Sequence record: NC_019407.1 | Reading direction: 5' to 3' (one strand) | Length of the DNA: 64,000 nucleotides | Part shown: positions 1 to 64,000 of the stretch, piece by piece | How the letters are laid out: the number at the start of each line of letters is the position of its first letter | How positions within the stretch are numbered: the first letter of the stretch is position 1 | Made by a program: the position numbers and the translations under genes | The notes under the pieces: model-generated | The model's input: the letters and a program-made list of their open reading frames with translations, nothing else | Told to the model about the DNA's origin: nothing | Databases searched by the model: none

Positions 1-1
1 C

Positions 2-2374
2 TTCGCCTCCAATCAGGTCGTCTCCTTCCGTCGCACGGGCAGCGGCGGGGCCTCCAACTTCCAGGGCGGCGGCATCACCGAGGCCCAGGGCGAAGAAGGC
101 GGTTCGCTGTACGAACGTCGGATGAATATGGTCAAGGCGCTTGGCACGATCACGGGCCAAGCCTCGCCTGCTGCCGACGCCATTTCTGAGTATCAATCGT
201 CTCTCGAAAAGCTCCGTGACGTCCTGGTGTTCGAAGAAGGACTGGCTAAGAAGGTGGGTCCGGAGTTCCAGTCCATCTTCAACGCCAAGGTCCTGGAAGA
301 GACGGTCGCCGCCCAGAAGAAGTGGAACCGCTCGATCGTCGAGGCGCTCAACCCGATCGCCAAGGAATCCCGGACCCTGGCCGAGGCCAACGACGTTCTG
401 CAACTGCGCGCCAAGGGCCTGTCGCAGGAAGCCGACTGGCAAGAGCGCCTGACCGAACTGCGCAACTCCGGCATCAATGTCGACCTGATGCAGGACGAGG
501 CCAAGTGGACCCAGTACCTGAACGAGTTGAAGAAGCAGGGCCTGGAGATCGACGTCAAGGCCCTGCAACTGAAGCCGGACGAACTGCGCTACCAGCAGGG
601 CCGCGCCGAGGCGCTCCAGGCTGAACTCGACCTGACCAAGGCGCTGAACGACGCCAAGCTGGCGGGCATCGCCCGCACCGGTTCCAGCTATGACCGCACC
701 CTGTCGGGCCTCGTCGCCGGCAAGGGCCGCGACGGCGAGACGCTCGACCAGACCCGTCAGCGTCTGGCGGGCTCGGTCGGCAGCGACGGCCGCAGCGCGC
801 TGGAAGCCCTGCAAGAGCAGGCCGGCGTGATGGAAGGCTCGCGCATGGCCGACGTCAAGGCCAGCATGCAGTCGCAGCTTGAGATCATGCGCGAGAGCGC
901 GCGCCTCAACAACACCCAGCGCGGCATCTACGACGACTACCGCAATATCCTGGGCGAACTGCTGAACAAGCAGGGCGCCTCGCTGAAGGAATTGCTGGAC
1001 TCGGCCGACGAGGAGACCAAGCGTCTCGCCCAGTCGTTCGTCCGCGCCAAGGCGGACTTCGAAAACCCGCCCGGCTTCCAGAAGTGGGCCGACTCCCTGG
1101 AGCCGCTGGACAAGCGCCTCCAGGACATCAAGGCCAACTTCCTCGACAACTTCTCCGGCGGCATCACCGATGCGCTGCTGGGTGAGAAGGTCGACTGGAA
1201 GGCGATGCTGCACGATACCTTCAAGCAGATGCTGCGCGCCCAGGTCGATGAGGGTCTGAAGAGCCTCACCTACAAGCTGCTCGGCCAAGGTGGCGACCAG
1301 GGCGCGGCCCAAACCCCCGAAGCCCAGGCGCTAGTCTCGGCGGCCGATGTCCAATTGCAGGCTGGCAACAGCCTGCAACAAGCCGCCGCGAGCCTGATGC
1401 AGGCGGCTCAGGCCACCGCGACCGCCGGCGTGGGCGGCGGCCTGGGCGTGATGACGGGCGGACCCGCGATGGGCGGCCTCGGCGGTCTCCTGGGCGGCGG
1501 CGGCCCCCTGGGCGGTCTCGGCGCGATCTCCAGCGTCCTGGGCGGCGGCGATGGCACGGCGACCAACCCGTTCTCGATCGCCGACACCATCCTCAAGCCC
1601 CTGGTCGTCGACCAAACCGGCGGACCGGGCTTCCAAGCGGCGGGCGCGGCGCTCCAGGGCCTGAACATCACCCCGCCGGGCGGCGGCGGCTTCCTGTCGG
1701 GCCTGGGCTCGATGTTCCAAGGCGGCCTGGGCTCGATGCTGCAAGGCGCCCTGAGCTTCGCCGGCCCGCTGCTGGGCGGCCTGCTGACGGGCGGCAAGAA
1801 GAGCCCCAAGGCGCCGGTGAGCTATCGCATGCCGGGCGGCGTCATCGGCCAGCCGAGCACCAACAGCGTCTCGGCTCGCATGGTCGGTCCCAAGCAAAAC
1901 CTGATCGGCACCCTGGCGAACCTGGGCTTCCAGTTGTTCGCGGGCGGCATGGGCGGTGGCGGCCTGATGAGCATGTTCGGCATGGGCGGCGCTGGCGGCG
2001 CGGGAAGCTTCATCGGCTTCAAGGAAGGCGGCCTGACGGGCGCGCCGGTCAACCGCTACACCGTCTCCTCTCTGGGCTCGATGTTCGCCAACGCTCCGCA
2101 CTATGCCGAGGGCACCAGCAACACCAAGCTGGCCAACGGTGGCATGCCGGCGATCGTCCACCCCGACGAAGCGGTGATCCCGCTGTCGCGTGGCCGCAAC
2201 GTCCCGGTGGAACTGAAGGGCGCCGGCGGCGGAAGCTCGACCACCGTGGTCTCGCCGATCACCGTCTACGCCAACGACGTCGACAGCTTCCGCCCGGCCC
2301 AGGCGCAGATCGCCCGCAAGCAGAACCGCACCCTGCGCCGCGCGGCCCTGCGCAACGCCTCGATGGTCAACTAG
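2..2374 (+). CDS. Tail tape measure protein, C-terminal part (5'-truncated by window edge)
   Basis: Frame is open from base 2 through the listed ATG at 122. Helical Ala/Leu/Gln-rich body, Gly-rich C-terminus with GGL...AIVHPDEAVIPL motif, directly upstream of tail-tip genes. Confidence 0.9.
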   Translation, partial: FASNQVVSFRRTGSGGASNFQGGGITEAQGEEGGSLYERRMNMVKALGTITGQASPAADAISEYQSSLEKLRDVLVFEEGLAKKVGPEFQSIFNAKVLEETVAAQKKWNRSIVEALNPIAKESRTLAEANDVLQLRAKGLSQEADWQERLTELRNSGINVDLMQDEAKWTQYLNELKKQGLEIDVKALQLKPDELRYQQGRAEALQAELDLTKALNDAKLAGIARTGSSYDRTLSGLVAGKGRDGETLDQTRQRLAGSVGSDGRSALEALQEQAGVMEGSRMADVKASMQSQLEIMRESARLNNTQRGIYDDYRNILGELLNKQGASLKELLDSADEETKRLAQSFVRAKADFENPPGFQKWADSLEPLDKRLQDIKANFLDNFSGGITDALLGEKVDWKAMLHDTFKQMLRAQVDEGLKSLTYKLLGQGGDQGAAQTPEAQALVSAADVQLQAGNSLQQAAASLMQAAQATATAGVGGGLGVMTGGPAMGGLGGLLGGGGPLGGLGAISSVLGGGDGTATNPFSIADTILKPLVVDQTGGPGFQAAGAALQGLNITPPGGGGFLSGLGSMFQGGLGSMLQGALSFAGPLLGGLLTGGKKSPKAPVSYRMPGGVIGQPSTNSVSARMVGPKQNLIGTLANLGFQLFAGGMGGGGLMSMFGMGGAGGAGSFIGFKEGGLTGAPVNRYTVSSLGSMFANAPHYAEGTSNTKLANGGMPAIVHPDEAVIPLSRGRNVPVELKGAGGGSSTTVVSPITVYANDVDSFRPAQAQIARKQNRTLRRAALRNASMVN

Positions 2375-2389
2375 CTGTCACCCACGACA

Positions 2390-2404
2390 GTCGTGAATCT
2401 TGAC
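2390..2404 (+). promoter_or_regulatory. GTCGTGAATCTTGAC palindromic operator/-35 element
   Basis: Copy of a 15-mer found in nine intergenic regions. Contains GANTC and TTGAC. Confidence 0.75.
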
Positions 2405-2457
2405 GTTCCTGGATGATCGTGGCATCCAGGGACACCTCCTTTCATGGTTAATGCCCG

Positions 2458-3108
2458 ATGCCGAGCTTCCACGACGTCCTGTTCCCCGAGACCATCAGCT
2501 ACGGCTCGTCCGGCGGCCCGAAGTTCAAGACCACGATCTTCCAGGCCGACAGCGGCTTTGAGCAACGCAACAAGGACTGGAGCGACATCCGCTGCGAGTA
2601 CGATGTCGCCCAGTCGATCCGCTCGACCGAGGACATGGACGAGCTTCGCGCCTTCTTCATGGCCCGCAACGGCCGCGCCCACGGCTTCCGCTACAAGGAC
2701 TGGGGCGATTTTCGCCTCAAGAACCAGTTGATCGGCGTCGGCGACGGCGTCACCAAGGTCTTTCAGATCGTCAAGACCTACACCAGCGTCGCCCACGACG
2801 GCACCGAGTACACCTACACCCGCACGATCCGCAAGCCCAAGTGGGACTCGATCGCCGGCGTCAAGGTCGGCGCCGTGGTTCAGGTCGCCCCGACCAACTA
2901 CGAGGTCGACTATTCGACCGGCCTGATGACCTTTGTCACCGCGCCGCCGGCCGACGCCCCGGTCACCATTGGCCTGGGCGAGTTCCACGTCCCCGTCCGC
3001 TTCGACACCGACTTCATGGACGTCACCCAGGAGTTCTGGATGCGCGAGACGTGGCCCAACATCCCGATCGTCGAAATCCGTGACTGGCAAGAGGCCCTGA
3101 CGCCGTGA
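2458..3108 (+). CDS. GTA-like distal tail protein (DUF2460/TIGR02217 family)
   Basis: FHDVLFP..ISYGSSGGP.F.T, GRAHGFRYKDW and FHVPVRFDTD motifs; position after tape measure. Confidence 0.9.
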   Translation: MPSFHDVLFPETISYGSSGGPKFKTTIFQADSGFEQRNKDWSDIRCEYDVAQSIRSTEDMDELRAFFMARNGRAHGFRYKDWGDFRLKNQLIGVGDGVTKVFQIVKTYTSVAHDGTEYTYTRTIRKPKWDSIAGVKVGAVVQVAPTNYEVDYSTGLMTFVTAPPADAPVTIGLGEFHVPVRFDTDFMDVTQEFWMRETWPNIPIVEIRDWQEALTP

Positions 3109-4730
3109 AATCCGTCCCCGAAGACCTGATGGCGCACCTCCAGGAGGAGGTGACCACGCTCGCGACGTGCATCACGATCGTGCGCCAGGACGGCAAGGCG
3201 TTCTTCATGACCGACCACGACCGGCCGATCAAGTTCGAGAACCAGACCTACGTCCCCTACGACTCCTACCAGCGCACGTCGATCCTGATGTCGTCGGAAC
3301 TGGAAGTCGACACCGCCGACATCACCGCCTTCCTGACCTCGAACGGGGTGACGCGCGACGATGTGGCCTCGGGCCTGTTCGACTACGCCGCGATCAAGGT
3401 CCAGTTGCTGAACTACGAGCGGCCCGAGGACGGGGCGATCCTGCTCCGCAAGGGCACGTTCGGCGAAGTGACCATGAACCAGGACGAGACCTTCTCGGCC
3501 GAAATCCGGGGCATGACCCAGGTCCTGACCTACCGGGTCGGGGAGACCTACGCGCCCGAGTGCCGGGCCGACCTCGGCGACCGCCGCTGCAAGATCGGCC
3601 TGATGCCTGAGGAATGGCAGGCCAACAAATACTACGGCCTCGACGCCTGCGTGCTGGGCGAACTCGTCGCCCCCACGTCGTTCGTCAATCCCGTGGTCGT
3701 CAACGGCAACTTCGAGGACGGCGCGCTCAACGCCGTCGTCACCGCGCCGACGGGCTGGGTGGCCTATGGCGATCCGACCAGCCGCTGGGTCTACAAGCAC
3801 GACTGGTACAATCTGTCGCGCCCGCAGGTCGGCAACCAGTTCATCGCCGCCACCCGCACCTCGATCTCCGACAAGCAGGAAGTCGCCGGCATCTACCAGG
3901 ACATCAACCTCGTCTCCGCCGGCGTGCCGGCCGCCGCGATCGACGGCGGCCTCTGCCGCGTGCGCTACAAGTCCTTCGCCGCCTGCCTCAACAACCGCGC
4001 CCAGTCGCGCGAGCGCCTGACCTGCATCAAGGCCGACGGCTCGGTCGAGACGATCTGGGACACCGGCGAGATCAAGTACCCTGAGGACCGCTGGATCGCG
4101 GTCAACGCCGACGACATCCTGATCCCGGCCGGCACCCGCGTCCTGCGCATCGATCTGTGGTCCAAGAAGCGCAGCGTCCACGAAGAGGGCGCGGCCTATG
4201 ACGGGATCAGCCTGTCGATCAACCTGCCGGCGGGCACGGCCGGCAACGCCCATGTCTATGGCGGGGTGATGTTCAAGTGCATCCAGGCGGGGATCAGCGG
4301 CGGCACCCAGCCGGCCTGGACCAACGAACTGGGCGCCACCTATACCGACGGCACGGTCATCTGGCAATGCGTGACCAACTACAAGAAGGTGGGCACGGTC
4401 GCCACGGTCGCCTCCAACAAGTCGTTCACCTCGACCGACATCACCGAGCCGGCCGGTCACTATGACGGCGGCGTGCTCTACTGGGAAACCGGCCGCAACG
4501 CCGGACGCGCCCAGGAGATCAAGACCTGGGCCGCCAACCTCTTCACGCTCTTCCAGCGCACCTACTATCCGATCACGGCGGGCGACCGCTTCGTGGTCTA
4601 TCCCGGCTGCGACAAGCGCCGCGCCACCTGCGCCGACAAGTTCCACAATATCCACAATTTCCGCGCCGAGCCCGACGTGCCCGGCCAGGACATCTACTAC
4701 CGCACGCCCAACGCTCCGGAGCAGGAATGA
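3105..4730 (+). CDS. GTA-like tail hub protein (DUF2163 plus BR0599-like C-terminus) with internal inserted domain
   Basis: N-terminal TDHDRPI; CRADLGDRRC; C-terminal PGCDKR..TC..KFHNIHNFRAEP. Confidence 0.85.
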   Translation: MKSVPEDLMAHLQEEVTTLATCITIVRQDGKAFFMTDHDRPIKFENQTYVPYDSYQRTSILMSSELEVDTADITAFLTSNGVTRDDVASGLFDYAAIKVQLLNYERPEDGAILLRKGTFGEVTMNQDETFSAEIRGMTQVLTYRVGETYAPECRADLGDRRCKIGLMPEEWQANKYYGLDACVLGELVAPTSFVNPVVVNGNFEDGALNAVVTAPTGWVAYGDPTSRWVYKHDWYNLSRPQVGNQFIAATRTSISDKQEVAGIYQDINLVSAGVPAAAIDGGLCRVRYKSFAACLNNRAQSRERLTCIKADGSVETIWDTGEIKYPEDRWIAVNADDILIPAGTRVLRIDLWSKKRSVHEEGAAYDGISLSINLPAGTAGNAHVYGGVMFKCIQAGISGGTQPAWTNELGATYTDGTVIWQCVTNYKKVGTVATVASNKSFTSTDITEPAGHYDGGVLYWETGRNAGRAQEIKTWAANLFTLFQRTYYPITAGDRFVVYPGCDKRRATCADKFHNIHNFRAEPDVPGQDIYYRTPNAPEQE

Positions 4731-5152
4731 CCCGCGACGACATCGTGACCGAAGCGCGCCGCTATGTCGCGCTCCAAACCCCCTGGCGCCATCGAGGCCG
4801 CACCGAGCGCGGCCTCGACTGCATCGGGCTGGCCGTCATGATCTTCGAGAAGTTCAACCTGGAGTACATGGACCAGGATGGCTACGCGCGCACGCCCGAC
4901 GGCGAGAAGTTCGTCGACGTGATCCGCCAGCACATGACCCTGGCCGATCCGACGGCGCTCAAGCCGGGCATGCTGCTGCTGTTCAACGACGACGCCCGGC
5001 CCTGCCATGTCGGCATCCTGGCGCGCCAGCACGGGCGCCTGACCCTGATCCACGCGACCGCCGACAAGAAGCGGACGGTCGAGGAAGTCTATGACCGCCG
5101 CTATGCCGCCCGGTTCCGCATGGCCTTCGATTTCCCCGGCGTTGAGGACTAA
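4727..5152 (+). CDS. NlpC/P60 family tail-associated peptidase
   Basis: PWRHRGR...GLDCIGL catalytic Cys, HVGI and LIHA His motifs. Confidence 0.92.
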   Translation: MTRDDIVTEARRYVALQTPWRHRGRTERGLDCIGLAVMIFEKFNLEYMDQDGYARTPDGEKFVDVIRQHMTLADPTALKPGMLLLFNDDARPCHVGILARQHGRLTLIHATADKKRTVEEVYDRRYAARFRMAFDFPGVED

Positions 5153-5154
5153 TC

Positions 5155-8100
5155 ATGGCCGCCGCCATTGCCCTTCCGATCGTCTCCGCCATTGTCAGCA
5201 CGGCGATCAGCTACGCGTTCCCGAGCGACGGCCCGCGCCTGCGCGACACCAAGGTCTCGGCCTCGACCTACGGCAACGTGATCCCGGAAATCTACGGGAC
5301 CGCGCGTGTCGGCGGCAACATGATCTGGTCCAAGCCGTTCACCGAGAAGAAGAAGAAGAAGCGGGCCGGCAAGGGCGGCTCCTACTACAACGAGTACACC
5401 TACTACTGCGACTTCGCCATGGCCTTCTGCCGGGGGCCGGTCAAGGAAGTGCGCCGCATCTGGGCCGACGGCAAGGTGATCTACGACACCACCGGCGGCT
5501 CGGAGGTGATCGACAACAACAAGTACCGCTTCCGCTTCTATCCCGGCGACGAAGCGCAGCTTCCCGACAGCCTCATCGTCGAGGACAAGGGCGCCGACTA
5601 CGCGCCGGCCTATCGCGGGCTCTGCTATGTCGTGTTCGACGACTTCGCCCTGGCCGATTTCGGCAACCGCATCCCGCAGATCATGGCCGAAGTCTACGCC
5701 GGCGACGAAGGCGGCGCGGCGATCACCGACATCGTCCCGCTGCCTAGTTCTCCGGTCACCGGCGGCTCCTACCAGCTTGGCCAGATGATGATCGACGCCG
5801 ACCGGGGCTACTTCTACCTCGTCGATTCGGTGTCCAACCCGGCGGGCACCGTCCTGCGTCGCTTCCTGCTGGCGAACGGTAAGGAAGACCGTCGTGAGAT
5901 CGTCTCGATCCCGCAGGCCCAGTTCCCGCCCTCGGTCTATGACAGCCCCGACCTGACCTCGGTCCGGGCGGTCACCTCCAAGGGCGAGCTTCTCTGCGTC
6001 TTCGGCGGCATCAACAACTACATGCGGATCGAGAAGCTCGATCCCTATTCCTGGCAGTCCCTGGGGACGATCGGCCGCAGCTATCCTTTCGAGGGCACCC
6101 CCGAAAACAGCCTGGAACACTCCAACACCAATTTCGAGATTTCGCGGGACGACAAGGGCAACTACCTCTGCCTGACGCTGGGGGTGTTTGGCGAGTACAA
6201 CATCTTCGACCCCTCCGACATGTCGTTCAAGGCCAAGGGGGAAATGGCGGGCTGGGGTGGTCCGGGCACGCCGATGTACATCTGCGCCCGCCAGGGCGGC
6301 GCGACGGCTTCCCGCCGGTTCTTCCACGTCACCTATACGGGCGGGGCGTCCTTGCAGGTGTGCAGCCTGAACGAGGTGCTCTACAATCATCCGCTTGATC
6401 ATCCTGGAGATTCCCAGACCGCGACGTCCTGGGCCTTCTGGGACGAGGGCGATCCGGGGGTGGTCTTCTTCTATTCCGACGGCCCCAACCGCTACATCGC
6501 CAAGTGGTCCGAATCCACCGGCGTGCTGGCCTGGAAGACCCAGCTTCGCAACTCCGATCCGTTCTGCGGCTATGGGGTCTATGGCCTGCGCGCCCGGATC
6601 AAGGACAACGAGTTCCACTGGGTCTACAACAAGCACCTGTTCTCGATCAACACCGCCACGGGCCAGTGGATCGACCGGACCTTCGACCAGGACTTCTACA
6701 AGAGCGACAACGACAAGACCGCCGAACAGGTCAACGACGGCGACAAGGGCCTGCTGCTGCCGCGCGACATCTCCGAGGACTATGTCATCTACGATCCGCG
6801 CCGCAACATCGTGATCTGCATCGGGGCGATTCAAGCCCAGAACGGCATCGTTCACGTCGGCGGCTATACGGGCGGCAGGACCTCGGTGGGGGCGATCGTC
6901 GAGCGCCTTCTGGTCTCCACGGGGCAGATGACCTCGAACGACTACGATCTGACGCCGCTCTACGACATCCCGGTCTACGGGTACGGCTACGCCTCCTCGA
7001 CCGACATCAAGTCGATCATCGCCGAACTGCGCAACCTCTTCATGTTCGACCTCGTCGAGAGCGACGGCCGGCTGGTCGCGCGCGTGCGCGGCGATCAGGA
7101 CCCCGACGCCGAGGTGCCCTGGAAGCTCCTGGGCTCCCAGGGCGGCCCGACTCCGGACAAGGCCGACTACTGGAAAGAGACCCGGATGTCGGAGTCCGAC
7201 CTTCCGGCCTCGATCGACCTGACCTATTCGAACATCGACGACGATTATAACCCCTCGACGGCCAAGTCCAAGCGGATCGCCTCGCCGGTGGCGACCATGC
7301 TGTCGCGCCAGCAGGTCAAGGCCGAGTGCAACCTCGTCATGGACGCGACCGAGGCCAAGAACCGCGTCAACATCATGCTCTACACCCAGTGGGAGGAGCG
7401 CACGCAGCATCAGACGGCCCTTCCCTGGCTCTACGCCAATCTCGACGCCTCGGACCTGATCTCGGTGACCATGGAGGACGGCCGCAACTACTTCGAGCGG
7501 ATCGGCTCGATCGAGTTCGGCGCCGACTTCTCCTCGCGCCTGGAAACCTACGGCACCGACAGCGGCGCCTACCTTTCGGACAAGACCGGCGATGGCGGCG
7601 GCGCCGGCCGCCCGACCGTCGTGCCGGCCCCCAAGCCGGTGGTGGGCTTCATCCTCAACACCCCGCTGCTGCGCGACACCCACGACAGCGGCGGCAACTT
7701 CTCCAACTGGTATAGCGCCATCGGCGCGGGCGCGCCGGGTGTGTTCCTCGGCGGCACGATGTTCAAGTCCGCCAATTCGCAGGACTACGTTGATCTCTAC
7801 CAGGAACCGGAGAGCGCCGAGTGGGGCACGGTGATGGGTGTCGTGCCCTCGCCCTCGCACGGCTGGTTCGCGCTCGACTGGGAGACGCGCATCACCATCA
7901 CCCCGGCGGTCGATTTCTTCGAACTGGAATCGATCACCGACGACGAGCTTTGGGAAGGGCTCAATCTCGTGGTCATCGGCGACGAGGTCCTCCAGTTCCG
8001 CGACGCGGTCCAGAACGCCGACGGCACCTGGACGATCTGGAACCTGCTGCGCGGCCGGCGCGGGACGCAGTACGCCTGCGACAATCACAAGGCGGGCGAG

Positions 8101-8631
8101 CGGTTCGTGTTCCTCGACGAGCGCTCGATCGAGTTCCAGGCCGAAAACCTCGACACCTCGGGCCAGAACCGTTGGTATAAGGCGGTCGGCTCGGGCATGT
8201 CGCTGTTCGAGACCGATCCGATCCAGATCAACTACCAGCCCCGCGACCTCATGCCCTACCGCCCGGCCGACATCCGTCGGGCGGTCGCGGGCGGCGACGT
8301 CACCGTGACCTGGAAGCGCCGCACGCGCTTCACGGCCACGCTGAAGGATGGCACCGGCGTGGTCAGCCTCAACGAAGGCTCCGAAGCCTACGAGGCCTAT
8401 GTGCTCGCCGCGCCGTACTCGGGGGACTTGTCGCGTCAAGACGCGCCGACCGTCTACCGTCGCAAATACACCCTGACGAGCCCGAGCTTCACCTACACGG
8501 CGGCCGAGCAGACGGCCGACGGATTTGACGTGAATCTTGACACTCTGCACGTGGTGATCTATCAGTTGAGTTCGGTTGTTGGTCGGGGTTTCCCCGGCGC
8601 GCGCTCGATTGAGTCCTGGCAGGACTTCTAA
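5155..8631 (+). CDS. GTA-like central tail tip / host-specificity (megatron-type) protein
   Basis: STYGNVIPEIYGTARVGGNMIW, APAYRGLCYVVF, FGNRIPQ and LLRGRRGT motifs; 1158 aa. Confidence 0.88.
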   Translation: MAAAIALPIVSAIVSTAISYAFPSDGPRLRDTKVSASTYGNVIPEIYGTARVGGNMIWSKPFTEKKKKKRAGKGGSYYNEYTYYCDFAMAFCRGPVKEVRRIWADGKVIYDTTGGSEVIDNNKYRFRFYPGDEAQLPDSLIVEDKGADYAPAYRGLCYVVFDDFALADFGNRIPQIMAEVYAGDEGGAAITDIVPLPSSPVTGGSYQLGQMMIDADRGYFYLVDSVSNPAGTVLRRFLLANGKEDRREIVSIPQAQFPPSVYDSPDLTSVRAVTSKGELLCVFGGINNYMRIEKLDPYSWQSLGTIGRSYPFEGTPENSLEHSNTNFEISRDDKGNYLCLTLGVFGEYNIFDPSDMSFKAKGEMAGWGGPGTPMYICARQGGATASRRFFHVTYTGGASLQVCSLNEVLYNHPLDHPGDSQTATSWAFWDEGDPGVVFFYSDGPNRYIAKWSESTGVLAWKTQLRNSDPFCGYGVYGLRARIKDNEFHWVYNKHLFSINTATGQWIDRTFDQDFYKSDNDKTAEQVNDGDKGLLLPRDISEDYVIYDPRRNIVICIGAIQAQNGIVHVGGYTGGRTSVGAIVERLLVSTGQMTSNDYDLTPLYDIPVYGYGYASSTDIKSIIAELRNLFMFDLVESDGRLVARVRGDQDPDAEVPWKLLGSQGGPTPDKADYWKETRMSESDLPASIDLTYSNIDDDYNPSTAKSKRIASPVATMLSRQQVKAECNLVMDATEAKNRVNIMLYTQWEERTQHQTALPWLYANLDASDLISVTMEDGRNYFERIGSIEFGADFSSRLETYGTDSGAYLSDKTGDGGGAGRPTVVPAPKPVVGFILNTPLLRDTHDSGGNFSNWYSAIGAGAPGVFLGGTMFKSANSQDYVDLYQEPESAEWGTVMGVVPSPSHGWFALDWETRITITPAVDFFELESITDDELWEGLNLVVIGDEVLQFRDAVQNADGTWTIWNLLRGRRGTQYACDNHKAGERFVFLDERSIEFQAENLDTSGQNRWYKAVGSGMSLFETDPIQINYQPRDLMPYRPADIRRAVAGGDVTVTWKRRTRFTATLKDGTGVVSLNEGSEAYEAYVLAAPYSGDLSRQDAPTVYRRKYTLTSPSFTYTAAEQTADGFDVNLDTLHVVIYQLSSVVGRGFPGARSIESWQDF

Positions 8632-8703
8632 GCCCCCTTTCCACAATCCCGCGATCCTGGCCTGGGCGCCGGGATCGTCCCTTGTCATAAAAGTCGTGGA
8701 ACG

Positions 8704-9546
8704 ATGAGCAATACGCCGATCCTGAGCATCCCCCAGGTTGCCCCCAACCAGAACCAAAAAGAAGACACGATCAACACGGGTCTGGCGATCCTGGAGGCGG
8801 CCCAGAACGACGACATCCAGCTTACGGTGTCGTCCGGCACCTACAACATCACCACCGTTCAGTTCACCCGCGCCTTCCTTCATCGCTATTCGGGTCACAC
8901 CAACGCCACGGTCGTGGCGGTCATCCCCAACACCCCGCGCTGGTTCGCCGTCTCCAACGAAGGCGGCTTCGAGATGGGCCTGAAGGTCTTCGGGCAAACC
9001 CCGGTGACGACGATCCAGCCGGGCAAGATCGTCCTCTTCCAGTCCGACGGGACCACGCTGCGGGCGATCTCCGAGGGCGTCAGCCGCATCTTCGATCTGT
9101 CCGACGTCGATGGCTCCGACACGCCGTCCGACGGACAGGTCCTGGTCTGGAGCGCCACGACCAGCCGGTTCGAGCCGGCCGATCTGCCGGCCGATGTCGA
9201 CTTCTGGACGACGGGCGTCACCCCCAACGACGGCGTCGTGCTGCGCAAGCTCTTCCTGCGCCCCGTGCGCTTCCTGGCCAACTTCCTGGGCTCGGTCGCC
9301 AAGGCGGGCGTCGCGGCGACCGCCAGCACCGTCTTCACGGTCAAGAAGACCACCGGCGTCACCACCACCACGGTCGGGACCATCACCTTCACGGGCTCTT
9401 CGGCCGCCTTCTCGACGGACCAGGGCAGCGGCGCGGTCACCGTCAACTTCGGGGCCGGCGACGTCATGACCATCACCGGACCGGCCTCGGCCGACGCCAC
9501 CCTCGCTGACATCGTCGCTTCCCTCAAGGGCGTCATCCTGCAATGA
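8704..9546 (+). CDS. Tail fibre/adaptor protein (DUF2793-like N-terminus)
   Basis: TPILSIPQVAPNQNQKEDTIN N-terminus is paralogous to the next gene; tail module context. Confidence 0.7.
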   Translation: MSNTPILSIPQVAPNQNQKEDTINTGLAILEAAQNDDIQLTVSSGTYNITTVQFTRAFLHRYSGHTNATVVAVIPNTPRWFAVSNEGGFEMGLKVFGQTPVTTIQPGKIVLFQSDGTTLRAISEGVSRIFDLSDVDGSDTPSDGQVLVWSATTSRFEPADLPADVDFWTTGVTPNDGVVLRKLFLRPVRFLANFLGSVAKAGVAATASTVFTVKKTTGVTTTTVGTITFTGSSAAFSTDQGSGAVTVNFGAGDVMTITGPASADATLADIVASLKGVILQ

Positions 9547-12500
9547 CCGATTACACGCCGATCCTGAAGCTCCCTGAGGTCGCGCCGAACCAAAACCAGA
9601 AGGAAGACACGATCAACACCGCGCTCGCCATCCTGGAGAGCGCGATGAACAACGTGAAGGTCTATACCCTCACCGGCGCGGGGCCGCGCAACCTCACCGA
9701 GGACGACTACACCCGCTACTTCCTGCACCGGTTCTCGGGCCAGACCGCCGCCTACGAGGTCACCGTGCCGGCCGCCCTGCCGCGTTGGTTCGCGGTCGAG
9801 AACGCCGGCAGCTTCGCCATCACCGTGCGCTGCCAGGGGGTCACCGGCGGCCTGCCGTTCGAGGTTCCGCCCGGCAAGATCGGGCTGGCGGTCTCCGACG
9901 GCTCGGACGTCCGCACCGTCGTGCCGCAGTCGGGCATGGGCCTGCTCCAGGACCTCTCGGACGTCTCGGGCGTGCCGACCGACAAGCAGGTCCTGCGCTA
10001 CGACGCCGCCACCAGCCTGTGGAAGCCTTCGACCTTCACGATGGCCTTCACCCAACTGACCGACGTGCCGGGCAGCTATTCGGCCCAGCAAGGCAAGCTC
10101 GTGGCGGTCAACGCCGCCGGCACGGGTCTGGAGTTCGTCACCTCGGCCTCCAACGTCAACGACTTCCTCGACCTCACCGACACGCCCAGTTCCTATGCGG
10201 GCGCGGCGGGCAAGACCGTCAAGGTCTCGTCTGGTGGCACGGGCCTCGTGTTCGGGAGCCCGACCTTCCTGGAGAGCACCGACACCCCGTCCAGCTACAG
10301 CGGCGGCGCCAACAAGTTCGTCCGGGTCAATCCCGGCTCCAGCGCCCTGATCTTCTCGGACGTCAAGCTGACCGACCTCTCGGACGGGCCGGGGACCTAT
10401 ACCGGCTTCGGCGGCATGTTCCTGCGCGTCAAGAACGACGGCACGGGGTTCGAGTTCAACACCGGCTCGGGCGGCCCCGACAACTTCCTGGACCTGACCG
10501 ACACGCCTGACGCGTACACGGGTCAAGGTAACAAGGCCGTGCGCGTCAAATCCGACGTCTCGGGCCTGGAGTTCTATACCCCCAACTTCCTGCTCCTGTC
10601 GGACACCCCGGCCGACTATTCGGGCGCGGCCAACAAGGTCCTGCGCGTCAATGGCGCGGGCAACGCCGTCGTCTTCAGCACCCTGGCTTTCCAGGACCTC
10701 CAGAACGTCCCCACGGCCCAGGCCAACAAGTGGCTGCGCTGGAACCCGACGGCCACGGCGCTGATCAATGACACCCCGACCTTCCTGGGCCTGTCGGACA
10801 CCCCGGCGGCCTATGCCGGCAACGAGGGCAAGTACGTCTACGTCAAGGGGGACGGTTCGGGCCTGGGCTTCACTGCGACCTCGGCCAACCTGTCGTTCCT
10901 GGAGTTGAACGACACGATTGACACGACCTATGATTCCAAGACCGACATGGTGCCGATCGTCACCATCGTCTCGGGCTCGCCGGTCCTGCAACTGGGCTAT
11001 TACGCCTTCGCCAAGCTGGCGGGGGTCAGCCTGTCCTCGCCGACCAACGGCCAAATCCTCGGCTACAACGCCACCTCCGGCCTGTGGACCAACATCGACG
11101 CGCCCGAGGGCGGCGGCGGCTCGATCGGCGTGCCGTCGTATGGGGCGCATCCCTATTGGCGCCTGCTCCTGCACGCCACCGACGGCTCGACTGTCGAGTA
11201 CGGCATCCAGGAGATCGAGTTCAAGCACACCAAGACCGGGGCTGATCTGGCCACCGGCGGCACTGCTTCGGCCTCCACGACGGCCGAGGGCTCGCCGGAC
11301 GGGGCGTTCGACGACACCGTGGGCGCGGCGTGGTTCTCCTCGACGGCGGCGGACGGCGAGTGGATCAAGTACCACTTCACCGCGCCGGTCGATGTGCGCT
11401 ACCTGACCCTGAAGGGCTCGCAGTCGCGACCCAACGGCTCGCCCTCGGCCTTCTCGGTCCAGTACAGCGACGATGACTCGGTCTGGACCACCGCCTGGGA
11501 GGTGACGGGCCAGACGGGGTGGGCGGCGGGTCAGACCCGCGAGTTCCACGCCCCGATCGACCTCTTCTTCACCGACCTCGCCGACGCCCCGCCCAGCTAT
11601 ATCGGGCAGGCGGGCAAGGCCCTGCGCGTCAACACCGGCGAGACGGCGCTGGAGTTCTTCACCCCCGCCACGACGCTGGCGACCATGGGGGATGTCGACT
11701 TCACCTTCCCGCCGACCGATGGCCAGTTCCTGCGCTATGACAACGCGACCGGCAAGTGGAAACCCTATACGCTGACGTCCGAAGGGCAGAAGGCGGCCTT
11801 CCGGGGCGAATGGTCCGGCTCGGGCGAGAACGTCACCCTGACCTTTGACGCCTTGACCATTCCGAGCGTCCTGTCGCCGGACGCGCCGGGCTGGACGATC
11901 GTCGGGCAGGCCGACGCGACGGCTGGCACCACGCAGGCGCTGAAGTCGCGCCCGATCGGCAATAGCGGGCTCTGCTACGTTGAGCAGACCGTCAATTTCG
12001 TCGGCGATACGCCGTTCAAGGTGCGCTACAAGGTCTCTTCCGAATCGGTCGACGTCTTCCGCATCCTGGTCGACGGCTCGGTCGTGCTTACCGACAGCGG
12101 CAACAACGGGACGTTTGAAGAGTTCTCGACCACCCTGTCGGGTACGCACACCATCCGCTACCAGTACAGCAAGGACCCCAGCGTCGCGGTGGGGGACGAC
12201 TGCGTCTATATCAGCCAGATCACCTACAAGAAGACGGCGGACACGCCGTTCATCTATGGTGACACCGTCACCTATCTCGGCAATACCTTCTTCTGCCTGA
12301 TCGACAACACCACCGAGACGCCGGGTGTGGGAACGGACTGGTCGATGTTCGGCGGCTCGGGCTCGGGCACCTTCCTGGGTCTCACCGACACCCCGGCCAG
12401 CTATTCGGGACAGTCGCTCAAGGCCGTGCGGGTCAAGGCCGACGAGACGGGCCTGGAGTTCTACACCGCCGCGACCGGCGGCAGCGGCGGTTCGGGCGGC

Positions 12501-13781
12501 GTCCTACCCGAGCGCACGCGCCTGCATCGCACCACCACCCAGGCGATCCCGTCGGGGACCTGGACGGCCGTCCAGTGGGACTCGGAAGTGGAGGACCCGG
12601 TCGGGGCCTTCGTGTCGAGCGCCAATACCCGCATCACCGTCCCGGCCGGCGTCCAGAAGGCGCGGGTGACGGCCTACACGACCTGGAACACCAGCCCCAC
12701 CAGCGCGACGATTGGCTTGGCGCTGCGGCGCAATGGCGTCGAGATTGGCGCCTCGGGCGGCACCAACATCGCCGCCACCCGGACGGGGTTCGCCGAAAGC
12801 CACTTGAACCTCACCTCTGAGTGGTTCTCGGTCACGCAGGGCGACTACTACGAGGTCTATGTCCTCCAGAACTCCGGCTCCTCCCAGTCCCTGAACGGGC
12901 CGGTGTCGAAGTTCGGCGAGCACTCCTATGTCCAGTTCGAGTGGGACGTGGGACCGGCGGCCCAGCAGTACGAAGCCCACGCCGCCCATCAGGGCTGGCG
13001 CGTGATCGTCACCGAGAGCCAAACCGACACCTTCGCGACCCTAGCGGAATTGAAGTTCTACGACCGGTCTGGAACTCTGGTTCCGACGACGGGTGGCAAG
13101 GTCTACGACACCAATTCCCATGGGACCTATCCGGCCTCCCAGGCGTTCGACGGCAACACCGCCACCTACTGGTCGTCGTTGCAGCAGACCTCGACCGACC
13201 TCCCCGGCGGCCCCGGCTATATCTTCGCCTCGGGCGTGGACGTGGGGTCGTTCAAGATCACCACCACCGGCTCGGACTTCAACACCACCAACTCGCCCAA
13301 GAACTTCTCGCTGCAATATACCGACGACGATGGGGCGTCGTGGAAGACCTACGCGGTCTACACCAACCAGACGGGTTGGGGCGTCAGCGAGGAACGCACC
13401 TTCACCGTGCCGGTGGTGGGCGTGGCGGCCAACGCGCCGGGCGGCGGCAACACCTCGGCCGACTTTGGCTCCTTCATCGCCGGCAAGCCCCTGGCCAGCG
13501 AGAAAGCGATCCGCTTCGTGGTCGCCACCCCGTTCACGGTCACGACCGGCGTCCACCAAGGCTCGGCCGAGACGGCGGCGACCGCTTCGCGCACGTTCAG
13601 CTTCGCCAAGAATGGCGTTGAGTTCCTGACCGCGACCTTCGCGGCGGCGGGGACGGTGGCCACGTTCTCGGCCAACACCGCCACGAGCTTCGCCGCCGGG
13701 GACATCCTGCTGATCACCGCCCCGTCGACCCAGGACGCCACCCTGGCGGACATCTCCTTCACCCTCAAGGGAATCCGATAG
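9543..13781 (+). CDS. Long tail fibre with ~10 shaft repeats and discoidin (F5/8C)-like and C1q-like domains
   Basis: Repeats F(L/T)xLTDTPxxYxG..K.VRV...TGLEF; two AFD(D/G)N/T...W(F/S)S discoidin-like segments; 1412 aa. Confidence 0.85.
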   Translation: MTDYTPILKLPEVAPNQNQKEDTINTALAILESAMNNVKVYTLTGAGPRNLTEDDYTRYFLHRFSGQTAAYEVTVPAALPRWFAVENAGSFAITVRCQGVTGGLPFEVPPGKIGLAVSDGSDVRTVVPQSGMGLLQDLSDVSGVPTDKQVLRYDAATSLWKPSTFTMAFTQLTDVPGSYSAQQGKLVAVNAAGTGLEFVTSASNVNDFLDLTDTPSSYAGAAGKTVKVSSGGTGLVFGSPTFLESTDTPSSYSGGANKFVRVNPGSSALIFSDVKLTDLSDGPGTYTGFGGMFLRVKNDGTGFEFNTGSGGPDNFLDLTDTPDAYTGQGNKAVRVKSDVSGLEFYTPNFLLLSDTPADYSGAANKVLRVNGAGNAVVFSTLAFQDLQNVPTAQANKWLRWNPTATALINDTPTFLGLSDTPAAYAGNEGKYVYVKGDGSGLGFTATSANLSFLELNDTIDTTYDSKTDMVPIVTIVSGSPVLQLGYYAFAKLAGVSLSSPTNGQILGYNATSGLWTNIDAPEGGGGSIGVPSYGAHPYWRLLLHATDGSTVEYGIQEIEFKHTKTGADLATGGTASASTTAEGSPDGAFDDTVGAAWFSSTAADGEWIKYHFTAPVDVRYLTLKGSQSRPNGSPSAFSVQYSDDDSVWTTAWEVTGQTGWAAGQTREFHAPIDLFFTDLADAPPSYIGQAGKALRVNTGETALEFFTPATTLATMGDVDFTFPPTDGQFLRYDNATGKWKPYTLTSEGQKAAFRGEWSGSGENVTLTFDALTIPSVLSPDAPGWTIVGQADATAGTTQALKSRPIGNSGLCYVEQTVNFVGDTPFKVRYKVSSESVDVFRILVDGSVVLTDSGNNGTFEEFSTTLSGTHTIRYQYSKDPSVAVGDDCVYISQITYKKTADTPFIYGDTVTYLGNTFFCLIDNTTETPGVGTDWSMFGGSGSGTFLGLTDTPASYSGQSLKAVRVKADETGLEFYTAATGGSGGSGGVLPERTRLHRTTTQAIPSGTWTAVQWDSEVEDPVGAFVSSANTRITVPAGVQKARVTAYTTWNTSPTSATIGLALRRNGVEIGASGGTNIAATRTGFAESHLNLTSEWFSVTQGDYYEVYVLQNSGSSQSLNGPVSKFGEHSYVQFEWDVGPAAQQYEAHAAHQGWRVIVTESQTDTFATLAELKFYDRSGTLVPTTGGKVYDTNSHGTYPASQAFDGNTATYWSSLQQTSTDLPGGPGYIFASGVDVGSFKITTTGSDFNTTNSPKNFSLQYTDDDGASWKTYAVYTNQTGWGVSEERTFTVPVVGVAANAPGGGNTSADFGSFIAGKPLASEKAIRFVVATPFTVTTGVHQGSAETAATASRTFSFAKNGVEFLTATFAAAGTVATFSANTATSFAAGDILLITAPSTQDATLADISFTLKGIR

Positions 13782-13991
13782 ATGGCCGACGGTACGGCTC
13801 GCGTAACACAGGAGACGGTGGAGATCATCTCCACCGGCCCCAAGCCCGTTCGCCTGACCCAGGAGACGGTGGAGGTCATCTCGACCTCCCAACGTCCCAC
13901 CCGTTTGACCCAGGTCACCGTGGAGGTGATCCGATCGATCGGGATCGTGACGGAACGCCCGCGCCGCCTCATCTTCATGCTCGGAGCCTGA
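13782..13991 (+). CDS. Small virion-associated protein with three R(V/L)TQxTVE(I/V)I repeats
   Basis: Abuts both neighbours; high GC3; internal 18-aa periodicity. Confidence 0.7.
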   Translation: MADGTARVTQETVEIISTGPKPVRLTQETVEVISTSQRPTRLTQVTVEVIRSIGIVTERPRRLIFMLGA

Positions 13992-13992
13992 C

Positions 13993-15081
13993 ATGGCCTA
14001 TATTTTCGTCGACGGCTGCGACAGCGGCAGTAACGCCACCAACACCCCGATGGCTCAGAAGTGGAGTTGGGCCGTCACCAATACGAGCTACCTTAACTGG
14101 GGCGGTACGGGGCGCTTCGGCGGTCAGGCCTACTATGGCGGAGCCACCACGCTCAACATCTATGGCGCCGGAAAGTCTTTCCCGATCACCGGGACGGCGG
14201 TCGGCACCGATGAGTTCTTCATGGGGTGCAGTCTCTACATGGCCGGCACGCCGAGCGGGGGCTACATCATGGCGTTCCAGAACACGTCCCCGGTGCTCGA
14301 TGGGTCGGTCACCTTTAGCACCGGGTCGGCGCCCACCCAATTGTCGATCCGCCTGACCGGTTCGATGACTCTGGCGATCTATCGGGGCGCGACGCTCCTG
14401 GCGACGGGCACCACGGTCCTGACGGCGGCCCAATGGTATCGCATCGAGGCGCGGATCGTGATCTCCAACACCGGGGTGTTCGATATTCGCCTGAACGGCA
14501 ATCCCGAGATCACTTTCTCGGGCGACACCTACGATACGGGCGACCAGGGCGTGCGGCAGTTCTGCATCGTTCCGACCGCCAACACCACCGCGTCGCTGCG
14601 TTTCGACGACATCGTGCTCTACAACAGCGCGGCGGTCGAGGGCGAGCCGACGACGTGGCTGGGCGATCTGCGGATCGACACCCTGCGGCCGACCGCCAAC
14701 GGCGATGTCGTCAACTCCACGCCGCTCTCGGGCGCGGCCTATGCGGCGGTCGATGAGGTGGCTATCGACGGCGACACCACCTATACCGAGTCGACCAACA
14801 TCGGCGACAAGGACCTCTATCAGCTTGGCGACCTGACCGAAACGCCGCAGACGATCCATGCCGTGGTCGTTACCGCCGTGGCCAAGTCGACGGGTACGAC
14901 CAACCGGGCGATCAAGCTCAAGGTCAAGTCAAGCGTCGAGAGCGACAGCGCCGCCAAGACCGTGCCGCTGAGCGCCTATGGAGGCCTGCAAGCGGCGTTC
15001 TCTCGTGATCCGGCGACGACGGCGGCCTGGACCGCGACTGCCGTCAACGGCATGCAGGCTGGCTGGCAGGTCGACACCTGA
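13993..15081 (+). CDS. Putative tail protein with concanavalin/LamG-like beta-sandwich
   Basis: Thr/Gly/Trp-rich; QWYRIEARI and LRFDDIVLY strands; tail cluster context. Confidence 0.6.
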   Translation: MAYIFVDGCDSGSNATNTPMAQKWSWAVTNTSYLNWGGTGRFGGQAYYGGATTLNIYGAGKSFPITGTAVGTDEFFMGCSLYMAGTPSGGYIMAFQNTSPVLDGSVTFSTGSAPTQLSIRLTGSMTLAIYRGATLLATGTTVLTAAQWYRIEARIVISNTGVFDIRLNGNPEITFSGDTYDTGDQGVRQFCIVPTANTTASLRFDDIVLYNSAAVEGEPTTWLGDLRIDTLRPTANGDVVNSTPLSGAAYAAVDEVAIDGDTTYTESTNIGDKDLYQLGDLTETPQTIHAVVVTAVAKSTGTTNRAIKLKVKSSVESDSAAKTVPLSAYGGLQAAFSRDPATTAAWTATAVNGMQAGWQVDT

Positions 15082-15086
15082 CGAAT

Positions 15087-15101
15087 GTCGTGAATCTTGA
15101 C
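15087..15101 (+). promoter_or_regulatory. GTCGTGAATCTTGAC element upstream of lysis cassette
   Basis: Exact motif copy in the intergenic gap before the endolysin. Confidence 0.75.
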
Positions 15102-15160
15102 ATCGGCATGTTTCCGGACCATAGTCAAGACCTTGATTTTCAGCACTTCCGGAATTCCAC

Positions 15161-15802
15161 ATGCGTGTCTCCGACACCGGCCTGAAGCTGATCCAGGCCT
15201 GGGAAGGCCTCGGTGACGGGAACCCCGCCACGGTCGACCTGGAGCCTTATGTCTGCCCGGCCAAGGTCTGGACGGTCGGTTGGGGGCACGCCCTGAAGAC
15301 GCCGACCGGTCAGATCATCGACGTCGACGTCTTCGGCGCCGCCAGGGCCAAGGTCCTGGCGGCCGAATCCATGCAGCGCAAGTTTGGCAAGGGTGCGATC
15401 TCCCGTGATCAGGCCGTCGCCCTGCTGCGCGAGGATGTCACCGGCTTCGAGCGCTCGGTCGACAAGATGATCGGCGCGGCCGGCGCCACCCAGGCCCAGT
15501 TCGACGCCCTGGTCTCGTTCGCCTTCAACTGCGGTTCGGCCAACCTCCAATCCTCGACCCTCCTGCGCCTGCACAACGCCGGCAAGCGCGCGGTGGGCGA
15601 CGTATCGATGTCGGCGCTCTGCAAGGAGAGCAAGCTCTCCACGCCGATCGGCAACATCGCCGTGGCCTTCTCGCGCTGGAACAAGGTCAACAAGGTCTGG
15701 GCGCTGGGACTGTTCCGCCGCCGGCTGTCCGAGGTCCTGGTCTATGGCGGGCATAATCCCGACGAGGCGGTCAAGGCCGCCCAGGGCTTCAAGGGCTGCT
15801 GA
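15161..15802 (+). CDS. Endolysin, GH24 lysozyme family
   Basis: LKLIQAWEG, YVCPAKVWTVGWGH, QFDALVSFAFNCG and GLFRRRLSE motifs. Confidence 0.93.
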   Translation: MRVSDTGLKLIQAWEGLGDGNPATVDLEPYVCPAKVWTVGWGHALKTPTGQIIDVDVFGAARAKVLAAESMQRKFGKGAISRDQAVALLREDVTGFERSVDKMIGAAGATQAQFDALVSFAFNCGSANLQSSTLLRLHNAGKRAVGDVSMSALCKESKLSTPIGNIAVAFSRWNKVNKVWALGLFRRRLSEVLVYGGHNPDEAVKAAQGFKGC

Positions 15803-15804
15803 TC

Positions 15805-16293
15805 ATGAGCCTGTTCGGTGTCATCGCCCTGGCCTGGAAGTTCTTCCTCAACCCGGCCGTCATGGGCGTCGTCTTCGCGGCGATCGCCGCCCTGACGGGA
15901 TTGTGGCTGCTGGGCGGCCCGGTCCTGTTTTGGAAGGTGGTGCGCGACGCGCGCCTCTGGCTCGTCGTCGCCTGCGCGGCGGTGATTTTCGGCTACGCCC
16001 ATCTCCAGACCAAGCTCGAAAAGGCCGAGCAGCGTCTGGAGGAGATCGCCGACCAGAAGCAGGCCCATGACGACGGCCAGGAGGTCGTCAAGAACAACAT
16101 CAAAAAGCAGGTCAAGCGCGCCAAGCAGGCGGCCAAGTACCAAGAGGTTATTCACGATGCCCCGACTGGCGAAAAGCTCGACGCGCTCCTCGACGAGTTC
16201 GCGCGTGATCAAGGCGGTGCTGCTCCCGTCCCTGGTGATGCTCAGCCTGACCCTGGCGGCGTGTCAAACCGTCCCGGTCGGGTTCTCCCCTGA
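15805..16293 (+). CDS. Inner-membrane spanin (Rz-like)
   Basis: N-terminal hydrophobic helices then coiled-coil; overlaps the lipoprotein gene. Confidence 0.8.
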   Translation: MSLFGVIALAWKFFLNPAVMGVVFAAIAALTGLWLLGGPVLFWKVVRDARLWLVVACAAVIFGYAHLQTKLEKAEQRLEEIADQKQAHDDGQEVVKNNIKKQVKRAKQAAKYQEVIHDAPTGEKLDALLDEFARDQGGAAPVPGDAQPDPGGVSNRPGRVLP

Positions 16294-16546
16294 CGACCTC
16301 TATCCCAAGGAACTGCGGACCTGCGCGCCCGCGCCGCAGGTCCCCCCGCGCCCGGCGCCCGGCGCGCCCCGCCCCGAGGACGTCCAGGCCGGCTACGTCA
16401 AGGATGACCATCTCGCCGGCGCCGACTGCCGCGACAAGGTCGAATCCTGGAACGAGCGGGCCGTCAAGTACGAGGCCCAGTACAAGGCCATGAACGCCGG
16501 CCCGGTCGGCAAGTTCTTCGGCAAGCTCAAGGGGAAGACGCAGTGA
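16157..16546 (+). CDS. Outer-membrane spanin lipoprotein (Rz1-like)
   Basis: Signal peptide with lipobox LAA-C, Pro-rich mature region, overlaps the Rz 3' end in another frame. Start could be ATG 16157 or a later codon. Confidence 0.82.
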   Translation: MPRLAKSSTRSSTSSRVIKAVLLPSLVMLSLTLAACQTVPVGFSPDDLYPKELRTCAPAPQVPPRPAPGAPRPEDVQAGYVKDDHLAGADCRDKVESWNERAVKYEAQYKAMNAGPVGKFFGKLKGKTQ

Positions 16547-17022
16547 CGCCGCCCTGGATCGCCGCGCCGCTGCGGGTCTGCGGCAACTTCTTCCGCTGGG
16601 TCCGCTTGACCCTGGACACGCTCTGCGATCGCCCTGACCACCTCCAGCGCCTGTCGATCATCGGCTCGGGCATGGCGGCCTTCCCGCTGATCATCGGGAT
16701 CATCGCGATCCTGGTGCATTTCGGTCTGCACGGGCCGGACAGCGCCGCCGCCCTGGCGACCATCCCGATCATCGGCAACATGGGCTATGGCGCCCTGGCG
16801 CTCTACGCCCTCTCCCAGGTGGCGCTCCTGGGGATCATTAAGGGCGTGCGTCTTTCCGGTCCCGGCGGCGTCAATGTCGAGATCGAGACCACCTCGGGCG
16901 ATGGCGACGGCCTGTCCGACACCCACACCACGATCGTCGAGCGCGGCCGGCGTCACGGCCGCGATCACGATTGTGTCCCCAACCCTCAAGCCGGCTCTGG
17001 CGCCGGCGCTATCACGGAGTAG
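16543..17022 (+). CDS. Putative holin
   Basis: Two hydrophobic segments, charged C-terminus, last large gene of the lysis cassette. Confidence 0.6.
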   Translation: MTPPWIAAPLRVCGNFFRWVRLTLDTLCDRPDHLQRLSIIGSGMAAFPLIIGIIAILVHFGLHGPDSAAALATIPIIGNMGYGALALYALSQVALLGIIKGVRLSGPGGVNVEIETTSGDGDGLSDTHTTIVERGRRHGRDHDCVPNPQAGSGAGAITE

Positions 17023-17027
17023 GGACC

Positions 17028-17201
17028 ATGCGCGAAGGCTTCATGCTGGAAGGCTATGGCGGTCTGAAGATCGGTCCGGGCGGCGGGGCTGGCCCGTACA
17101 CGACCTTGGGCGACGGCGGCTCGGAAGGCTGCATCCCGGTCAAGGACGACATCTCCGGCGACAGCGGGACCGAGATCATCTCCCCGCTCGGCTATGGCTA
17201 A
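17028..17201 (+). CDS. Small Gly-rich hypothetical protein (57 aa)
   Basis: ATG at 17028 after AGGGA; high GC3; fills the gap to the next promoter. Confidence 0.5.
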   Translation: MREGFMLEGYGGLKIGPGGGAGPYTTLGDGGSEGCIPVKDDISGDSGTEIISPLGYG

Positions 17202-17232
17202 CCTTGCGACATAGGGTCGCATGTCATGATCC

Positions 17233-17261
17233 TTGACAGAACGACGATCTTCGAGTATGGT
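17233..17261 (+). promoter_or_regulatory. Sigma70-type promoter
   Basis: TTGACA-17 nt-TATGGT. Confidence 0.75.
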
Positions 17262-17267
17262 CGCGGC

Positions 17268-17560
17268 TCTTCGACGGCATCCCACCGTCACCCATGGCTC
17301 GCGACCCACCGTTCGCAGGGAGATGCTCGCGACCAAGGCGGTAGCCGGAACGACGCTAGGCTGCAAAGCCAAGCCTCCGGAACACGCAGCAGCCGGCTGG
17401 AACGCTAGGCCGTTACGTCCAAACGGGGCCAGGACCTGTGAGGCGAAAGCCGAAAGGCCCCACCACCCGACAAGGGTTCACGCGTGATGCGGAAGAGGGA
17501 CGTCAGTCCTGAAGTGTCTCAGGTGCAGAAGGCCCGTCGGGAAACCGGCGGGCCTTTTTC
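17268..17560 (+). ncRNA. Candidate ~290-nt structured ncRNA
   Basis: Bounded by promoter and intrinsic terminator; no credible ORF; GCAA and GAAA tetraloop hairpins and a GGGGCC/GGCCCC stem. Confidence 0.6.
17529..17559. terminator. Bidirectional intrinsic terminator
   Basis: AAGGCCCGTCGG-GAAA-CCGGCGGGCCTTTTT. Confidence 0.9.
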
Positions 17561-17578
17561 TGGTCTGGAGACTAGGGC

Positions 17579-18379
17579 CTAGTCGACCGCTTCCAGGCGT
17601 CGGCGCTTGGGGGCGCTCGTCGGCATGGACGGGGCCAGATCGCCGATCTTGCCGACCACCTTGCCGAGGAACACGATCCGCTTGGGATCGACGTCGACAT
17701 GATCCTTCAGGTCGGCGCTATAGACCCGGAACGCGCCGCCCTTGGAGGGACGGGTGACGTGCGCGACCTGCATGACCTTGTCCAGGCCGTAGACGAACTC
17801 GCCGCCGGCGGTGCTGGGCTCGACATCGCGGCGGACCACCGCCATGTCGCCCGGCTTGAGGCCAGGGGCGAAGTCGTGGATCGGGGCCAGGGCCAGATCG
17901 GTCGGCTCGGCCTCGAAGCGCTCGCGAAGCCAGTCGGGATCGAGGTTCCAGGTCCGGGCGCGCTTGAACTCGCCAAGGCGGCCTTTGAAGGTCACTTCCT
18001 CGACCGGGTTGGGCGCGCCGACCCCGAAGGTGATGTATTCGGGCGTCGTCTTCAGGACGTGGGCGATCTGCTCCAGCACGTCGATGTGCGGCTTGACGCT
18101 GTCGGACTCGTACATGATGTACGCCGTGCGCGCCAGCGGCCGGCGCTCGCCAGCCTGCTTCGGCTCCCAGCCCGGTTTGGTGCTGGAGTCCTTGCGGGAA
18201 TTGCTCTGCTGGGTCAGGAAGATCATCTTGGCGACCTGTTCCTGAGTCAGGTCGAGGGCCTTCCGGCAGGCGGTGATCCGCTGCCCGATGGTCTGAGGAT
18301 GCGCAAGATCGGCATCCTTGTGGATCAAGGAACGAGCGCGATGGGGCACCATCGGCTTCAGTTCGGCCACGGCTTGCAT
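17579..18379 (-). CDS. XRE-family HTH regulator with degenerate S24-like C-terminal domain (CI-like)
   Basis: IGQRITACRKALDLTQEQVA HTH; C-terminal LKPGDMAVV...FLGKVVG. Confidence 0.8.
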   Translation of the reverse strand: MQAVAELKPMVPHRARSLIHKDADLAHPQTIGQRITACRKALDLTQEQVAKMIFLTQQSNSRKDSSTKPGWEPKQAGERRPLARTAYIMYESDSVKPHIDVLEQIAHVLKTTPEYITFGVGAPNPVEEVTFKGRLGEFKRARTWNLDPDWLRERFEAEPTDLALAPIHDFAPGLKPGDMAVVRRDVEPSTAGGEFVYGLDKVMQVAHVTRPSKGGAFRVYSADLKDHVDVDPKRIVFLGKVVGKIGDLAPSMPTSAPKRRRLEAVD

Positions 18380-18556
18380 TTCGTTCTCCTCCGTCCGTCG
18401 GGAACCGCGTCATTCGGTGTCGGGGTAACACCTGACATTTGCGATGGTTCCACGCCGCAACGTTTCCTTGTCGAAATTGACAAAGAGGGGATGTACACCC
18501 TCTTTGGCAACACATCAAGGCCAGAGATGAAAAAAGTTGTTAACCCGACTTAAGGC

Positions 18557-19240
18557 TCAGGCGCCGGTCGAGCCGAAGCCGCCCGCGCCCCGTTCGGTGT
18601 CGTCCAGGCTATCGACCTCGACGACCGGCACGATCAGGCACTGTTCGAGGATGATCTGGGCGATGCGATCGCCGGGCTTGATCTCCACGGTCTCCCCGAA
18701 GAAGGGCGCGCCGAAGACGTCGGCCTGCTTGCCGTGGTGGGTCAGGATGACCTTGACCTCGCCGGTGTAGTCCTCGTCCACCACGCCGGCCAGGACCCCG
18801 ATGCCCTTGACGCCCAGGCCCGAGCGCGGGGCGACGCGGGCGTAGGTTCCCTCGGGCGCGGTGATCGAGAGGCCCGTCGACAGCAGGGCGCGATCGCCGG
18901 GGTTCAGGCGCACCGTCGTCTCGCCGTCGTAATAGACGTCCAGGCCGGCGGCCTTGGGCGAGCCGCGCGTCGGGAGCTTGGCGGTTTGGGTCAGACGCTT
19001 GACCTTCAGAACCGGGCCGTCGTGCTGCATCTTGGTCAAACCCCTCGCCTCCTCCCAGGACAGAAACTGGACGTCGCGCGTGAAACGCCCGTAGAGCACG
19101 ACGTTCTGGTCGACGCCCGAGCGGACGTCCACCTCGATGCCGGCGCCCCGAAGGGCGTCGGCGAGGGTGTAGGCCTGCTCAGCTTGCGCAGTCCTTTGAT
19201 AGAAGACGGTAGCTCGGCCGTAAAGGAGGGTCGGGGACAT
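18557..19240 (-). CDS. dut: dUTPase with N-terminal extension
   Basis: AAGLDV, APRSGL, GVVDEDYTGEV, GDRIAQ and RGAGGFGSTG motifs. Confidence 0.95.
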   Translation of the reverse strand: MSPTLLYGRATVFYQRTAQAEQAYTLADALRGAGIEVDVRSGVDQNVVLYGRFTRDVQFLSWEEARGLTKMQHDGPVLKVKRLTQTAKLPTRGSPKAAGLDVYYDGETTVRLNPGDRALLSTGLSITAPEGTYARVAPRSGLGVKGIGVLAGVVDEDYTGEVKVILTHHGKQADVFGAPFFGETVEIKPGDRIAQIILEQCLIVPVVEVDSLDDTERGAGGFGSTGA

Positions 19241-19257
19241 TATTTTCGGGCCTCTGG

Positions 19258-20691
19258 TTAACGGGGGATGTCGAGGTGATCGGCCAGGGCGTCGGCGCCT
19301 CCGATGAACGCCTCTTCCTCGCCGGCCGCGTCCAGCAGGAAGATCATCGGCGAGGTGTTCCAGGTCGGGTGGCCCCAGTTCTGGCGGACGTCCTCGAACT
19401 TGGCGCGGCGGTCCTCGTCGCTGGGCTGGACGGCGTCATAGGGGATGCCCTCACGATCCAGGTAGGCCTTGGCCCGGTCGCAGTGCGGGCAGTTGGCCTT
19501 GGTGTAGACCCGGTATTCCGGCGCGCCGGCCGGCGCGGTGACCGCCACCTCGTCGAGGCGCTTGACCGACCAGTAACGCGGCGTCTCGGGGATCGCGCAG
19601 ACGCCCTCCTCAGCGCAGCCGTCGTCCTCCGGAGGCGGCGTCCAGACCGGGCGCTGAAGGAAGCTGAACGCCCGTTCCCAGCCGGGGATTTCGCCCTTGC
19701 CGTACTCCGTCGAGCGCTGCTCGAAGAAGTTGGTGTGGGTCGGGGCGTTCATGATCCAGTCGAGCCAGTCGAACGGATTGTCCTTGACGCCGTAGTTGGG
19801 CTTCAGGCCCAGTTGCAGCAGTCGGCGGTCGGCGATGTAGCGGATGTACTGCTTGGTGTCCTCGGGCGTGACGCCCTCGATCTGGAGTTTGCGGAACTTG
19901 CCCGAGCGGCGCTCGGCGCGGTTCTTCGCCGCCGGCTTGGCCTCGGTCATGTCCGGGGCGATCGCGAAGGCCTGATCGATGAACGCGTCTTCGAGGTCGA
20001 CCATGGCGCGGCAGGCGTCATAGATGCGCTTCTTGGTCTCGTCGTTCCAGGAGCGCGGATGCTCCTTGATCAACTCGTGCAGGAGCTTGATCATCGACTC
20101 CACGTGATGGCTCTCGTCGCGGATCGACCACTCGACGATCGTGGTCATGCCCTTCATGCGGTTGCGGCGCTGGAAGGACATCAGCAGGGCGAAGGACGAG
20201 AAAAGCTGCATCCCCTCGCCGAAGGCCGAGAACACGGCGATGTCGACCATCAGGTCGGCGATCGAGTTGCCGCTGTCCCGATTGAACATGTACTCGTGCT
20301 TTTCGCGCATCGCCTCGTAGTCGAGGAAGGCGCGGAACTCGACCTCGGGCAGGCCCAGGGTGTCGATCAGCGTCGAGTAGGCGTCGATGTGGTTGGCCTC
20401 GGCGGCGATGAACGCGCCCAGCATCATCCGCACTTCCGGGTGCGGGAAGCGCGGGCCGTACTTCTCGAAGTAGCCGCGCGCCACGTCGACGTCGGCCTGG
20501 GTGAAGAACCGGAAGAGTTGCGTCAGCAGGGACTTCTCGTTCGGCGTCAGCTTCTCGTTCCAGTCCTGGATGTCCTGGTCCATGGGGGCTTCGTGCGGAA
20601 GCCAGTGCATGGCCTGCATGGTCTTGTAGGCCTCATAGGCCCAGGGGTAGACGAACGGCTTGTAGTAGTCGCGGGACTTGAGCAGGGACAT
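19258..20691 (-). CDS. nrdB: Ribonucleotide reductase class Ia beta subunit fused to C-terminal glutaredoxin
   Basis: FFTQAD, EANHIDAY, EGMQLFSSF, DESHH and NFFEQR motifs; C-terminal YTKANCPHCDRAK...FIGG. Confidence 0.93.
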   Translation of the reverse strand: MSLLKSRDYYKPFVYPWAYEAYKTMQAMHWLPHEAPMDQDIQDWNEKLTPNEKSLLTQLFRFFTQADVDVARGYFEKYGPRFPHPEVRMMLGAFIAAEANHIDAYSTLIDTLGLPEVEFRAFLDYEAMREKHEYMFNRDSGNSIADLMVDIAVFSAFGEGMQLFSSFALLMSFQRRNRMKGMTTIVEWSIRDESHHVESMIKLLHELIKEHPRSWNDETKKRIYDACRAMVDLEDAFIDQAFAIAPDMTEAKPAAKNRAERRSGKFRKLQIEGVTPEDTKQYIRYIADRRLLQLGLKPNYGVKDNPFDWLDWIMNAPTHTNFFEQRSTEYGKGEIPGWERAFSFLQRPVWTPPPEDDGCAEEGVCAIPETPRYWSVKRLDEVAVTAPAGAPEYRVYTKANCPHCDRAKAYLDREGIPYDAVQPSDEDRRAKFEDVRQNWGHPTWNTSPMIFLLDAAGEEEAFIGGADALADHLDIPR

Positions 20692-20744
20692 GAAGGGGTC
20701 TCAGGAAAAGGAGGGAAGGGGAGGATGAAGGGGCCGGCGGCCCC

Positions 20745-23552
20745 TTACCCCTCACATGCCAAGCAGTCGGACGAGGCCGTCGGATTGAGGGCCAGCATCG
20801 CGGCCTCCTCGGCGGAGCCCTCGGTCACGGGCTCCTCGGCGAACTCGATCTTCTTGCGCTCGACCTTGGCGTTGGTGTTCTCGGCCCGCTTGGGGGTCGA
20901 CGAGCGCAGGTAGTAGAACGACTTGACGCCGGCGCCCTCGCCCCAGCCCAGGAAGTGGAGTTCCGAGAGGTACTCGGCGTCCGCATCATGGGGCACGAAG
21001 ACGTTCAGGGACTGGCCCTGGCAGATCGACTTGGAGCGGTCGACCGCCAGGGTCACGACCCAACGCTGATCCATCTCGCGGGCGGTCCGGTAGACCTTCA
21101 GGAGATGCAGGCGCTCGGCTTCCGGCATGGTCACGCCGTGCTCGGCCAGGAACTCGGGCGTGAAGTGCTGGATCGAACCCTCGGCCGCGACGATCGACTT
21201 CCAGACCGCCTCGGTGTCCAGGCCCAGTTCGCCCAGGCGCTTCTTCAGCCAGCGGTTCTTGACGGCGAACGAGCCCGACAGAGTCTTGTGCAGGAAGGTG
21301 TTGGCCGGGATCGGCTCGATCGACGGCGAGGTGCCCCCGCAAAGGATCGAGGACGAGGCGTTGGGCGCCACGGCCAGCTTGTGGGCGAACCGCTCGCCCG
21401 TGCCTTCCATGTCCGGCGCCTCGCCGCGCTCCTTGCCCAGCAGCAGGGAAGCCGCGTCGGCCTGCTTGCGCATGTGGACGAACAGTTCCAGGTTCAGCCG
21501 GCGGGCGGCGTGACTCTCGAACGGGATGTCCAGCATCTGGAGCAGCGAGTGGAAGCCGAGCAGGCCCAGGCCCACCGACCGTTCGCGCACGGCGCTGTAG
21601 GCGGCGCGGTGCATCTCGTCCGGCGCGTTGTCGATGAACACCTGGAGGCAGTTGTCCAGCATGCGCAGCAGGTCTTCGATGAAGGTCGGGTGATCCCGCC
21701 ACTCCGGCCACTTCTCGGCGTTGACGCTGGAAAGGCAGCAGACGGCGGTCCGCATCTTGCCGAAGATGTCGCGGCCCGAGCCCAGCATGATCTCCGAGCA
21801 GTTGCCCGTCAGATAGCCGTTGAAGACCAGACGGTGGCGCAGGGGCTCGGTCGCGCAGAAGACGTCGGCCTTGTGCGCGAGCGGATGGACGTCGGCGACC
21901 GTCGCCGCCAGGATCGAGGCCACCCCGATCGCGGCGTCGCGCGGCTCGATCGCGTGAGCCAGGACGATGCCGCGATCCGACAGATAGGCCACATCCCACT
22001 CGGCGAGCGAGAAGGCGCTGACCGTGTCGGTCAGGCGGATGCGCGGGTGCAGGCCGGACTCGATGGCCATGAGGCGCATCTGGCGGATCAGGTCGACGTC
22101 GGTCGAGCCCACGGTCAGCCAACGCACGCCGTCGATCTCGACCCACTCGCCGGCCGCGTCCAGGGCGCCGGCCAGCCACGTCAGGCGGCGTTCGACGGTC
22201 CAGGCGAATGGCACCACGCCGGGATTGATCACCTGCGGGTCAAAGCGCAGGGTCGTGCCGTGCTCGTCGCCTTCCAGGTTGGTCGACAGCGTCGACAGGC
22301 GCTTGAGCACCTCGCCCGGCAGGCTCGCGGGCACGAAGGCCGACAGCCGGTTCTTGTCGTCGAAGCCGGCGAAGGTCGTCCACCCGGCGGCATAGGCCTG
22401 CTCGATCGGCGGCGTCGCCTCGGCCAGCCCCTCGATCACCGGCGCCTGGGCCTTGGCCAGCACGGTCCCGAGCTTCAGTTCGCCGGCCCGCACCTCCACG
22501 CCGTCCTGGGTGTAGAACTTGTGGTAGGGGGTGCAGTCGAGATAGTCGCCATCCTCGAACCAGACGCGCACCAGCGCGGCCTTCTCGTCGGTGGGGTTGG
22601 TCTGCTGGATCAGGACGCGGCTGAATTCCTCGCCGTTCCAGACGTCGTGGTATTCGCCCTTCAGGGCCTCGATCGGCAGGTGGCCGTTGCGGGTCAGGAT
22701 TTCGGTCTCGCCGGTCACGCAGAGGTTCGACTGGCGGACCTTGAGGCCGAGCTTCTTCTGCGCCTCGGGGAAGTGGCGGTTGGAGGTGTCGATGAAGTGG
22801 ATGTAGGGCTCGCCCGTCTGCATCCGCGTCTCGATCAGCAGGCGCCACAGTTCGCGCGCCCGCTCGACGCGGATCACCTCGCCGGTCTTGGGCGAGCGCA
22901 GGGCGAACTCGGTGTCGTCGCGCACCGCGATCATGAACTCGTCGGTGACGTTGACGGCGTTGTGCAGGTTGGTGATCTTGCGGTTCTGGTCGCCGCCGGT
23001 AGGCTTGCGGGCCGTGATGAACTCGCGGATTTCCGGGTGGCTGATGTCCAGATAGACGGCGTTGGAGCCCCGGCGCGTGCCGCCTTGGCTGACGGCGAGA
23101 ATCAGGCGATCGTCCACCGCCATGAACGGGATCACGCCGGTCGACTGCGAACCCTTCGAGGTCTTCTCGCCCAGGCCGCGCAGGGCGCCGTAGTAGGAGC
23201 CGATGCCGCCGCCCATCGACGAGAGCCAGATGACCTCGTCATAGTGCTCGGAGATCGACTCGCGGCTGTCCTCGATCGCGGTGAGGAAGCAGGAGATCGG
23301 CAGGCCGCGCGCGGACCCGCCGTTCGACAGCAGGGGCGTGGCGAACATGAACCAGAGGTTCGAGACATAGTCGTAGAGCCGCTGGCCGTGCTCGGCGTCA
23401 TCCGCGAAGGCCGCACTCGCGCGCGCGAAGGCCTCCTGGGGCGAGCTTTCCCCAGGCAGCAGATAGCGTTCACGGAGGGTCTGAAGGGTGAAGTCGTCGA
23501 GCAGGGCGTCGCGGGTGAGATCGATCTTGATTTCGGAGGGTGCGACAGCCAT
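20745..23552 (-). CDS. nrdA: Ribonucleotide reductase class Ia alpha subunit (intein-containing)
   Basis: FATPLLSNGG, GLPISCF, SQGGTRRGS, SNL[intein]CSEI, APNASSS and KSFYY motifs; C-terminal CLAC. Start taken at ATG 23552. Confidence 0.95.
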   Translation of the reverse strand: MAVAPSEIKIDLTRDALLDDFTLQTLRERYLLPGESSPQEAFARASAAFADDAEHGQRLYDYVSNLWFMFATPLLSNGGSARGLPISCFLTAIEDSRESISEHYDEVIWLSSMGGGIGSYYGALRGLGEKTSKGSQSTGVIPFMAVDDRLILAVSQGGTRRGSNAVYLDISHPEIREFITARKPTGGDQNRKITNLHNAVNVTDEFMIAVRDDTEFALRSPKTGEVIRVERARELWRLLIETRMQTGEPYIHFIDTSNRHFPEAQKKLGLKVRQSNLCVTGETEILTRNGHLPIEALKGEYHDVWNGEEFSRVLIQQTNPTDEKAALVRVWFEDGDYLDCTPYHKFYTQDGVEVRAGELKLGTVLAKAQAPVIEGLAEATPPIEQAYAAGWTTFAGFDDKNRLSAFVPASLPGEVLKRLSTLSTNLEGDEHGTTLRFDPQVINPGVVPFAWTVERRLTWLAGALDAAGEWVEIDGVRWLTVGSTDVDLIRQMRLMAIESGLHPRIRLTDTVSAFSLAEWDVAYLSDRGIVLAHAIEPRDAAIGVASILAATVADVHPLAHKADVFCATEPLRHRLVFNGYLTGNCSEIMLGSGRDIFGKMRTAVCCLSSVNAEKWPEWRDHPTFIEDLLRMLDNCLQVFIDNAPDEMHRAAYSAVRERSVGLGLLGFHSLLQMLDIPFESHAARRLNLELFVHMRKQADAASLLLGKERGEAPDMEGTGERFAHKLAVAPNASSSILCGGTSPSIEPIPANTFLHKTLSGSFAVKNRWLKKRLGELGLDTEAVWKSIVAAEGSIQHFTPEFLAEHGVTMPEAERLHLLKVYRTAREMDQRWVVTLAVDRSKSICQGQSLNVFVPHDADAEYLSELHFLGWGEGAGVKSFYYLRSSTPKRAENTNAKVERKKIEFAEEPVTEGSAEEAAMLALNPTASSDCLACEG
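21801..22721 (-). mobile_element. Intein (307 aa) at the NrdA catalytic N-x-C-x-E site, with degenerate LAGLIDADG region
   Basis: Begins CVTGETEILT, has block B LDCTPYHKF and WLAGALDAAG, ends LVFNGYLTGN before C+1. Confidence 0.93.
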
Positions 23553-23658
23553 GGGGTCTCGTTCTCGCGTCGAGGCGCGATGCGTTAAAAAGCCCTGAGA
23601 AATCAGGGCCTTAGATTGACAGCAAAGGATGGTTAAGATAGCCTGAGGGGTCCCGAAA

Positions 23659-23673
23659 GTCAAGATTCACGAC
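23659..23673 (-). promoter_or_regulatory. GTCGTGAATCTTGAC element / nrdA promoter
   Basis: Motif followed by TTGACT-17-TATCTT on the minus strand. Confidence 0.78.
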
Positions 23674-23714
23674 ACTCGTGAACCCCTCAAAGATTCCTTG
23701 ACAGCCCCTCGGAT

Positions 23715-23966
23715 TTACTCGTCGGCGAACTTCATTCCGGCCGCCTGGAGGATGTCCTTGGTATTGCAGGGCTTTCCATCCAGGAGGAAACAGAGGCGGG
23801 TTTCGCGGACCCGATCCCCCAGCGCGGCGATCGCGCGTTCGAGGACCGTCATCCCATCGCCGAGGGGAGCGATCAGGGCTCCGGTCTCGCGCGGGAGGCG
23901 AGGGCCGCTGCCCTTCGCCTCCTTCGGGGTCTTGCTCCGCTTACCGGACAACGCCAGCCACCCCAA
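23715..23966 (-). CDS. Hypothetical protein
   Basis: In the operon and overlapping the upstream gene; start uncertain. Confidence 0.5.
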   Translation of the reverse strand: MGWLALSGKRSKTPKEAKGSGPRLPRETGALIAPLGDGMTVLERAIAALGDRVRETRLCFLLDGKPCNTKDILQAAGMKFADE

Positions 23967-24288
23967 CCACCGCCTGGAACTCGGCCAGGGCTTGGTCGAC
24001 GTCGTGCCCGGCGGCGATCTTCGCCGAGAGGTCCGCGACGGCGGTGTTGACCCGGTCGAGTTCGGCCTTGAAGTAGTCCGGGGTCTCCTTCAGGATGTTG
24101 ACCAGCGCCAGGGTGACGATGTCGACCACCGGGATGCGGATGGTCTCGCCGTCGGCTTCGTTGAACGAGGCCAGCGACAGACCGATGGTGAAGCCGCTCG
24201 GATTATCCGGCGTCTCGGTCAGGGCCAGGACCGCTTGGGCGAGCGAGCGCTCTTCTTGGACCTGGATGTCTTCAGTGGGGAAGGTCAT
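23941..24288 (-). CDS. Hypothetical protein
   Basis: High GC3; preceded by GGAATCC. Confidence 0.7.
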   Translation of the reverse strand: MTFPTEDIQVQEERSLAQAVLALTETPDNPSGFTIGLSLASFNEADGETIRIPVVDIVTLALVNILKETPDYFKAELDRVNTAVADLSAKIAAGHDVDQALAEFQAVVGVAGVVR

Positions 24289-24577
24289 GGGATTCCTGCT
24301 GCATGAGGAGGGTGATGCGGTTGACGGCGTCGACTTCGCTGATCGGCCCGGCCTTCAACAGGGCGTCGATCGTGTCGGCGATCACCCCCTGCTGGTCGAG
24401 GGTCATGATCGCGAGCCCGTAGAGCAGCGCCTGGGACGCGTGGCGCCGGACGCTCGGAGTGGTGTGGTGGATGATCAGGTCGGCCTCGGCGCGATCCCCG
24501 CTGGCGGGCACGAAGGCCGAAAGCGAGAATTCCGGGGCCAGATCGTCCGGGATATCGAGAGGGGCGGGGGAGGACAT
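24272..24577 (-). CDS. Hypothetical protein
   Basis: GGAG RBS; high GC3. Confidence 0.7.
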   Translation of the reverse strand: MSSPAPLDIPDDLAPEFSLSAFVPASGDRAEADLIIHHTTPSVRRHASQALLYGLAIMTLDQQGVIADTIDALLKAGPISEVDAVNRITLLMQQESHDLPH

Positions 24578-24615
24578 GCTCGGCTCCGGTGATGTCGTGT
24601 CTCCTGACGATTGAT

Positions 24616-24630
24616 GTCAGGATTCACGAC
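24616..24630 (-). promoter_or_regulatory. GTCGTGAATCCTGAC element (1 mismatch)
   Basis: Intergenic motif copy. Confidence 0.65.
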
Positions 24631-24644
24631 ATCGGTCAACAAGG

Positions 24645-25604
24645 TTAATTCGCCGCAGGGGCGTCCCAGACGGCTTCGCCCGGCACGAACTTGCGGAACT
24701 GCTGGAAGCCCCGGAAATTGCCCTGGTGCGCCTTGGTCAGCGCGGCGCCCGGACGGGCGGCGCGGGCTTGATGCTCCAGCGGCGAGGCGTGGACCGGCTG
24801 GGAGCCGGCCAGCTTCAGGAAGGTCCCGACGTCACGGGTGATCGAGGCCTTGGAGCCGTCGAAGTCGCGATAGCTGGCGCGCGCGCAGCGCGACGCCGAC
24901 GAGACGATCAGGAGGCGGTCGATCTCGGAGACCTCGCGCAGATTGACGAAGGCGAAGTCGATCAGGCCCAGATTGTAGTCGGCCTGAGCCCGCTCGTTGC
25001 GCAGGAAGCGCGAGATCGTGTCGATGTCCTCTTCCAGGTTGATGAACGGCAGGTGCCATTCGCCCGGCCGCAGCAGGCGCGGGGTCTGGGCGTACAGGTC
25101 CGCCTTGATCCGCCGCGCCAGGGTCTGGATTTCGTCCTGGGCGCCGGCGTCGTCGCGCAGGGTCAGGAAGTTGATCCAGTCGGTGGCCGAGACCACGACC
25201 GAGATGTAGCCGAACCATTCGGTGGCGCGGTTGACCCACTGCTTATGGATGTTGAGGCCGCCTTCCTCGCGCGGCAGGCCCAGCTTGGCGACGCCGGCGC
25301 GCACCGCGTCCGCCATCTCCATCCAGATCGCCTCGGCCGCCTCCTGGTCGGCGTTCGACAGATATTCGCCCGGTTGCATGCCCGGCTTGTTCTCGCGGAA
25401 CAGCGGCACGTAGGGCTCGTCCAGCAGCATCTTCTTGAGCGGGATGGCCCGGCTCGACGAGGCGTTGCGGCTGAACACCCGATGGGTCATGAAGTCGGCG
25501 TGGACCATGCGCGGATAGCGCAGCAGCAGACTGTCCAGGCGCTTGCCGTCCTGGGTGATCGACGCGGCCAGCGGCGTCGTTTGAACGAAATCGAGGGTCG
25601 GCAT
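24645..25604 (-). CDS. thyX: Flavin-dependent thymidylate synthase (ThyX-like)
   Basis: THRVFSRNASSSRAIP matches the RHRxxSxxxxSxR signature; located in the dNTP cluster. Confidence 0.8.
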   Translation of the reverse strand: MPTLDFVQTTPLAASITQDGKRLDSLLLRYPRMVHADFMTHRVFSRNASSSRAIPLKKMLLDEPYVPLFRENKPGMQPGEYLSNADQEAAEAIWMEMADAVRAGVAKLGLPREEGGLNIHKQWVNRATEWFGYISVVVSATDWINFLTLRDDAGAQDEIQTLARRIKADLYAQTPRLLRPGEWHLPFINLEEDIDTISRFLRNERAQADYNLGLIDFAFVNLREVSEIDRLLIVSSASRCARASYRDFDGSKASITRDVGTFLKLAGSQPVHASPLEHQARAARPGAALTKAHQGNFRGFQQFRKFVPGEAVWDAPAAN

Positions 25605-25607
25605 GGA

Positions 25608-26144
25608 TCAGTCCTGGTCGGCGTCGAGCACGATCATGGCGATCGCGTTGTGGAGATCGTCGATCCCCCGGTCGTTGGTGATGGTCCAGTCGGGGACGAT
25701 CAGGTCCATCTCCAGTTCGGAGGCGTGCTGGGAGGCGGCGTCCTTGGTGACCTTGCGCGGGTCCTCGACGCGGATGATCCGGCCCTTCAGCGCCCGCACG
25801 GCGGCGGCCTCGTTCAGGAAGCGGCAGTCCGAGCAGACGACATGGCTGTAGCCCCCGGCCGCCCGCTTGAAGGCCTCGATCCAGGTGTCCGACTCATAGG
25901 AGCGGAACATCTCGGTGCCGATCTTCTGGAGGATGTCGCGGGGGCTCTTGAAGGGGTAGCGGTCCAGGACCGTCTCCTTGAGCACCGGGTCCGACATTTC
26001 GAGGTCGGTCACGCCATAGGCGATCTTGGCGATCTCCCGCAGCGGGTCGGCGAAGTTGATGTGGCGGTAGCCGGCGGCTTCCAGGCGGCGGGCGGCCGTC
26101 GTCTTGCCGTGCCCGCGCTTGCCGGTGATGGCAATCAGGTCCAT
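25608..26144 (-). CDS. Deoxynucleoside monophosphate kinase
   Basis: GKRGHGKTT P-loop; FADPLR, PRDILQKIGTE, SDCRFLNE and HASE motifs. Confidence 0.9.
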   Translation of the reverse strand: MDLIAITGKRGHGKTTAARRLEAAGYRHINFADPLREIAKIAYGVTDLEMSDPVLKETVLDRYPFKSPRDILQKIGTEMFRSYESDTWIEAFKRAAGGYSHVVCSDCRFLNEAAAVRALKGRIIRVEDPRKVTKDAASQHASELEMDLIVPDWTITNDRGIDDLHNAIAMIVLDADQD

Positions 26145-26153
26145 GGGGTTCTC

Positions 26154-27488
26154 CTAGCGAAGGATGGTGAGGGTCTTGGCCGCGCGGGTGATGCCCGTGT
26201 AGAGCCACTTGTCTTCGTCGGCCCGGAAGCAGCCGCTTTCGTCGATCAGGACGACATCGTCCCACTGCGAACCCTGGCTGGCATGGCAGGTGATGGCGTA
26301 GGCCCAGTCCGCGACGATCGAGCTTTTCAGCGCCCGCCAAGCCTTCTGCTCAGGCGCGGTGTAGCCCTTGTTGGTGCGCGAGAAGTGCTCCTCGAACATC
26401 CCCTGGAACATCGTCTTGTCGTGGTACTCGACGCCGTTCTCGTCGCTGAACGAGCCCTGGAACGTCGCGTCGCCATGGGTGAACTCGACCGACTTGAGCG
26501 AGGTCACTTCCGTGCCGTTGGTCAGGTCCGGGTTGTCGCGGACGTTCTTGCGGATGATCAGCGGCTCGTTCTTCTGCGGCCCCACGCGCTCGCCAGGGTA
26601 CTCGACGTAGCCGAATTCCGAGCGAAGCTGCTGGTTGACGTTCCACCGGGTCTTGTTGCGGCCGACGATGAACTGCGGGCGGTCCTCGAAATCGAAGACC
26701 TCCTCATATTCGGCGCGGCGCATGACCTTCACCCCGCTGCCGTAGTCGCGGAACGGCAGGTCCTTGCCTTCGCGCGCCAGGGTCGACAGGTGGATGATCG
26801 GATTGTCCTGGGCCTGCCGGTGGATTTCCGACAGGAAGAAGTCCGGATCATTGGCCAGCAGGCCCGCGTCGTCCTCGACCGGCGGAAGCTGACCAGGATC
26901 GCCCATGGCGAAGATCGGCACCCCGTATTCCATGAGGTCGTCGGTCATCCGGCGCCCGACCATGGACGCCTCGTCGACGACGATCAGGCTCGCCAACTGG
27001 ATGGCGCTGTCGGGGTTCAGTTGGAAGTTGATCTTGTCCTCGCGGTAGGCCGCGCTGAGTTCGGCCTCCAGGCGCTTGATCAGCTTCTTTTGCGTGAAGA
27101 TGTGCTGGTCCTTGTCCGGATCGCCGCCTTCCATGGCGCAGATGTAGAGCGCTTCGCTGAGCGCTTCCCGGTGGTTTTCCAGGTCGGTTTCGAGTTGTGA
27201 GATCGGGGCCGGCTTGGCGCGGTAGATCGCCGAATGGATCGTGCCCGCGTTGGTGTTGGCGTAGCCCTGGGCCTTCAGCTTGGTCCGCATGACCTTGGCG
27301 GCCTTGCCCGTCGGGGCGACGAAGGCCACGGTCTCGGGTGCGATGCCGAGGCTGTCGAGAATGAACGGCAGGATGGTGGACTTGCCCGAGCCGGCGAAGC
27401 CGGTCATCGTCGTCAGGGGTTGCCCGTCCTTGATCTTTTCGACAACGACCTTGCGGGCCGTGTCCTGTTGTGCGCTGAGCGTAGTCAT
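26154..27488 (-). CDS. RecD/Dda-like SF1B helicase
   Basis: GFAGSGKS, APTGKAA, DEASMV, GDPGQLPPV, ITCHASQGSQW and YTGITRA motifs. Confidence 0.92.
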   Translation of the reverse strand: MTTLSAQQDTARKVVVEKIKDGQPLTTMTGFAGSGKSTILPFILDSLGIAPETVAFVAPTGKAAKVMRTKLKAQGYANTNAGTIHSAIYRAKPAPISQLETDLENHREALSEALYICAMEGGDPDKDQHIFTQKKLIKRLEAELSAAYREDKINFQLNPDSAIQLASLIVVDEASMVGRRMTDDLMEYGVPIFAMGDPGQLPPVEDDAGLLANDPDFFLSEIHRQAQDNPIIHLSTLAREGKDLPFRDYGSGVKVMRRAEYEEVFDFEDRPQFIVGRNKTRWNVNQQLRSEFGYVEYPGERVGPQKNEPLIIRKNVRDNPDLTNGTEVTSLKSVEFTHGDATFQGSFSDENGVEYHDKTMFQGMFEEHFSRTNKGYTAPEQKAWRALKSSIVADWAYAITCHASQGSQWDDVVLIDESGCFRADEDKWLYTGITRAAKTLTILR

Positions 27489-27561
27489 CGGAGACTTTCG
27501 GACGAGACGAGGGAACCCGCCCGGACGCGCCGGGCGGGTTGGTCGAAGGGATCAGGAGCGC

Positions 27562-28650
27562 TTAGAAGCGACCCCGGCCGCGCGAGGCGCGTTCGGTGCG
27601 CTCCTCGCCTTCGTCCTCGTCATCGCGACCCCGGCCGCGCGTCGGACGCTCGTCACGCTCGTCCTCCTCGTCGCGGCTGCGACGGGCGGGACGCTCGTCA
27701 CGTTCCTCGCGGTCGTCGTCGCGGCTGCGGCGAGCCGGACGCTCGTCTTCCTCGTCGCGCGAGCGACGGGCCGGACGTTCGTCCTCGTCGTCACGGCTGC
27801 GGCGGGCGGGACGCTCTTCCGGTTCGTCGTCGCGCGCGGCGCGGCGGCTCGAACGCTCTTCGCGCTCCTCCGGCTCGTCATCGCGGCTGCGGCGGCTCGA
27901 ACGCTCTTCGCGCTCTTCGCGGTCGTCGTCACGCGAACGACGGGCCGGACGCTCGTCCTCGTCGTCGCGGCTGCGACGCGAGCGCTTGTCCTCGACGGCC
28001 TTGGGCTTGTCGTCGTAGTCGTCCGGCGTGCCTTCCAGCAGCGCGGCCAGTTCCGTCTCCGGCATCCAGCGCACGATCTTGAACTTCGGCGCGTACTTGG
28101 TGACCTTCCGGCCGCCCTTGGTCTTGCCCTCGAAGGGGTTGGAGTCCAGGGCGATGATCGGCACCTCGCCGGGGTGGTTGCGGAAGCTGTTGCCGAAGTC
28201 CTTCAGGAACGCGGCCAGCGCCCGGCGCTTGGAGACGTTGTTGGCCTGGAAGACCATCTCGACGTAGGGCTCGTCGATCAGACGGAAATCGATCGTGTAC
28301 TGCTCGACCGGGCCGTCTTCCTCGCCGTAGGGACCGTGGTCCGGCAGGCTGTTCTTCGACGGCTGCGGGCCGTCTTGCAGGGCGACCATTTCTTCGTAGA
28401 CGACCTTGCCGTCCACCCAGATCACCCAGCCGCGCTTGTAGGAGCGCAGGTTGGCGGCCATTTCAGTGCCGTTCTTCAGCGGCTCGTCTTCGGCGCCGTA
28501 GGAGTACGTGCCGTCGTTGCCGTCGAACTTCATGAAGGCCTTGCCGTCGCCGCCGCCCTTGAGGTTGTTGGCCTCGTTGGCGATCGCGGCGTAGAAATCG
28601 TCCTGGCTGGCCAGATAGCCGCCGGCCGAACGCGTGGTGAGTTCACCCAT
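27562..28650 (-). CDS. Putative single-stranded DNA-binding protein with long R/D/E repeat tail
   Basis: Globular N-terminal domain, position in the replication cluster, ~130-aa mixed-charge tail. Confidence 0.6.
   Translation of the reverse strand: MGELTTRSAGGYLASQDDFYAAIANEANNLKGGGDGKAFMKFDGNDGTYSYGAEDEPLKNGTEMAANLRSYKRGWVIWVDGKVVYEEMVALQDGPQPSKNSLPDHGPYGEEDGPVEQYTIDFRLIDEPYVEMVFQANNVSKRRALAAFLKDFGNSFRNHPGEVPIIALDSNPFEGKTKGGRKVTKYAPKFKIVRWMPETELAALLEGTPDDYDDKPKAVEDKRSRRSRDDEDERPARRSRDDDREEREERSSRRSRDDEPEEREERSSRRAARDDEPEERPARRSRDDEDERPARRSRDEEDERPARRSRDDDREERDERPARRSRDEEDERDERPTRGRGRDDEDEGEERTERASRGRGRF
27580..28010 (-). repeat. Imperfect coding tandem repeats (RRSRDDEDERPA / RRSRDDDREERE)
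   Basis: About 8-9 units visible in protein and DNA. Confidence 0.9.
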
Positions 28651-28762
28651 TTGCTGATACCTATTTTCTGTGGAGTTCCTCGGAGGCGCGAGTGCCTCCG
28701 AGGCTGTTACTAGGACTAGGCTGAGACTAGGCTAGGACTGGTGGAAGACTTCGTAAGTTGAG

Positions 28763-29899
28763 CTACTCCTCGTCCGCCTTCTGAGCACCCTTTTCAGAGA
28801 TGTTCAGGCGACCGTGGCCTTCGCCTTCCCTCATGTAGTCTTCGATGTTGAGACCATTTTCCGCCAGCGCTTCGCGAACGGCGCTGGTGTCGAGGGTCTT
28901 GCGACCCTTGATCCACGAGATGGAGGCCTTGATCTTTCCGTCTGCCGACTTCGCGACCCGGACTCCGGTGTTGTGGAACCACTGCTTCAGAGCCTCCGAA
29001 GCAGCCTTGTGTCCCACTTCGGCCGCCTTTTTCGCAGCCGAGGCGCACCGCTCCTCGGCCACAAGGCGTTCGAACTCTTCCAGGATCGGCGCGGGCGTCG
29101 TCTTCGAGTTGGCCTCGCCGGTCGTGGGGGTGGACTTCTTGGTCGTCTGGGCGCAGGCGACCTTGAACGGGCAGTAGGTGCAGGAGCTATCGATCTTGCC
29201 CTCGGCCATGACCTCCGACGGGTCCTTGATGGCGAAGACGTCGCGCGCGCGCTGCATGGCGACGTCGAACACCTTCTGATCGAAGGGGACGACGAACACC
29301 TCGATGTCGTCGAAGAACGAAGCGTCGATGTAGATGATGACCGCGTAGTTGGGCCGCCAGGACGAAAGCTGGCGCGTCAATCCCATCTGGACGATCGTCT
29401 GGCCCCTATGGATGCTCTTCTCCTCCTTCAGGTTCACCCGAGGATCGATCGACTTGATCTCCAGGTTGAAGCAGTTGGAGGGATGCTCGACGTCCTTGCG
29501 CGAGCCGCCCAGGGAGGCGATGCCGTACTCGGCCAGGGCGTCGTCGTCGGCGTAGATCACCAGACCGTCGGGCGTGGCCGACAGGGGCGCTTCGGGCGAG
29601 ATGAGGGTCCGCTGATTGGCGCCGCCCCAGATCAACTGGGCGTCGCGGGTCAGGTTCTCGGTGATCCACTTCACGCCGGGCTCGACGAAGTGGTTTTCGA
29701 TCAGGTCGCCGCGTTGCAGCGCGCCCCAGGACTGCTCGTAGTCCGGGTCCTTCGGGGCGCCGTTCTTGGCGAACCACACCTTGCGCAGGCACCCGAACGC
29801 CTCCGAGGCGCCGACCGACTTGCTGCGGTCGTGCTTCCACACCTTCTGGTGGGCCTCGACGTATTCGTTAAACCCGGATTTGAAGTTGATCGCAGCCAT
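28763..29899 (-). CDS. Cas4-like PD-(D/E)XK exonuclease
   Basis: GASE...C.RKVW, ATPDG, LEIKS and Q...QM motifs; CTYCPFKVAC completes a four-Cys Fe-S pattern. Confidence 0.82.
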   Translation of the reverse strand: MAAINFKSGFNEYVEAHQKVWKHDRSKSVGASEAFGCLRKVWFAKNGAPKDPDYEQSWGALQRGDLIENHFVEPGVKWITENLTRDAQLIWGGANQRTLISPEAPLSATPDGLVIYADDDALAEYGIASLGGSRKDVEHPSNCFNLEIKSIDPRVNLKEEKSIHRGQTIVQMGLTRQLSSWRPNYAVIIYIDASFFDDIEVFVVPFDQKVFDVAMQRARDVFAIKDPSEVMAEGKIDSSCTYCPFKVACAQTTKKSTPTTGEANSKTTPAPILEEFERLVAEERCASAAKKAAEVGHKAASEALKQWFHNTGVRVAKSADGKIKASISWIKGRKTLDTSAVREALAENGLNIEDYMREGEGHGRLNISEKGAQKADEE

Positions 29900-29970
29900 C
29901 GCGCACCGTCACATTTCTCTGGTATCGTGACTTGGGTTCATCCAGGGTCACGAGCCTGGGGCGCGGCGCG

Positions 29971-30054
29971 CTAGGGGCGATCGAGCTTGCTACGCAGCCA
30001 GATCAGGAAGGCGGCCCCGATGCAGCCGGCGGCGATCCAAAAGAGGTCGGTCAC
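29971..30054 (-). CDS. Small membrane peptide (27 aa)
   Basis: GTG start overlaps the upstream stop (GTGA); MTDLFWIAAGCIGAAFLIWLRSKLDRP. Confidence 0.5.
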   Translation of the reverse strand: MTDLFWIAAGCIGAAFLIWLRSKLDRP

Positions 30055-30680
30055 GCGGCCTTCTCCCGCATCTTGGCCGCGACCATGTCTTCCATGGCGT
30101 AGTAGCAGCGCTGGGTGGCGAGGACGTCGGCGATGGCGGTGTGGGCGTCCTCGAACCCCTCGCCGATGAGGTGCTTGTGGAGGTCGATCAGCTTGGGCTT
30201 GCGATAGCCGCCCTGGCGAGCCGGCAGCTTCATCAGCGGCATGCCGGCCAGGATGGTGTCGAACATCGCCTTGCCCGCGAACGGATCGGCGTCCGGGCGG
30301 CCCAGGACGCGCCGGACGACATTGGTCATGATCTTGTTGTCGAACGAGACATGGTTGTGGCCGACGACCAAGTCGGCGACCGCGACGAGGTCGCAGAAGG
30401 CCTCGATGACCAGCACCTCGGTGATCCCGATCTGCTCGGAAATCTCGGGGCTGATCCCGTGGATGGCGGCGGCCCCGCCCTTGCCGTCCTTGCCGACGGT
30501 CCAGTCTTGCAGCACGTTCGCCGGGACATCACCCAGGCGCAGGATCATGTCCAGGCGCTGCATCTCCTTGCGTTCCGGATTGGCCAGGACCGCGCCCAGT
30601 TGGACGACGCGAGGCTGTTCGTCCAGGGAGCGTTTGCTGTCCGGAAAGCCGGTGGTTTCGGTGTCGTAGAAAAGGATCAT
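30051..30680 (-). CDS. DEDDh 3'-5' exonuclease (DnaQ-like)
   Basis: FYDTETTG, GHNHVSFD and AHTAIADV motifs. Confidence 0.92.
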   Translation of the reverse strand: MILFYDTETTGFPDSKRSLDEQPRVVQLGAVLANPERKEMQRLDMILRLGDVPANVLQDWTVGKDGKGGAAAIHGISPEISEQIGITEVLVIEAFCDLVAVADLVVGHNHVSFDNKIMTNVVRRVLGRPDADPFAGKAMFDTILAGMPLMKLPARQGGYRKPKLIDLHKHLIGEGFEDAHTAIADVLATQRCYYAMEDMVAAKMREKAA

Positions 30681-30728
30681 CGGGCGATCTCGTTCGGGAG
30701 TGTCTTGTTAACCAAGTTCCGGATGGGT

Positions 30729-30743
30729 GTCAAGATTCACGAC
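30729..30743 (-). promoter_or_regulatory. GTCGTGAATCTTGAC element
   Basis: Exact intergenic motif copy. Confidence 0.75.
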
Positions 30744-30751
30744 ATAGAAAG

Positions 30752-31426
30752 TCACGAAGCACGACTCACGCCCTGGGCTTTGATGATCTCGTAGATACGC
30801 TGGGCCGACAGGCTGTAGGCCTCGGCCAGTTGCGCCACCGGCTCGCCCTTGGCGTAGCAGTCGGCGATCTCGGCGTAGAACCGCTTCTTGGCCTCCTCCC
30901 GGCGCAGCTTGGCGTCGGGGGCGTGGCGGTCGATGAAGCGGTAGATCGCGATCCGGCTGACCCCGTAGTCCTTGGCGATCAAGGGCACGGGGGCGAAGGC
31001 GGCGTAGCTTTCGATGATGTCGGCGGCGTGGTCGGCGAGGGCCATGGGGTTCTCCAGGAGGGCGAGAGCGCGGTCGATCACCACCGCCGCGCGCTTCGAG
31101 GGCTGTTTGGTCAGGAAGCCGCAGCGGCGGCCGGCGGCGTAGGGCGGCTCCAGCCCTACGCAGAGGTACTGGTCGGCGGTCGGGTCCGCGCGGTAGCCGC
31201 CGGCGGCCTCAAGCCACCAGTGGGTCCCGCCGTCGGGGTCGCGCCCGACCATCGGCCGCCAGCCGCCGTCCCAACCGTCCAGCAGATGCCAGAGCGCCTC
31301 GGAGGCGACATAGCAGTGCCCGGCGGTCGGGTTGGAAGCCGTGTACGCGGAACGATAGGGCTCGTGCAGAAGCTCGGGTGTGAGGCTCTTCTGGACCGCG
31401 ATAAGGGTTTCGAGCGGCGCCTGCAT
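30752..31426 (-). CDS. Hypothetical protein with two C-terminal HTH-like repeats
   Basis: ATG overlaps the polA stop; IAKDYGVSRIAIYR and LAEAYSLSAQRIYEI. Confidence 0.75.
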   Translation of the reverse strand: MQAPLETLIAVQKSLTPELLHEPYRSAYTASNPTAGHCYVASEALWHLLDGWDGGWRPMVGRDPDGGTHWWLEAAGGYRADPTADQYLCVGLEPPYAAGRRCGFLTKQPSKRAAVVIDRALALLENPMALADHAADIIESYAAFAPVPLIAKDYGVSRIAIYRFIDRHAPDAKLRREEAKKRFYAEIADCYAKGEPVAQLAEAYSLSAQRIYEIIKAQGVSRAS

Positions 31427-33672
31427 CAGTGCGTCTCCGCCCAGGTGCGGCCCCACTTGACGTCGACATCGACCGGCAGGCGGAAATCGAACCGCTCGCC
31501 GGCTTCCTTCGCCGCGTCGACGATGTTGCGGCGGCAGATTTCCTTGATCGCCGGATCGTCGCGCACCGCCACCTGCATTTCGTCGTGGACCCAGGCCAGG
31601 ACGGCGTAGTCGCCGTGCCAGCCATGGACGAGCCCGTCGTCTTCGTTGAAGGTCTCGAAGTTGACGCACCAGCCCTTGGCGATCGTGGCGCCGGCGCCCT
31701 GGAGCTTGGTGTTGAGGGCCGAGTGCTTGGCCCGCACGAAGAGGTGGCGGCCGTCGAGGGCGTCGACATAGCCGCGCTTGGCCTCGCGCTGCACGGACTT
31801 GACCACCTGTTGCAGCGCCGGGATGCGCGTCATGATCCGCCGCCGCATTTCCGCGCCCAGGGCCTTGGCCTTGGCGACGTTCATGGTCAGGGACGGGTCG
31901 ACGGTGCAGCCCAGCTTGTAGTCCTGGGCGCCGTAGATCATGGCGTAGATGAAGGTCTTGGCGGTGTCGCGCGACTCCATCTCCATGGCCGCTTGGTGGA
32001 CGCCGTGGACATCGCCATCGAGCACGATCTTGCCGTACTGCCCGTTGTCGAACTCCGCCATGAAGTGGGCCAGACAGCGCAGTTCGATACCGGCTTGGTC
32101 GGCGCCCATCAGGGTCCAGCCCTCGGGGACGTAGAAGAGGTCGCGGCAGTCCCAGCCGTGATCGCCCTCGCGGCCCTTCATCAGGACCTTCTTGGTGACC
32201 ACCTCGCCCTTTTCGTTCAGGGTGAACTCGCCCTCGGGCGTCAGCACCGGGCGGCCCCGGATTTGCTTGCCGTCCGGCCCGAGCAGCGGGATCGTCTTGG
32301 CCTCGTCCTTCCACTGCGGCGGCGACTTGAAGACGACGCGGGGGACCTGGGCGATGTTGGGGTTGGAGTGCGAGGCCCGGTTGGTCACCGTGCCCCCGAC
32401 GTTGACGCGGCCGTGAATCTTGCCGTCGCCGTTCCACTCCTCGCACTTGACCAGCCAGCCGTTCTTGCCGTCGACCAACTGCCCCAGGCGCTTCTTGTAG
32501 TAGAAGATTTCCGCCAGGGTCTCGCAGATCGGGATCACCAGCTTCTTGGTGTTCTCGTCCTCGGCCTTGGCCAGATCGCGCAGCACCTCGTCGTCCACCA
32601 CCGGCGAGCCGGTTTCGGTGAACTCCTGGGGTTGCCAGCCATAGACCTTGGTCAGGCGGTCGATGATCTGCGGACGCGAGTTGGGGTTGAACGGCGTCAG
32701 CTTGACCGGGCAGAAGGCCGCGCCGGCGGTGCGGTCGCCCTTCATCGGGTCCTTGTACTTGACATCGCGCGTCGGGACCGTCACCTCGGCCCAGTGCTCG
32801 CGGCTGTCGTCCTCGCCGAACTCGGGGCGCGGCTTGTAGGCGACCTGCTCCTTCTCGGGCTTGCCGGTCTCGGGCGAGGTGTAGGTGGTCGACTTGTGGC
32901 GCTTGAGCCACTTGCCCGGCACCCACCAGGAGCCAAAGTGCGCGATAGCCTCGTCCGACATCCTGGTGTGGGCGGTGCGCAGTTCCTCTTCCAGGCGGCG
33001 CGCGCGCTCGCGGTGGAACGGGAAGCCGTTGCGCTGCACCCGCTCCATCATGTCGTGGATCATGTGTTCGAGCGTGATCGCGGTCTTCGACCACGGCCGG
33101 CTCTCGATCTTGCGCCACAGGGCCTCGGTGACCTCGACGTCTTGAATCGCGTAGTCTTCCATGTCCTGGTTCCAGGACCCCCAGACGTAGCGACTGATCT
33201 CGGCCTTGTCGGTGATGCCCTTGGCCTTGGCCTCTTCCTCGGCCACGTCGGCGTAATCGCCCTTGGGGAAGCCCAGGCGCTGGCCCCAGGCGCCCAGTTC
33301 ATGCGAGCCGATATAGCCGCCCCACAGGTCGCCGCGCTTCCACATCCGGAAGTCGTCGTCCTTGAGGTCGGCGAACAGCATGCGCGTCATCACCAGGGTG
33401 TCGCGGATGATCCCCTGGGGATTGAACTTATCGCCGTAGACCTTCCACAGGGCTTCGCAGTCGAAGCCGATGATGTTGTGGCCGATCAGCATGTCGGCGT
33501 CGTTCAGCATCGCGACGCCTTCGAGGATGTTGTCCTCGCGCTTGTTGCGGTGGAAGACCCAGCGCTGACGGGTGTCGGCGTCCTTGATCACCAGGATGTG
33601 GATGCGCGTCAGTTGCAGCAGCAGCCCATCGGTTTCCAAGTCGAACAGGAGCCGGCGCTTACGGAGCTTCAT
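31426..33672 (-). CDS. polA: T7-like family A DNA polymerase with 3'-5' exonuclease
   Basis: FDLETDG, GHNIIGFD, TNRASHSNPN, GADQAGIELR, KTFIYAMIYG and WVHDE motifs. Confidence 0.96.
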   Translation of the reverse strand: MKLRKRRLLFDLETDGLLLQLTRIHILVIKDADTRQRWVFHRNKREDNILEGVAMLNDADMLIGHNIIGFDCEALWKVYGDKFNPQGIIRDTLVMTRMLFADLKDDDFRMWKRGDLWGGYIGSHELGAWGQRLGFPKGDYADVAEEEAKAKGITDKAEISRYVWGSWNQDMEDYAIQDVEVTEALWRKIESRPWSKTAITLEHMIHDMMERVQRNGFPFHRERARRLEEELRTAHTRMSDEAIAHFGSWWVPGKWLKRHKSTTYTSPETGKPEKEQVAYKPRPEFGEDDSREHWAEVTVPTRDVKYKDPMKGDRTAGAAFCPVKLTPFNPNSRPQIIDRLTKVYGWQPQEFTETGSPVVDDEVLRDLAKAEDENTKKLVIPICETLAEIFYYKKRLGQLVDGKNGWLVKCEEWNGDGKIHGRVNVGGTVTNRASHSNPNIAQVPRVVFKSPPQWKDEAKTIPLLGPDGKQIRGRPVLTPEGEFTLNEKGEVVTKKVLMKGREGDHGWDCRDLFYVPEGWTLMGADQAGIELRCLAHFMAEFDNGQYGKIVLDGDVHGVHQAAMEMESRDTAKTFIYAMIYGAQDYKLGCTVDPSLTMNVAKAKALGAEMRRRIMTRIPALQQVVKSVQREAKRGYVDALDGRHLFVRAKHSALNTKLQGAGATIAKGWCVNFETFNEDDGLVHGWHGDYAVLAWVHDEMQVAVRDDPAIKEICRRNIVDAAKEAGERFDFRLPVDVDVKWGRTWAETH

Positions 33673-34717
33673 GGAGCACCTTGAGGATTTGATCGCCGAT
33701 CCAGTCCACCATCGGGACGATCAGGCTGTTGCCGACGATGGTCCGGCGCTCGGTGTCCGAGAGCCCTTCGATCGCGGTGTGGCCGACGGGCATGCCCATC
33801 AGGCGCTCGTACTCGGACACGGTGTGATTGCGGATGCGCCAGTCCTCGCCTTCCTTGACGAGCAGCATGGCGACGCTGGAGCCGCCGCCGGCCGTGCGCA
33901 GGCAGTTGGCGATTACGCCGCGCTCTTCGATTTGCTGGTCGGGGCGTCCGCGAACAGCGAGGGATCGAGCCCGTGGGACAGGGCGGCCGTCAATTCCGGC
34001 GACAAGGTCCGACCGGCTCGGATCGCGTTGTTCAGGAGGGTCAAACGCCGGGACGGGCTCATGTACAATCCGGCGGGGATCGATTCCGGAGCGTCGAGTA
34101 CACGCGACAAGCACAAGCCGGGGGCGGGACTGGGGGATTCCGAACTGGGGACCGTCGAAGACCGTCCAGGCGATCGCGCGGCGCGGTCCCAGCACATAAC
34201 CACAGTCCGGCCACCGATTCCCTGCCGCGTCGTCGTCACCTTCGGGCTTTCCGTAGGGGTAGAGGGGTTCTCGCTCGCCGGCGAGGCGTCCGAGGAATTG
34301 TCCAAAGGCGTTGTCCTTGTTGGAGAGGAGCTTGACCACGTTCTCGAAGCAGAAGATCGGAGGATCGACCTCGTCGATCACCCGCAGGCCCGAAAGGGTC
34401 AGTTGTCCGCGCGGGTCGGCCAGACCCAGGCCCTTGCCGGCCTCGCTCCACGGCTGGCAGGGGAACGACGCCCACAGGACGTCGACCTTGCCCTCGTGAG
34501 GCGTGCCGTCGATCTGTTCGAGGTTCCCGAGGTTCGGGACGGCCTTCCAGTGCGTCTCCAGGAGACGGATCGGGGCCGAGGCGATCTCGCTGAAGAAGCG
34601 GGCCTTGCCGCCCTTCTTCTCCCACGCCACCGAGGGGACGTCGGCGCCGGAGCAAAGGGTCGCAAAGACCCACGGCGTGACGCCGGAGGCGTCCGCAGGG
34701 GAGGGGTTCGGGGACAT
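33659..34717 (-). CDS. C5-cytosine DNA methyltransferase
   Basis: Variant motif I (LCSGAD), FPCQPWS, FENV, PQSRPR and GNS motifs. Confidence 0.88.
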   Translation of the reverse strand: MSPNPSPADASGVTPWVFATLCSGADVPSVAWEKKGGKARFFSEIASAPIRLLETHWKAVPNLGNLEQIDGTPHEGKVDVLWASFPCQPWSEAGKGLGLADPRGQLTLSGLRVIDEVDPPIFCFENVVKLLSNKDNAFGQFLGRLAGEREPLYPYGKPEGDDDAAGNRWPDCGYVLGPRRAIAWTVFDGPQFGIPQSRPRLVLVACTRRSGIDPRRIVHEPVPAFDPPEQRDPSRSDLVAGIDGRPVPRARSLAVRGRPDQQIEERGVIANCLRTAGGGSSVAMLLVKEGEDWRIRNHTVSEYERLMGMPVGHTAIEGLSDTERRTIVGNSLIVPMVDWIGDQILKVLHEAP

Positions 34718-34772
34718 GGCTCTATGGTTAACGGATGTCGTGAATCACGTCAAGAAATGTCGTCAACGACGA

Positions 34773-35561
34773 CTACTCTTGAGGGGCGGCGGGCCGTTGC
34801 AGGCGCGCGTGCATGGCCTCGATCTCCTCGTCCGACAGGGGCCGGCGGCCCGTGGTCTTGACCTCGCCACGCCAGATGACGTCGGCGAGCTTGAGGAACG
34901 CCTTGGCGAGCTTCTGCTTGTCGGTGTGCCCGATCGCGCGCTGAAGGCCCTCGGGCCAGCGCGGCGGCAGGGCGTAGAAATACATCAGCCCCGGCCGGGT
35001 CCAGACGTCGACGGCGAAGTCGCCCGCCTGCCTCTTTCCCACCGCGAACGACTGGTCGCCCAGCATCGCGATGTTGTTCTCGTCGTAGTAGCCGATCCCC
35101 AGCCTGATCTTGTCGATCTCGCTGTCATAGGCCAGCCACAGGCAGCGCCCGTCGCCCAGGGGGACGTTCTCGATCTCCCAGTCCTGGGGATGGCCCCAGA
35201 CCGCGTCGTGGGCTTCGCGGATGGCGTCGGCCAGCATGCCGGTGATCGTCTTGGGCGAGACCGAATCCCCGACCACCAGGAACGAGCCGGGCTCGATCTC
35301 CAGGGTCTTGTCGACCCCGAAGTGCTCGGCCAGCCGCCCGGCCTTGAACGAGAAGCCCTCGCGCTCGATGCGGTCGGCGATCTCGTAGGCGAATCCCGGC
35401 TTGAGGTTGAGCGTCATCACGTGCGAGACGTTCAGCCCCGAGGCCGATTCATGCCCGAGCCCGATCTGGATCGAATGGGTCTCGGACGTCACCAGGGCGT
35501 AGAGGAAGCCCCCGGAGGGCCGGGTCGGATAGGCGACCCGGCGGGAGAAGAGGAGGGTCAT
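34773..35561 (-). CDS. Hypothetical protein
   Basis: 262-aa ORF with high GC3, abutting the upstream gene. Confidence 0.75.
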   Translation of the reverse strand: MTLLFSRRVAYPTRPSGGFLYALVTSETHSIQIGLGHESASGLNVSHVMTLNLKPGFAYEIADRIEREGFSFKAGRLAEHFGVDKTLEIEPGSFLVVGDSVSPKTITGMLADAIREAHDAVWGHPQDWEIENVPLGDGRCLWLAYDSEIDKIRLGIGYYDENNIAMLGDQSFAVGKRQAGDFAVDVWTRPGLMYFYALPPRWPEGLQRAIGHTDKQKLAKAFLKLADVIWRGEVKTTGRRPLSDEEIEAMHARLQRPAAPQE

Positions 35562-35571
35562 GGGACCTCGC

Positions 35572-37275
35572 TTACAGGCGCCAGTGGCGGCCGTTGAAGG
35601 TGATCAGCGCCCGCTTGCCGTTCGGGTACTGCACGCAGTGGGTGTGCGCCCAGGACGAGGGGCCGGTGTTGTAGCCCATGTCCAGCTTCGAGGTTGTGCC
35701 CGTGTTGTAGGCGCTCTCGAAAATGCCGGGCGAGTGGGTGTGGCCGAACGTCACCTTCGGGCCGATCTTGGCGAACTGCTGGATGTTGCCGCGCGAGCCG
35801 TTGGCGCCGTTGTGGCCGTGGTTGGAGTGCTCGACCCCGCCGACGACGCAGGTCTCGTCCTCGCGCAGGAACTTCACGCCGTTGCAGTTCCAGACGTCGA
35901 AGGCGTTGGTCATCACCTCCTCGAAGATCGAGAAGTTCTTCTCGCCGGTCCGGATCGAGGCGTAGACCGCCCGCTGACAGGTGAGGAAGAACTCGGCATT
36001 GACCGGGTCGGCGCGGTAGTCGGCCGTCTTCAGCCACTTGTTGAGCGCCAGATCGTGGTTGCTCTCAACCACCGTGACCTTCGAGTCCGGGGCCTGCCGG
36101 CCCAGGATGGTCAGGAACATCGCCACCTCGCGCAGTTCCTGCTCGACGCTTTCGGAGCCCTTGACATAGAGCCGGAAGCGATCGTGCGGATCGGCGATGT
36201 TGTGGTGGTTGCGCGCCCGGAAGTCGGAGACGTCGTGGACGAAGATGTGCTCGGGCCGCAGGACGTCGATCATCGACGGCGTCGCCACGCTGCCCCACAC
36301 CCGGCTCCCGTCGGCCGAGCGCTGCTCGGTCGGGAAGAAGCCGAAAGTGGCGGCCGAGACCTCGGGATCGATCTGCGCCACGTGGACGTCGCCGGGCGTC
36401 AGGCAGGCCACGCGATGGCCCTCGGTGACCACGCCGTCCTTGACGAAGACGTCCAGGTCGTAGAACGAGCCGTCGGTATCGCCCAGCAGGTGGCGACAGA
36501 AGAACTTGCCGTCCTCGTCGACCTCGACCAGCACCGCGCCCAACTGGTGGTGGAAGCTGGCCTTGATCCCCGCCTTCTTGGGGACGTAGTTCGGCTTGGT
36601 GACCGCGCCCGTCGTCATGATCTGCTTGGACGGGGTGTGCTTCATCGTCGGAACGCTGACGAGTTGCACCTTGGCGTGGGGGAAGATGCCCCAGCGCTCG
36701 CGGGTGTAGGAGTGGAAGCCCGACAGCGGGTTCTCGGCCGTGGGGAGGGTGTTCATCTCGCCGCAGAAGTCGATCCGGTCGGCGATCCGCACGCGCTCGG
36801 CGACGAGGTATTCCATCACCCGCTTGTGGAAGAACGCCGCGTGCTTGGCGTGGTCCTCGAACAGGCGCTTGGAGTAGGTGAAGCCGGCGATCATGATCTC
36901 GCACGGCGCGTCCCGGCGCAGGTGCTCGGCATAGGCCTCCAGATTGTCGACGAACTCCTCGTGGATGTGCGTCGAGTCCTGGGCCGAGGACAGGATGAAC
37001 CGCCGGCGCCCGGTGGTCTCATCCACCGTCACGGTCCGGGCGGCGGGCGCCGGCCGGTGCGACAGCGGGTCCTTGCGCATCGAGTAGAGGCGGTTCTGGA
37101 GCGTCGTGCGCTTGACGCTGTACTTGCGCGAGAACGCCCGCTGGCCGCCGGCCTTCTTGACCATCGCGTTCAGTTCTTCCGGCGACACCGAATAGATGTC
37201 GAACGGACCCTCGGCCGGCAAGGCGGTCTTGGGCTTCTTGCCCGCCTTGGAAGCGTGTTCGAACTCAGCCGGCAT
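35572..37275 (-). CDS. Calcineurin-like metallophosphoesterase with N-terminal HTH-like region
   Basis: GDVH, HDVSD, SNHD, HGH and GHTH metal-binding motifs in order. Confidence 0.75.
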   Translation of the reverse strand: MPAEFEHASKAGKKPKTALPAEGPFDIYSVSPEELNAMVKKAGGQRAFSRKYSVKRTTLQNRLYSMRKDPLSHRPAPAARTVTVDETTGRRRFILSSAQDSTHIHEEFVDNLEAYAEHLRRDAPCEIMIAGFTYSKRLFEDHAKHAAFFHKRVMEYLVAERVRIADRIDFCGEMNTLPTAENPLSGFHSYTRERWGIFPHAKVQLVSVPTMKHTPSKQIMTTGAVTKPNYVPKKAGIKASFHHQLGAVLVEVDEDGKFFCRHLLGDTDGSFYDLDVFVKDGVVTEGHRVACLTPGDVHVAQIDPEVSAATFGFFPTEQRSADGSRVWGSVATPSMIDVLRPEHIFVHDVSDFRARNHHNIADPHDRFRLYVKGSESVEQELREVAMFLTILGRQAPDSKVTVVESNHDLALNKWLKTADYRADPVNAEFFLTCQRAVYASIRTGEKNFSIFEEVMTNAFDVWNCNGVKFLREDETCVVGGVEHSNHGHNGANGSRGNIQQFAKIGPKVTFGHTHSPGIFESAYNTGTTSKLDMGYNTGPSSWAHTHCVQYPNGKRALITFNGRHWRL

Positions 37276-37966
37276 AGAGAAGCTCCGGTTTGGCGCTGAC
37301 CGGCTTGGACCAATCCCAGACGTACCAAGCATAGGCGAAGCGCGGGGCGCCCTTGGTGCCGGCGATCCAGCGGGGGCGGTGACGAAGGGTGACCTTCGCG
37401 GTGAAGGCGGGGTGATCGAACAGGTCCGCGCGCGAGCGCGCCGCGTCCCATTCGTGGCGGCAGAGGAAGGCCACGAGGCCCTGGTCGGCCTCCATCAGGT
37501 CCAGCGCGTGGCGCGCGGCGCGCTCGGCGTCCTTGCCGTAGGGCGGGTTGGTGATGATCGCGTCCGGGCGCGGCGGCAGCGGCGTGTTCTTGCGCTCCTC
37601 GCCTTTCTCGTCGACAACCGTCTCGGGGCGGGCCTTCAGCGCGCCCAGGCGGTCGAGGTCGGCCGGTGTCAGCTTGAAGAAGTCCTCGACCGCGTCGACC
37701 TCGAAGCCCTCGTAGCGGTGGATGTCCGTGGCGAGGACCTCCTGCACGAAGGGCTTGAGCGGCGTGGCGATGGCGCCGTTGCCGGCGAAGGGCTCCCAGG
37801 CGAAGAACGGGGCGAAGTCGTCGCCCAGGGCCTCGATCAGGGCGTCGAAGGCCGGCCGAGGAGTCGGGTAAAAGTCCAGCGGGGTCCTGGCATATCCGGA
37901 GGCGCCCAGCATGGAGGGGTCTTTGCGACCAGCATCGGAGAGAGACATGGTCGTGAGGGATGTCAT
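37265..37966 (-). CDS. Amino (N6-adenine/N4-cytosine) DNA methyltransferase-like protein
   Basis: DFYPTP, WEPFAGNG and ITNPPY motifs. Confidence 0.85.
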   Translation of the reverse strand: MTSLTTMSLSDAGRKDPSMLGASGYARTPLDFYPTPRPAFDALIEALGDDFAPFFAWEPFAGNGAIATPLKPFVQEVLATDIHRYEGFEVDAVEDFFKLTPADLDRLGALKARPETVVDEKGEERKNTPLPPRPDAIITNPPYGKDAERAARHALDLMEADQGLVAFLCRHEWDAARSRADLFDHPAFTAKVTLRHRPRWIAGTKGAPRFAYAWYVWDWSKPVSAKPELLYAG

Positions 37967-37980
37967 GGTTAACGAAGGGT

Positions 37981-37995
37981 GTCAAGATTCACGAC
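37981..37995 (-). promoter_or_regulatory. GTCGTGAATCTTGAC element
   Basis: Exact copy, back-to-back with the ncRNA promoter. Confidence 0.75.
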
Positions 37996-37996
37996 A

Positions 37997-38024
37997 TTGA
38001 CTGTCGTGAGCCACCACGCTAGAC
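37997..38024 (+). promoter_or_regulatory. Caulobacter sigma73-type promoter
   Basis: TTGACT-15 nt-GCTAGAC. Confidence 0.75.
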
Positions 38025-38026
38025 AG

Positions 38027-38690
38027 GGGGCTACGGGCCGTCCTCCTGCGTTAGCCCCGCCGCCGCGCCTTCCAGGCGGCGAAGGTCGGGACGGAGCCGA
38101 AGGCGAGCCGGCCGAGGCAGCGGTTGGTGAGCAAAAGGAGAACCCGGCGAGCGGCGGAAGGCGAGTTCCTCGCCCTCGAACTCGGAAAGCACGTGGTGAT
38201 GCCGGAACCACCGCGCTCGCGCGGACGTCTGGACGTTGCTAGGCGTAAGGCTGGCCTGCCGAGAAATGGAAACGGCCGGGGCGGACGGGACTTGATCTCG
38301 TCCGCCTTTCCGCCTAAGCTTCCCTCATTGCAGGCGCAGCACCGCCCCTTGCTAACGGCCCCGAGGGGTACGCGGGGGCTATGAAGCCTTGCCTGGGCAG
38401 GACTGCCACTGAACCAGGAACGCCCTGGGCCGCGTATCGCCCATGACGCGAACGCCGGCCGAGAACAGGCGACTAGGCGTGACGGCGACCAGAGGTCGCA
38501 CGATATTCCAAGCTCGGTAGAGCGATCGGCGGGCCGGGGCGCGAGCCTCGTTTCGAGAGCCAGGGCAACCCGTCATAGGTCCTGGTCGGGCGACGAGGCA
38601 GCAAGTCCTGCGAACGGAGCCTCTGAGGCGGCGTCACCAAGATGCAGCAGACGCAAAAAGGCCCCGATCTTGCGATCGGGGCCTTTTCAT
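38027..38690 (+). ncRNA. Candidate ~660-nt large structured ncRNA (unassigned)
   Basis: Own promoter and terminator, no credible ORF, many local stems plus a long-range GGCGGAA/TTCCGCC pairing. Confidence 0.65.
38655..38687. terminator. Bidirectional intrinsic terminator
   Basis: AAAAAGGCCCCGATC-TTGC-GATCGGGGCCTTTT. Confidence 0.92.
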
Positions 38691-38692
38691 GT

Positions 38693-38781
38693 TGGAGCTT
38701 CGGGAGGGACTCGAACCCTCATAGGTGTTCCCACCAGCAGAGATTTGCAATCCCGCGCCTAACCTCTCAGTCCACCGAAGC
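38693..38781 (-). tRNA. tRNA-Cys(GCA) with long variable arm
   Basis: GCTTCGG/CCGAAGC acceptor, U73, encoded CCA, loop TT-GCA-AA, T arm GAGGG-TTCGAGT-CCCTC, extra GGTG-GGAA-CACC stem. Confidence 0.9.
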
Positions 38782-38784
38782 ACA

Positions 38785-38965
38785 AAAGGACCTCGACGCC
38801 CGAAGGCCCGAGGTCCGATCCGTAACCAGGGGAGGGCCGTAGCTGTCCCCTGACCCTGAACGACAGGTGGCGGGCTTGGTCGTCATCCCGTCAGGCTCGC
38901 GGCGCCGCTCGCCTGAACCGCCGATATGCCACGAGGGCAGTGATCCGCAGGTCCCCATAAATAGC
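38785..38965 (-). ncRNA. Candidate ~180-nt structured RNA between the GOLLD-like terminator and tRNA-Cys
   Basis: Non-coding; CAGGC/GCCTG, GTGGC/GCCAC and CAGGGG/CCCCTG stems; ends in a U-tailed hairpin. Confidence 0.4.
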
Positions 38966-39000
38966 AAAAAGGCCACGATCCGCGAGGACCGTGGCCTTTT
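38966..39000. terminator. Intrinsic terminator
   Basis: AAAAAGGCCACG...CGTGGCCTTTT. Confidence 0.88.
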
Positions 39001-39004
39001 CGTT

Positions 39005-39878
39005 TTCCGATGGGCTGAGACTACACCCATCAGCAATCCCGCTTCGAGGATTATTCCCCAGGTGCGACCCCAGGTATTCCCTCGACGTCCACCAGACCCC
39101 TTGCGGTAGTCCAGTCCGAGATCATCGCCGCCGTTCTTGCGCACCCCGAAGGGATTGCGGGTCTGGCGTTTGACCCATCATGGCGAACTACTCGACAGTT
39201 CCTTCCCCGCTGGGCTTGCGACCCACTCACCGGCGCTAACCGGCTGACGAAGCTCTTCCTATCGACACCTCGCGGGCTTGCGACCCTTGAGATGACTCCG
39301 TTACCCGAAGGCCGGAGCATTTGGCGACTTACGTCCGCCACTGGACCAGTCTTTGCGTTTTTCATCGAAGCGGGGATTGAACCCGCGACCGACAGCTTAA
39401 GAGGCTGTTGCACTACCACTGTGCTATTCGCAAACCCACCAAGACGTGCTGGTCCAGTTGTTCCCAGAGCTTTTGACCCCAGAAATGCAACACGCCTCAT
39501 ATCTTTCGCCTTGCGGGCTACTCGACTGCTCTTCAGGACCCCGTCTCCCCCAACCTTTCGGCCAGGATGCCCAGCACCCCTCGAACTGAAGCAAAGCTCT
39601 TCACCGCGAAGTGTCGAACCCTGCAACCCAAACGGTTATCCGTACTCCCTAGACGCGCTTGCACGGGATAGTCCGCTTGCGACGGACTGGCGGTTAAAGC
39701 CTCGGAGTTACCCCGGCCCCGCCTTGTCTCCCACGGTCTTCAGGTCTATCCCCTTTTGCAAGAGGCGGCCAGCTTCCCAGCCCGGACCCGTCGGCTTCCT
39801 CTGTCCTCTTGCGAGGTCGGGCGGCCTATGGGAGACCGTCCCTGTCACCCCGTCGCCGGGGCTTTCGTCAGAAGCGAC
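39005..39878 (-). ncRNA. GOLLD-like giant structured RNA (~870 nt)
   Basis: Promoter and terminator bounded; at least 8 GNRA and 2 UUCG hairpins; GTCGAGTAG twice, one in a loop-E-like AGUA/GAA context; internal tRNA module; next to phage tRNAs. Family call is from recalled GOLLD features, not a search. Confidence 0.72.
39362..39433 (-). tRNA. tRNA-Lys(CTT)-like module embedded in the GOLLD-like RNA; degenerate acceptor stem, no CCA
   Basis: D arm GCAC/GTGC, ACAGC-CTCTTAA-GCTGT, GCGGG-TTCAATC-CCCGC; only about 4-5 acceptor pairs. Confidence 0.8.
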
Positions 39879-39884
39879 GATGAC

Positions 39885-39913
39885 GTTCTAGCGACAGCCC
39901 ACGTCGTCGTCAA
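39885..39913 (-). promoter_or_regulatory. Sigma73-type promoter of the GOLLD-like RNA
   Basis: TTGACG-15 nt-GCTAGAAC. Confidence 0.82.
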
Positions 39914-39969
39914 CGACTTTTTCCGTCTCGATGTCGAATTTTTTCGACAGTCGTGGATGACGACAGTGC

Positions 39970-39998
39970 TTGACATTCTCGTAAGCCCATGCTAGGTG
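39970..39998 (+). promoter_or_regulatory. Sigma73-type promoter of the tmRNA/tRNA unit (divergent)
   Basis: TTGACA-15 nt-GCTAGGT. Confidence 0.72.
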
Positions 39999-40003
39999 TC
40001 GGA

Positions 40004-40375
40004 AATCGTTGTAATTCGGACAACGGAACTGGCGGCAAGACAGGGGTGCGAATCCCCTCGCCTCCACCATCGACGCCCGGCGCTGGGAGTACGCGACTCC
40101 TGGGCAGGGTGCGTTACCCTGGCGGGCTGCGGCCCGAGCCAAGGGGTAGCCGGGCGTCGTTGATGGGGGCGACTAGCTTTCGATTGGCGCTCGGGACTGA
40201 AAGACGCAACGGTGGGTGACCTCCACATCGGCTTGCCGGTGATCGGGTCAGGCAACAGTAAATGTCGCCGACAATGACAACGACGTCGTGGCTTTCGCCT
40301 CGGCTCGTGAAGCCATCGCCGCCTAATAAGCGGTAGAGGAGCCCGCCGGGAGCTTGGCAACAGAATCCCGGCAAC
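40004..40375 (+). ncRNA. ssrA: Two-piece (circularly permuted) alphaproteobacterial-type tmRNA
   Basis: Acceptor piece ends GAC-AGGGG-TGCGAAT-CCCCT-CGCCTCC-A-CCA (40069). Intervening segment closed by CGACGCCCGGC/GCCGGGCGTCG. Coding piece starts GGGGGCG (40165), giving G3:U70. Tag 40267-40326 reads ADNDNDVVAFASAREAIAA with tandem TAA. Confidence 0.93.
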
Positions 40376-40507
40376 CCCCTTTCGCAGGCGGGAACACCAA
40401 CAGGCGATCTGTCGGGCGACCGATTTCCGATCCGTGTTCCCGTCTTCGAAAGGTGGTCGGGCCTACCCTCTTGGTGTGCTATCCAAGGGTCTGGCCACTT
40501 TACAGAA

Positions 40508-40586
40508 CGCGGGGTAGAGGAGTCCGGTTGTCCTCGTCTGGCTCATAACCAGGAGATCGTGGGTTCAAATCCCACTCCCGCTCCCA
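40508..40586 (+). tRNA. tRNA-Met(CAT), initiator-like
   Basis: CGCGGGG 5' end with C1:U72 mismatch, CT-CAT-AA loop, GTGGG-TTCAAAT-CCCAC, CCA encoded. Confidence 0.9.
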
Positions 40587-40588
40587 AT

Positions 40589-40985
40589 GCGAACGCCGGC
40601 TGTTGAGAACGACGGCGTGACAAGCTCGGAGAGAACGAGCACTCCAGTCCGGGGTATGAGGCCGGACTAGCGGACGCCGTAGCGATTGCAGGCGTGACAC
40701 CCGGAGATAGCGGGACCGGCTTTCCGAGCCGCATGCTCGGCGCGTAAGACCGCAGGCCTCGGCCATCGGGCTGTGTCAGGGGATGAGGCTAGTCCTCGGC
40801 TAACCACCTAGCGGTGAAGCTAGGGCATGCGGTTCGGAAAGCCGGTTCGCACCTTCCGCGCGGACCTCGACGAGAGGAAAAGCGCCAGGACCACGGTCCT
40901 GAGATTCGACGGCTGCATGCAGCCTCCTGATCTGACTACGGTTCGACGGGACGAGCGGTGAAAGCCCGTGTCGACCGACTGGTGG
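40589..40985 (+). ncRNA. Array of about 12 short hairpins between two tRNAs (candidate sRNA)
   Basis: ACGCC/GGCGT twice, GCTCG/CGAGC, AGTCCGG/CCGGACT, CCGAGC/GCTCGG, CCTAGC/GCTAGG, AGGACC/GGTCCT and others; no credible ORF. Confidence 0.5.
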
Positions 40986-40995
40986 GTGAGATTTT

Positions 40996-41080
40996 GGTAC
41001 GGTGGCTCGACAGGTAAGGCATCGGCCTCATAAGCCGAGGGTTCGTCCCAATCCTGGTTCAAATCCAGGTCGTACCTCCA
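40996..41080 (+). tRNA. tRNA with CAT anticodon (Met or Ile2) and long variable arm
   Basis: GGTACGG/TCGTACC acceptor, U73, CCA, TCGGC-CTCATAA-GCCGA, extra GGG-TTCGT-CCC arm, CCTGG-TTCAAAT-CCAGG. Confidence 0.88.
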
Positions 41081-41154
41081 AATCGACGCTTGACCCCAGG
41101 CCGCAGGCTGCTAAGCTTCCCCGGTCGGGATCGTCCCGCGTCCTTTCCAAGGTC

Positions 41155-41184
41155 AAGCCCCCGGAGCCTCGCTTCGGGGGCTTT
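41155..41184. terminator. Intrinsic terminator ending the tmRNA/tRNA unit
   Basis: AAGCCCC-CGGAGC...GCTTCG-GGGCTTTT. Confidence 0.8.
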
Positions 41185-41538
41185 TCAGTTCTTGACCACC
41201 CGCAGGCGCCGGGCCTCGCTGGCGCGCTCCTCCGCCGCCACGCGCGAGACGTCTTGCAGGTGCGCCTTGGCGATCAGGTCGGGTGCGCCCACGGCCCGGA
41301 AGGGCACCTTGACGGAGAGGTCGACATAGCGCCGCAAGAGCGGCTCGAATTCCAGACCCCGCGCCTGGGCGATCCGCGACAATGCGCCGGCGACGATCGC
41401 CACGACCAGGACGTTGGTCGGGGTCTCCTTGGTCAGGGTCCAGATGCCCGGTATCGATTGTCCAGGATGGAGTTCCTGCCGCGACACGTCATCGGCGGCG
41501 GCGCGGAAGAGGTTCTCGTAAGGGACGTTTTCGAGCAT
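41185..41538 (-). CDS. Hypothetical protein
   Basis: High GC3 from ATG 41538; the upstream part of the listed ORF is not gene-like. Confidence 0.65.
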   Translation of the reverse strand: MLENVPYENLFRAAADDVSRQELHPGQSIPGIWTLTKETPTNVLVVAIVAGALSRIAQARGLEFEPLLRRYVDLSVKVPFRAVGAPDLIAKAHLQDVSRVAAEERASEARRLRVVKN

Positions 41539-41617
41539 GCGACAACGATAGCGATCTTTTGCCGCCTGTCTACCCTCTACTCTTGATAGTAGTAAAGCCC
41601 TGATTTCAACACAAGCG

Positions 41618-42010
41618 CTAAAGACGCCCGCCGTAATAGTCCCGCCACATCCCCTCCCAATAGTCGATGTGGAAGTCGGTGCAGTCCGGGCAGAGCCGGC
41701 GATCCCTGTTGGGGTCCTCGCCCTTGCCATCCCAGTGGTAGCAGGTCATCGACGAGACCATGCCCAGGCGCCAGAAGGTTCCGCAGCGCTCGCAGCCACC
41801 CAGGGCGATTTGCTGCATCTGCCGGTGGCCATTCCATTTCGCCAGCGGCCGGGACCAGAGGAGATCGACCACCGCGTGGCGGATGCTCCCGTACTGGGTG
41901 AGCCCGACCTGCACGACCTTACGCTTACCCGTCCGCCGGGACACACCGCCCATGAAGCGGTAGGCGTCGGTGTAATAGATGCGCACCTTCGGGAGGCGGA
42001 GCTTCTTCAC
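41618..42010 (-). CDS. Hypothetical protein with CxxC pairs
   Basis: GTG overlaps the helicase stop; CERC and CPDC. Confidence 0.65.
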   Translation of the reverse strand: MKKLRLPKVRIYYTDAYRFMGGVSRRTGKRKVVQVGLTQYGSIRHAVVDLLWSRPLAKWNGHRQMQQIALGGCERCGTFWRLGMVSSMTCYHWDGKGEDPNRDRRLCPDCTDFHIDYWEGMWRDYYGGRL

Positions 42011-43953
42011 GTGTCCATGACCTTTGCGATATTGTCCTCCTTCTCCTTGGCGGCCTGGGCGATGCGCGCGTCGAGCGAGCCGTTCGCCACCAGGAAGAAG
42101 CACATGATTTTCTCGGCCGTCTGCCCGATCCGGCAGGCGCGGTCCTCGGCCTGCTCGATCAGGGTCGGCGTCCAGTCCCCCTCGGCGAACGCCACGTCGT
42201 GCGCCCGCGTCATGGTGAAGCCTACACCGGCGGCCTGGAGGTTGCAAACGATGACCCGGCAGGACTCGTCGTCCTGGAACTTGTCGACCTGAAGCTGGCG
42301 CTTATTGACGGGGGTCCCGCCATAGATCATCGCCGGATTGTAGTCCGCCAATGCCTCGGCCAGCGCCTTGACGACGTCGGAGTGGTAGGCGAACAGGATC
42401 AGCTTGTCGCCGCCGTCGAGGAAGTTCTTGACCCAGGGAATGATCGCCGGGAGCTTGGCCATCCCCAGTTCGCGGCGGACGGCGGCGATCTCCTCGAACA
42501 GCACCGCCACGGCCGGCGGCGCGAGCCCCAGCACGGCGGCGGCGTAGTCGAGATTGAGCGCCCGCGAGTTGGGCTTGTCAGGATCACCGTCCTGTCCCAC
42601 CGCCTTGTCGAAGCCGTAGCGCTGGGCCGTCTCCAGGATCGACAGACCCAGGCGGATGTCGCGCTGGTCCTCGGTCTCGTTCTCGCCGGCCAGCACCGTG
42701 GCCTCGTAGAGCTTCAGCGCCTGGGAAAGCTCGTCCTCGCGCGCCACGACCTCGCGGATTTCCGGGCTGTCGAGGAGGACGATCTGGCGGAACTTCGGCG
42801 GAAGCTCGGGTAGCACCTCGCGCTTGTTCCGCCGCACCATGAAGGTCGAGCGCAGCCGATAGCCCAGTTCCTCCAGGTTGGAGGCCCCGGTGAAATTGTA
42901 GGCGCCGTGCTTGCCACGCGTGTTGTCGAACCAGCCGTCGCAGTAGCGGTAGCCGAAGTCGTTGTAGCTCTTCCCCAGGCCGTCGGGATCGAAGGCCTTG
43001 ACGATCGACCACATCTCGATCGGGCGGTTCATCATCGGCGTGCCCGACAGGAACACGCGGCGCTTGGCGTCGACCGGGTTGAACCAGATGTCGGCCAGCA
43101 CCGGCTCGCGGTTCTCGGCCTCGGCCTTCTTGATCTCGGCGGCGTTGGCTTCCTTGCGCTTCTTGCGCACCGCCGCCTTTGCCCGCGCATCCATCTGCTC
43201 GCCGCCGAGGATGAAGATCGTGCGCCCGCTGTCGGGGGTCTTGATCGCGTGACATTCGTCGCAGACCAGGAGGTCCCACGGCTGCTCGTGGATTTCCTTG
43301 GAGAAGCGCTCCAGGATGTCGTAGTTGATGATCACGACATCGGTCTTGGGCCACCAGCGCGGGTGGACGACCTTCTTGAAACGCGGCTTGCCGTTCTTGT
43401 AGAAGCCGTCGCGCACGGTCTCGCGATAGCGCGTCTCGGCGATCCCGACGCTCAGGCCCTTGCTGCACCAGAGCAGCCATTCGCGCCGCCAGTTCTCCTT
43501 CAGCGAGGCGGGGACCACCACCAGCACGCGGCGGATTTTCTTGATCGCGTTGGAGACGCCAATCGCCTGGATCGTCTTGCCCAGACCCGGCGGATCGGCG
43601 ATCAGGGTGTCGCGCCGCCCCGGCAGGGTGGCGAAGTCGATCCCGGCGCGCTGGAAGGGCTTGAAGTCCCAGCCCTTGGCCTCGACCGCCTTGGAGATCG
43701 GCGGCCAGAAATCACAGTCGGCCTTGTAGGACAGCGCCCGGCTGATGTTGGCCAGATGCTCGCGGCGCCCCAGTTCGTCGAGCGCGTTGCTCTTCCAGAC
43801 CACGCCGGGCACCGCCAGGGCGACGGCCGGGTTGTGGGTGATCAGCGCCCGGCGCGGCGGGCTCCAGGTGAAGCCGGCCTCCTGGAACCGCTTGCGGTCT
43901 TCCCATTCGGTGACGGCCCAGAAATAGCCGTCGCGATAGTCGATAAAAGCCAT
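42007..43953 (-). CDS. SNF2/SWI2-family (HARP-like) helicase
   Basis: DPPGLGKT, VPASL, DECH, LSGTPMMNR, MVRRNK, GVGFTM and QAEDRACRIGQ motifs. Confidence 0.93.
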   Translation of the reverse strand: MAFIDYRDGYFWAVTEWEDRKRFQEAGFTWSPPRRALITHNPAVALAVPGVVWKSNALDELGRREHLANISRALSYKADCDFWPPISKAVEAKGWDFKPFQRAGIDFATLPGRRDTLIADPPGLGKTIQAIGVSNAIKKIRRVLVVVPASLKENWRREWLLWCSKGLSVGIAETRYRETVRDGFYKNGKPRFKKVVHPRWWPKTDVVIINYDILERFSKEIHEQPWDLLVCDECHAIKTPDSGRTIFILGGEQMDARAKAAVRKKRKEANAAEIKKAEAENREPVLADIWFNPVDAKRRVFLSGTPMMNRPIEMWSIVKAFDPDGLGKSYNDFGYRYCDGWFDNTRGKHGAYNFTGASNLEELGYRLRSTFMVRRNKREVLPELPPKFRQIVLLDSPEIREVVAREDELSQALKLYEATVLAGENETEDQRDIRLGLSILETAQRYGFDKAVGQDGDPDKPNSRALNLDYAAAVLGLAPPAVAVLFEEIAAVRRELGMAKLPAIIPWVKNFLDGGDKLILFAYHSDVVKALAEALADYNPAMIYGGTPVNKRQLQVDKFQDDESCRVIVCNLQAAGVGFTMTRAHDVAFAEGDWTPTLIEQAEDRACRIGQTAEKIMCFFLVANGSLDARIAQAAKEKEDNIAKVMDT

Positions 43954-44004
43954 GGGCGCCGCACGTGGTTAACGCGCGGAATGTCGCCCATCACGACACT
44001 AGAT

Positions 44005-44019
44005 GTCAAGATTCATGAC
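44005..44019 (-). promoter_or_regulatory. GTCATGAATCTTGAC element in a divergent promoter region
   Basis: Motif copy with a neighbouring TTAACCAT. Confidence 0.75.
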
Positions 44020-44091
44020 TTGACCCAAGGCGTTAACCATGTCACGTTCGCCGCACGGCCGAGAGATCGGCCGGTCACAAGGAGAACTATC

Positions 44092-44391
44092 ATGACCCTG
44101 ATCGTCAAGATCATGTCGGGCGAGGACCTGCCCGACACCGCGCCCGAAAAGCGCTTCACCCTCCACGCCGGCGTCAAGTCCTTCCATCCGGTGGTCCAGC
44201 CCCCGGAGGTTCCCGGCGGCCAGCCCTACTGCTATGTCCGGCTCTACATCGCCGATCCGGTCAAGACCGCCGCCGTGCCCGGCTTTGTCGAGCATGAGGT
44301 CACGGTCGAGGCGCCGGGCAACGTCTACGTGATGAACGAGGCCGGCAAGACTATCGCCACCTGGACCCCGCCCTGCGGCAAGCCGTACTAG
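44092..44391 (+). CDS. Hypothetical protein (99 aa), lone plus-strand gene
   Basis: AGGAGA RBS; high GC3. Confidence 0.78.
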   Translation: MTLIVKIMSGEDLPDTAPEKRFTLHAGVKSFHPVVQPPEVPGGQPYCYVRLYIADPVKTAAVPGFVEHEVTVEAPGNVYVMNEAGKTIATWTPPCGKPY

Positions 44392-44618
44392 ATTTGCGCA
44401 GCGGCTTCCGGGTCTTCCGGATGCCATCCCAAACGTTGAAGGGCGGCCACGACATCAAGGGCGGGGCCGCCCTTTTTCTCGGTGCCCAGCAGGAGGAAGA
44501 CGAAGCGCTCGCCCTTGGGCGCCTTGAACGTCGCCCGGAAGGGACCCATCTCGGTGTCCATCTCGATCGTGCAGTTGGTCATGGTGGCGCAGTCGCCGGT
44601 CTTCATCGCGATCATCAC
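44388..44618 (-). CDS. Hypothetical protein
   Basis: Coupled start/stop with the upstream gene. Confidence 0.6.
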   Translation of the reverse strand: MMIAMKTGDCATMTNCTIEMDTEMGPFRATFKAPKGERFVFLLLGTEKKGGPALDVVAALQRLGWHPEDPEAAAQI

Positions 44619-45184
44619 GCGGCCTCCTTGATTTCCCGAGCCCGCTCGGTCCAGATCATCAGGTCGTAGTCGGCCGGGCTCATCCCGGCGCGATCGGCCA
44701 GCGCCAGGAAGGCCTCCTCCAGCCGCCGATAGACCTTGGCGTTGCCCGGCGTGGCCTTGGGGACCTCGATCCCGTGTTCGGCCAGATGCGCCAGGATATG
44801 GGTGTCGAGCGCCGAGAGCCGTTGATCCGCCCGCGAGTGTAGCAGGAAGAACCGCGCGGTCTTCGGACCCACGCCGGGGATCGCCTCAAAGGCTTCGACC
44901 GGATCGTGTCTCAGGTCGAGGTCCAGGCTGTAGGCGAAGCACTTCAGCAGGCGGTTGTACTGCCCGATGCCGCGCATCTCCATGTTCAGGCGCAAGGTGT
45001 CGTAATGTAGCGCCTCGCGCACTTTGTCGAACGGGGAATCTCCCAGCATAGTCGAAAGCATCGCTTCGAGCTTGCGAGCCTGGATGTCGGCGGTCTTACC
45101 AGCGACGATGCAGCAGAACAGCCAGAATTCCTCCAACTCGGCGTCGGTGCAGTCGAACTTGGTGACGTTGCGCGGATCGATCAT
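44615..45184 (-). CDS. HhH-GPD superfamily DNA glycosylase (Ogg/EndoIII-like, no Fe-S)
   Basis: AIPGVGPKTARFFL HhH with Lys; LDTHI catalytic Asp. Confidence 0.85.
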   Translation of the reverse strand: MIDPRNVTKFDCTDAELEEFWLFCCIVAGKTADIQARKLEAMLSTMLGDSPFDKVREALHYDTLRLNMEMRGIGQYNRLLKCFAYSLDLDLRHDPVEAFEAIPGVGPKTARFFLLHSRADQRLSALDTHILAHLAEHGIEVPKATPGNAKVYRRLEEAFLALADRAGMSPADYDLMIWTERAREIKEAA

Positions 45185-45663
45185 CAGGGGGCCTTTACGG
45201 CGGGGGTGGTCTTGTACTTCTTGGCGTGGCGCAGGCCCTTCCACGAGGCCTTGTAGCCGTCGAGGTTGCGCCAGCCGCCACAACAGGGCGCGCCGCAGGA
45301 ACAGCGCATGTAGGCCTTCTCGGCGTGCCCGCGATTGACTAGGACCTTCATCGCCGAGGCGGTGTATTCGTCCGGCGTGGGAAAGACCTTCTCGGGGTCG
45401 GCCGCCATCTCGATCAGCAGCCGCTTGGGGCCGTCGTTTTGGCACCTGCGGCAGTAGGCGACCTCGTCATAGGCCAGGGCCTCGGCCTCTAGCTCGGCCT
45501 GGGCCTTGACCTCCTCGACGAGTTCCTCGTAGGTCTGAGCCCCGCTCAGGTAACGCGAGACCTCGTGGGTCCTCGGGAGCGCCTTGCCGCAATCCCGACA
45601 ATGGACGGTGTAGGTCGCCGTCCAGGCGGCGCGCTCGATATCGTCGAGATCGTAGGCTGTCAC
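45184..45663 (-). CDS. Cys-rich putative zinc-binding protein
   Basis: CRDC, CRRC and CSCGAPCC; GTG start overlapping the upstream stop. Confidence 0.65.
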   Translation of the reverse strand: MTAYDLDDIERAAWTATYTVHCRDCGKALPRTHEVSRYLSGAQTYEELVEEVKAQAELEAEALAYDEVAYCRRCQNDGPKRLLIEMAADPEKVFPTPDEYTASAMKVLVNRGHAEKAYMRCSCGAPCCGGWRNLDGYKASWKGLRHAKKYKTTPAVKAP

Positions 45664-46109
45664 AGGTGCGGAGCCAGTTCGCGGTCCATGCGGTCGAGTT
45701 CGCCACGCTTGTGGAGTTCGGCGACCCGGTGCAGGGCGATCAGTTTCTGCTCGATATAGGTCATGGTCGCGGGCGAACGGGTCGGGAGTTCCGACAGGCC
45801 CGTACCGATGCCGTCCGAGGGCCAGACCACGATGCCGCCTTTCTTGACGTGGGTGAAGAGCCGGCGGAAGTCCTCGTCGATCGTCCGGCACTGGGCGTCG
45901 ACCGCCACCGGATCGTCGCCGAAGAAGTCGGTGTCGTGCATGCCCGGCGTGCGCTTGGTCGCCACGCCCACGGCGTTGGGCTCCCCGCGCATGTGCCCGG
46001 CTTGGCCGCCCATGCCCTTGCGGATCATGTTGTCGCCGAACACGTAGAGCACGTCGGGATTGCGGCGCAGGTCTTCGCGGAAGATGCGGTGTTGGTAGAT
46101 GAGGGGCAT
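45660..46109 (-). CDS. Conserved phage protein (VFGDN...GxGGQA family)
   Basis: Recognisable VFGDNMIRKGMGGQAG...NAVGVATK motif; function not established. Confidence 0.75.
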   Translation of the reverse strand: MPLIYQHRIFREDLRRNPDVLYVFGDNMIRKGMGGQAGHMRGEPNAVGVATKRTPGMHDTDFFGDDPVAVDAQCRTIDEDFRRLFTHVKKGGIVVWPSDGIGTGLSELPTRSPATMTYIEQKLIALHRVAELHKRGELDRMDRELAPHL

Positions 46110-46167
46110 CGGGCGATCCTTGAAAAGGCGGGGACCGGCGAACCGGTCCCCTGGAGGTGGGGTTCTG

Positions 46168-47796
46168 TTAGGCGCCGTGCGCCGCGACATAGGCCTTGGC
46201 GTAGGCCTCGCGGTAGGCGGCCTCGTGGACCACGCCCGCTTCGTCGGTGAGGTCCTCGAACGCCTCGTAGTGGACGCCATTGGAGGCGTCCAGGTCGAAA
46301 ACGCCGTCGAGCCGGGCCTGCTGGGCGTCGGCGCGGCCGTCGATGTCGCCCACGAGCTTGGCCCAGGCCGCGTATTGCGCCTCGACCACCGCGTCGAAGG
46401 CGGCGATGTAGGCGTTGCTCATCGCCGCCTCGCTGTCGAGCGGCGATTCGGTGACGTCGTTGTAGCGCTCGCCCTCGAAGCCGTCGAGGATATCGACGAT
46501 CGCGTCGGCCAACGCGTCCTCGTCGGTTTCGGCCATCGCCTCGGCGATCGCCTTATGGGCGTCCTGCTCGCCCCAGGTCCGAGCGATGCTCTCGCCCAGG
46601 ACCGCGTCCTCGGTCGGGAAGCCGTTCTCGTCGAGCACCGGATCGGTGCTTTCGGCCGTTTCTTCGTCCTCGGCTTCGGGGCCGGGATCGGTTTGCTCGG
46701 CGTCAGCCTTGCCGGCGGCGAAGGCCTCGCCATAGCCGCGCACATAGCCCTCCGAGTAGGCTTGCCGGGCCGAATCGGGGCCGTCGCTGAGTTCGCCCGG
46801 CATGTCGAAAGACGCGTCATACTCCCAGCCGTTCTCGGCGTCGGCGGCCCCGGCCTTGCGACCAGCTTCCTCGCCGGCCTTGTCCCAGTTGGTCTCGACG
46901 TCGTCGAACGACACCGACACCTCGGCGGTGGTCGCGGCTTCCGGCGCCGAGGCCGTCACGGTCACGCCGTCGGCGGCGGTGGCGTCGGTGGCGTCTTCTG
47001 GGTCCTCGACCGGCGCGGCGGCCTTCTCGTCGGCGAAGCGCCGCTCGACGGCGGCCGAGAAGTAGTTCTTGGCGTCGGCCTCGGGGATTTCGGCCAGCAC
47101 TTCCATCTTGCAGCAGCGCAGCTTGGCTTGGTTGTAGTCGGTCGGGATCGCCGTCACGTCGCTGGGGTTGATCTCGACGATGATGATCTTGCCGACGCCG
47201 TTGTGGAACTGGAGCAGGTAGTCGAACGAACAGGCGTGCAGACCGCGCGAGCAGAGCGCGTTGCGGTTGGGGTCGCACTTGTCGCGGTCCATCTCGACCG
47301 TCGAGCCGATCTTGTACTCGACCGTGCCCGAGTGGTGGTCGAAGAAGTCGGCGCGCACGCGCTTGAAGGCGTGGAAGTTGCCGTCCGGGGTCAGGGGCAG
47401 GCGACCCTTTTCCAGGAAGGCGTAGAGGTCAGCCGCGATCGACTTGTCGGGGTTGAGGTGAACCTTCTCGATGAACTTGGTCAGCGGCTCGATGTCGAAG
47501 CCTTCCGACAGCACGCGCTTGAAGGTGCCGGCCGCCACGTAGTCGATCACGTGGCCGTCCAGGCGCAGACGGTCGCGATCGTCGAGGATGACGCGCCCGA
47601 ACGACTGGGCCGCGACATAGGCGGCGACGTCGGCGATCAGGCGGATTTCGTCGATGTCCTGCGGCACCTTGCGCAGGGCTTCCTCCAGCTTCTTGGCCTG
47701 GGCCGAGGCGCGGGGGAACACGCGGTAGCGACCATCGAGCGTGATCGAGATCACGTCGTTGGTGATCGTCGACGCGATCTTCTTGGGGGTGGTCAT
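46168..47796 (-). CDS. rIIB: rIIB-like protein with acidic C-terminal extension
   Basis: LPLTPDGNFHAFKRV, CSRGLHAC and DYNQAKLRCC motifs; follows rIIA. Confidence 0.85.
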   Translation of the reverse strand: MTTPKKIASTITNDVISITLDGRYRVFPRASAQAKKLEEALRKVPQDIDEIRLIADVAAYVAAQSFGRVILDDRDRLRLDGHVIDYVAAGTFKRVLSEGFDIEPLTKFIEKVHLNPDKSIAADLYAFLEKGRLPLTPDGNFHAFKRVRADFFDHHSGTVEYKIGSTVEMDRDKCDPNRNALCSRGLHACSFDYLLQFHNGVGKIIIVEINPSDVTAIPTDYNQAKLRCCKMEVLAEIPEADAKNYFSAAVERRFADEKAAAPVEDPEDATDATAADGVTVTASAPEAATTAEVSVSFDDVETNWDKAGEEAGRKAGAADAENGWEYDASFDMPGELSDGPDSARQAYSEGYVRGYGEAFAAGKADAEQTDPGPEAEDEETAESTDPVLDENGFPTEDAVLGESIARTWGEQDAHKAIAEAMAETDEDALADAIVDILDGFEGERYNDVTESPLDSEAAMSNAYIAAFDAVVEAQYAAWAKLVGDIDGRADAQQARLDGVFDLDASNGVHYEAFEDLTDEAGVVHEAAYREAYAKAYVAAHGA

Positions 47797-47817
47797 GGTC
47801 GTCTCCTTGAGACCGGC

Positions 47818-49941
47818 TTAGCTGAACGCCAGGGTGAGCGGGATGGCCTTGATCAGGCCCGGCAGGGCCTTGATGCAGGCGGTGATCTGCGCCTCGGTCG
47901 AGGCGTGGTTCATCATGTCCAGGTACTTCCGGACCGGGTGGTTGTAGTGCTTGTAGACCTTCTGGTGGCCCTCTTCGATGATCTGGATCGTCTTGCTCTT
48001 GGGCGGGGCCTTGTAGGAGCCGTTCTCCTCATAGAGCGACTTCAGGTAGGAGCGCTCACGCTCGGTCCATTCGGCGATGTTCGCCGCCAGGAACGGCTTG
48101 AGCGCCACGAAGAAGGCCGCCAGCGGCGAGGAGGTCATGCGGCCCAGGGCGTCGTATTCCGCCGGGCAGTGCTTGACCGCGCGGGTGAAGAACCCGAAGG
48201 CCGTCGACGAGGAGGAGAACTTCCCCAGCAGGTTGACGCACTCGTCGAGCGCGATCTTGTGCTTGGCTTGCAGGGCCGCGTCCACGGCCGCGCGCAGCGA
48301 CGGGATGTTGGCCTCCTCGACGTGCTTCTGGGCGGTCGGCGAGGCGATGTAGATGTGCTTGATCCCGAACTTGTTGGCCACCACGAAGGTGTCCTCGGGC
48401 TTCTTGCGGTACTGGTCCGACGAGACCCAGGCCACGCCGCCATCGAGATTGGTCTCGACCTCGACCACCGCCCGCTGCTCGCCCGCCCGCTTGGCCAGGG
48501 CCAGACCCCGGATCGGCGGAGTGTAGACCGCCTGCGGCTTCTTGCCCTCGACCCGGCGCGGCACGACGCCGCGCAGGTCGTCGATGTCGACCTCGACGAA
48601 CTTGGCCTTCGGCAGGGCGCATTTCCAGAACTTGGCGGGCTTGTCGAACGCCAGCAGGAAGTCGCCGGACTTCACCTTCAGCTTTTCTTCCAGATAGAGG
48701 CGGAAGAGCCGGGCCAGACGGCGGGTCTCGCTCTGGCTGAACTCGCTCTGTGTCGAGGCGTCGCGCGAGGGGTCCATCAGGTCGGAGACGTCGCGGATCA
48801 CGTAGAAGGTGCGCTCGGCGTCATTGTCGAGCGACAGGGTCTTCTCGATGCGGTAGCCCCAGCGCTCACGGTACTGGTCGAACGTGGCCTTGTAGATGCA
48901 CGACACGCCAGAGAAGGAGATGCTGGCGGTGGTCAGGCCCGTCGCCGGATGGGTCACCGACTTGTTGAGGAACTGCGGCTTGAGCTTGTTGTAGGTCTTG
49001 AAGAACTCGACCACCGGCTCGATGTCCTTGACCTTGTCCCAGATCACCATCTCGACCTCGGTGGTGATCTCGCCGATCTTCTTGATCAGGGCCTCGACCG
49101 CGTCGGGCTTGTACTGAATCTCTTCCCGCGACGGGATCGGCTCCACCGTGCCGATCGGCACCGTGATCAGCCATTTGCGGCCCATGTCATGCGGCAGCGT
49201 CAGCCCGCCCTTGTTGGCCAGCGGATAGATCACGCAGCCCTGGCGCACGTTCCAGACCGAGGGCAGGGCCGAATTCTCGTAGGCCGCCCAGGTGCCGTCG
49301 GCGGCCTCGAACTGCGGGGTCCCCAGGCCCTGGCCCAGGTCGATGTTGGTGTCGAACATCGGCGAGTAGCCGAGCGCGACGTTGCGGATCGCCTTCTCGA
49401 AGGCGGGGAAGTCCTTGGCCGCCACGCCGACCGTGACGCGCACCCCGACCGGCTCGGCGCACTCCTCGGTGCCCTGGAGCATGATCCGGGGCCGGCCGCC
49501 CTCGCCGATCGCGGCGGTATAGTGACGCACCACGTCGCCGTCATAGCAGGACACCGAGAACTGGCTGGTGTAGGCGAACGGGCTCTTGGAGCCCAGGCCG
49601 AAGGCGCCGACCAGATCGTCGGTCTGGTCCTTGTCCGACTCGAACAGCGTCGAGTAGAGGAACATCACCTTCTCGTGGCTCATGCCGACGCCATAGTCGC
49701 GGACGTAGAATTCCGGGCGCAGTTCGTTCGGAGCGTGGACGAAGAAGGTGCCCTTGTAGCCCGAAACCAATTGGGAGTCGTAGGCGTTGGTGGTGACTTC
49801 GCGCACCATCGAGCCGATCTTGTCCGAATAGAGACCGTCGATCAGCATCCGGAAGGCCTTGCCGGAGGCCTTGATCGTGAACTCCTGCTCCTCCTCGACC
49901 CCGATGGTTTCAAGGATGACGGGCTCGGCTCCAAGACGCAT
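47818..49941 (-). CDS. rIIA: rIIA-like protein (GHKL ATPase N-terminus)
   Basis: LYSDKIGSMVREVTTNAYDS, VRDYGVGMS and GAFGLGSKSPFAY motifs. Confidence 0.9.
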   Translation of the reverse strand: MRLGAEPVILETIGVEEEQEFTIKASGKAFRMLIDGLYSDKIGSMVREVTTNAYDSQLVSGYKGTFFVHAPNELRPEFYVRDYGVGMSHEKVMFLYSTLFESDKDQTDDLVGAFGLGSKSPFAYTSQFSVSCYDGDVVRHYTAAIGEGGRPRIMLQGTEECAEPVGVRVTVGVAAKDFPAFEKAIRNVALGYSPMFDTNIDLGQGLGTPQFEAADGTWAAYENSALPSVWNVRQGCVIYPLANKGGLTLPHDMGRKWLITVPIGTVEPIPSREEIQYKPDAVEALIKKIGEITTEVEMVIWDKVKDIEPVVEFFKTYNKLKPQFLNKSVTHPATGLTTASISFSGVSCIYKATFDQYRERWGYRIEKTLSLDNDAERTFYVIRDVSDLMDPSRDASTQSEFSQSETRRLARLFRLYLEEKLKVKSGDFLLAFDKPAKFWKCALPKAKFVEVDIDDLRGVVPRRVEGKKPQAVYTPPIRGLALAKRAGEQRAVVEVETNLDGGVAWVSSDQYRKKPEDTFVVANKFGIKHIYIASPTAQKHVEEANIPSLRAAVDAALQAKHKIALDECVNLLGKFSSSSTAFGFFTRAVKHCPAEYDALGRMTSSPLAAFFVALKPFLAANIAEWTERERSYLKSLYEENGSYKAPPKSKTIQIIEEGHQKVYKHYNHPVRKYLDMMNHASTEAQITACIKALPGLIKAIPLTLAFS

Positions 49942-50034
49942 GGCAAACTCCGAAAGGCAGGCTTGAGTGAATGTGTTGCCGATCCTTCTAGCGAGGCGTT
50001 CTGGCTCTGTCAACACACTCCAGCCTACCGGGAT

Positions 50035-50049
50035 GTCGTGAATCTTGAC
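50035..50049 (+). promoter_or_regulatory. GTCGTGAATCTTGAC element in a divergent promoter region
   Basis: Exact copy. Confidence 0.75.
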
Positions 50050-50068
50050 GTTCCGCGACGCCTGAGGC

Positions 50069-50320
50069 ATGCTCGTATTCATGCGGAACATCACGGCTGA
50101 AGCGACGGGCAAGACCCGCACTTGCACGTCCGAGGATTATCCCTGGCCCCCGCGCGGGTCCGAGGGATGCGATTGCATGGAAAAGTCCAGCAACCCCAAG
50201 CGCGACTTCATGCTGATCGCCGACCGCACCGGTGTAATCGTATGGTACGCGAGGATGACATGCCCGATTCACGGCCCGAAGATCAAGACGTCGGACGTCG
50301 CAACCGAATCCACGACCTGA
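50069..50320 (+). CDS. Hypothetical protein
   Basis: Short ORF just after the promoter; overlaps the next gene by 60 nt. Confidence 0.4.
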   Translation: MLVFMRNITAEATGKTRTCTSEDYPWPPRGSEGCDCMEKSSNPKRDFMLIADRTGVIVWYARMTCPIHGPKIKTSDVATESTT

Positions 50321-50667
50321 TCGTCGGCGACCCTCGGGAGGACGCCCGCTACGCTCGCAAGCTCAGCAACCGCGACAAGACGATGTTCGTCTGCGGGGTC
50401 CTCAACCACCCCGCCTCGGCCTTCGATCTCGATCTCCCGTTCCCGATCGAGGACTGGATCGCCTCGGACGACAATTCCCTGGTCTGCGCCGGGCTCTACC
50501 TGACCGATCTGCGCCTCCAGTTCTACGAGGCCCTGGCGCCGGCCCAGGACGACGAGCAGGCTTTCGTCCGCCAGGGCGAAGCCGAGTTCTGGTATCACCG
50601 CTTCAACGTCATGATCGAGCGGCGCGCCCACGGCGTGCTGGTCACCGACGGGCGCGTCCTCCATTGA
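50260..50667 (+). CDS. Hypothetical protein
   Basis: GAGGA RBS; high GC3. Confidence 0.7.
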   Translation: MPDSRPEDQDVGRRNRIHDLIVGDPREDARYARKLSNRDKTMFVCGVLNHPASAFDLDLPFPIEDWIASDDNSLVCAGLYLTDLRLQFYEALAPAQDDEQAFVRQGEAEFWYHRFNVMIERRAHGVLVTDGRVLH

Positions 50668-51038
50668 GCAGCGATCTGCCCCTCTACGATGGCGCGCTGA
50701 CGGGCAAGCTCGTCGGCCGCTTCGTGCGCGCCGGGCAGGCCTTCGACGTCGTGCGTCCTGGCTTCGACGCCCAGGGGATCAAGCGCCAGACCTGGACCCA
50801 GATCGTCCATGGCGGCGTTCCCGTCTTCGAGGTCAAGGTCCGCACCGATCTCGACAATGTGATCGACCGCTTCGACGAACTGTGGGAGCGTCACATCGGC
50901 GAGGACGAGGACCTGCTCGCCCGCGCCCTGGCCTCGGTCAAGAAGGAGCGGACCGCCAAGTTCCGGGATGGCAAGTCGGGGGTCACGCCGGCCCCGACCG
51001 TCCACGACGTCCGCATCCCCACCGCCTATAGCGGTTGA
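50664..51038 (+). CDS. Hypothetical protein
   Basis: TTGA start/stop overlap; high GC3. Confidence 0.7.
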   Translation: MSSDLPLYDGALTGKLVGRFVRAGQAFDVVRPGFDAQGIKRQTWTQIVHGGVPVFEVKVRTDLDNVIDRFDELWERHIGEDEDLLARALASVKKERTAKFRDGKSGVTPAPTVHDVRIPTAYSG

Positions 51039-51117
51039 CATTTTGTTGGCGTTCAAGGGTTGACAGCCCGGATTTCATGACTTAGATGCCTCCTCGACGA
51101 CAACGAAGGAGGCTCTC

Positions 51118-51744
51118 ATGCCCAAGCGGATCAAAGGCAAGCGCATCGCCCTGCACCGGGCCAAGGTGCTCGACGCCGACGAGTTCAACAACCTGATCGA
51201 AGGCGTGTCCCGCCGCGAGCACGGTCTGCGTGACCGCGTGCTCTTCAAGCTCTCCTTCTATTGCGGCCTGCGCGTCGCCGAGATCGCCGGCCTGGAGTGG
51301 CGCAAGCACCTGCTGGACGCCAGCGGCCGTCTGCGTCCCGCCATCCACGTCACCCACGACATCGGCAAGAACTCGGTCGAGCGCTTCATCCCGATCGAAG
51401 CCTCGCTGGCCGAGGACCTGCGCGCCCTGCGCAAGACCTGCCGCGACAACCGCTTCGTCATCTACCCCCTGCGCGTGACCATGCGCGGCGGCCCGGAGAA
51501 GACCGACGCCAACACCCTGGCGCAATACATGCGCCGAACGTTTCTGGAGTTCGGCCTGGACGGCGCCTCGTCGCACTCGGGCCGCCGCACCTTCATCACC
51601 GATCTCGCGCGGAAAGCGAACCTCGTGGGTTGCTCGCTCCGGGACATCCAGGGCATGGTGGGTCACAAGCGGATCGAGACCACCGGCAGCTATATCGAGA
51701 CCAGCCGGCAGCAGGACCAACTCGTCGCCCTGGTCCTGCGATAG
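51118..51744 (+). CDS. Tyrosine recombinase, catalytic domain only
   Basis: GLRVAEI (R), SHSGRRTF (HxxR) and [11 protein letters not shown] (H...Y). Confidence 0.92.
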
Positions 51745-51753
51745 GAGGGCGCG

Positions 51754-52167
51754 ATGACCTATGTCTGCACCACCGAGACCGACGAGATCATCAACGCCCA
51801 GCCCGTCGATCTGGACGCGGCCGAGGCCCTGCTGCGTCCGCGTCCGAACTTCGCCAAGGCCAGGGGCGTCTGCCGCGAGTGCGGCGCGCCCAAGAACGAA
51901 CGGCGCCTGGGTGCGGACTTCTGCTCGACTCGCTGCCGCTCGGACTTCCACAACCGGGCCAAGATCGAGGGCGCGTCGCTGATCCACATCGTCAAGCGCT
52001 GGCGGCGCTATCGTCGCCCTGGCGACTTCGCCCTGATGACCAAGATGGCGGACGACCTGATCCGCGCCGACAAGCTCGCCAACCGCAACTTCTATCCCGA
52101 CCCGCCGGCCACGGCTCACGCCAAGGTCGTCGCCACCAACATCGCCGGGCGCCGCAAGGCCCGCTAG
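51754..52167 (+). CDS. Hypothetical zinc-finger protein
   Basis: CREC...FCSTRC; GGAGG RBS. Confidence 0.75.
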   Translation: MTYVCTTETDEIINAQPVDLDAAEALLRPRPNFAKARGVCRECGAPKNERRLGADFCSTRCRSDFHNRAKIEGASLIHIVKRWRRYRRPGDFALMTKMADDLIRADKLANRNFYPDPPATAHAKVVATNIAGRRKAR

Positions 52168-52182
52168 TCCCAGGAGTACAGT

Positions 52183-52437
52183 TTGACCACACCGAACCAA
52201 GCCCCCGTCCACACCGTCGAGAGCGGTGGTCACCTCTTCCAGGTCTATGCGGCCCCGGAGAACCACACCCACCGCTACCTCGGCTATTGCGACGGAACGA
52301 TCAGCGTCAGCGGCTCCAGCGTTGACGTCGTCCTGCGGGCCTTGGTGACTAAACATCCGGCGGTGCGGCCCAGCGGCGAGGTGATCGATTTCACCGCCTA
52401 TCGCCTCAAACGCCTGGGCGAGGAGTTCGCCGCCTGA
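52183..52437 (+). CDS. Hypothetical protein
   Basis: GGAG RBS, TTG start. Confidence 0.65.
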   Translation: MTTPNQAPVHTVESGGHLFQVYAAPENHTHRYLGYCDGTISVSGSSVDVVLRALVTKHPAVRPSGEVIDFTAYRLKRLGEEFAA

Positions 52438-52454
52438 CGTCGTGATTTAACACT

Positions 52455-52469
52455 GTCATGAATCTTGAC
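52455..52469 (+). promoter_or_regulatory. GTCATGAATCTTGAC element / primase promoter
   Basis: Followed by TTGACA-16-GCTAGA. Confidence 0.78.
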
Positions 52470-52528
52470 ACCTGTCGGGATTGGAGGCTAGATGGCTCCC
52501 GCCTTTCACCCCCGTCCCGACAGGCTTC

Positions 52529-55500
52529 ATGTCCCACTCTTTCGATTTCCTCGCCGCGCTGTTCGCGGCGCATGAAGGCCCGATCGCCTTCGAGCACAAC
52601 AACAAGACCGTCAAGACCCGCGATCCCGCGTTCGTGGAAGAGCACGACGGCGAACTCTATGTCTCTCCGACGACCCCGGACGGCCGCGTGGCCTTCGTGT
52701 TCGGCACGGACCAGGACGTCGACGCCGATGTCTGGGAGGCGTTTCGCCTCAAGCCGACCGTCGTCCTGTACAAGGAAAAGACTGGCGACATGATCGTGGC
52801 CTGGGCCTTCGAGGAGACCCAGGAGATCGACGACGTGCGCCGCCTCGCCGAGGCGCTGGGCATGGCCGATCTGGAAGAGCCGATCCCGCTGCCCGGCACC
52901 AACGGCTGGTCGCTGGTCCGCGCCGAGGAGAGCGACTACTACCTCCTCGACGAGGTCGAGCGCGTCTATGCCCCGGCCAAGAAGACCGGCTACGACGACC
53001 CGCCGAAGAACCGGCAAGAAAATCGGCAATTTTCTGACACGCAATCGGCGCAAGCTGCGGAAAAGGCTGGCAAAAAAGCCTCTTCCAAGACCGGCAAAAA
53101 GACCGGCGCCGACGCGCCGCCGTGGGACGAGGACCTCGGGACCTACGCCGACGCCGTGATCAAGCGTCCCTATGACGAGGGCGACCAGGCGCTGGCCCAG
53201 GAGATCATCGTCTCCGTCGGGGCCAACAGCAAGTCGATGAACTGGCAACCCAAGGCCATGCCGCTGGGCGCGTTCGTCGCCCAGTTCTGCCAGCACCGCG
53301 AGGGCGCCAAGGACGGCGTCTCCTTCGTGCTGGGCGACATGGTGCCGGGCCAGCGCAAGAAGACGGCGATCAAGGCCCTCTACGCCGTGGGCCTGGACGT
53401 CGACGTGGGCATGTCCTCGGCGGCGATCGACGCGGCCCTGGCCAAGTTCGGGCGCATGGCCGTCCGCTATACGACCCATTCCCACCTGAAGGCGGTCACC
53501 GACGTCAAGAAGGACGTCCTGATCAAGTGGTGCGAGCAGGAAGCCGACGGCGCCGACTACGAGGAGGACGAGGTCCTCCAGCGCTACTTCCTGGCCAAGG
53601 AACTGATGACCCCGGACGTCGCCAAGACGGTCGAGTTCAACGGGACCGAGCACAAGGACGGCGGCATCATGGTCACCGTCAAGCACGCGCCGATCGCCAA
53701 GCACCGGATCATCGTCCCCCTGGCGGCGGCCTTCGACATCTCCAAGGTCGCGCCGACCCAGAAGGAGGCGATGGACAAGTGGGCCAAGGTCCCGACCGCG
53801 CTCGCCCGCGAACTGGGCGTGCCGCTGGACAAGTCGTGCCTGGACCCCTCGCGCCTGTTCTATCTGCCGCGTCACGCCAAGGGCAAGCCGTTCGAGATCA
53901 GCCTGTTCGGCGGCGACCTGTTCGACTGGAAGAGCCTGACCCTCGACGATCCGTTCGAGGCCGAGATCGCCAAGCTGACCAAGGGGACCAGCAAGTCCAA
54001 GACCGAGGCCGGTCGCAACCTGGGCCGCTGGTCGATGAAGGCCGCCCACGGCTTCCAGGTCGTCCAGGTCATGGAGGAGCACTGCCCCGACAAGCTGCGC
54101 CACCAAGTCTCGGCCGGCTACGAGATCGAGTGCCCGTTCGACGAGCTTCACTCCAACGCCGGCGACACCGAGGATCGCGCCTGTCTGGCGGTCAACGCCG
54201 GCGATGGTCCGAGCGAGTGGTTCACCGTCCGCTGCCAGCACGAGTCCTGCCGCGAGTTCACCAATCTCGACATGCTCGGCAAGATGGTCGAGGACGGCTG
54301 GTTCGACCGCGACGTGCTCGACGACGAGACCTACAACATCGTCGAGGCCGAGAACGCCCCCAACCCGCAGGCGGCCAAGAAGATCGAGAAGGAGGACAAG
54401 GCCAAGGAAGCCTATATGCAGGCGATCTTTGACCTCCCCGAATCCGACTTCACCGACGACGACGTTGAAAAGGTCCTGCGCGTCTGCTGCGAGGCCAATC
54501 TGGGGACCCTGGCCGAGAACAAGGCCAAGGAAGCCCTCAAGGCGCGCCTGGGCGTCACCGGCACGGTGATCAACAAGATGTTCAAGGACATGAAGGCCAC
54601 GGTCGCGCGCGAGCAGAACGCCGAGGGCGCGGTCAAGGACCCGCTGGGCCGCAGCATCTTCGCCTATGCGGGCGAGTTCAACTTCGACGAGGCCTTCGCC
54701 TGCTGCTTCCGCGCGCTGGTCAACACCAACCGCGAGAAGGACCAGCCGATCTTCTCCTGCTTGCAGGACAAGCCCGTGCGCATGGCGCCCGAGCCGGATG
54801 GTCGTCTGAAGTTCACCGAGATCGGCACGGCCGCCTCCATGGGGGCCGAACTGAACGAGCTTGTCACCTTCGTGCGCAAGAACGAGCAGGGCCAGGGCGC
54901 GCGCGGAAGGGTTCCCGACGACGTGGCGCGCCACGTGTTCGAGAAGGCCTACACCCGCCTGCCGCGCACGCCCGAGATCATGTACACCCCGATCTATACG
55001 GCCGAGGGTGACTTGATCCGCAAGCCCGGCTGGTATCAGAACCTCGACATCCTGATGGCCGACATCGGCTTCGACGTTCCGAAGGTGTTCAGCGATCCGA
55101 CGCCCGAGGAGGTCGAGGACGCCGTGAAGCTCCTGACCGACGAGGTCCTGATCGACTTCCCGTTCCTGGACTACGACACCGCCGGCAACGAGCGGCGCGA
55201 GCCGTCCATGGCCAACGCCCTGGCGATGCTGATCACCCCGTTCATGCGCCGCATGATCGATAGCTGCACGCCGGTGTTCTTCGTCTCCAAGCCGACGCCG
55301 GGCACGGGCGGGACCTTCCTGGGGATGGTGCCGATCATCCTGTTCGACGGCGAGGAGCCGGCCCCGATTCGCTACACCCAGAACGAAGAGGAAATGCAGA
55401 AGGCGCTTTTGGCTTCTCTCATGAATTCAAAGGCTTACCTCTTCTTCGACGACGTCAAGGAGTTCAACAACCGGGTGTTGCTGATGGCGATCACCTCGCG

Positions 55501-56185
55501 TTATATTGGTGGTCGCGTCCTCGGCTCCTCGAAGAACATCGAGATGCCGAACAACTCGATCTGGATCGCCACGGGCAACAACCCGCTGATCTCCTCGGAA
55601 ATGGCCCGGCGGGTGGTCGACATCCGCCTCAACGCCAAGACCTCGGACATCCAGAAGCGCACCTACAAGCACCCTGACTACGTCCAGTGGCTCAAGGCCA
55701 ATCGCGGCGAGATCGTCCACGCGATCCTCACCCTGATCGCCCATTGGATCAACTGCGGCATGCCGAAGTTCACGGCCCGCAAGCGCGCGTCGTTCGAGGA
55801 CTGGTCCGAGAAGGTGGGCGGCGTGCTGATGTGCGCCAACATCGAGGGCTTCCTGGACAACCGCCGCTCGGTCGCCGCCGACATGGACGAAGCCGCGATC
55901 AAGCAACTGGTCCGCGACTGGCTGCTCAAGTGGGGCGAGAAGACCCAGGTCAAGATCGCCGACCTGTGGAGCTACGCCTACGACATGGAACTCGACATCG
56001 TTTCGGGGGCCAACGACGACCAGAAGAAGGCCCGCTTCATGCGCATCCTTCCGACCCTGGACGGCCGGACGTTCAAGATGCCGCGCGGCGACTGCATGGT
56101 CCGCGCCGGCTCCGACGCCGACGGCAATGTCACCTATCATCTGGAGCGCCTGAGCGCGACGGAGGAGGTCCTGGAGACTGCCTGA
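52529..56185 (+). CDS. Multidomain primase/primase-helicase (prim-pol, Zn finger, P-loop-like C-terminus)
   Basis: GLDVD, YTTHSH, RIIVPL and DPSRLFYLP prim-pol motifs; CPFDELH...FTVRCQHESC Zn finger; KPTPGTGGT degenerate P-loop. Confidence 0.85.
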   Translation: MSHSFDFLAALFAAHEGPIAFEHNNKTVKTRDPAFVEEHDGELYVSPTTPDGRVAFVFGTDQDVDADVWEAFRLKPTVVLYKEKTGDMIVAWAFEETQEIDDVRRLAEALGMADLEEPIPLPGTNGWSLVRAEESDYYLLDEVERVYAPAKKTGYDDPPKNRQENRQFSDTQSAQAAEKAGKKASSKTGKKTGADAPPWDEDLGTYADAVIKRPYDEGDQALAQEIIVSVGANSKSMNWQPKAMPLGAFVAQFCQHREGAKDGVSFVLGDMVPGQRKKTAIKALYAVGLDVDVGMSSAAIDAALAKFGRMAVRYTTHSHLKAVTDVKKDVLIKWCEQEADGADYEEDEVLQRYFLAKELMTPDVAKTVEFNGTEHKDGGIMVTVKHAPIAKHRIIVPLAAAFDISKVAPTQKEAMDKWAKVPTALARELGVPLDKSCLDPSRLFYLPRHAKGKPFEISLFGGDLFDWKSLTLDDPFEAEIAKLTKGTSKSKTEAGRNLGRWSMKAAHGFQVVQVMEEHCPDKLRHQVSAGYEIECPFDELHSNAGDTEDRACLAVNAGDGPSEWFTVRCQHESCREFTNLDMLGKMVEDGWFDRDVLDDETYNIVEAENAPNPQAAKKIEKEDKAKEAYMQAIFDLPESDFTDDDVEKVLRVCCEANLGTLAENKAKEALKARLGVTGTVINKMFKDMKATVAREQNAEGAVKDPLGRSIFAYAGEFNFDEAFACCFRALVNTNREKDQPIFSCLQDKPVRMAPEPDGRLKFTEIGTAASMGAELNELVTFVRKNEQGQGARGRVPDDVARHVFEKAYTRLPRTPEIMYTPIYTAEGDLIRKPGWYQNLDILMADIGFDVPKVFSDPTPEEVEDAVKLLTDEVLIDFPFLDYDTAGNERREPSMANALAMLITPFMRRMIDSCTPVFFVSKPTPGTGGTFLGMVPIILFDGEEPAPIRYTQNEEEMQKALLASLMNSKAYLFFDDVKEFNNRVLLMAITSRYIGGRVLGSSKNIEMPNNSIWIATGNNPLISSEMARRVVDIRLNAKTSDIQKRTYKHPDYVQWLKANRGEIVHAILTLIAHWINCGMPKFTARKRASFEDWSEKVGGVLMCANIEGFLDNRRSVAADMDEAAIKQLVRDWLLKWGEKTQVKIADLWSYAYDMELDIVSGANDDQKKARFMRILPTLDGRTFKMPRGDCMVRAGSDADGNVTYHLERLSATEEVLETA

Positions 56186-56212
56186 CGGGGGTGAGTGCTC
56201 CAGGCCCACGAG

Positions 56213-56243
56213 AAAGGCCCCAGGATCGCTCCTGGGGCCTTTT
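56213..56243. terminator. Bidirectional intrinsic terminator
   Basis: AAAGGCCCCAGGA-TCGC-TCCTGGGGCCTTTT. Confidence 0.9.
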
Positions 56244-56263
56244 GAGTGTCTGAGGCTGGCCGA

Positions 56264-56608
56264 CTAGAGCCAGATGATCTGAGGGGCCTTGCCGCGCTTC
56301 CTGACGATCTGCACGAGGCCTTCGGCGACGAGCTTGCCATACAGGCGGTCGAGCGAGGCGGTCTTGGTCCGGCCTTTGTCCCCGGCTTGCTGGCGCCGGC
56401 GCGCCTTGCGGTTCTGCGCCTCCCGTCCGTAGGTCATCTCGATCCCGGTCTGGAGGTCCTGGCGCGTCAGCTTGCCGCTGGCGAGGGCTTGATCGAGCAC
56501 CGCCACGGCCTCGGGCGGGTACTTCTCCCGCGCGGCCTTCAGATAGGCCGCCTTCTCCTCGGGCGACAGGGTTTCGACGGGGTCTTGTTCGGGGGTCGGC
56601 GCGGTCAT
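56264..56608 (-). CDS. Hypothetical protein
   Basis: GGAGA RBS; high GC3 from ATG 56608. Confidence 0.72.
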   Translation of the reverse strand: MTAPTPEQDPVETLSPEEKAAYLKAAREKYPPEAVAVLDQALASGKLTRQDLQTGIEMTYGREAQNRKARRRQQAGDKGRTKTASLDRLYGKLVAEGLVQIVRKRGKAPQIIWL

Positions 56609-56723
56609 GAAAATCTCCAGGCGCGGGAATGTCACCCCTGATGACACACCCAGCACGAGACGTAAAGTGTTGACAGACGACACTCGAAGCCGGTATTGAA
56701 ACTCCTGTACGGTAAGGGAAAAC

Positions 56724-57323
56724 ATGATCGACGACGATTCAGACTGGCAGGAAGGCGAGCTTTCGCCGCCCCGCGCCCCGATCACCACCAAGGACCTGAC
56801 GGCCGCCGCCCAGAGCGTCGCCGGCGGGCGCATGGCGGCGATGCGGGCGGCCGGAGAATCCCATCGACGCGATTTCCTGATCCTGCGCGGGCCGCTGGGC
56901 GTCGTCCGGCTCTCGTTCGCGCATGTTCCGGTCCTCCAGGCGCTTTGGCGTGTCTGGGCTCGCAAGCGGCTCCAGCGGATCGATGATCCCGGCGCCAATC
57001 TTGCAGAGATCGGAGCCGAGATGGGTTTGGAGGTCAGCGCGGTCCGCCCGGTGATCACCAGCCTGCACAAGAACCGACTGATCCGCACGCGCCGCAGCCA
57101 CCACGGCTGGCAGGGCGTGCGGGCGACCTACTACCCGTCGGAGATCGCCGTCCAGGCCCTGGGCTTGGCGGAGGTCCTCGGCCCTGGTCACGCCGTCCAG
57201 GTGGGGCGTAACGCCTCGGCCTGGGCGAGCCGCAGCCAGACCGAGCCCGGCAACCTGTTCCAACACGCCGCGCTGTTGCGGGGCGGGGCTCATGCCAGGG
57301 CCTACGATTCGGAGTATTCATGA
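56724..57323 (+). CDS. Winged-helix (MarR-like) DNA-binding protein
   Basis: LAEIGAEMGLEVSAVRPVITSLHKNRLIRT. Confidence 0.7.
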   Translation: MIDDDSDWQEGELSPPRAPITTKDLTAAAQSVAGGRMAAMRAAGESHRRDFLILRGPLGVVRLSFAHVPVLQALWRVWARKRLQRIDDPGANLAEIGAEMGLEVSAVRPVITSLHKNRLIRTRRSHHGWQGVRATYYPSEIAVQALGLAEVLGPGHAVQVGRNASAWASRSQTEPGNLFQHAALLRGGAHARAYDSEYS

Positions 57324-57324
57324 A

Positions 57325-57741
57325 ATGCCGCAAACCGCGAAAGACCTCAAAGCCGCCGACGTCCAGCCCGCCGGGGCTAAGGGAAGCGCGCAGCCTGGAG
57401 GTGCTGAAGGGGCGGCCTCCACGGGTGCGGTCCTTCTGAGCAAGGAGGCCATCGGCCAGATCGGCGAAGCCCTCGGCGGCCGGACCCATTGGCAGGCCTC
57501 GATCGCGCGTCGGGTCGGCGTCTCCAAGTCGCAGATCACCCGCTATCTCAACGGCGATCGCACGCCCAACACCGCCCTGGGCGACATCTTCATGGACCTG
57601 ATCGTCGGGAACATCGAGGAACTGTCCGACCTCCTGAGCACGCCCGGCCTGCCCGAGGCCGAGGGCGCGGTGGTCGCCGAAGCCCAGCGCCACATCCAGC
57701 AAGCCGTGCAGTTGCTGCGCGACAAAATCCTGTATTCCTGA
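57325..57741 (+). CDS. XRE-like HTH protein
   Basis: WQASIARRVGVSKSQITRYLNGDRTP. Confidence 0.78.
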   Translation: MPQTAKDLKAADVQPAGAKGSAQPGGAEGAASTGAVLLSKEAIGQIGEALGGRTHWQASIARRVGVSKSQITRYLNGDRTPNTALGDIFMDLIVGNIEELSDLLSTPGLPEAEGAVVAEAQRHIQQAVQLLRDKILYS

Positions 57742-57749
57742 GGTCCCGC

Positions 57750-58220
57750 ATGTCCCTGATCGAGAAGCTCAACAACGACGCCCTGGCCGCCCGCAAGGCG
57801 GCGATGCGCAAGGAAGCCGGCGGCGAGCACGCCGTTCTCCTGGCGACGGTCGCGGCGGACGCCGCCATGATCGCCAAGAACGACCGCCAGACCCCCGGCC
57901 GCGACGTCACGGACGAGGACGTCGTCGCCACGCTGAAGAAGCACATCGGCGGCATCGACACCACCCTGGCGGAACTGACCAAGCGCGGCCGGTCCGAGGA
58001 GGAGCAGTCGCGCTTCATCGTCGAGCGCCGGCGCCTGGAGGCCTATCTGCCCCAGACCCTGTCGGGCGGCGATCTGACCGACGCGATCCACGCCACGGCC
58101 GCCAAGCTCGGCGTCGACCTGCACGTCAAGAGCACCAAGGCGATCGTCGCCGATCTGCAAGAGCAGTTCCCTGGCCAGATTGATTCTTCGGAAGTCGCGC
58201 GCTATCTTAAGAACGTCTGA
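57750..58220 (+). CDS. GatB/YqeY domain protein
   Basis: TDEDVVATLKKHI...LEAYLPQTLS signature. Confidence 0.85.
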   Translation: MSLIEKLNNDALAARKAAMRKEAGGEHAVLLATVAADAAMIAKNDRQTPGRDVTDEDVVATLKKHIGGIDTTLAELTKRGRSEEEQSRFIVERRRLEAYLPQTLSGGDLTDAIHATAAKLGVDLHVKSTKAIVADLQEQFPGQIDSSEVARYLKNV

Positions 58221-58247
58221 TCCCAGACGAAATCCCAGTCAGAACTT

Positions 58248-58278
58248 AAAAGGCCCCGGAGCGATCCGGGGCCTTCTT
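58248..58278. terminator. Bidirectional intrinsic terminator
   Basis: AAAAGGCCCCGGA-GCGA-TCCGGGGCCTTCTT. Confidence 0.88.
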
Positions 58279-58298
58279 CTATGCGTGGATCGGAAGTC

Positions 58299-59369
58299 CT
58301 ACGCCGCTTCCGTCTCGGGACCATCCTCGATCCAGGCCGCATAGAGGTCCTCCAGGACCTTGACGCGGGCCGGGTCCATGTCGGACGGATCGCGGATGCC
58401 TTCGAAGACCCCATGGCGCGGCAGGTCATAGTCGCCGGCCAGGGCGTAGCTCATCTTGATGAACTTCCCCAGCGGCGGGTTGTCATAGAACTCCGCCTTC
58501 TGCTTGGCGTTGAGCCCCGAGGCGACCCTGGCGACCTTGCCCGGCCATTCGGGGAACAGGACCAGGAGCCCGCCGGCGATCCCCTTGGCGACCTTGCCGG
58601 CCTTGTGGGTCGAGCGCTTGGTGTAGCCGCGCTCGTCGAGCGTGGCCTCGTTGGTGTTGGCCTTCTCCTCGTAGCGTCCGATGCAGACACCCTCCAGGTC
58701 GGCCTTGTCCTTGGCCTTGACGTTGAACCCCTCCAGGACGGTCGAGCGGCCGGGCTTGTAGGGCGCGTCCAGCGAGCAGAAGATCAGACCCTCGTCGTCG
58801 TTTTCGAGGGCCTCATAGAACATCGCCACCGCCTCCTGGGCGTTCTTGAGCAGGCGTTGCTCCAGGATGACCACCCAGGACGGCAGCGACAACTCCAGGG
58901 CCTTCAGGGCGTCCAGACGCTCGGTCTTGCCGCCCGGCGCCAGGAAGTGCTCGAAGACATAGTAGCGGATGTCCGGCTCGCCTTCCTGGGTCATGACCGC
59001 CGAGGTCGACCCCCGGAAGTTCAGCTTGCCGTCGGTCAGGATGCCGATCTCGCCGTCCAGGCCGTGGGGCAGGGTCGACAGCAGCCGCCGCACGTGGTGA
59101 TTGGGGATGTACTTCAGCGACCGGGTGATCCCGTGGCCGATCTCGTCGGCCTCCAGGGTGATCCAGCCGGCCTCGGTGTGGACGAGGGAGGTCTCGATCT
59201 TGTCGGGGTGGACGGGCGACACGCTGGCCCGCACCCCGTCCTTCTTGAACGAGGCGTAGCAGGGGAACTGGATGCGGGCCTCGAACTCCTCGGGACGCAC
59301 CGAGTCGGTGTCGGCCAGGGCGATCCGGAACCGCTTGTAGGGCTTGAAAGGCTTGGGTTTCTTGGTCAT
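58299..59369 (-). CDS. ATP-dependent DNA ligase
   Basis: KKDGVR (motif I), LDGEI, EGLIF, YKPGRS and VKAK motifs; OB fold ending PRH. Confidence 0.92.
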   Translation of the reverse strand: MTKKPKPFKPYKRFRIALADTDSVRPEEFEARIQFPCYASFKKDGVRASVSPVHPDKIETSLVHTEAGWITLEADEIGHGITRSLKYIPNHHVRRLLSTLPHGLDGEIGILTDGKLNFRGSTSAVMTQEGEPDIRYYVFEHFLAPGGKTERLDALKALELSLPSWVVILEQRLLKNAQEAVAMFYEALENDDEGLIFCSLDAPYKPGRSTVLEGFNVKAKDKADLEGVCIGRYEEKANTNEATLDERGYTKRSTHKAGKVAKGIAGGLLVLFPEWPGKVARVASGLNAKQKAEFYDNPPLGKFIKMSYALAGDYDLPRHGVFEGIRDPSDMDPARVKVLEDLYAAWIEDGPETEAA

Positions 59370-59818
59370 CTCAACTTCCCCTCGATCAGTTTGAGGCCGG
59401 GCTGGTCCCGGTTCATTTGGTAGACGATGTAGCGATCGCCGCTGAACTCGACGCTGTAGACCGTCATGCCGGCGTCGAGGCACTGCATCCACATGTGCCG
59501 CGTCCCCGGCCCGCCGGGGAAGGCCACGCAGACGTTGGCCCCGCTCTCCACGCGCATCCGGGTGTTGCGGTTCTTGGGCGCGTCGTCGCCCTCGCCATCC
59601 AGGAGCGGATCGACCTTGTAGACCTCGGTGGCGAAGCCCCACTTCTCGGCCCAGGCGCGGCAGAGCCGGTCGTAGCCCTCGGCGTCGCCGTCGACCCAGA
59701 CCATGTCGCGCGGCCAGCGCAGCATCGAGACCAGGGCCGACAGGACCAGACGCGGGGCCTGCTCGACGACCCCGACCCGGCCGCCGCAGACCAACGCCTT
59801 GAACGGATCAGGCTTCAT
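59366..59818 (-). CDS. YspA/SLOG-family protein
   Basis: LVCGGR, GDAEGYD...W, RNTRM and AFPGGPGT motifs. Confidence 0.8.
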   Translation of the reverse strand: MKPDPFKALVCGGRVGVVEQAPRLVLSALVSMLRWPRDMVWVDGDAEGYDRLCRAWAEKWGFATEVYKVDPLLDGEGDDAPKNRNTRMRVESGANVCVAFPGGPGTRHMWMQCLDAGMTVYSVEFSGDRYIVYQMNRDQPGLKLIEGKLR

Positions 59819-61454
59819 CGCCGAAAATCTCCGGATCGAGCACGTCTTCCTCCATGTCGATGAACCCCTGTAGCGGCTGGCGCGGCTCGACGCGCCTGTT
59901 CTCCAGCATGATCTCGTCATGCACCCGCATCTGCGGGATGTAGTCGTACTCGAAGCGCCGCTGCCGGCGTCCGAGCGCGTCGAGGCTCAGATGGCGCCCG
60001 TGATGGTGCCCGTGATGGTGCTGGGCGTCGGACAGGAATTCCTGATAGGCGGCCCGCGTCGAGGCGGCATGGCTGGTGGCGTCGGACAGCGCGGCGGTCA
60101 GGGGCTTGAACGAGGTGGCTCCGTCGCTCATCTCGGTGATGGTATCGAAGAAAGGCTCCAGGTCCGCCACCCCGCGCGGGCCGATCCCCAGCCATCCCGC
60201 CAGCCGCTCGGGCTTGACGTCGTAGCACGAGCCGTCGATCGCCCAGGCGCCCTCCTTGGGGTCCCAGGCCCAGGGCGCGTCGTTCATCGTCGCCAACACC
60301 CCGAAGGCGTCGCAGCGGTCCTTGCCGTCGCGCAGCACCCCGTAGCCGAACTTGGCCTTGCCAAGCATCGTGGTCCATTCGAGCAACACCGTCGGCTCGA
60401 TGTTCAGCGCCGAAAGATGCCGGGCCAGACGGCGCGTGTTGGCGGAGGCCGGCGAGGAAATGCCCAGCACGTCGTGCTCGAAGATCGCCCAGTCCTCGTA
60501 GTCGGCGAACCGGCAATGTTCGGGATAGTCCTCGAACACGCGGTCGCGGTCGTATTTCGGATCGTAGATGTCGCGGAAGTCGTAGTGCCGCCCGCCGCCG
60601 CGAATCAGGGTGGGGTTCGTGTTGAGCCTCAGGGCGTAGCCAAGTTCGATGTAGCGATTTTGGCGCTCGGCCGCGCGTCCCAGCGTCGAGGAATCAGGCA
60701 TCCAGCACCCGGTCCACTCCCCTTCCGGTCCCCAGATGAACAACTGCGCGATCTCCGGGCGGATGTTACGAAGGTGCGGCTCGGTGGGCGGCAGATAATA
60801 GGCCAGATCACCGATCTTGAACCGCATGCTCTGGACGTGCTGTTCGTAGCGGCGCACGGCGTCGTTATAGCGACCGCCTGAAAAAGGCTCGATCATCCTG
60901 GTCGCCATCGCGTAGTCCTTACTCATCAGCCAGTCCATGGCTTGCTTCTGATAGGGGTAGGGCTGAAAGGCCTTGACCATCTTCTGGCTTATGACCGTCT
61001 CGGACTTCAGTATCTGAGCCATGGTCTCCTGGAGGCGCGACTTGCCGGCTTGCCGGGGCGCGACGAGGAGGTCGCCCAGGCCCAGGGTGGTGTCCTCGAT
61101 GATCTTGAGATCGTTCCAGGACGTCGCGTGCGCGGTGACGCTTCCCACGGGCGAAGCGGGGTCGACCCCGAGGATCATCTTGCCGATCTTGTGGTCGAAC
61201 GCCGCCACGATCTGCTCGATCTTCGAGAGCGGCGCGGTGTCGTCGAGGGGATAGGCCACATCGAGCGTGCTCGCCGGCAGCGGCGGCTTGGCGTAGGCTT
61301 CCCGCAGCTTCATGAGCGCGTCGGCCGCCTTGCCGGTCGGGGCGATGACCTGGGCGATCGCCGTTTCCGGCGGACGGGCGGTCTTGCCGCCCAGGCCCAG
61401 ATTGCTCAGGAAGGCCGGCTCAGGCGGAACGGAGGGGGACGACAGGCTGATCAC
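59808..61454 (-). CDS. Large hypothetical protein (start uncertain: GTG 61454 or ATG 61313)
   Basis: About 500 codons of high GC3; no family recognised. Confidence 0.7.
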   Translation of the reverse strand: MISLSSPSVPPEPAFLSNLGLGGKTARPPETAIAQVIAPTGKAADALMKLREAYAKPPLPASTLDVAYPLDDTAPLSKIEQIVAAFDHKIGKMILGVDPASPVGSVTAHATSWNDLKIIEDTTLGLGDLLVAPRQAGKSRLQETMAQILKSETVISQKMVKAFQPYPYQKQAMDWLMSKDYAMATRMIEPFSGGRYNDAVRRYEQHVQSMRFKIGDLAYYLPPTEPHLRNIRPEIAQLFIWGPEGEWTGCWMPDSSTLGRAAERQNRYIELGYALRLNTNPTLIRGGGRHYDFRDIYDPKYDRDRVFEDYPEHCRFADYEDWAIFEHDVLGISSPASANTRRLARHLSALNIEPTVLLEWTTMLGKAKFGYGVLRDGKDRCDAFGVLATMNDAPWAWDPKEGAWAIDGSCYDVKPERLAGWLGIGPRGVADLEPFFDTITEMSDGATSFKPLTAALSDATSHAASTRAAYQEFLSDAQHHHGHHHGRHLSLDALGRRQRRFEYDYIPQMRVHDEIMLENRRVEPRQPLQGFIDMEEDVLDPEIFGDEA

Positions 61455-62058
61455 CTCGGAGATAGAGGGGATGGCGCGGGTGGCCGTCCTTGGACTTCCC
61501 GAGGCACTTGACCTCGACCCCGGTGATTTCCGCCTGCTGGACCGCGCCATAATCCTGATCCTTGAACTCTCCATGCACGCCCCAGGCGGCGATCACGTCG
61601 GCGCCGGCGGTCATGGCATATTCGAACACGTGCTGGAGGACGCGGGCGTTCATCGGCCCGATCGGGTCCTCGGCCGCCTTCATCGCCGCCGGAGAGGGCG
61701 AGCGAAAGGCGAAGAGATTGGCGACGATGATCCCGCCATAGTCATCCCGACGAGCAAAGCCCATGCAGCGGCGGATCGTCGGATCGTCCAGCCGCGCCGT
61801 CGCGGTCGACGGGTTCAGCATCAGGAAGATCAGCAGCGGCTTGCCGGGGTCCCAGACCCGCATGAGGAGGTAGCGGAAGGTCTCGCACCGCGACAGCAGG
61901 GCGGCCTTGATCACGCCCTCCTCCACCACCGCGTCGCCGTAGACGTCGGTCAGGTCGGGATCGAACACGGCCTCCAGCGAGGTTCCGTCCAGAACCTGGA
62001 GCAGGCCTTTCCAGGTGGCTTCCGCCACGTCGGCGTCGATCTGGGGTGCTGTCGTCAT
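61420..62058 (-). CDS. DUF1643 family protein
   Basis: RYLLMRVWD, FLMLNPSTA, DDPTIRRC, NLFAFRS, AAWG and PRHPLY motifs. Confidence 0.9.
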   Translation of the reverse strand: MTTAPQIDADVAEATWKGLLQVLDGTSLEAVFDPDLTDVYGDAVVEEGVIKAALLSRCETFRYLLMRVWDPGKPLLIFLMLNPSTATARLDDPTIRRCMGFARRDDYGGIIVANLFAFRSPSPAAMKAAEDPIGPMNARVLQHVFEYAMTAGADVIAAWGVHGEFKDQDYGAVQQAEITGVEVKCLGKSKDGHPRHPLYLRGDQPVVPLRSA

Positions 62059-62105
62059 TCCTGACATTTGCCCTGAAACGCCAGGGCCTGTCAACGCTTG
62101 AAATC

Positions 62106-62136
62106 AAAAGGGCCGCCCCAGCGGGACGGCCCTTTC
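62106..62136. terminator. Intrinsic terminator
   Basis: AAAAGGGCCGCCC-CAGC-GGGACGGCCCTTT. Confidence 0.85.
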
Positions 62137-62356
62137 TCGATCTTGTCGAACTTCGCCGATCCGAAACCGGGGCTTCCCGGCGACCGCCTCGGAGTTCGAC
62201 CTTGTAGCGCCTTTAACGCTTGCCCCGCGTCGCGGCTTGGGAGCACCGAGCCTTGACGCTGATCTAGTGGGCGGCAGGTGATCGCGGCGGTCATTGCCTC
62301 CTTCAAGGGCGAGGCCCTCTCATGCCCGCGCAGCTTAGGCGGCGGCGCGGGTCACG

Positions 62357-62719
62357 TCAATCCCCCGGATAGCTGGCGCAGACCTCGCGCAGGATCGAGC
62401 GCAGCGGCTCGCCCGGCACCGCCAGGGGCTTGAGCTTGCGGCTCTCGTCCCAGGCCATGGCGTTGGCGTGCAGGAGCCAGAGGACGAAGGCGCGCAGGTC
62501 CTTGGCCCCGTCGGGCAGCGGGATGCCGCGCGCGGTGGGGACGTGGAAGACTCGCCCATCATCCGTGTACGCGAGAACCTCGTCGAGCACCGTGGCCCGC
62601 TTCTTGGCCTCGGCGAGGACAGCGACACCTTTCTGGAACTCACTGACCTGGATGAGCGCCCGACGCTCCTTAGGGAAGTGGGTCTTGGTCCACCAGGAGG
62701 GCTTGCTGTTTGAGGACAC
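62357..62719 (-). CDS. Hypothetical protein
   Basis: GGAG RBS, GTG start. Confidence 0.65.
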   Translation of the reverse strand: MSSNSKPSWWTKTHFPKERRALIQVSEFQKGVAVLAEAKKRATVLDEVLAYTDDGRVFHVPTARGIPLPDGAKDLRAFVLWLLHANAMAWDESRKLKPLAVPGEPLRSILREVCASYPGD

Positions 62720-62933
62720 GGTTACGCTCCAGGAGGGCACGCAGCGAGGGGATGTCGCCGTCCGCCATCTGGTAGAGGCGGACGAACTCGTCGTAGTCGT
62801 ACTCGTTGATGAGGTCCCGCATCGCCTGCGGGAGCTTGTCGATGGTCTTGAAGAGCCGGCGCCGATAGCGCTGGGCCTCCATGCGCCGGCGGATGGCGGC
62901 GTGGCGCGTCTTGGCCGCCCGAACGCGCCGCAT
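62670..62933 (-). CDS. Small basic hypothetical protein
   Basis: ATG overlaps the upstream stop (TGATG). Confidence 0.65.
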   Translation of the reverse strand: MRRVRAAKTRHAAIRRRMEAQRYRRRLFKTIDKLPQAMRDLINEYDYDEFVRLYQMADGDIPSLRALLERNRVLKQQALLVDQDPLP

Positions 62934-63442
62934 CAGGCCGCCGGGGCGATCCAGTCCTCGCGGTCGTCGGCGTAGAGCACCGCCGCCAGCTTCCCCGTGC
63001 CGATGTCGCACTTGGCCGCCGCCTCGACCGCCTGGGGCGCGGTGGCCCCCATGTGGAGCGCGCCCAGGGCCGACCACGTGCCCGAGCCGAAGGCGTAGAA
63101 CGGCGCGCGCATGGTGTAGGCCGGCGCGCCGCTCTCGAACCGCAGGCAAAGACCATCGGGCAGGATGATGTAGCCGTTGGTCTCCTTGTCCGGCTTCTCG
63201 GGGCGCCCCATGTCGCAATAGGCGTCGCGCCCGCCGCTGGCCAGCCACTCGTCGAAGGCCGGCGAGCGCACCCAGTCGTTGAAGATTTGGACGTAGGCCG
63301 ATTCACCCGCCGCGCCGAACAGCAGCGTGCCGCCAGGACCCTTGCGCTTGCCGATCTTCTGGACATTCCCGCAGGGCGTCCAGAGGTCGAGAACCCGAGC
63401 GTCAGCGGCCAGCACGCCGTCGCGATAGACGATACACGTCAT
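62933..63442 (-). CDS. Ntn-hydrolase / HslV-proteasome-like peptidase
   Basis: M-T1-CIV...LAAD, AFGSG, ALGAL and QAVEAA..D.GTG motifs. Confidence 0.8.
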   Translation of the reverse strand: MTCIVYRDGVLAADARVLDLWTPCGNVQKIGKRKGPGGTLLFGAAGESAYVQIFNDWVRSPAFDEWLASGGRDAYCDMGRPEKPDKETNGYIILPDGLCLRFESGAPAYTMRAPFYAFGSGTWSALGALHMGATAPQAVEAAAKCDIGTGKLAAVLYADDREDWIAPAA

Positions 63443-63472
63443 ACGTCCAAACTCCTCAAAAGCAACTTCAGA

Positions 63473-64000
63473 TCAGCGCGGGGCTTGCGGCAGGCGCTTG
63501 GCCGCCGGGTTCCGGGCCGAGCCCGTGGTCGGACCCGCCAGACGCCCGACCTTCTCGGCCTTGAAGCCCTCGGGGCGCAGGGGCGTGCGCGACTTGCCCG
63601 ACGCGGCGGACCGCTCCTTGACGAGGTCATCGCCGCCCTGGGTCTGGGGCGTGGCGCCCTTGATCACGCCGCCCTTGCGGTTGACGTTCGGGGCGTTGAC
63701 CGACTGGACCTGCCCGTTGGCGCCAGCCGCGATCTGGCGCGTCGTCAGATCGACCAGGGCGTCGGCGAAGGCCGACAGCAAGGCCAGGGCGGAGTCCTCG
63801 ACCGGCTTAGCCGAGACGCCGGTGAAGCCGGTGTCCTCGTGCTTGGCCTTGCCGCTGATCCGCACCGAGATCAGCCGGGTCTTCTTGTTGCGGAACAGCC
63901 CCGAGACCTCCTCGCGGGTCGAGACGTCGACGCGGGCGCCGGGCGCGACCGTTTCCAGAAGGGCCAGGGTGGCGTAGTAGCTGTTGACGAAATTGAGGGC
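63473..64000 (-). CDS. Hypothetical protein, C-terminal part (5'-truncated by window edge)
   Basis: Frame is open to the window end; basic low-complexity C-terminus. Confidence 0.6.
   Translation of the reverse strand, partial: ALNFVNSYYATLALLETVAPGARVDVSTREEVSGLFRNKKTRLISVRISGKAKHEDTGFTGVSAKPVEDSALALLSAFADALVDLTTRQIAAGANGQVQSVNAPNVNRKGGVIKGATPQTQGGDDLVKERSAASGKSRTPLRPEGFKAEKVGRLAGPTTGSARNPAAKRLPQAPR

Follow-up and report, generated by a model that had tools for sequence, protein, structure and literature searches.

The window analysed here, 64,000 nucleotides at its full length, represents bases 62001-126000 of Caulobacter phage CcrMagneto, a phiCbK-like phage. An earlier note on this DNA reported nine copies of the block GTC(G/A)TGAATC(T/C)TGAC, and all of them were recovered where it had placed them: on the plus strand at 2390, 15087, 50035 and 52455, and on the minus strand at 23659, 24616, 30729, 37981 and 44005. 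These are 9 of 9 exact pattern matches, and dinucleotide-preserving shuffles gave none. A further copy with one mismatch, at 8527, had been overlooked, and weaker variants lie at 17223 (centre GATCC, without GANTC) and 62051. The 15-bp block is present as described, but the column counts extend conservation by two bases upstream and by an A after TTGAC. In the whole Magneto genome, 25 copies lie within three mismatches of the 17-mer, versus 0.1 in shuffles. We found no description of this motif in the searchable literature.

On sequence and position alone, the 17-mer appears to form the core of one promoter class, which we call class M. In this class, a sigma-70-type -35 hexamer is directly preceded by a lineage-specific arm. 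The relevant features of the window are the following.

2389..2405, plus strand: class M 17-mer, exact match, upstream of gp093, the first gene past the tape-measure gene
8526..8542, plus strand: class M 17-mer with one mismatch, within the gp096 3' end, upstream of gp097
15086..15102, plus strand: class M 17-mer upstream of the endolysin gene gp101, with a -10-like hexamer 17 bp downstream
17222..17261, plus strand: variant 17-mer (GATCC centre, no GANTC) with a good -10, antisense into the gp106 3' end
17579..18379, minus strand: gp106, with an HTH_3 domain and a CI/LexA-like C-terminal domain; candidate dyad reader
23658..23674, minus strand: class M 17-mer upstream of nrdA (gp109)
24594..24631, minus strand: feature with the class M 17-mer at 24615-24631, upstream of gp112
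30728..30765, minus strand: feature with the class M 17-mer at 30728-30744, upstream of the exonuclease gene gp119
34736..34752, no strand assigned: most symmetric dyad, 7 of 8 pairs, upstream of gp122
37980..37996, minus strand: class M 17-mer upstream of the DNA methylase gene gp125 (whose product has an NPPY-type motif) and the T5 A1-like gene gp124
44004..44020, minus strand: class M 17-mer upstream of the helicase gene gp129
50034..50050, plus strand: class M 17-mer in the divergent region between rIIA (gp136) and gp138-140
52454..52470, plus strand: class M 17-mer, 7 of 8 dyad pairs, upstream of gp144 (primase/polymerase-like protein, 1218 aa)
62050..62066, plus strand: weak variant with three mismatches, orientation different from that of the local genes; membership uncertain

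The orientation of the downstream gene is matched by all nine exact copies in the window and by 18 of 18 copies in the first genome-wide census, and in both sets (9 and 18) the next gene lies 50-190 bp downstream. Most copies are intergenic, as the earlier note stated for all of them; the exceptions are the copy at 50035, inside the 45-codon ORF gp137, and the one at 8527, within a CDS. Copies number 21-25 in the Magneto genome; about 21 are clear ones, 12 of them within the window. They are restricted to 18-125 kb and 203.7 kb of the Magneto genome, i.e. to the structural, lysis, replication and packaging modules, and the genome-wide census gave no copies in the terminal repeat and the two small-gene arms.

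Promoter architecture and dyad symmetry

The overlap of the motif with -35 boxes at real gene starts, proposed from the window, is borne out; each copy includes an invariant -35 hexamer close to TTGACA, of the type used by sigma-70 and, in Caulobacter, by sigma-73. Its column counts, out of 21 clear copies in Magneto, are T 19, T 21, G 21, A 21, C 21 and A 16. With a 17-bp spacer, the putative -10 element has A at position 2 in 13 of 18 copies and T at position 6 in 12 of 18. A generic sigma-70 scan calls just two of the nine exact window sites (15086..15102 is one of them) because most -10 regions are weak. The variant promoter at 17222..17261 has 10 of 12 consensus matches, and its position is kept in BL10 and at loci L174 and L176.

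A second promoter type, class E, fills the 113-192 kb arms of small genes. Its upstream element is of another kind and its leader is conserved, and its hexamer is invariant too. The mean -10 match (to the hexamer used by the tool) is 3.9/6 in class E versus 2.9/6 in class M (Mann-Whitney P = 3.5e-5). From the positions of its copies, class M would serve the operons for tail, lysis, nucleotide metabolism/replication and packaging. In the published time course, replication genes are early and structural and lysis genes come later (PMC10688885); both groups share the motif, therefore the motif alone does not set timing.

The arm, an A/T-rich centre and the hexamer together make an imperfect 17-bp dyad with its centre near -38. 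At class M promoters, 5-7 of 8 arm pairs are complementary and few sites are truly symmetric, so that the dyad character of the proposed near-perfect inverted repeat is real while its near-perfection is not. The site at 34737, formerly taken for a half copy, is in fact the most symmetric one, with a second left-type arm replacing TTGAC; on the gene strand, it lies within the spacer of a TTGAC-type promoter that precedes the C5-methyltransferase gene gp122 and the DNA polymerase gene. Extra arm copies close to class M promoters number 12 versus 5 expected. A second, inverted arm-bearing copy (24594-24608) covers the -10/start region of the gp112 promoter, an additional arm copy (30751-30765) is located immediately upstream of the gp119 17-mer, and an inverted one lies 5 bp upstream of the site at 37980..37996.

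Arm switching between lineages and the candidate reader

In BL10 (83-85% nucleotide identity), all eight orthologous sites have the core unchanged, and one further site stands ahead of a BL10-specific gene. Colossus (CcrColossus) is a phage of the same host; there, hexamer and spacing are retained at 13 of 13 orthologous promoters, and the arm is of another type throughout. Sites orthologous to 2389..2405 and 8526..8542 are present in both phages. The symmetric site that precedes the C5-methyltransferase gene has 7 of 8 pairs in Magneto/BL10 and as many in Colossus, and in each case the lineage's own arm type stands on both sides. Colossus has six symmetric sites within two mismatches of the pattern formed by its arm and the arm's reverse complement, about 0.07 being expected by chance according to our own arithmetic estimate. 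Two more lineages show further arm types, and at the tail-tube promoter, compared among 38 relatives, the hexamer is kept together with a short A/T-rich stretch that ends in TC just before it, and the bases farther upstream are lineage-specific.

In the sequences compared, this co-variation reads as a clear sign that the operator arm and a phage-encoded reader have evolved together. The arm swaps at the 13 orthologous Colossus sites and the switch of both arms at the symmetric site would indicate a dimeric reader encoded by the phage and not a host protein. Because Magneto and Colossus are separated by one deep split, phylogeny confounds any match between arm changes and one particular protein; the pattern nevertheless narrows the search to a handful of phage proteins.

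The best candidate for the predicted dyad-reading protein is gp106. It matches Pfam HTH_3 and PHROG_4 (“transcriptional repressor”), and its AlphaFold2 model (mean pLDDT 82) has its best PDB matches in the phage 186 CI repressor, LexA, the lambda cI C-terminal domain and the P22 c2 N-terminal domain, with Foldseek E-values of 5e-8 to 5e-7 for the 186 CI chains and 5.5e-6 to 1.1e-5 for Thermotoga maritima LexA. The gene is conserved in relatives; the Colossus homolog has 40% identity, and the divergence is greatest around the HTH region. The C-terminal domain has no conserved Ser/Lys self-cleavage pair. The gp106 promoter itself resembles class E, and there is no arm copy upstream of gp106 in Magneto, hence no sign of autoregulation. 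By distribution, gp147, TgrL/gp223 and the A1-like gp124, other DNA-binding proteins common to Colossus, fit equally well. Of the two readers named in the earlier note, the dimeric phage HTH protein is the most economical, and the gene it had pointed to (17579-18379) has the CI/LexA-type predicted fold; GcrA, its alternative, is not supported.

We suggest as the probable interpretation that the class M core includes a dyad operator for a phage-encoded dimeric regulator, with gp106 as the best candidate. The arm would be one strong half-site, and the weaker half-site would double as the -35 hexamer, bringing the regulator and sigma region 4 together on one stretch of DNA. Repression through competition with sigma for the hexamer seems favoured, and the accessory arm copies that cover spacer and -10 at several promoters may aid it; the opposite direction, activation by sigma contact as with lambda CI at PRM, is the alternative. 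GANTC would then be the inner part of the two half-sites, not a conserved requirement.

GcrA, methylation and CtrA as possible inputs

The earlier note had connected the motif with CcrM methylation and GcrA. Of the 22 clear Magneto copies, 20 have GANTC, and the host has a CcrM/GcrA system (PMC4647560), which speaks for host CcrM methylating the central GANTC and host GcrA reading the site, so that the promoters switch with the cell cycle. However, reverse-complementing the heptamer of 19 of 21 copies gives the GcrA variant ranked 32nd of 32, the low-affinity control for GcrA occupancy in PMC4647560. GcrA elements are concentrated at -20, -30 and +5 to +30, with linker length given as the reason why they are absent farther upstream, and GcrA works as a monomer (PMC9976885). 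In class M, GANTC directly precedes the hexamer, with its centre near -38, outside the reported GcrA positions (the exception is the symmetric site at 34736, itself located in a spacer), and a monomer does not suit a co-varying dyad. An earlier survey of phiCbK-like phages gave no positional signal for GcrA sites (PMC9437464). A host reader also predicts an identical site in every phage of this host, yet Colossus changes the arm and has GANTC at 8 of its approximately 20-22 sites (about 40%), and in two further lineages GANTC occurs at 1 of 3-4 sites. We regard control by host GcrA as highly improbable, and the methylation reading of the earlier note as weak.

A phage version of the same idea is that gp229, the Magneto GcrA homolog encoded outside the window, serves the host's main sigma factor as a cofactor, reads the GAATC centre with or without the arm and recruits host RNA polymerase to class M, perhaps in a manner dependent on adenine methylation. 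It is attractive in that GANTC is fixed only in the clade carrying a phage GcrA homolog: homologs are restricted to the phiCbK, Rogue, BL10 and BL57 groups, the GTCGTG-type arm with invariant GANTC belongs to the same clade (Magneto, BL10 and the Rogue tail-tube promoter were checked), and Colossus, with its lower share of GANTC, has no homolog. The protein matches Pfam GcrA (5e-25) and PDB GcrA chains including the sigma-interacting domain, which is well kept, although its NCBIfam equivalog score of 83 bits is below the cut-off of 280. Its gene is the second in an early class E arm, and the weak class M -10 regions would fit GcrA help, since host GcrA aids open-complex formation via the domain of sigma that binds the -10 element (PMC4647560). 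Host residues R33, N34, I37, G38, H41 and R42 are K, S, C, G, D and R in gp229; thus 4 of 6 base-contacting residues are changed, the S and D substitutions being common to all four phage homologs, and a new specificity is conceivable. However, 3 of 4 methyl-pocket residues are also substituted, the site centre remains beyond the reported positions, a monomer cannot explain two co-varying arms, and the co-occurrence within a clade amounts to a single phylogenetic event. Moreover, Colossus and two other lineages share the architecture and the co-varying dyad without any GcrA homolog; they need a different reader, and the most parsimonious assumption is a reader of like kind in Magneto. We consider control by gp229 unlikely.

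One can also suppose that there is no dedicated regulator: class M would be a strong promoter of the sigma-70 type, its -35 extended or accompanied by a proximal UP-like element, and the shared arm would reflect one promoter cassette spreading within each genome. Indeed, the A/T-rich run ending in TC before the hexamer is found family-wide whatever the arm and may be an intrinsic promoter feature, and the invariant hexamer recurs in the class E promoters of the same phage. Nevertheless, neutral hitch-hiking cannot hold 8-10 arm positions identical across about 20 copies, and again in BL10. The accessory arm copies and the symmetric sites lacking a co-directional hexamer, with both arms co-varying, are left unexplained, and Magneto and Colossus share the host polymerase, yet none of the 13 orthologous sites has the same arm in both. 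This makes the absence of a regulator very unlikely, and the operator of a phage-encoded dimeric regulator remains our preferred reading.

With respect to the cell cycle, the coupling proposed earlier is plausible through CtrA-type half-site words at the promoters and not through GANTC methylation. The count covers the six-letter half-site word only. Magneto has 24 such words outside the terminal repeat, 14 of which fall between -35 and +60 at class M promoters (P = 2e-22); for Colossus the figures are 15 of 37 (P = 1e-21). Most of them lie between the spacer and the start site. CtrA binds and regulates the terminal-repeat promoters of phiCbK (PMC9437464), and in a published survey the full predicted CtrA sites are mostly in the terminal repeat. 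In the host, a half-site over the spacer/-10/start region accompanies CtrA repression (PMC4287350). The words in class M spacers may represent a separate, host-derived cell-cycle input, and on sequence grounds a link through CtrA half-sites is better supported than one through GANTC methylation.

More speculatively, and with little probability in our estimation, the approximately 20 operators, gp106 and the CtrA half-sites may act together as a genome-wide brake on replication, morphogenesis and lysis, serving as the effector of lytic deferment. In the swarmer cell, host CtrA and the phage repressor would hold class M promoters closed, release would come at the swarmer-to-stalked transition, and the class M-like promoter antisense into gp106 would make it irreversible; in the phiCbK/Rogue/BL10 clade, fixed GANTC together with the phage GcrA homolog would bring in methylation or S phase as a further input. 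If it exists, such a brake would supply the effector that “lytic deferment”, as proposed for phiCbK-like phages, has lacked; the CtrA half-sites at class M promoters connect with that published idea. These phages are standard tools of Caulobacter cell-cycle research, and their transcriptional programme has no described promoter code. The proposed map, with one class for the small early-gene arms and an operator-bearing class for replication, tail, lysis and packaging, is checkable against existing RNA-seq data.

Comparison with known systems

Class M resembles GcrA/CcrM promoters in having GANTC in a sigma-70-type promoter and a GcrA-family protein encoded by the phage, but it differs in its lowest-ranked flanks, its position outside the GcrA windows, its dyad as opposed to a monomer reader and the loss of GANTC in relatives. 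With CtrA half-motif promoters, it shares TTAA-containing words over the spacer, -10 or start region; the class M words are, by sequence, apparently single half-sites rather than TTAA-N7-TTAA and lie outside the terminal repeat.

The stoperators of cluster A mycobacteriophages, read by a single phage repressor (gp71 in L5), are tens of copies of one short site spread genome-wide in short intergenic gaps, transcription-oriented and lineage-variable, and one of them overlaps the -35 region of an early promoter. They are asymmetric, mostly not promoters, and halt elongation. Class M copies are likewise numerous, transcription-oriented and lineage-variable, but nearly every one has a full -35 hexamer and a -10-like element 17 bp downstream.

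The middle and late promoters of phage Mu are not known to have a good -35. As described in PMC4390567, Mor/C is a phage dimer on a 16-bp dyad just upstream of or over the -35 region at middle and late promoters used by host sigma-70 polymerase. The Mu dyad is centred at -43.5, whereas that of class M is near -38 and has a perfect -35 hexamer; no Mor/C-like protein was identified for class M.

The CI repressors of lambda, P22 and 186 are similar in that gp106, by its predicted fold, is a phage protein with an HTH and an oligomerisation domain. Their operators are dyads of 14-18 bp at PR/PRM, and the class M dyad of about 17 bp, A/T-centred, adjoins or covers the -35 hexamer, a position that could give repression or sigma-contact activation. 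The differences are that in class M the -35 hexamer replaces one half-site, that gp106 is without a conserved Ser/Lys self-cleavage pair, and that about 20 operators are distributed across the 219-kb genome of a phage regarded as virulent instead of being gathered in one immunity region.

Promoter block and promoter classes of Magneto

The window matches bases 62001–126000 (plus strand) of CcrMagneto (JX100812.1), a phiCbK-like siphophage of 219 kb, with 100% identity. Its annotated genes form three blocks:

Annotated gene blocks of the window
Window start, + strand: end of the tape-measure gene, tail genes, and lysis cassette
Long block, − strand: from gp106 (HTH protein) through nucleotide-metabolism and replication genes to rIIA/rIIB
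Block beginning near 50 kb, + strand

The 15-bp palindromic pattern described in the earlier note indeed recurs here: nine exact copies are present in the window versus none expected, and each is co-oriented with the next gene. Once mismatches are allowed, an extra copy appears at 8527 (inside gp096 near its 3′ end, ahead of gp097), accompanied by weaker variants at 17223 and 62051. The conserved block exceeds 15 bp and represents a 17-mer (e.g., window 15086–15102), which includes an upstream arm, an A/T-rich centre, and a −35 hexamer, forming an imperfect dyad with 5–7 complementary pairs out of 8. Among 21 clear copies in the whole genome, the columns are near-invariant, and common alternatives are restricted to arm position 5 (G in 14, A in 7), the centre (A in 19, T in 2), and the first hexamer base (T in 19, C in 2). 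The complete Magneto genome has 25 copies at three or fewer mismatches versus 0.1 in shuffles. This census was taken from whole-genome sequences, replacing an exact-pattern scan of IMG/VR, which returned mostly single chance matches plus phiCbK-like contigs with multiple matches. An RNA-level function of the motif was rejected, given the non-significant fold of the motif itself (z = −0.17) and the lack of Rfam families overlapping it.

The block ends on the right in a perfect sigma-70-type −35 hexamer, followed, 17 bases after the block, by a −10-like hexamer (A at position 2 in 13/18 and T at position 6 in 12/18 promoters), while start codons are located 50–190 bp downstream. These promoters, referred to here as class M, precede the following genes:

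Class M promoters
Portal gene, head genes, tRNA cluster, tail tube gene, tail genes, endolysin
nrdA, exonuclease/polymerase, methylase/A1-like, helicase, primase-like gp144
Terminase operon

In the whole Magneto genome, both the terminal repeat and the two long small-gene arms (113–203 kb) are free of class M copies. These arms are served by a second class, E, represented by at least 17 copies (Magneto 113–192 kb; L005 and L006), which shares the hexamer of class M but differs in its upstream element, in its better −10 region, and in a conserved leader word located a short distance ahead of the ribosome-binding site. One copy is located in the window:

51035–51095 (near 51060), + strand: class E promoter

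The match to the −10 hexamer of the prediction tool is lower in class M than in class E (2.9/6 versus 3.9/6, P = 3.5e-5), and a generic promoter scan detects only two of the nine exact class M sites. The TgrL gene (Magneto gp223), which was experimentally shown to be early (PMC10688885), sits in a class E arm. Since replication genes are early, whereas structural and lysis genes are middle to late (PMC10688885), class M does not correspond to one simple temporal class.

Several features were observed around these promoters. The leaders at 52471–52528 (+) and 2406–2457 (+), each following a class M promoter, have a much stronger fold than their shuffled controls (z = −5.6 and −2.8, respectively). 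A strongly A/T-rich island of ~300 bp (L006 about 27180–27500; Magneto about 203.2–203.5 kb), in a genome of 65% G+C, lies within a 700-bp gap just upstream of the terminase operon class M promoter. In addition, the window contains RNA genes, and at the GOLLD locus GenBank annotates tRNAs only:

RNA genes and adjacent elements
39012–39498, − strand: full-length GOLLD RNA (Rfam RF02032; 169 bits versus a gathering score of 150, E = 8e-46)
39361–39434: tRNA-Lys nested inside the GOLLD RNA
39002–38965: 17-pair terminator-like hairpin after the GOLLD RNA
39949–39965: symmetric Magneto-type arm pair, centre not GANTC, preceding the tmRNA promoter
39977–40417, + strand: unannotated permuted (two-piece type) tmRNA gene (Rfam RF04321, 70 bits), tag peptide ending in AIAA (ARAGORN), with a TTGAC-type promoter just upstream

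Variation of the arm among related phages

In CcrBL10 (83–85% nucleotide identity), all eight orthologous sites are present and their core is unchanged. This phage also has an additional class M copy (L170:42270–42300, in the BL10 genome) immediately after a terminator hairpin; this copy precedes a 2.5-kb BL10-specific gene absent from Magneto, so new genes appear to join this promoter class.

A different situation is seen in CcrColossus, which infects the same host as Magneto and has about 40–65% protein identity to it. Its whole genome contains about 20–24 promoters of the same build and in the same places, which carry a different upstream arm. The arm is switched at 13/13 orthologous Magneto/Colossus promoters, whereas the −35 hexamer and its spacing are retained along with parts of the −10 region. 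Two further lineages, identified via gp106 homologs, have other arm types. At the tail-tube promoter, compared in 38 relatives, the hexamer is kept together with the short A/T-rich run before it, which ends in TC, and the sequence farther upstream is lineage-specific. Phages of the same host are expected to share the elements read by host proteins, which is indeed the case for the −35 hexamer and the CtrA-type words. The arm, altered jointly at all copies of a genome and differing between genomes, behaves as expected of a cis element in co-evolution with its reader, which would thus be phage-encoded.

The symmetric sites provide a further indication of how the arm may be read. The site upstream of the C5-methyltransferase gene is more symmetric (7/8 pairs) in both Magneto and Colossus, and in each phage both of its arms match the lineage’s own type. 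In the window, this is the site at 34737, regarded in the earlier note as a half copy; on the gene strand, its dyad is located within the spacer of a TTGAC-type promoter. A count with two 17-letter patterns, each composed of an observed arm and its reverse complement, gave six such symmetric sites in Colossus at two or fewer mismatches. That both arms vary together at symmetric sites suggests a dimeric reader.

Candidate readers and direction of control

The earlier proposal that host GcrA reads GANTC at these sites disagrees with the published properties of this protein in heptamer rank, position, and monomer state. The heptamer at class M sites is the reverse complement of the GcrA variant ranked last of 32, which represents the low-affinity control in the published work. 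GcrA elements occur at −20, −30, or +5 to +30, their absence farther upstream being ascribed to linker length, and the protein binds DNA as a monomer. Moreover, GANTC is present in 8 of about 20–22 Colossus sites and in 1 of 3–4 sites in the two other lineages, which makes it dispensable for the promoter architecture. It is also unlikely, in our opinion, that the centre is read by the GcrA homolog encoded by the phage outside the window (gp229, L005:35670–36218), perhaps with an altered specificity. Such homologs are limited to the phiCbK, Rogue, BL10, and BL57 groups, where GANTC is fixed; 4/6 of the base- or methyl-contacting residues differ from host GcrA, so that a changed specificity is possible, and two of these substitutions are common to all four phage homologs compared, with the sigma-binding domain kept. 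However, the co-occurrence of the homolog and GANTC represents a single phylogenetic event.

The number of GANTC sites (290 observed versus 655 expected from base composition) was rejected as a specific signal because other palindromes of the same composition are equally depleted. In the gp125 product (37265–37912, −), annotated as “DNA methylase”, a glycine-rich motif precedes an NPPY-type one, an order typical of gamma-class amino-methyltransferases and not of CcrM. This product gave no match in Pfam, NCBIfam, or PDB and a “DNA methyltransferase” match in PHROG; its operon, preceded by a class M promoter, also holds a T5 A1-like gene.

The HTH gene gp106, suggested as a reader in the earlier note, is still the best candidate. 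The elements at this locus are as follows:

17579–18379, − strand: gp106
18505–18545, − strand: upstream class E-like element with TTGCCA replacing the usual hexamer
17222–17261, + strand: class M-like promoter with a good −10 and no GANTC, antisense into the gp106 3′ end

The gp106 protein has an HTH_3 domain and matches PHROG_4 (“transcriptional repressor”). Its AlphaFold2 model, built from 13 homologs (mean pLDDT 82), has its best PDB matches with the phage 186 CI repressor, LexA, and the lambda cI C-terminal domain, as well as with the DNA-binding domains of P22 c2 and 434. A conserved Ser/Lys pair is not apparent in its C-terminal domain, a feature closer to 186 CI than to the self-cleaving repressors. 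The family is small (14 clusters among 5.8 billion proteins), and its named members belong to phiCbK-like Caulobacter phages. The Colossus homolog has 40% identity, with the greatest difference in and after the HTH, where a 15-residue segment is limited to the Magneto/BL10 type. On the basis of the model and these comparisons, gp106 may be considered the leading candidate reader of the dyad; alternative candidates are gp147, TgrL/gp223, and the A1-like gp124, DNA-binding proteins common to Magneto and Colossus.

Autoregulation of gp106 has no support, as no arm copies occur upstream of this gene in Magneto. A CtrA-type word is located about 30 bp farther upstream of its class E-like element, and the Colossus homolog is preceded by a similar element. 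The antisense promoter occupies a conserved position in BL10 as well as in two distant lineages (L174 near 11157, L176 near 11219). In Colossus-type phages, an RNA polymerase alpha C-terminal-domain-like region occurs in Colossus gp133 (L128:3619–4473) and in L174:13298–14134, just upstream of the endolysin gene; Magneto gp100, at the same position as Colossus gp133, has no Pfam match.

The dyad extends from about −46 to −30, and its promoter-proximal half is the −35 hexamer. This half departs from the arm’s mirror image at two positions in the Magneto and Colossus lineages; in Magneto, both departing bases are the first two of the hexamer. Extra arm copies cover the spacer/−10 region at several promoters (24594–24608, and downstream of 44005 and 37981). 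The overlap of the dyad with the hexamer, together with these extra copies, would favour repression, in which a regulator on the dyad would compete with sigma; the alternative is an activation similar to that by lambda CI at PRM. Inverted arm copies upstream of the 17-mer are present at 4/18 promoters and hence represent an accessory, not a defining, feature.

CtrA-type words and the place among known systems

CtrA sites in the terminal repeat of phiCbK-like phages are documented, and a repeat containing TTAACCAT overlaps predicted CtrA sites (PMC9437464). The word used here is a short consensus with indirect support only, from the TTAA half motif and the TTAACAT form (PMC4287350) and from this repeat. 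The unique Magneto genome contains 42 occurrences of this six-letter half-site word, 18 of them in the terminal repeat. Outside the repeat, 14/24 words fall in the −35 to +60 interval around class M promoters (P = 2e-22), and the same holds for 15/37 words in Colossus (P = 1e-21). Beyond the terminal repeat and class M promoters the word is rare, being absent from Magneto 110–200 kb. The majority are in the spacer or start region, and several are conserved at orthologous promoters (portal, methylase, exonuclease, C5-methyltransferase, and others).

CtrA-type words in the window (among others)
2440–2447
23628–23635
30698–30704
34708–34715
37958–37966
43965–43972
44047–44055

When CtrA half motifs cover the −10 region of host promoters, they accompany repression (PMC4287350). 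The predicted half-sites at class M promoters fit the published idea of lytic deferment.

Gill et al. (2012) described no promoter motif, Mascolo et al. (2022; PMC9437464) dealt with the CtrA sites of the terminal repeats and saw no positional preference of GcrA sites, and McLaughlin et al. (2023; PMC10688885) gave temporal classes and not promoters. A search for the motif strings returned unrelated primer sequences only, and phiCbK promoters are undescribed in the non-subscription literature covered. Within this literature, there is no earlier description of the motif, of either promoter class, or of the arm co-variation, while a phage regulator with operators at promoters represents a well-known kind of system.

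Follow-up and report, generated by a model that had tools for sequence, protein, structure and literature searches.

GOLLD RNAs are phage RNAs of >800 nt that lie beside tRNAs, carry a tRNA in a linker and are better conserved in the 3′ region than in the 5′ region (Kretsch et al., bioRxiv 10.1101/2024.12.08.627333). ROOL (RF03087; 659 nt for ROOL env-120) is likewise phage-borne, adjoins tRNAs and folds into an 'ornate' structure of many helices, with no obvious protein partner. In the two-piece tmRNA of alphaproteobacteria (RF04321/RF01849), the acceptor piece with its CCA is encoded ahead of the coding piece, the segment removed from the precursor is flanked by a long stalk, G3.U70 and A73 are present, and the tag ends in AA followed by stops; the tag of the host tmRNA begins AANDN. 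Smaller elements include the theta ribozymes, which are minimal HDV-like ribozymes situated next to phage tRNAs (PMC10879173). In the genome paper on Caulobacter virus Magneto, tRNAs are the sole RNAs reported (Gill 2012, PMC3556154).

The window analysed here, a 64-kb stretch of DNA, is that of Magneto (NC_019407.1/JX100812.1, 100% identity), window positions being record positions minus 62000. Positions 37997-41184 (record 99997-103184) form an island of ~3.2 kb with no credible ORF, tiled by RNA elements (Table 1) and lying between a DNA methyltransferase gene and a helicase gene, a synteny kept in phiCbK-like phages (Dolichocephalovirinae). Island ORFs of ≥40 aa showed GC3 values of 0.55-0.74 and GC2 values of 0.49-0.70, versus 0.86-0.93 and 0.42-0.50 for the true genes flanking the island. 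Together with the CTG start and substitution pattern of the annotated CDS (see below), these values bear out the statement in a first-pass annotation that no high-GC3 ORF is present. The Rfam and ARAGORN search it had proposed placed GOLLD and tmRNA_permuted above their gathering scores and returned a permuted tmRNA, a tRNA-Cys, two tRNA-Met and one tRNA-Lys; as it had also foreseen, standard annotation and the genome paper list tRNAs as the only RNAs. Its structural reading, an RNA-only module with convergent and divergent transcription units, was right, and the structural parts of its inventory stood, but the Cys leader, the repeated module and a fourth promoter had been overlooked. We consider it probable that the island is a conserved protein-free ncRNA gene cluster common to phiCbK-like phages, arranged in the transcription units, boundary modules and RNA toolkit described below. 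GOLLD and tmRNA are known families; no earlier description appears to exist of RNA-1, of the Cys leader or of the module.

Table 1. Features of the Magneto RNA island, in window coordinates; all transcript ends are predicted.
Feature	Position	Strand	Basis
Promoter P1 (for RNA-1)	37997..38025	+	TTGACT-N15-GCTAGACA, pattern match
RNA-1, ~650 nt	38030..38690	+	5′ end inferred from promoter, 3′ end from terminator
Module copy 1 (inside RNA-1)	38436..38506	+	yUGAnGCGAACGCC...GGCGUGAC + hairpin; covariance model R1, 79.8 bits
Bidirectional intrinsic terminator	38655..38690	both	Perfect 14-bp inverted repeat, flanking A/U tracts
tRNA-Cys(GCA), 89 nt	38693..38781	-	ARAGORN; Rfam tRNA 33.8 bits
Cys leader, ~175 nt structured RNA	38782..38958	-	Directly upstream of tRNA-Cys
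Terminator-like site	38809-38788	-	Terminator scan
GOLLD RNA, predicted transcript ~915 nt	38962..39882	-	Ends predicted from promoter P2 and terminator
GOLLD terminator	39002-38965	-	Terminator scan
GOLLD Rfam-matched 3′ region	39498-39012	-	RF02032
tRNA-like insert in GOLLD linker, called tRNA-Lys(CUU)	39361..39434	-	ARAGORN; Rfam tRNA 56.1 bits
GOLLD less conserved 5′ region	39882-39499	-	Within predicted transcript
Promoter P2 (for GOLLD)	39889..39913	-	TTGACG-N15-GCTA, pattern match
Promoter P3 (tmRNA/tRNA-fMet/spacer/tRNA-Met unit)	39970..39994	+	Pattern match
Permuted two-piece tmRNA precursor	40001..40417	+	ARAGORN 'Permuted'; RF04321 70.3 bits (gathering score 47)
tmRNA pieces	Acceptor to CCA at 40069; intervening 40070-40164; coding from 40165	+	tmRNA precursor
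tmRNA tag ORF incl. stops	40264-40332	+	ARAGORN tag (V)ADNDNDVVAFASAREAIAA
tRNA-Met(CAU), initiator-like	40508..40586	+	ARAGORN; Rfam tRNA 48.4 bits
Module copy 2 (S2)	40577-40645	+	Covariance model R1, 52.7 bits
Structured spacer S2, 410 nt	40587..40995	+	Folding z-score -5.1
Module copy 3 (S2)	40658-40722	+	Covariance model R1, 39.3 bits
tRNA-Met(CAU), 85 nt	40996..41080	+	ARAGORN; Rfam tRNA 47.4 bits
Promoter-like P4 + ~65-nt tail + intrinsic terminator	41090..41184	+	Pattern match, terminator scan
Terminator	41167-41179	+	Terminator scan

The GOLLD model was matched over its full length in Magneto (positions 1-416 of 416; 169.4 bits against a gathering score of 150, E=8e-46), and phage BL57 gave 169.7 bits; other Shapirovirus carry a near-identical region, and GOLLD was not detected at the Poindextervirus, Colossusvirus and Brevundimonas-phage loci scanned. 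The Magneto RNA resembles described GOLLD in this above-threshold match, its phage tRNA neighbourhood, linker tRNA, size and 3′/5′ conservation, and differs in its context, a GC-rich alphaproteobacterial (Caulobacter) phage. Its 5′ region did not exceed shuffled sequence in stability (z = -1.0). A full-text literature search for GOLLD and Caulobacter found no paper linking the two; this long-unexplained RNA is now placed in a phage whose bacterial host has good genetic tools. The linker insert is a fourth tRNA-like element, additional to the three atypical tRNAs noted previously, which ARAGORN and Rfam showed to be real. It matched only positions 4-67 of the Rfam tRNA model, with a weak outer acceptor stem and no CCA. 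Its copies in five phages differ solely at 5 nt in the anticodon loop, which is swapped between otherwise identical copies.

The proposed two-piece tmRNA was confirmed by the permuted ARAGORN call and by Rfam scores above the gathering threshold in Magneto and all relatives tested, in several of which it was missed by ARAGORN and found by the covariance model. It shares with its alphaproteobacterial counterpart the upstream position of the CCA acceptor piece, the long stalk flanking the excised segment (40058-40081 paired with 40149-40172), G3.U70 and A73 in the acceptor stem (read off the sequence), and a tag with a host-like start and an AA end before the stops; the tags are AANDN...AA-type peptides conserved in five lineages. 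In contrast to that counterpart, it is phage-encoded, its tag is longer than that of the host, and an initiator-like tRNA would lie in the same transcript. This tRNA-Met has a C1xU72 mismatch and an encoded CCA, and is annotated in CcrBL10 as tRNA-fMet. Both the second tRNA-Met and tRNA-Cys, the latter conserved in all relatives, have a long variable arm, a 3-bp D stem, U73 and an encoded CCA. The Cys leader ends, right before its tRNA, in a terminator-like hairpin and U tract (38815-38785). Compensatory changes were seen in 21 of its 42 predicted pairs (Magneto, BL57, Rogue, BL10 and Bajun, representing few independent lineages, about three); the block GGGACAGCUAYGGCNCUCCCYUGG is near-invariant, and the palindromic hairpin tip CGGCGCCG does not vary. 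The hairpin array recognized earlier corresponds to spacer S2, in which a 22-bp stalk (40715-40736 with 40825-40846; an inverted repeat 95% complementary) covaries in Rogue and BL10, and positions 40850-40995 form a lineage-specific insertion of ~150 nt.

RNA-1, which with GOLLD makes up the two giant ncRNA candidates of the first-pass annotation, was detected only in Dolichocephalovirinae. Its predicted structure has 179 pairs in 31 helices. In the alignment, 92.8% of cells were paired, versus about 40% with slid partners, and 43 pairs showed compensatory changes (6-14 in the slid controls) over few independent lineages (about four), none of 500 shuffles reaching the observed values. Many of the pairs are G-U, which assigns RNA-1 to the + strand. 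No Rfam match was obtained at E≤10 with permissive filters. RNA-1 resembles ROOL in size, phage carriage, proximity to tRNAs, many-helix structure and lack of an obvious protein partner, but the ROOL model found no match even at that threshold, and the conserved blocks are unrelated.

The repeated module is a 60-70-nt element (GAACGCC...GGCGUGAC followed by a hairpin with a GAGAGA-type loop) that has no Rfam match. Model R1 found exactly three copies in the 64 kb, all in the island and on the + strand; the copy in RNA-1 is internal, not terminal. Tandem arrays were found in related jumbo phages (PW, Colossus, Gurke, Marchewka and the IMG/VR contig L209), and no fewer than 120 unrelated viral contigs, including phages of unrelated hosts, contain the module, either adjoining tRNAs or separating genes that run in the same direction; it also occurs in a few bacterial MAG contigs. 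Its neighbours in other phages are recurrently major head protein or SSB genes upstream and adaptor or polymerase genes downstream. In an independent sample of 118 instances, retrieved by the 3′ half alone, ACGCC or ACGUC lay upstream in 90, and a complementary P2 stem was present in 93, versus 20 for shuffled partners, with 34 different stem sequences. The P2 hairpin thus covaries, whereas the arms of helix P1 of the module (ACGCC/GGCGT) are nearly invariant, which makes a sequence-specific partner just as likely as autonomous folding. Copies in the unbiased sample lay nearer the start codon on their downstream side (mostly 5-30 nt away) than the stop codon on their upstream side, which would also fit a 5′-UTR or translation element. 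TTTT followed the hairpin in 20 of 109 cases, compared with about 2 in control windows, although this U-rich tail may only reflect intergenic base composition.

It is scarcely credible that the RNA-1 region codes for the hypothetical protein gp126, as in GenBank, its structure being incidental to a GC-rich gene. CDSs are annotated here in Magneto, Karma, phiCbK, Ccr10 and Rogue, and the minus strand has open frames of 119-224 codons. However, gp126 (38051-38563, minus), the only CDS annotated in the island, requires a CTG start; its GC3 of 0.73 and GC2 of 0.70 depart from those of the real genes; its substitutions versus close relatives are spread evenly over codon positions (23/19/16 in the comparison with Karma) with no third-position excess; and close relatives differ in the frame by 1-nt indels. 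The annotated extents vary by phage, CcrBL10 has no CDS here, and the compensatory changes, many via G-U, belong to the opposite strand, which is bracketed by a conserved promoter and terminator. On this evidence, gp126 is a spurious CDS. Another reading takes RNA-1, the Cys leader and S2 as mere leaders, trailers or decayed tRNA remnants of tRNA/tmRNA operons, kept for processing and with no trans-acting function. The length of S2 ranges widely among genera (134 to about 450 nt), T-arm-like hairpins occur in S2 of Colossusvirus and Brevundimonas phages, the Ccr10 S2 insertion holds pieces resembling tRNA fragments, the Cys leader adjoins its tRNA, and the module lies beside tRNAs in many phages. 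We nevertheless judge this unlikely: the RNA-1 unit contains no tRNA and is framed by a conserved promoter and terminator of its own, about 30 helices are kept across genera, and near-invariant single-stranded blocks, for example AGGCGCAGCAC, GGACUG and GAGAGCCA, point to something beyond a spacer role.

For the module, we tentatively propose an autonomous unit-boundary element that may form or protect RNA ends, whether through processing, termination or the blocking of exonucleases; it stands at RNA-unit boundaries, including directly after the CCA of tRNA-fMet and, in many copies, 0-10 nt before tRNAs. The same placement, the wide host range and about 20 near-invariant nucleotides in junctions and loops between covarying stems would suit a self-cleaving ribozyme of a new kind, or else a specific nuclease site, cutting polycistronic phage RNAs into units, for which theta ribozymes, small conserved elements adjoining phage tRNA genes, provide a precedent (PMC10879173). 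This reading is quite improbable, since the module matches no Rfam ribozyme family and gave neither a drawable HDV-like nested pseudoknot nor a loop-to-tail pseudoknot signal (3.22 observed versus 3.22 for shuffled partners). Unlike theta ribozymes, it has no HDV-like covariance-model match and no nested double pseudoknot, and it also lies between protein genes. An action as DNA, as an operator or upstream promoter element, could account for the invariant P1 arms and for the TTGAC box found 2-10 nt after the module in the PW, Colossus, Gurke and Marchewka arrays. It is very unlikely, however: every copy lies on the transcribed strand, the arms are separated by anything from 4 to 40 nt, the 5′ arm shows frequent change only from C to U, a substitution that preserves pairing as G.U in RNA and not in DNA, the adjacent hairpin covaries, and many copies are so close to a tRNA (0-10 nt) or start codon (5-30 nt) that there is no room for a promoter. 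The idea that a phage Ro60 (TROVE) protein has the module and RNA-1 units as its Y-RNA-like partners has been largely refuted and retains almost no plausibility. It stems from the Brevundimonas jumbo phages, in which a TROVE/vWA gene lies directly upstream of the module array, much as the tandem, small structured YrlA RNAs (RF02553) adjoin the TROVE gene, and from the presence of a TROVE gene in all phages with multi-unit arrays (PW, Colossus, Gurke and Marchewka). Nonetheless, tblastn for TROVE was negative in Magneto, phiCbK, Rogue, BL10 and Bajun, which keep RNA-1 and the module; the CcrPW TROVE gene is ~22 kb from the island; and each of the TROVE genes of CcrPW, Xanthomonas phage Olaya and Rhizobium phage TM30 is closely preceded by YrlA-like RNAs of its own (E 1e-8 to 7e-3) with no module nearby, the module itself matching neither YrlA nor Y_RNA.

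Host-type promoters were sought with the pattern TTGAC-N15-18-GCTA, which we take to resemble the Caulobacter sigma-73 consensus. Seven matches were found in the 64 kb versus 0.49 expected, four of them in the island (37997+, 39913-, 39970+ and 41090+); the sigma73-like promoters claimed earlier were thus recovered, but as four and not three. The -35 box of promoter P1 sits within the palindrome CACGACA..TGTCGTG, and its block ACATTGACTGTCGTGA and -10 (GCTA; GTTA in Karma) are conserved in Shapirovirus, BL57 and Poindextervirus. The terminator scan gave 9 terminator-like sites versus 4.3 ± 2.2 in shuffles. That at 38655-38690, conserved in all relatives, would end RNA-1 on the + strand and tRNA-Cys on the - strand, and no + strand terminator was predicted between P3 and 41167. 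Under the proposed arrangement, RNA-1 would start at P1 and stop at the bidirectional terminator; the Cys leader and tRNA-Cys would come from a weak promoter that overlaps the GOLLD terminator; P2 would drive GOLLD with its tRNA-like insert; and P3 would give a single ~1.2 kb precursor of tmRNA, initiator-like tRNA-Met, S2 and the second tRNA-Met. This precursor would be cut into its parts by host RNase P, RNase Z or RNase E, with RNase III probably cutting at the long stalks.

The island may serve as an early-expressed RNA toolkit in infection, providing for ribosome rescue and supplying initiator tRNAs, rare tRNAs and large GOLLD-like RNA assemblies. A role in translation takeover or repair would fit its gene content, namely a tmRNA with G3.U70 and an AANDN...AA-type tag, an initiator-like tRNA and GOLLD beside tRNAs. 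At the right-hand end, P4 (41090-41113) is followed by a conserved tail with an intrinsic terminator (~41160-41184), the stem of which shows compensatory changes in BL57. We read this element as a small RNA or else as a relic promoter; the same promoter stands ahead of a + strand protein gene in Rogue and BL10.

At 100% identity, the window matches the record of Caulobacter virus Magneto, NC_019407.1; subtracting 62000 from a record coordinate gives the window coordinate. The corresponding stretch of phage phiCbK lies at 101.1-104.5 kb, and a phiCbK data set is among those of the PhageExpressionAtlas (PMC13478754). The island, a cluster of RNA genes at 37997-41184, is bordered by the DNA methyltransferase gene gp125 on one side and gp127 on the other, with a helicase gene downstream. 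GenBank lists nothing in it besides four tRNAs and gp126, a 'hypothetical protein'. The open reading frames of the island showed GC3 values of 0.55-0.74 and GC2 values of 0.49-0.70, while those of the flanking genes were 0.86-0.93 and 0.42-0.50, respectively. Counterparts of gp126 are annotated in phages Karma, phiCbK, Ccr10 and Rogue, where they too overlap, on the opposite strand, the ~650-nt structured RNA named here RNA-1. Substitutions between gp126 and its Karma counterpart fell at codon positions 1, 2 and 3 in a 23/19/16 ratio, and the frame was broken by one to three 1-nt indels between close relatives. Since a CTG start has to be assumed, codon-position bias is lacking and indels among relatives shift the frame, gp126 and its counterparts are very likely mis-annotations. 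The codon statistics and the gp126 substitutions thus confirm the first-pass annotation, which had described the island as devoid of protein genes. The published annotation, which lists this very probably spurious gene and omits both the tmRNA and GOLLD, is corrected here.

Features of the island and of related loci (window coordinates unless a fetched locus, L, is named)
Feature	Coordinates	Strand	Remarks
RNA-1	38030-38690	+	Promoter and terminator almost invariant across genera
gp126 (CcrMagneto_gp126) CDS	38051-38563	-	GenBank; antisense to RNA-1; CTG start needed
tRNA-Cys(GCA)	38693-38781	-	89 nt; class-II-like long variable arm, 3-bp D stem, U73, encoded CCA
GOLLD conserved 3' region	39498-39012	-	Rfam covariance model
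tRNA-like insert	39361-39434	-	Inside linker of GOLLD model
Further insert copies	L011 2464-2537; L006 3164-3237
Second tRNA-Met(CAU)	40996-41080	+	85 nt; class-II-like long variable arm, 3-bp D stem, U73, encoded CCA
Module copies	In RNA-1; starting at CCA of tRNA-fMet; 81 nt further on		Covariance model R1
Promoter matches, island	37997, 39913, 39970, 41090	+, -, +, +	TTGAC-N15-18-GCTA pattern
Promoter matches, outside island	23639-23663, 49989-50013, 52465-52490	-, -, +	TTGAC-N15-18-GCTA pattern
Ro60/TROVE-vWA loci	L010 2130-3500; L013 2082-3467; L242 3001-4410; L241 2992-4311; L244 2911-4479

Two giant non-coding RNAs had been proposed for the island, and both were substantiated, RNA-1 by covariation and GOLLD by a score above the Rfam gathering threshold. 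For RNA-1, a consensus structure was derived with RNAalifold over eight phages and assessed by counting pairs against slid partners and 500 shuffles. It comprised 179 pairs in 31 helices; 92.8% of the cells were paired (36-43% with slid partners) and 43 pairs had changed on both sides (6-14 in the slid controls), values reached by none of the 500 shuffles. Folding of the single sequence gave z ~ -3 on either strand and left the strand undecided, the scores being about equal; the plus strand was assigned because of the many G-U pairs seen in the covariation analysis. Comparison with Rfam under permissive filters returned no family at E<=10, ROOL (RF03087) included, and the identification of RNA-1 as a ROOL RNA was rejected on these grounds. 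A wider search with the pattern AGGCGCAGCACYGC-N45-75-GGACTG produced 10 matches in viral sequences and at least 120 in metagenomes, a number close to chance level by a rough estimate; the short RNA element described below, the module, was found downstream of such matches only in three known relatives. Beyond the Dolichocephalovirinae, the group to which these phages belong, the search for RNA-1 yielded only chance pattern matches.

The GOLLD model (RF02032) was matched over positions 1-416 of 416 with 169.4 bits (gathering score 150; E=8e-46), and the orthologue in phage BL57 scored 169.7 bits. The Magneto GOLLD has the tRNA-Cys gene on one side and the tmRNA/tRNA-Met genes on the other, the phage and tRNA-neighbour setting of the family. 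The promoter match at 39913-39889 and the terminator at 39002-38965 would imply a transcript of ~915 nt. Many GOLLD members exceed 800 nt, with a 5' region less conserved than the 3' region, and a homo-14-mer nanocage is a feature of the family; the 5' region of the Magneto RNA folded no better than shuffled sequences (z = -1.0). The linker of the model holds a tRNA-like insert, an arrangement previously described for GOLLD (bioRxiv 10.1101/2024.12.08.627333). This insert is identical in Magneto, Karma, phiCbK, Ccr10 and BL57 except for five nucleotides of the anticodon loop, which reads CUCUUAA in the first two phages (Lys CUU, with canonical U33/A37) and CGUCCUA or CAUCCUA in the other three (called as Gly UCC, the bases at 33 and 37 being non-canonical); the difference looks like a targeted swap of the anticodon loop. 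No GOLLD covariance match was found in the Poindextervirus, Colossusvirus and Brevundimonas phages scanned, and phages Rogue and BL10 keep the rest of the island without a GOLLD match. To our knowledge, GOLLD has had no known function since 2009. That function becomes directly testable here, because the RNA is carried by lytic phages infecting Caulobacter crescentus, for which good genetic tools exist, and because relatives without a GOLLD match can be set beside GOLLD-bearing ones that differ in nothing but the anticodon loop of the insert. In Brevundimonas phage Bajun (L009), a segment of ~1 kb between the Cys leader (the RNA preceding tRNA-Cys) and the tmRNA (~4570-5630) contains no annotated gene and no match above an Rfam gathering score; it occupies the position of GOLLD in Magneto and may hold another large RNA.

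The tmRNA is, like GOLLD, a member of a known family. It scored 70.3 bits with RF04321 (gathering score 47) and was classed as 'Permuted' by ARAGORN, in agreement with the two-piece molecule read earlier from the sequence, the 3' tRNA domain (40031-40069) being encoded before the 5' tRNA domain (40165-40191). As read from the sequence, 5' GGGGGCG and CGCCUCC form the acceptor stem, which thereby contains G3.U70; with the A73 and CCA that come next, the features of alanine identity are complete. The tag called by ARAGORN, ADNDNDVVAFASAREAIAA, ends in a degradation signal and is followed by two stop codons; related tags occur across five lineages, and the precursor stalk measures 24 nt. tmRNAs act in trans-translation with SmpB. 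A tmRNA was present in all relatives tested, including five in which ARAGORN made no call (CcrBL10, CcrRogue, CcrColossus, Gurke and Marchewka; L003, L004, L008, L010 and L013) and in which the Rfam tmRNA_permuted model found one with 57-90 bits. As ARAGORN misses tmRNAs that this model finds, the published 'no tmRNA' statements for these five phages are probably false negatives. Directly 3' of the tag stops, GGTAGAGGAGCCCG (40332-40345) resembles the D-arm region of tRNA-fMet (40513-40526), and the tmRNA coding piece is followed by a hairpin (40374-40457) with 41-nt arms that are 76% complementary.

Three tRNAs had been singled out as atypical, and they proved to be so, yet all score above the Rfam tRNA gathering threshold; each has an encoded CCA. 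They depart from the features canonical for Cys and Met tRNAs (class I variable loop, 4-bp D stem, standard discriminator): tRNA-Cys and the second tRNA-Met in variable arm, D stem and discriminator, and the first tRNA-Met in a C1xU72 mismatch and C73. Both long-armed tRNAs keep their length (85-89 nt) in every relative checked. As to charging, the one with the Cys anticodon could have Cys or Ser identity, and the one with CAU either Met or Ile2 identity. Preceding tRNA-Cys on the minus strand, the 175-nt Cys leader is conserved from Magneto to Bajun; 21 of its 42 pairs show compensatory changes, one block of 24 nt hardly varies, the palindromic hairpin tip CGGCGCCG does not vary at all, and a terminator-like hairpin at the 3' end adjoins tRNA-Cys. 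With such a gene content, the role in translation suggested for the island in the first pass is plausible.

The only part of RNA-1 matched by blastn in distant jumbo phages was a core of ~55 nt. The module, the 60-70-nt element to which this core belongs, was defined from 25 copies as yUGAnG-nGAACGCC, a 10-25-nt loop, GGCGUGAC and, last, a hairpin whose loop reads AGA or GAGAGA. This hairpin (helix P2) covaries; the ACGCC/GGCGU helix (P1) is almost invariant, with one compensatory A-U. Its covariance model, R1, detected exactly three copies in the window, all inside the island. Arrays were found in Colossusvirus, in Brevundimonas phages and in L209, an IMG/VR contig; they comprise 2-7 units of ~230 nt, with a module at the end of each unit, a TTGAC box after the module in several, and the last unit adjoining tRNA-Cys. 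When only the 3' half was used as the pattern (GGCGTGACAG-N3-5-GAGAGAC), at least 120 viral contigs were retrieved, and 118 unique instances were analysed. ACGCC or ACGUC was present upstream in 90 of the 118, the sole frequent variation being C to U, which retains pairing as G.U, and a complementary outer hairpin stem was present in 93 (20 when partners were shuffled), the stems having 34 different sequences. The retrieved copies occupy short intergenic regions between co-directional genes, recurrently downstream of a major head protein or Gp2.5-like SSB gene; the genes that follow include those for head-tail adaptor and DNA polymerase. In 14 cases the module is directly flanked by tRNA genes. 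An earlier module pattern was too loose for genome contigs, only two of 100 screened fetched loci looking real: these compact modules lie in MAG contigs of Verrucomicrobiota and Anaerolineaceae (L030 964-1029 and L076 952-1018, both minus strand), that of L076 directly after a tRNA 3' end, and both loci may be prophages.

The module is tentatively taken to be a general unit-boundary element that would serve RNA end formation, processing or protection. Alternatively, it may act as a 5'-UTR element or a ribozyme. The module had no match in Rfam, and, by eye, hammerhead, HDV-like and K-turn folds did not fit all copies; an HDV-like or theta ribozyme, a class marked by a nested double pseudoknot and self-cleavage at its 5' edge, was further disfavoured by the lack of an Rfam ribozyme match and of a pseudoknot signal, pairing of the P1 loop with the 3' tail giving 3.22 both as observed and with shuffled partners. 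A partnership with Ro60 and Y RNAs was considered because a TROVE gene adjoins the arrays in Brevundimonas phages; it was rejected, as tblastn detected no TROVE gene in Magneto and the YrlA-like RNAs sit elsewhere, without a module. Y RNA/YrlA members have a tRNA-like domain and a Ro60/TROVE gene as neighbour. RNA-1 units as Y RNA/YrlA were likewise rejected, since tblastn gave no TROVE gene in Magneto and there was no covariance match, YrlA (RF02553) being found neither in the island nor in the Marchewka array. Ro60/TROVE-vWA proteins are encoded by Brevundimonas jumbo phages, CcrPW, CcrColossus, and Xanthomonas, Rhizobium, crAss-like and other phages, and in each of three scanned loci (CcrPW, Olaya and TM30) the TROVE gene is immediately preceded by two to three YrlA-like RNAs with sub-threshold scores. 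No earlier description seems to exist of RNA-1, the Cys leader or the module; RNA-1, at 650 nt, and the module, in at least 120 viral contigs, are both absent from Rfam. It is an unlikely conjunction that RNA-1 forms an RNA-only assembly like GOLLD and ROOL, as a third class of giant phage RNA unrelated to these two, and that the module is also a new, widespread self-processing or end-forming element. With such an element, phages would need no host-specific factors to cut and stabilise their units of tRNA, small RNA and highly expressed mRNA.

The hairpin-rich segment noted in the first pass, here called spacer S2 (40587-40995), indeed folded far better than shuffled sequences (z = -5.1). Within it are a Magneto-specific insertion and a stalk of 22 bp; the stalk shows covariation in Rogue and BL10 and, by inference, looks like an RNase III substrate. 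The lineage-specific S2 insertion of Ccr10 (L012 ~3950-4070, aligned to 40850-40995) includes T-arm-like and D-arm-like tRNA fragments, and GGUUCGA T-arm-like hairpins occur in spacers of Colossusvirus and Brevundimonas phages. Decayed or split tRNAs seem to have been the raw material of S2.

The pattern TTGAC-N15-18-GCTA, which we take to resemble the Caulobacter sigma-73 consensus, was matched seven times in 64 kb (0.49 expected), four of them inside the island. The palindrome CACGAC(A/T)GTCGTG, or halves of it, was seen at 37990-38008, 39946-39955, 23668-23680 and 2383-2395. It lies around the -35 box of the promoter before RNA-1, upstream of that before the tmRNA unit and, with a single mismatch, beside the match at 23639-23663; it may be an operator. 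The shorter GACWGTCGTG, of which exact copies occur at the first two of these promoters, was rejected as a window-wide motif, its 11 matches being at expectation (10.4). Terminator-like hairpins numbered 9 (4.3 +/- 2.2 in shuffles), and the terminator at 38655-38690 nearly duplicates the one at 38965-39002. Only ~65 nt and then a terminator come after the promoter at 41090; its counterpart in Rogue and BL10 stands before a protein gene.

Follow-up and report, generated by a model that had tools for sequence, protein, structure and literature searches.

The interval described here (positions 38027-38690, + strand) belongs to Caulobacter virus Magneto and was analysed within a window of 64,000 nucleotides from sequence record NC_019407.1, a 100% match to Magneto. 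It is bordered on one side by a DNA methylase gene and on the other by a tRNA-Cys gene, both on the - strand, and lies in a stable-RNA island that also includes GOLLD, a two-piece tmRNA and two tRNA-Met genes. In several phages, the GenBank files include CDSs across this locus, with labels such as 'hypothetical protein' or even 'DNA transfer protein'. In the giant Caulobacter phages of the phiCbK group, the interval is a conserved gene for a non-coding RNA, and its protein annotation in GenBank is a mis-annotation. The features of the locus are:

37967-38009, no strand assigned: invariant control block of 43 nt, lying between the methylase start and the RNA start, identical in all eight aligned phages
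37997-38025, + strand: predicted promoter (TTGACT at 37997-38002, 15 nt, then GCTAGACA, that is GCTAGAC(A), at 38018-38025)
38027-38690, + strand: inferred primary transcript of a non-coding modular RNA of ~660 nt (covariation, no coding signal, G.U strand test)
38655-38687, no strand assigned: predicted bidirectional intrinsic terminator, a AAAAAGGCCCCGATC-TTGC-GATCGGGGCCTTTT hairpin, common to the RNA gene and the convergent tRNA-Cys gene
38693-38781, - strand: tRNA-Cys, convergent with the RNA gene
39012-39498, - strand: GOLLD (RF02032), an Rfam covariance-model match and the sole GOLLD match, 320 nt from the interval

Transcription signals, coding potential and known families

A preliminary description, made from the sequence alone, had proposed an unassigned structured RNA with its own promoter and terminator. 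The predicted TTGACT-15-GCTAGAC promoter is indeed present and conserved: in eight phages the -35 element shows no variation, and G-Y-T-A-N-A is retained in the -10 element. The Caulobacter sigma-73 consensus is TTGACgS-N10-14-GCTANAWC. TTGACTG-N14-GCTAGACA agrees with it at six of the seven -35 positions and at GCTANA, with CA replacing WC, and is a candidate promoter of the sigma-73 type. Within the control block, an 8-bp inverted repeat (TCACGACA/TGTCGTGA) flanks the -35 element and TTAAC is also present. The block, which is partially retained in L017 and Bajun, may serve as an operator.

The strong terminator is equally in place. Its stem (38660-38683) consists of 10 G+C-rich base pairs with a 4-nt loop and is followed by UUUU, as in intrinsic terminators. 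The hairpin at 38655-38687 is considered bidirectional because it folds strongly on both strands (-27.8 kcal/mol, z -6.1 on the + strand; -29.3 kcal/mol, z -7.9 on the - strand). Judged from the positions of these two signals, the transcript would extend from ~38027 to ~38690. An E. coli-type scanner detected neither the Magneto promoter, whose -10 element does not resemble TATAAT, nor the terminator, whose A/T tracts become part of the stem. Since the scanner recovered no Caulobacter-type promoters at all, a test for TTGAC enrichment was used instead (see below).

Could the conserved feature be on the - strand, either as the annotated gp126 (38051-38563, CTG start) or as an RNA of the methylase operon, be it a long 5' leader or an antisense transcript? 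Besides the GenBank CDSs, a stop-free - strand frame of 219-221 codons in phiCbK and Karma favours this, and a test confined to pairs predicted on both strands could not separate the strands. However, the ORF has no ATG, GTG or TTG start, and in Rogue, BL10 and BL57 its frame is interrupted and shifted. Its protein similarity is limited to 10 residues overlying a conserved RNA motif (the core, see below), a Pfam search gives zero matches, and substitutions across the interval lack codon periodicity. A conserved frame, a standard start and a third-position bias, as expected of a protein gene, are therefore all missing. In addition, a conserved + strand promoter exists, all cores of the Colossus-type phages are co-oriented with + strand tRNAs and ORFs, and G.U cells outnumber A.C cells on the + strand. 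We regard a - strand feature as extremely improbable. The homologs are conserved by compensatory pairs and not as a reading frame, which is the opposite of the outcome that the preliminary description had set against its own proposal, and its view that the interval is non-coding is upheld.

The RNA is also correctly described as unassigned: a search of Rfam 15 gives no family match even at E<=10, and full-text literature searches for the RNA and for the core sequence found nothing relevant. The ROOL (RF03087) model is silent across 37800-41200 at E<=10 and, when the whole window is searched at the gathering threshold, gives no match. The GOLLD model has no match on 38027-38690. There is no covariance-model match to OLE (RF01071), the adjoining genes are those of a methylase and a tRNA, not oapA/oapB/oapC, and the host is Caulobacter, not a member of the Firmicutes. 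Neither ARAGORN nor the Rfam models detect a tRNA or tmRNA in the interval. GCTC-GGTA-GAGC resembles a tRNA D-arm, yet no cloverleaf follows. Possible antisense targets of the RNA within the window are limited to matches of <=14 nt, which is chance level.

The modules and their core

The RNA is composed of tandem modules, each ending in a previously undescribed pseudoknot-plus-hairpin motif of ~60 nt (the core). Cores start at 38245 (diverged), 38442 (canonical) and 38623 (terminal):

38027-38242, + strand: 5' domain (unit 1), helices 4 to 11, several with compensatory changes
38058-38079 and 38108-38127, + strand: unit 1 hairpins, the second carrying an invariant CG-AGGCAG-CG
38245-38310, + strand: diverged core (module 2), with GUAAGGCUG, P1', GG and a long hairpin GCGGACG..CGUCCGC (helix 13)
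38318-38441, + strand: unit 3 variable domain, with an invariant helix (GCAGCACC at 38336-38343, GGACUGC at 38400-38406) and P0 abutting the core
38442-38501, + strand: canonical core, scoring 82 bits with covariance model R1 (E=6e-21)
38504-38622, + strand: unit 4 variable domain, helices 24 to 28, with GCUC-GGUA-GAGC and a GCCAGG..CCUGGU helix
38623-38687, + strand: terminal core, with CUGAGGCG, P1'', AAAAA, P2 identical to the terminator hairpin (38660-38683) and UUUU
40583-40643, + strand: core variant of the same motif family outside the interval, directly after the CCA of tRNA-fMet (R1 E=0.0016; nhmmer)

The core consists of a junction UGAsGyGA, a 5-bp P1 enclosing a 17-19-nt loop that starts GGCCGAGA, a second junction GACG, and a P2 hairpin with a (C)AGAG(G) loop. 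Two nucleotides of the 5' junction (G, y) pair with positions 2-3 of the P1 loop in an H-type pseudoknot. Using nhmmer and model R1, 23 canonical cores (47-83 bits) and about 10 weaker ones were identified, every copy on the strand of the RNA island. Elsewhere in the 64-kb window, neither method found a convincing core. A second, weaker variant is present at 40662-40716 (E=0.17).

Of the 60 positions, 16 are invariant and 11 nearly so, while the variable stems covary: P1 has three covarying pairs and forms in 99% of cells, and P2 has four covarying pairs. The pseudoknot pair is formed in all 23 copies (CG in 18, GC in 3, GU and UG in one each). A GCC/GGC hairpin inside the P1 loop was considered as an alternative and the pseudoknot was preferred, since the hairpin is paired in 60% of cells and the pseudoknot in 100% at the informative pair. 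Attempts to fit an HDV-like fold, a hammerhead core or a k-turn by hand were unsuccessful.

In the canonical core of Magneto, the junction is UGACGCGA (38444-38451), P1 is ACGCC (38452-38456)/GGCGU (38476-38480) around the loop GGCCGAGAACAGGCGACUA, and the pseudoknot pairs are C38449-G38458 and G38448-C38459. The junction GACG (38481-38484) and P2 (GCGACC-AGA-GGUCGC, 38485-38499) follow. P1' of the diverged core is GGCC (38253-38256)/GGCC (38274-38277) around U-GCCGAGAAAUGGAAAC. By eye, it covaries to AGGCC/GGCCU in Rogue, GGACU/GGUCC in BL10 and CGCCC/GGGCG in BL57. Model R1 matches the diverged copies with E=0.002 in Rogue, 0.26 in BL57 and 4.1 (a partial match) in Magneto. In the terminal core, P1'' is GCGUC (38631-38635)/GACGC (38650-38654) around ACCAAGAUGCAGCA. 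The same layout recurs in Rogue, BL57, Gurke (ACGUC/GACGU), Bajun and Kabachok, and the pseudoknot pair covaries (G-C in Rogue, C-G in BL57; C.A in Shapirovirus).

The domains between the cores vary with lineage. Unit 1, which carries CGAGGCAGCG invariant across the aligned phages, possibly contains a weak core-like arrangement (38027-38242). The signature of unit 3 is found in Shapirovirus, Poindextervirus, BL57, CcrPW, L017 and Kabachok. In unit 4, a GNRA hairpin (GGGGC-GCGA-GCCUC, 38536-38549) switches its loop between GCGA and GAAA with compensating changes in the stem. The variable domains carry covarying helices and invariant blocks, so this 'cargo' must be functional too.

Folding and covariation of the whole RNA

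The 664 nt fold with a minimum free energy of -327.9 kcal/mol (z -2.5, 20 shuffles). The comparative evidence for structure is much stronger than the folding energy. The consensus structure of eight phages, which represent only about four independent lineages in the full-length alignment, includes 168 pairs, 44 of them with compensatory changes on both sides. Consensus pairs are formed in 92.8% of cells compared with 37-45% when partners are slid, and none of 500 shuffles reaches the observed value. In helices fixed by Watson-Crick covariation there are 44 G.U and 9 A.C cells on the + strand (P=1e-6), a result partly biased in that the structure prediction was made on this strand. The earlier test, using only pairs predicted on both strands, gave 11 G.U and 8 A.C cells, with which the strands are indistinguishable.

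The complementary segments listed in the preliminary description are all present in the sequence, and their comparative support differs. GCCGCC/GGCGGC, GGCGGACG/CGTCCGCC, GCGACC/GGTCGC and GCTC..GAGC fall within helices that show compensatory changes, and support for GTGGT/ACCAC is moderate. CGAGTTC/GAACTCG is paired in 66% of cells, no better than chance shuffles (48/500), and is displaced by a local hairpin, GGCGAG/CUCGCC, that covaries to GGCGUC/GACGCC. GGGGCTA/TAGCCCC is unconserved beyond Shapirovirus. As to the proposed long-range GGCGGAA/TTCCGCC pairing, its sequence is kept in Rogue and BL10 and shows no covariation.

This bears on the earlier comparison with ROOL and OLE, that is, on whether the RNA could work as one folded molecule of ~660 nt, a large globular 'ornate' RNA comparable to ROOL, GOLLD or OLE and possibly an RNA-only oligomer, with the cores as tertiary modules. 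Its richness in structure, its size, its phage origin and its tRNA-island site beside GOLLD match descriptions of GOLLD and ROOL, and phages of the Magneto type have one promoter and one terminator. However, the predicted long-range helices are almost without covariation (none of eight pairs in helix 12, one pair each in helices 2 and 3), and tandem modules are found instead. Total length ranges from ~475 nt (Bajun) to >1.6 kb (PW) as modules are gained or lost. PW, L017, Colossus, Kabachok and Gurke have promoter-like sites before individual units and ORFs between them, and a visual check of hairpin loops showed no covarying palindromic ones. A globular RNA is, in our judgement, a decidedly unlikely explanation.

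There are likenesses to both families. Like GOLLD, the RNA is phage-encoded, several hundred nucleotides long and richly structured, is located in a tRNA island, has conserved and variable parts, and has tRNAs adjoining or inside. In contrast to GOLLD, which has one conserved 3' domain, it is a tandem series of modules that share a recurrent core of 60 nt; it has no sequence or structure match to GOLLD, its spread within the phage subfamily is wider, and the Magneto GOLLD itself is on the opposite strand. With ROOL (RF03087) it shares pseudoknots, a similar size range, a location close to tRNA genes and an origin in phages or prophages. Unlike ROOL, it comes from phages of high-GC Alphaproteobacteria and has no match to the covariance model at E<=10, and a closed global fold or oligomerisation is unsupported.

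Distribution and possible function of the cores

Related phages carry one to seven canonical cores each, as well as diverged ones, all on the strand of the RNA island and located just upstream of tRNAs, small ORFs, promoter-like sites or terminators. A core lies directly 5' of tRNA-Cys in Colossus, PW and L017 and of tRNA-Met in L017, directly 3' of tRNA-fMet in Magneto and BL10, and 5' of a Shine-Dalgarno sequence and ATG in L017 (1424 and 1865) and PW (gp171). The core of the last module is fused to the terminator in Magneto, Rogue, BL57, Gurke, Bajun and Kabachok. Modules also occur as separate units of ~190-270 nt with their own promoter-like site, or fused to a tRNA or ORF. Magneto unit 3 has orthologs in PW, L017 and Kabachok; those of PW and L017 have their own promoter-like site and that of Kabachok is first in its array. 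In Bertelyvirus CcrSC and the Sphingobium phage Lacusarx, no core occurs within 6 kb of the methylase gene.

A strict viral pattern scan added one contig (L017). Scans of metagenomes and genomes with CGCCGGCCRARA-N8-13-GGCGTGA (240 loci) and of viruses with GAACGCC-N14-22-GGCGTGACG (119 loci) gave, after filtering, chance loci only, because such patterns are too loose for high-GC data.

Within 10 nt after 8 of 22 cores there is a TTGAC followed, at 17 nt, by a -10-like hexamer (P=2.5e-6), and the two ends of a PW/Colossus indel are exactly at cores. This resembles the PeSL (promoter-early stem-loop) cassette of T4-type phages, a repeated stem-loop of ~50-60 nt with a host-type promoter that flanks exchangeable modules and marks indel ends. 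The core and the promoter following it might therefore be a mobile regulatory or recombination cassette acting as DNA, whose RNA structure is only a terminator-like hairpin. However, PeSL border protein ORFs and are regarded as elements of DNA and promoter, whereas the cargo here is mostly non-coding, the variable domains are likewise structured RNA, and many cores have no following promoter. The covariation of P1 and of the pseudoknot pair, together with the confinement of G.U pairs to one strand, argues for selection on RNA, including its pseudoknot. We consider a DNA-level repeat very improbable.

The compact pseudoknot, with invariant positions and covarying variable stems, is a pattern typical of ribozymes and aptamers. 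Together with the many copies at boundaries beside tRNAs and with a P2 that in the terminal unit is the terminator, resembling an expression platform, this raises the question of whether the core belongs to a new class of small self-cleaving ribozymes, or is an aptamer for some ligand, and cuts or controls the polycistronic stable-RNA transcripts at module boundaries. Over three tandem Colossus cores (a 601-nt search space), however, no Rfam ribozyme or riboswitch class matches at E<=10, and none overlaps the Magneto core. A conserved cleavage-site dinucleotide is not evident and most P2 hairpins have no U-tract. A ribozyme or aptamer of this kind is improbable.

Type III antitoxins (ToxI, CptI) also consist of repeated pseudoknot units on one terminator-ended transcript, and phages encode such arrays. 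The present RNA has the same arrangement, as do pseudo-ToxI mimics, and its units fold as pseudoknots (23 of 23 paired, with four pair types). This resemblance counts for a trans-acting decoy or sponge, in which the cores would be multiple binding sites that titrate an RNA-binding protein or a nuclease of the host or the phage. Examples would be a translational regulator, RNase E, or an RNase of a toxin or abortive-infection system, in analogy to CsrB/RsmZ, ToxI-type antitoxins and phage mimics. The phage-specific setting in an island that plausibly serves host takeover, the number of copies (3 to 7 or more per genome), the ~27 (nearly) invariant positions and the two GAGA-type loops are further points in its favour. 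Antitoxin units, however, are of 34-47 nt and in direct tandem, whereas the 60-nt cores are 110-190 nt apart, separated by structured and partly conserved RNA; core starts are spaced at ~180-200 nt in Magneto and at 224-256 nt in Colossus and PW, and the intervening sequences are unrelated. The cores have no sequence similarity to these antitoxins, and no cognate endoribonuclease gene (ToxN/AbiE-like) or other partner gene adjoins the RNA; the arrays are followed by the convergent tRNA-Cys or by other tRNA or tmRNA genes. The placement at tRNA and ORF boundaries and the fusion to a terminator would also be unexpected for a pure sponge, which we think unlikely though worth keeping in view.

Phages are known to define and stabilise RNA ends with repeated structured boundary elements, as with the RNase III sites of T7 and the tRNA cluster of T4 with its stable 'species 1/2' RNAs. 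The cores are similar in being structured repeats at gene boundaries, with stable RNAs co-encoded with tRNAs. They differ from the T7 sites, which are long irregular RNase III duplexes, in being a short pseudoknot and hairpin with strict sequence conservation.

The explanation that we tentatively prefer, with confidence falling somewhat short of even, is a phage-specific + strand non-coding modular RNA in which the cores act in cis as punctuation or 3'-end modules. A host-type (sigma-73-like) promoter (37997-38025) would start the ~660-nt transcript and the bidirectional terminator (38655-38687) would end it. Each module consists of a lineage-variable helical domain closed by P0 with the conserved ~60-nt core immediately after, and in the terminal core of Magneto P2 doubles as the predicted intrinsic terminator. 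That the RNA exists, is conserved, non-coding and modular is shown, as are its secondary structure, pseudoknot pair, strand and genomic distribution; where the transcript ends, how it is processed and whether the cores stabilise it are matters of inference. As punctuation of the stable-RNA island, the cores would mark and protect RNA ends, either as compact exonuclease blocks or as recognition sites for a processing nuclease. In this way long or overlapping transcripts might give rise to individual domains, tRNAs and small mRNAs that accumulate as discrete stable species, and the repeated cores may also be recombination joints where modules are gained and lost. In favour of this reading are the position of the cores beside tRNAs, ORFs, promoter-like sites and terminators, and the module exchange seen in the PW/Colossus indel and the unit 3 orthologs. 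Some observations fit it less well. The distance from P2 to a downstream tRNA varies (2-10 nt), so there is no fixed cleavage register. Moreover, ~27 conserved positions of 60 exceed the need of a simple exonuclease block and suit a specific ligand, protein or catalysis. Punctuation also does not account for the conservation within the variable domains.

The phiCbK-type phages are classic tools of Caulobacter cell-cycle research, and this RNA gene of theirs, next to GOLLD, tmRNA and tRNAs, is a member of no curated family. Host and phage are genetically tractable, which makes deletion, compensatory mutation, end mapping and pull-down straightforward. As a compact pseudoknot repeated at RNA-gene boundaries, the core offers a tangible element, amenable to mutation, for studying the way in which giant phages arrange, process or use their stable-RNA islands, a question that concerns GOLLD and ROOL too. 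It is even conceivable, if a long shot, that the core is a new small self-cleaving or ligand-binding pseudoknot class punctuating a stable-RNA operon, and the modules new phage effector RNAs. If so, it would release tRNAs, small mRNAs and structured RNAs of ~200 nt from their precursors.

A modular non-coding RNA family in a stable-RNA island

Our analysis shows that the interval 38027-38690 of Caulobacter virus Magneto (Shapirovirus, Dolichocephalovirinae) represents a genuine, previously undescribed, phage-specific family of modular non-coding RNA. A preliminary description had presented it as an unassigned, structured and possibly ROOL/OLE-like RNA; the observation was confirmed, the interpretation only in part. 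The RNA is indeed unassigned: Rfam 15 gave no match over the interval at its gathering thresholds, none when permissive filters and E<=10 were used, and none over three tandem Colossus copies of its core (a pseudoknot and hairpin motif of about 60 nt). It matches none of the covariance models of GOLLD, ROOL, OLE, ribozymes and riboswitches, and full-text literature searches on GOLLD, Caulobacter phage ncRNAs or the core sequence returned no description of it.

The interval begins a stable-RNA island and is flanked by a DNA methylase gene and tRNA-Cys, both on the - strand. The features are as follows (window coordinates are those of GenBank JX100812 minus 62,000; R1 is the covariance model built for the core).

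37265-37966, - strand: DNA methylase gene
37997-38025, + strand: promoter-like TTGACT-15-GCTAGACA
38245-38310, + strand: diverged core (partial match to R1, E=4.1)
38623-38687, + strand: terminal core (CUGAGGCG, GCGUC..GACGC, AAAAA, hairpin)
38655-38687, both strands: terminator hairpin, from folding energy
38693-38781, - strand: tRNA-Cys, convergent with the RNA
39012-39498, - strand: GOLLD RNA with embedded tRNA-Lys (39361-39434); Rfam, 169 bits, gathering score 150
39977-40417, + strand: two-piece (permuted) phage-encoded tmRNA, tag peptide VADNDNDVVAFASAREAIAA
within the island, + strand: tRNA-fMet and tRNA-Met
40583-40643, + strand: diverged core, starting right after the encoded CCA of tRNA-fMet
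40662-40716, + strand: diverged core, with the preceding one in the tRNA-fMet/tRNA-Met spacer

The GOLLD RNA is bona fide by score, yet lacks a GenBank annotation; its 5' variable half probably reaches about 39900. GOLLD was also found in BL57 and is missing at the Rogue, Colossus, CcrPW, Gurke and L017 (an IMG/VR contig) loci. The tmRNA, whose position is conserved across the subfamily, is likewise unannotated in the Magneto record. In the Bertelyvirus CcrSC, a 3'-phosphatase/5'-polynucleotide kinase (an RNA-repair enzyme; L262 4833-5888) adjoins the methylase, the place of the RNA island in other genera, and a search reaching 6 kb from there turned up no core. Within the L017 island (2120-2400 and 2870-2995) there are an iteron-like run of CCGGACA/CTGGACA repeats and a sequence resembling a tRNA that seems to carry an insertion and is not called by Rfam.

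The interval is non-coding. GenBank places a 'hypothetical protein' (gp126) across it (- strand, 38051-38563), in an ORF with a CTG start and no ATG, GTG or TTG start. Counterparts in other phages vary in length and frame, and those of Magneto and Rogue have only 10 residues in common, overlying the conserved RNA core. None of the ORFs over the RNA matched a Pfam family, and substitutions between relatives lack three-base periodicity (six comparisons, P 0.2-0.9). It is compensatory pairing, not a reading frame, that is conserved, and these CDSs look spurious. Like gp126, those of Karma, Rogue, phiCbK, Ccr10, BL64 and RBC8 begin with CTG and are rich in R, P and A; in BL64 and RBC8 the CDS carries the name 'DNA transfer protein'. 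Surprisingly, a stop-free - strand frame of 219-221 codons spans the whole RNA in phiCbK, Karma and RBC57; given the GC content, we put the probability of this arising by chance at a few per cent.

Conserved structure, strand and control signals

The 664-nt sequence folds better than its shuffles (z -2.5). The RNA has full-length counterparts in Shapirovirus (90-100% identity), Poindextervirus (Rogue and BL10, about 69%) and phage BL57. The alignment of eight sequences, which represent only about four independent lineages, consists of invariant sequence islands with variable stems between them; its RNAalifold consensus has 168 pairs. Standard pairs fill 92.8% of cells, against 37-45% with partners slid by 1-3 columns, and 44 pairs have changed on both sides, against 7-11 in the slid controls. 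None of 500 shuffles equalled the observed pairing values. Four of the stems proposed earlier fall in covarying helices and GTGGT/ACCAC receives moderate support; CGAGTTC/GAACTCG is no better than chance, its place being taken by a local hairpin.

The promoter-like sequence and the terminator hairpin reported earlier are both present (37997-38025 and 38655-38687). On either strand this hairpin folds very stably (-27.8 kcal/mol, z -6.1, on the + strand; -29.3 kcal/mol, z -7.9, on the - strand) and is therefore predicted to be a bidirectional terminator common to the RNA and the convergent tRNA-Cys. A 43-nt block (37967-38009) with the -35 element inside it is invariant in 8/8 phages, which elsewhere share only 69% identity. 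This block probably serves as an operator for the divergent promoters of methylase and RNA: a perfect inverted repeat of 8 bp, TCACGACA / TGTCGTGA, flanks the -35 TTGAC, and a TTAAC within the block resembles a CtrA half-site.

A symmetric comparison, limited to pairs that both strands are predicted to form, did not tell the strands apart. Where Watson-Crick covariation fixes the register of a helix, G.U cells number 44 and A.C cells 9 on the + strand (P=1e-6). The core hairpins have G.U closing pairs on that strand, and one hairpin loop is GCGA in some phages and GAAA in others, a GNRA loop on the + strand only. All core copies in Colossus-type phages are co-oriented with downstream tRNAs and ORFs. 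Together with the invariant -35 block, these features favour the + strand as the RNA strand.

A pseudoknot-hairpin core and its modules

Distant relatives (Colossus, CcrPW, the Brevundimonas phages Gurke, Kikimora, Kabachok, Domovoi and Bajun, and L017) have only about 55-60 nt in common with Magneto. This segment, 38442-38501, is the canonical core and is repeated in them. A profile HMM and R1 identified 23 canonical cores (47-83 bits) plus some ten weaker copies, every one of them on the RNA-island strand; neither found a convincing core in the rest of the 64-kb window.

Core copies per phage, weaker variants being tallied apart from canonical cores
Colossus: 3 canonical, 1 weaker
CcrPW: 4 canonical, 1 weaker
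L017: 7 canonical, at least 1 weaker
Kabachok / Domovoi: 3 canonical, plus terminal core
Gurke: 2 canonical (one degenerate), plus terminal core
Bajun: 1 canonical, plus terminal core
Magneto, Rogue and BL57 types: 1 canonical, plus diverged copies

Anatomy of the core
5' junction: yCUGAsGyGA
P1: ACGCC/GGCGU, 99% of cells paired; compensated variants ACGUC/GACGU and AAGCC/GGCUU
P1 loop: 17-19 nt, starting GGCCGAGA
Second junction: GACG
Hairpin P2: stem covaries freely; loop retains (C)AGAG(G)

In 23/23 copies, the junction y has loop position 2 as its partner (C-G 18, G-C 3, G-U 1, U-G 1), and the adjacent G-C pair is invariant; with P1, these pairs give an H-type pseudoknot. An inner hairpin that competes with it, only 60% paired, was rejected. 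Sixteen core columns are invariant and 11 more are >=90% conserved. The core is shown to be a new pseudoknot-hairpin motif, recurring at boundaries within the stable-RNA island.

The Magneto RNA is an array of core modules comprising the canonical and two further cores. Counterparts of its diverged core score better with R1 (Rogue E=0.002, BL57 0.26) and P1 covaries by eye (Rogue AGGCC/GGCCU, BL10 GGACU/GGUCC, BL57 CGCCC/GGGCG). P2 of the terminal core is the predicted intrinsic terminator; the same layout closes the arrays of Rogue, BL57, Gurke, Bajun and Kabachok. On the 5' side of each core a P0 helix closes a variable domain. The domain preceding the canonical core has an invariant helix, GCAGCACY/GGACUGC, in six lineages; in CcrPW and L017 this unit has its own promoter-like site and is located just 5' of tRNA-Cys, and in Kabachok it is the first in the array.

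The preliminary description pointed to one large RNA of ROOL/OLE size; phage origin, tRNA island and size are an ecology common to this RNA, GOLLD and ROOL. A single giant ROOL/OLE-like molecule is the less likely reading, because the long-range helices that would close it show almost no covariation, the total length lies anywhere between about 475 nt and >1.6 kb as modules are gained and lost, and modules in related phages have their own promoter-like sites upstream.

Core surroundings and possible roles

Cores lie next to several kinds of element. tRNA-Cys lies directly 3' of a core in Colossus, CcrPW and L017, as does tRNA-Met in L017, and a BL10 core, like that at 40583-40643 in Magneto, starts directly after the CCA of tRNA-fMet. 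The two spacer copies have equivalents in BL10, Rogue, Colossus and CcrPW. Elsewhere a core precedes small ORFs that have a Shine-Dalgarno sequence and an ATG (L017 1424 and 1865; CcrPW gp171), a U-tract (terminal units) or, within 10 nt, a TTGAC with a -10-like hexamer 17 nt further on (8/22, P=2.5e-6). Compared with Colossus, CcrPW has an extra ORF (gp171) and one RNA unit, ending exactly in two cores (L009 1631-2562 vs L010 2754-2816). Since this insert sits exactly between two core copies, cores appear to be recombination joints for gaining or losing modules.

We favour a role in cis, in which the core would work as a punctuation and end-protection module (as either a processing site or an exonuclease block), because only this role fits every observed core position. 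Transcript ends and any processing are predictions. Given how very strictly its sequence is conserved, the core may more specifically be one of three things: the site at which one particular protein binds (as a sponge target or a processing factor), an aptamer for a ligand, or a small ribozyme.

Some likenesses to other known systems can be drawn. Type III antitoxins are pseudoknots repeated directly in tandem in one transcript, with a toxin gene; this RNA also repeats a pseudoknot in one transcript but has neither direct tandem repeats nor a toxin gene. T7 and T4 processing signals are located at boundaries, and T4-type PeSL cassettes are linked with promoters and indel ends, as cores are; the core differs from both as a pseudoknot selected at the RNA level. 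The proposed mechanism is a hypothesis; since phage and host are tractable, it lends itself to routine experimental work.
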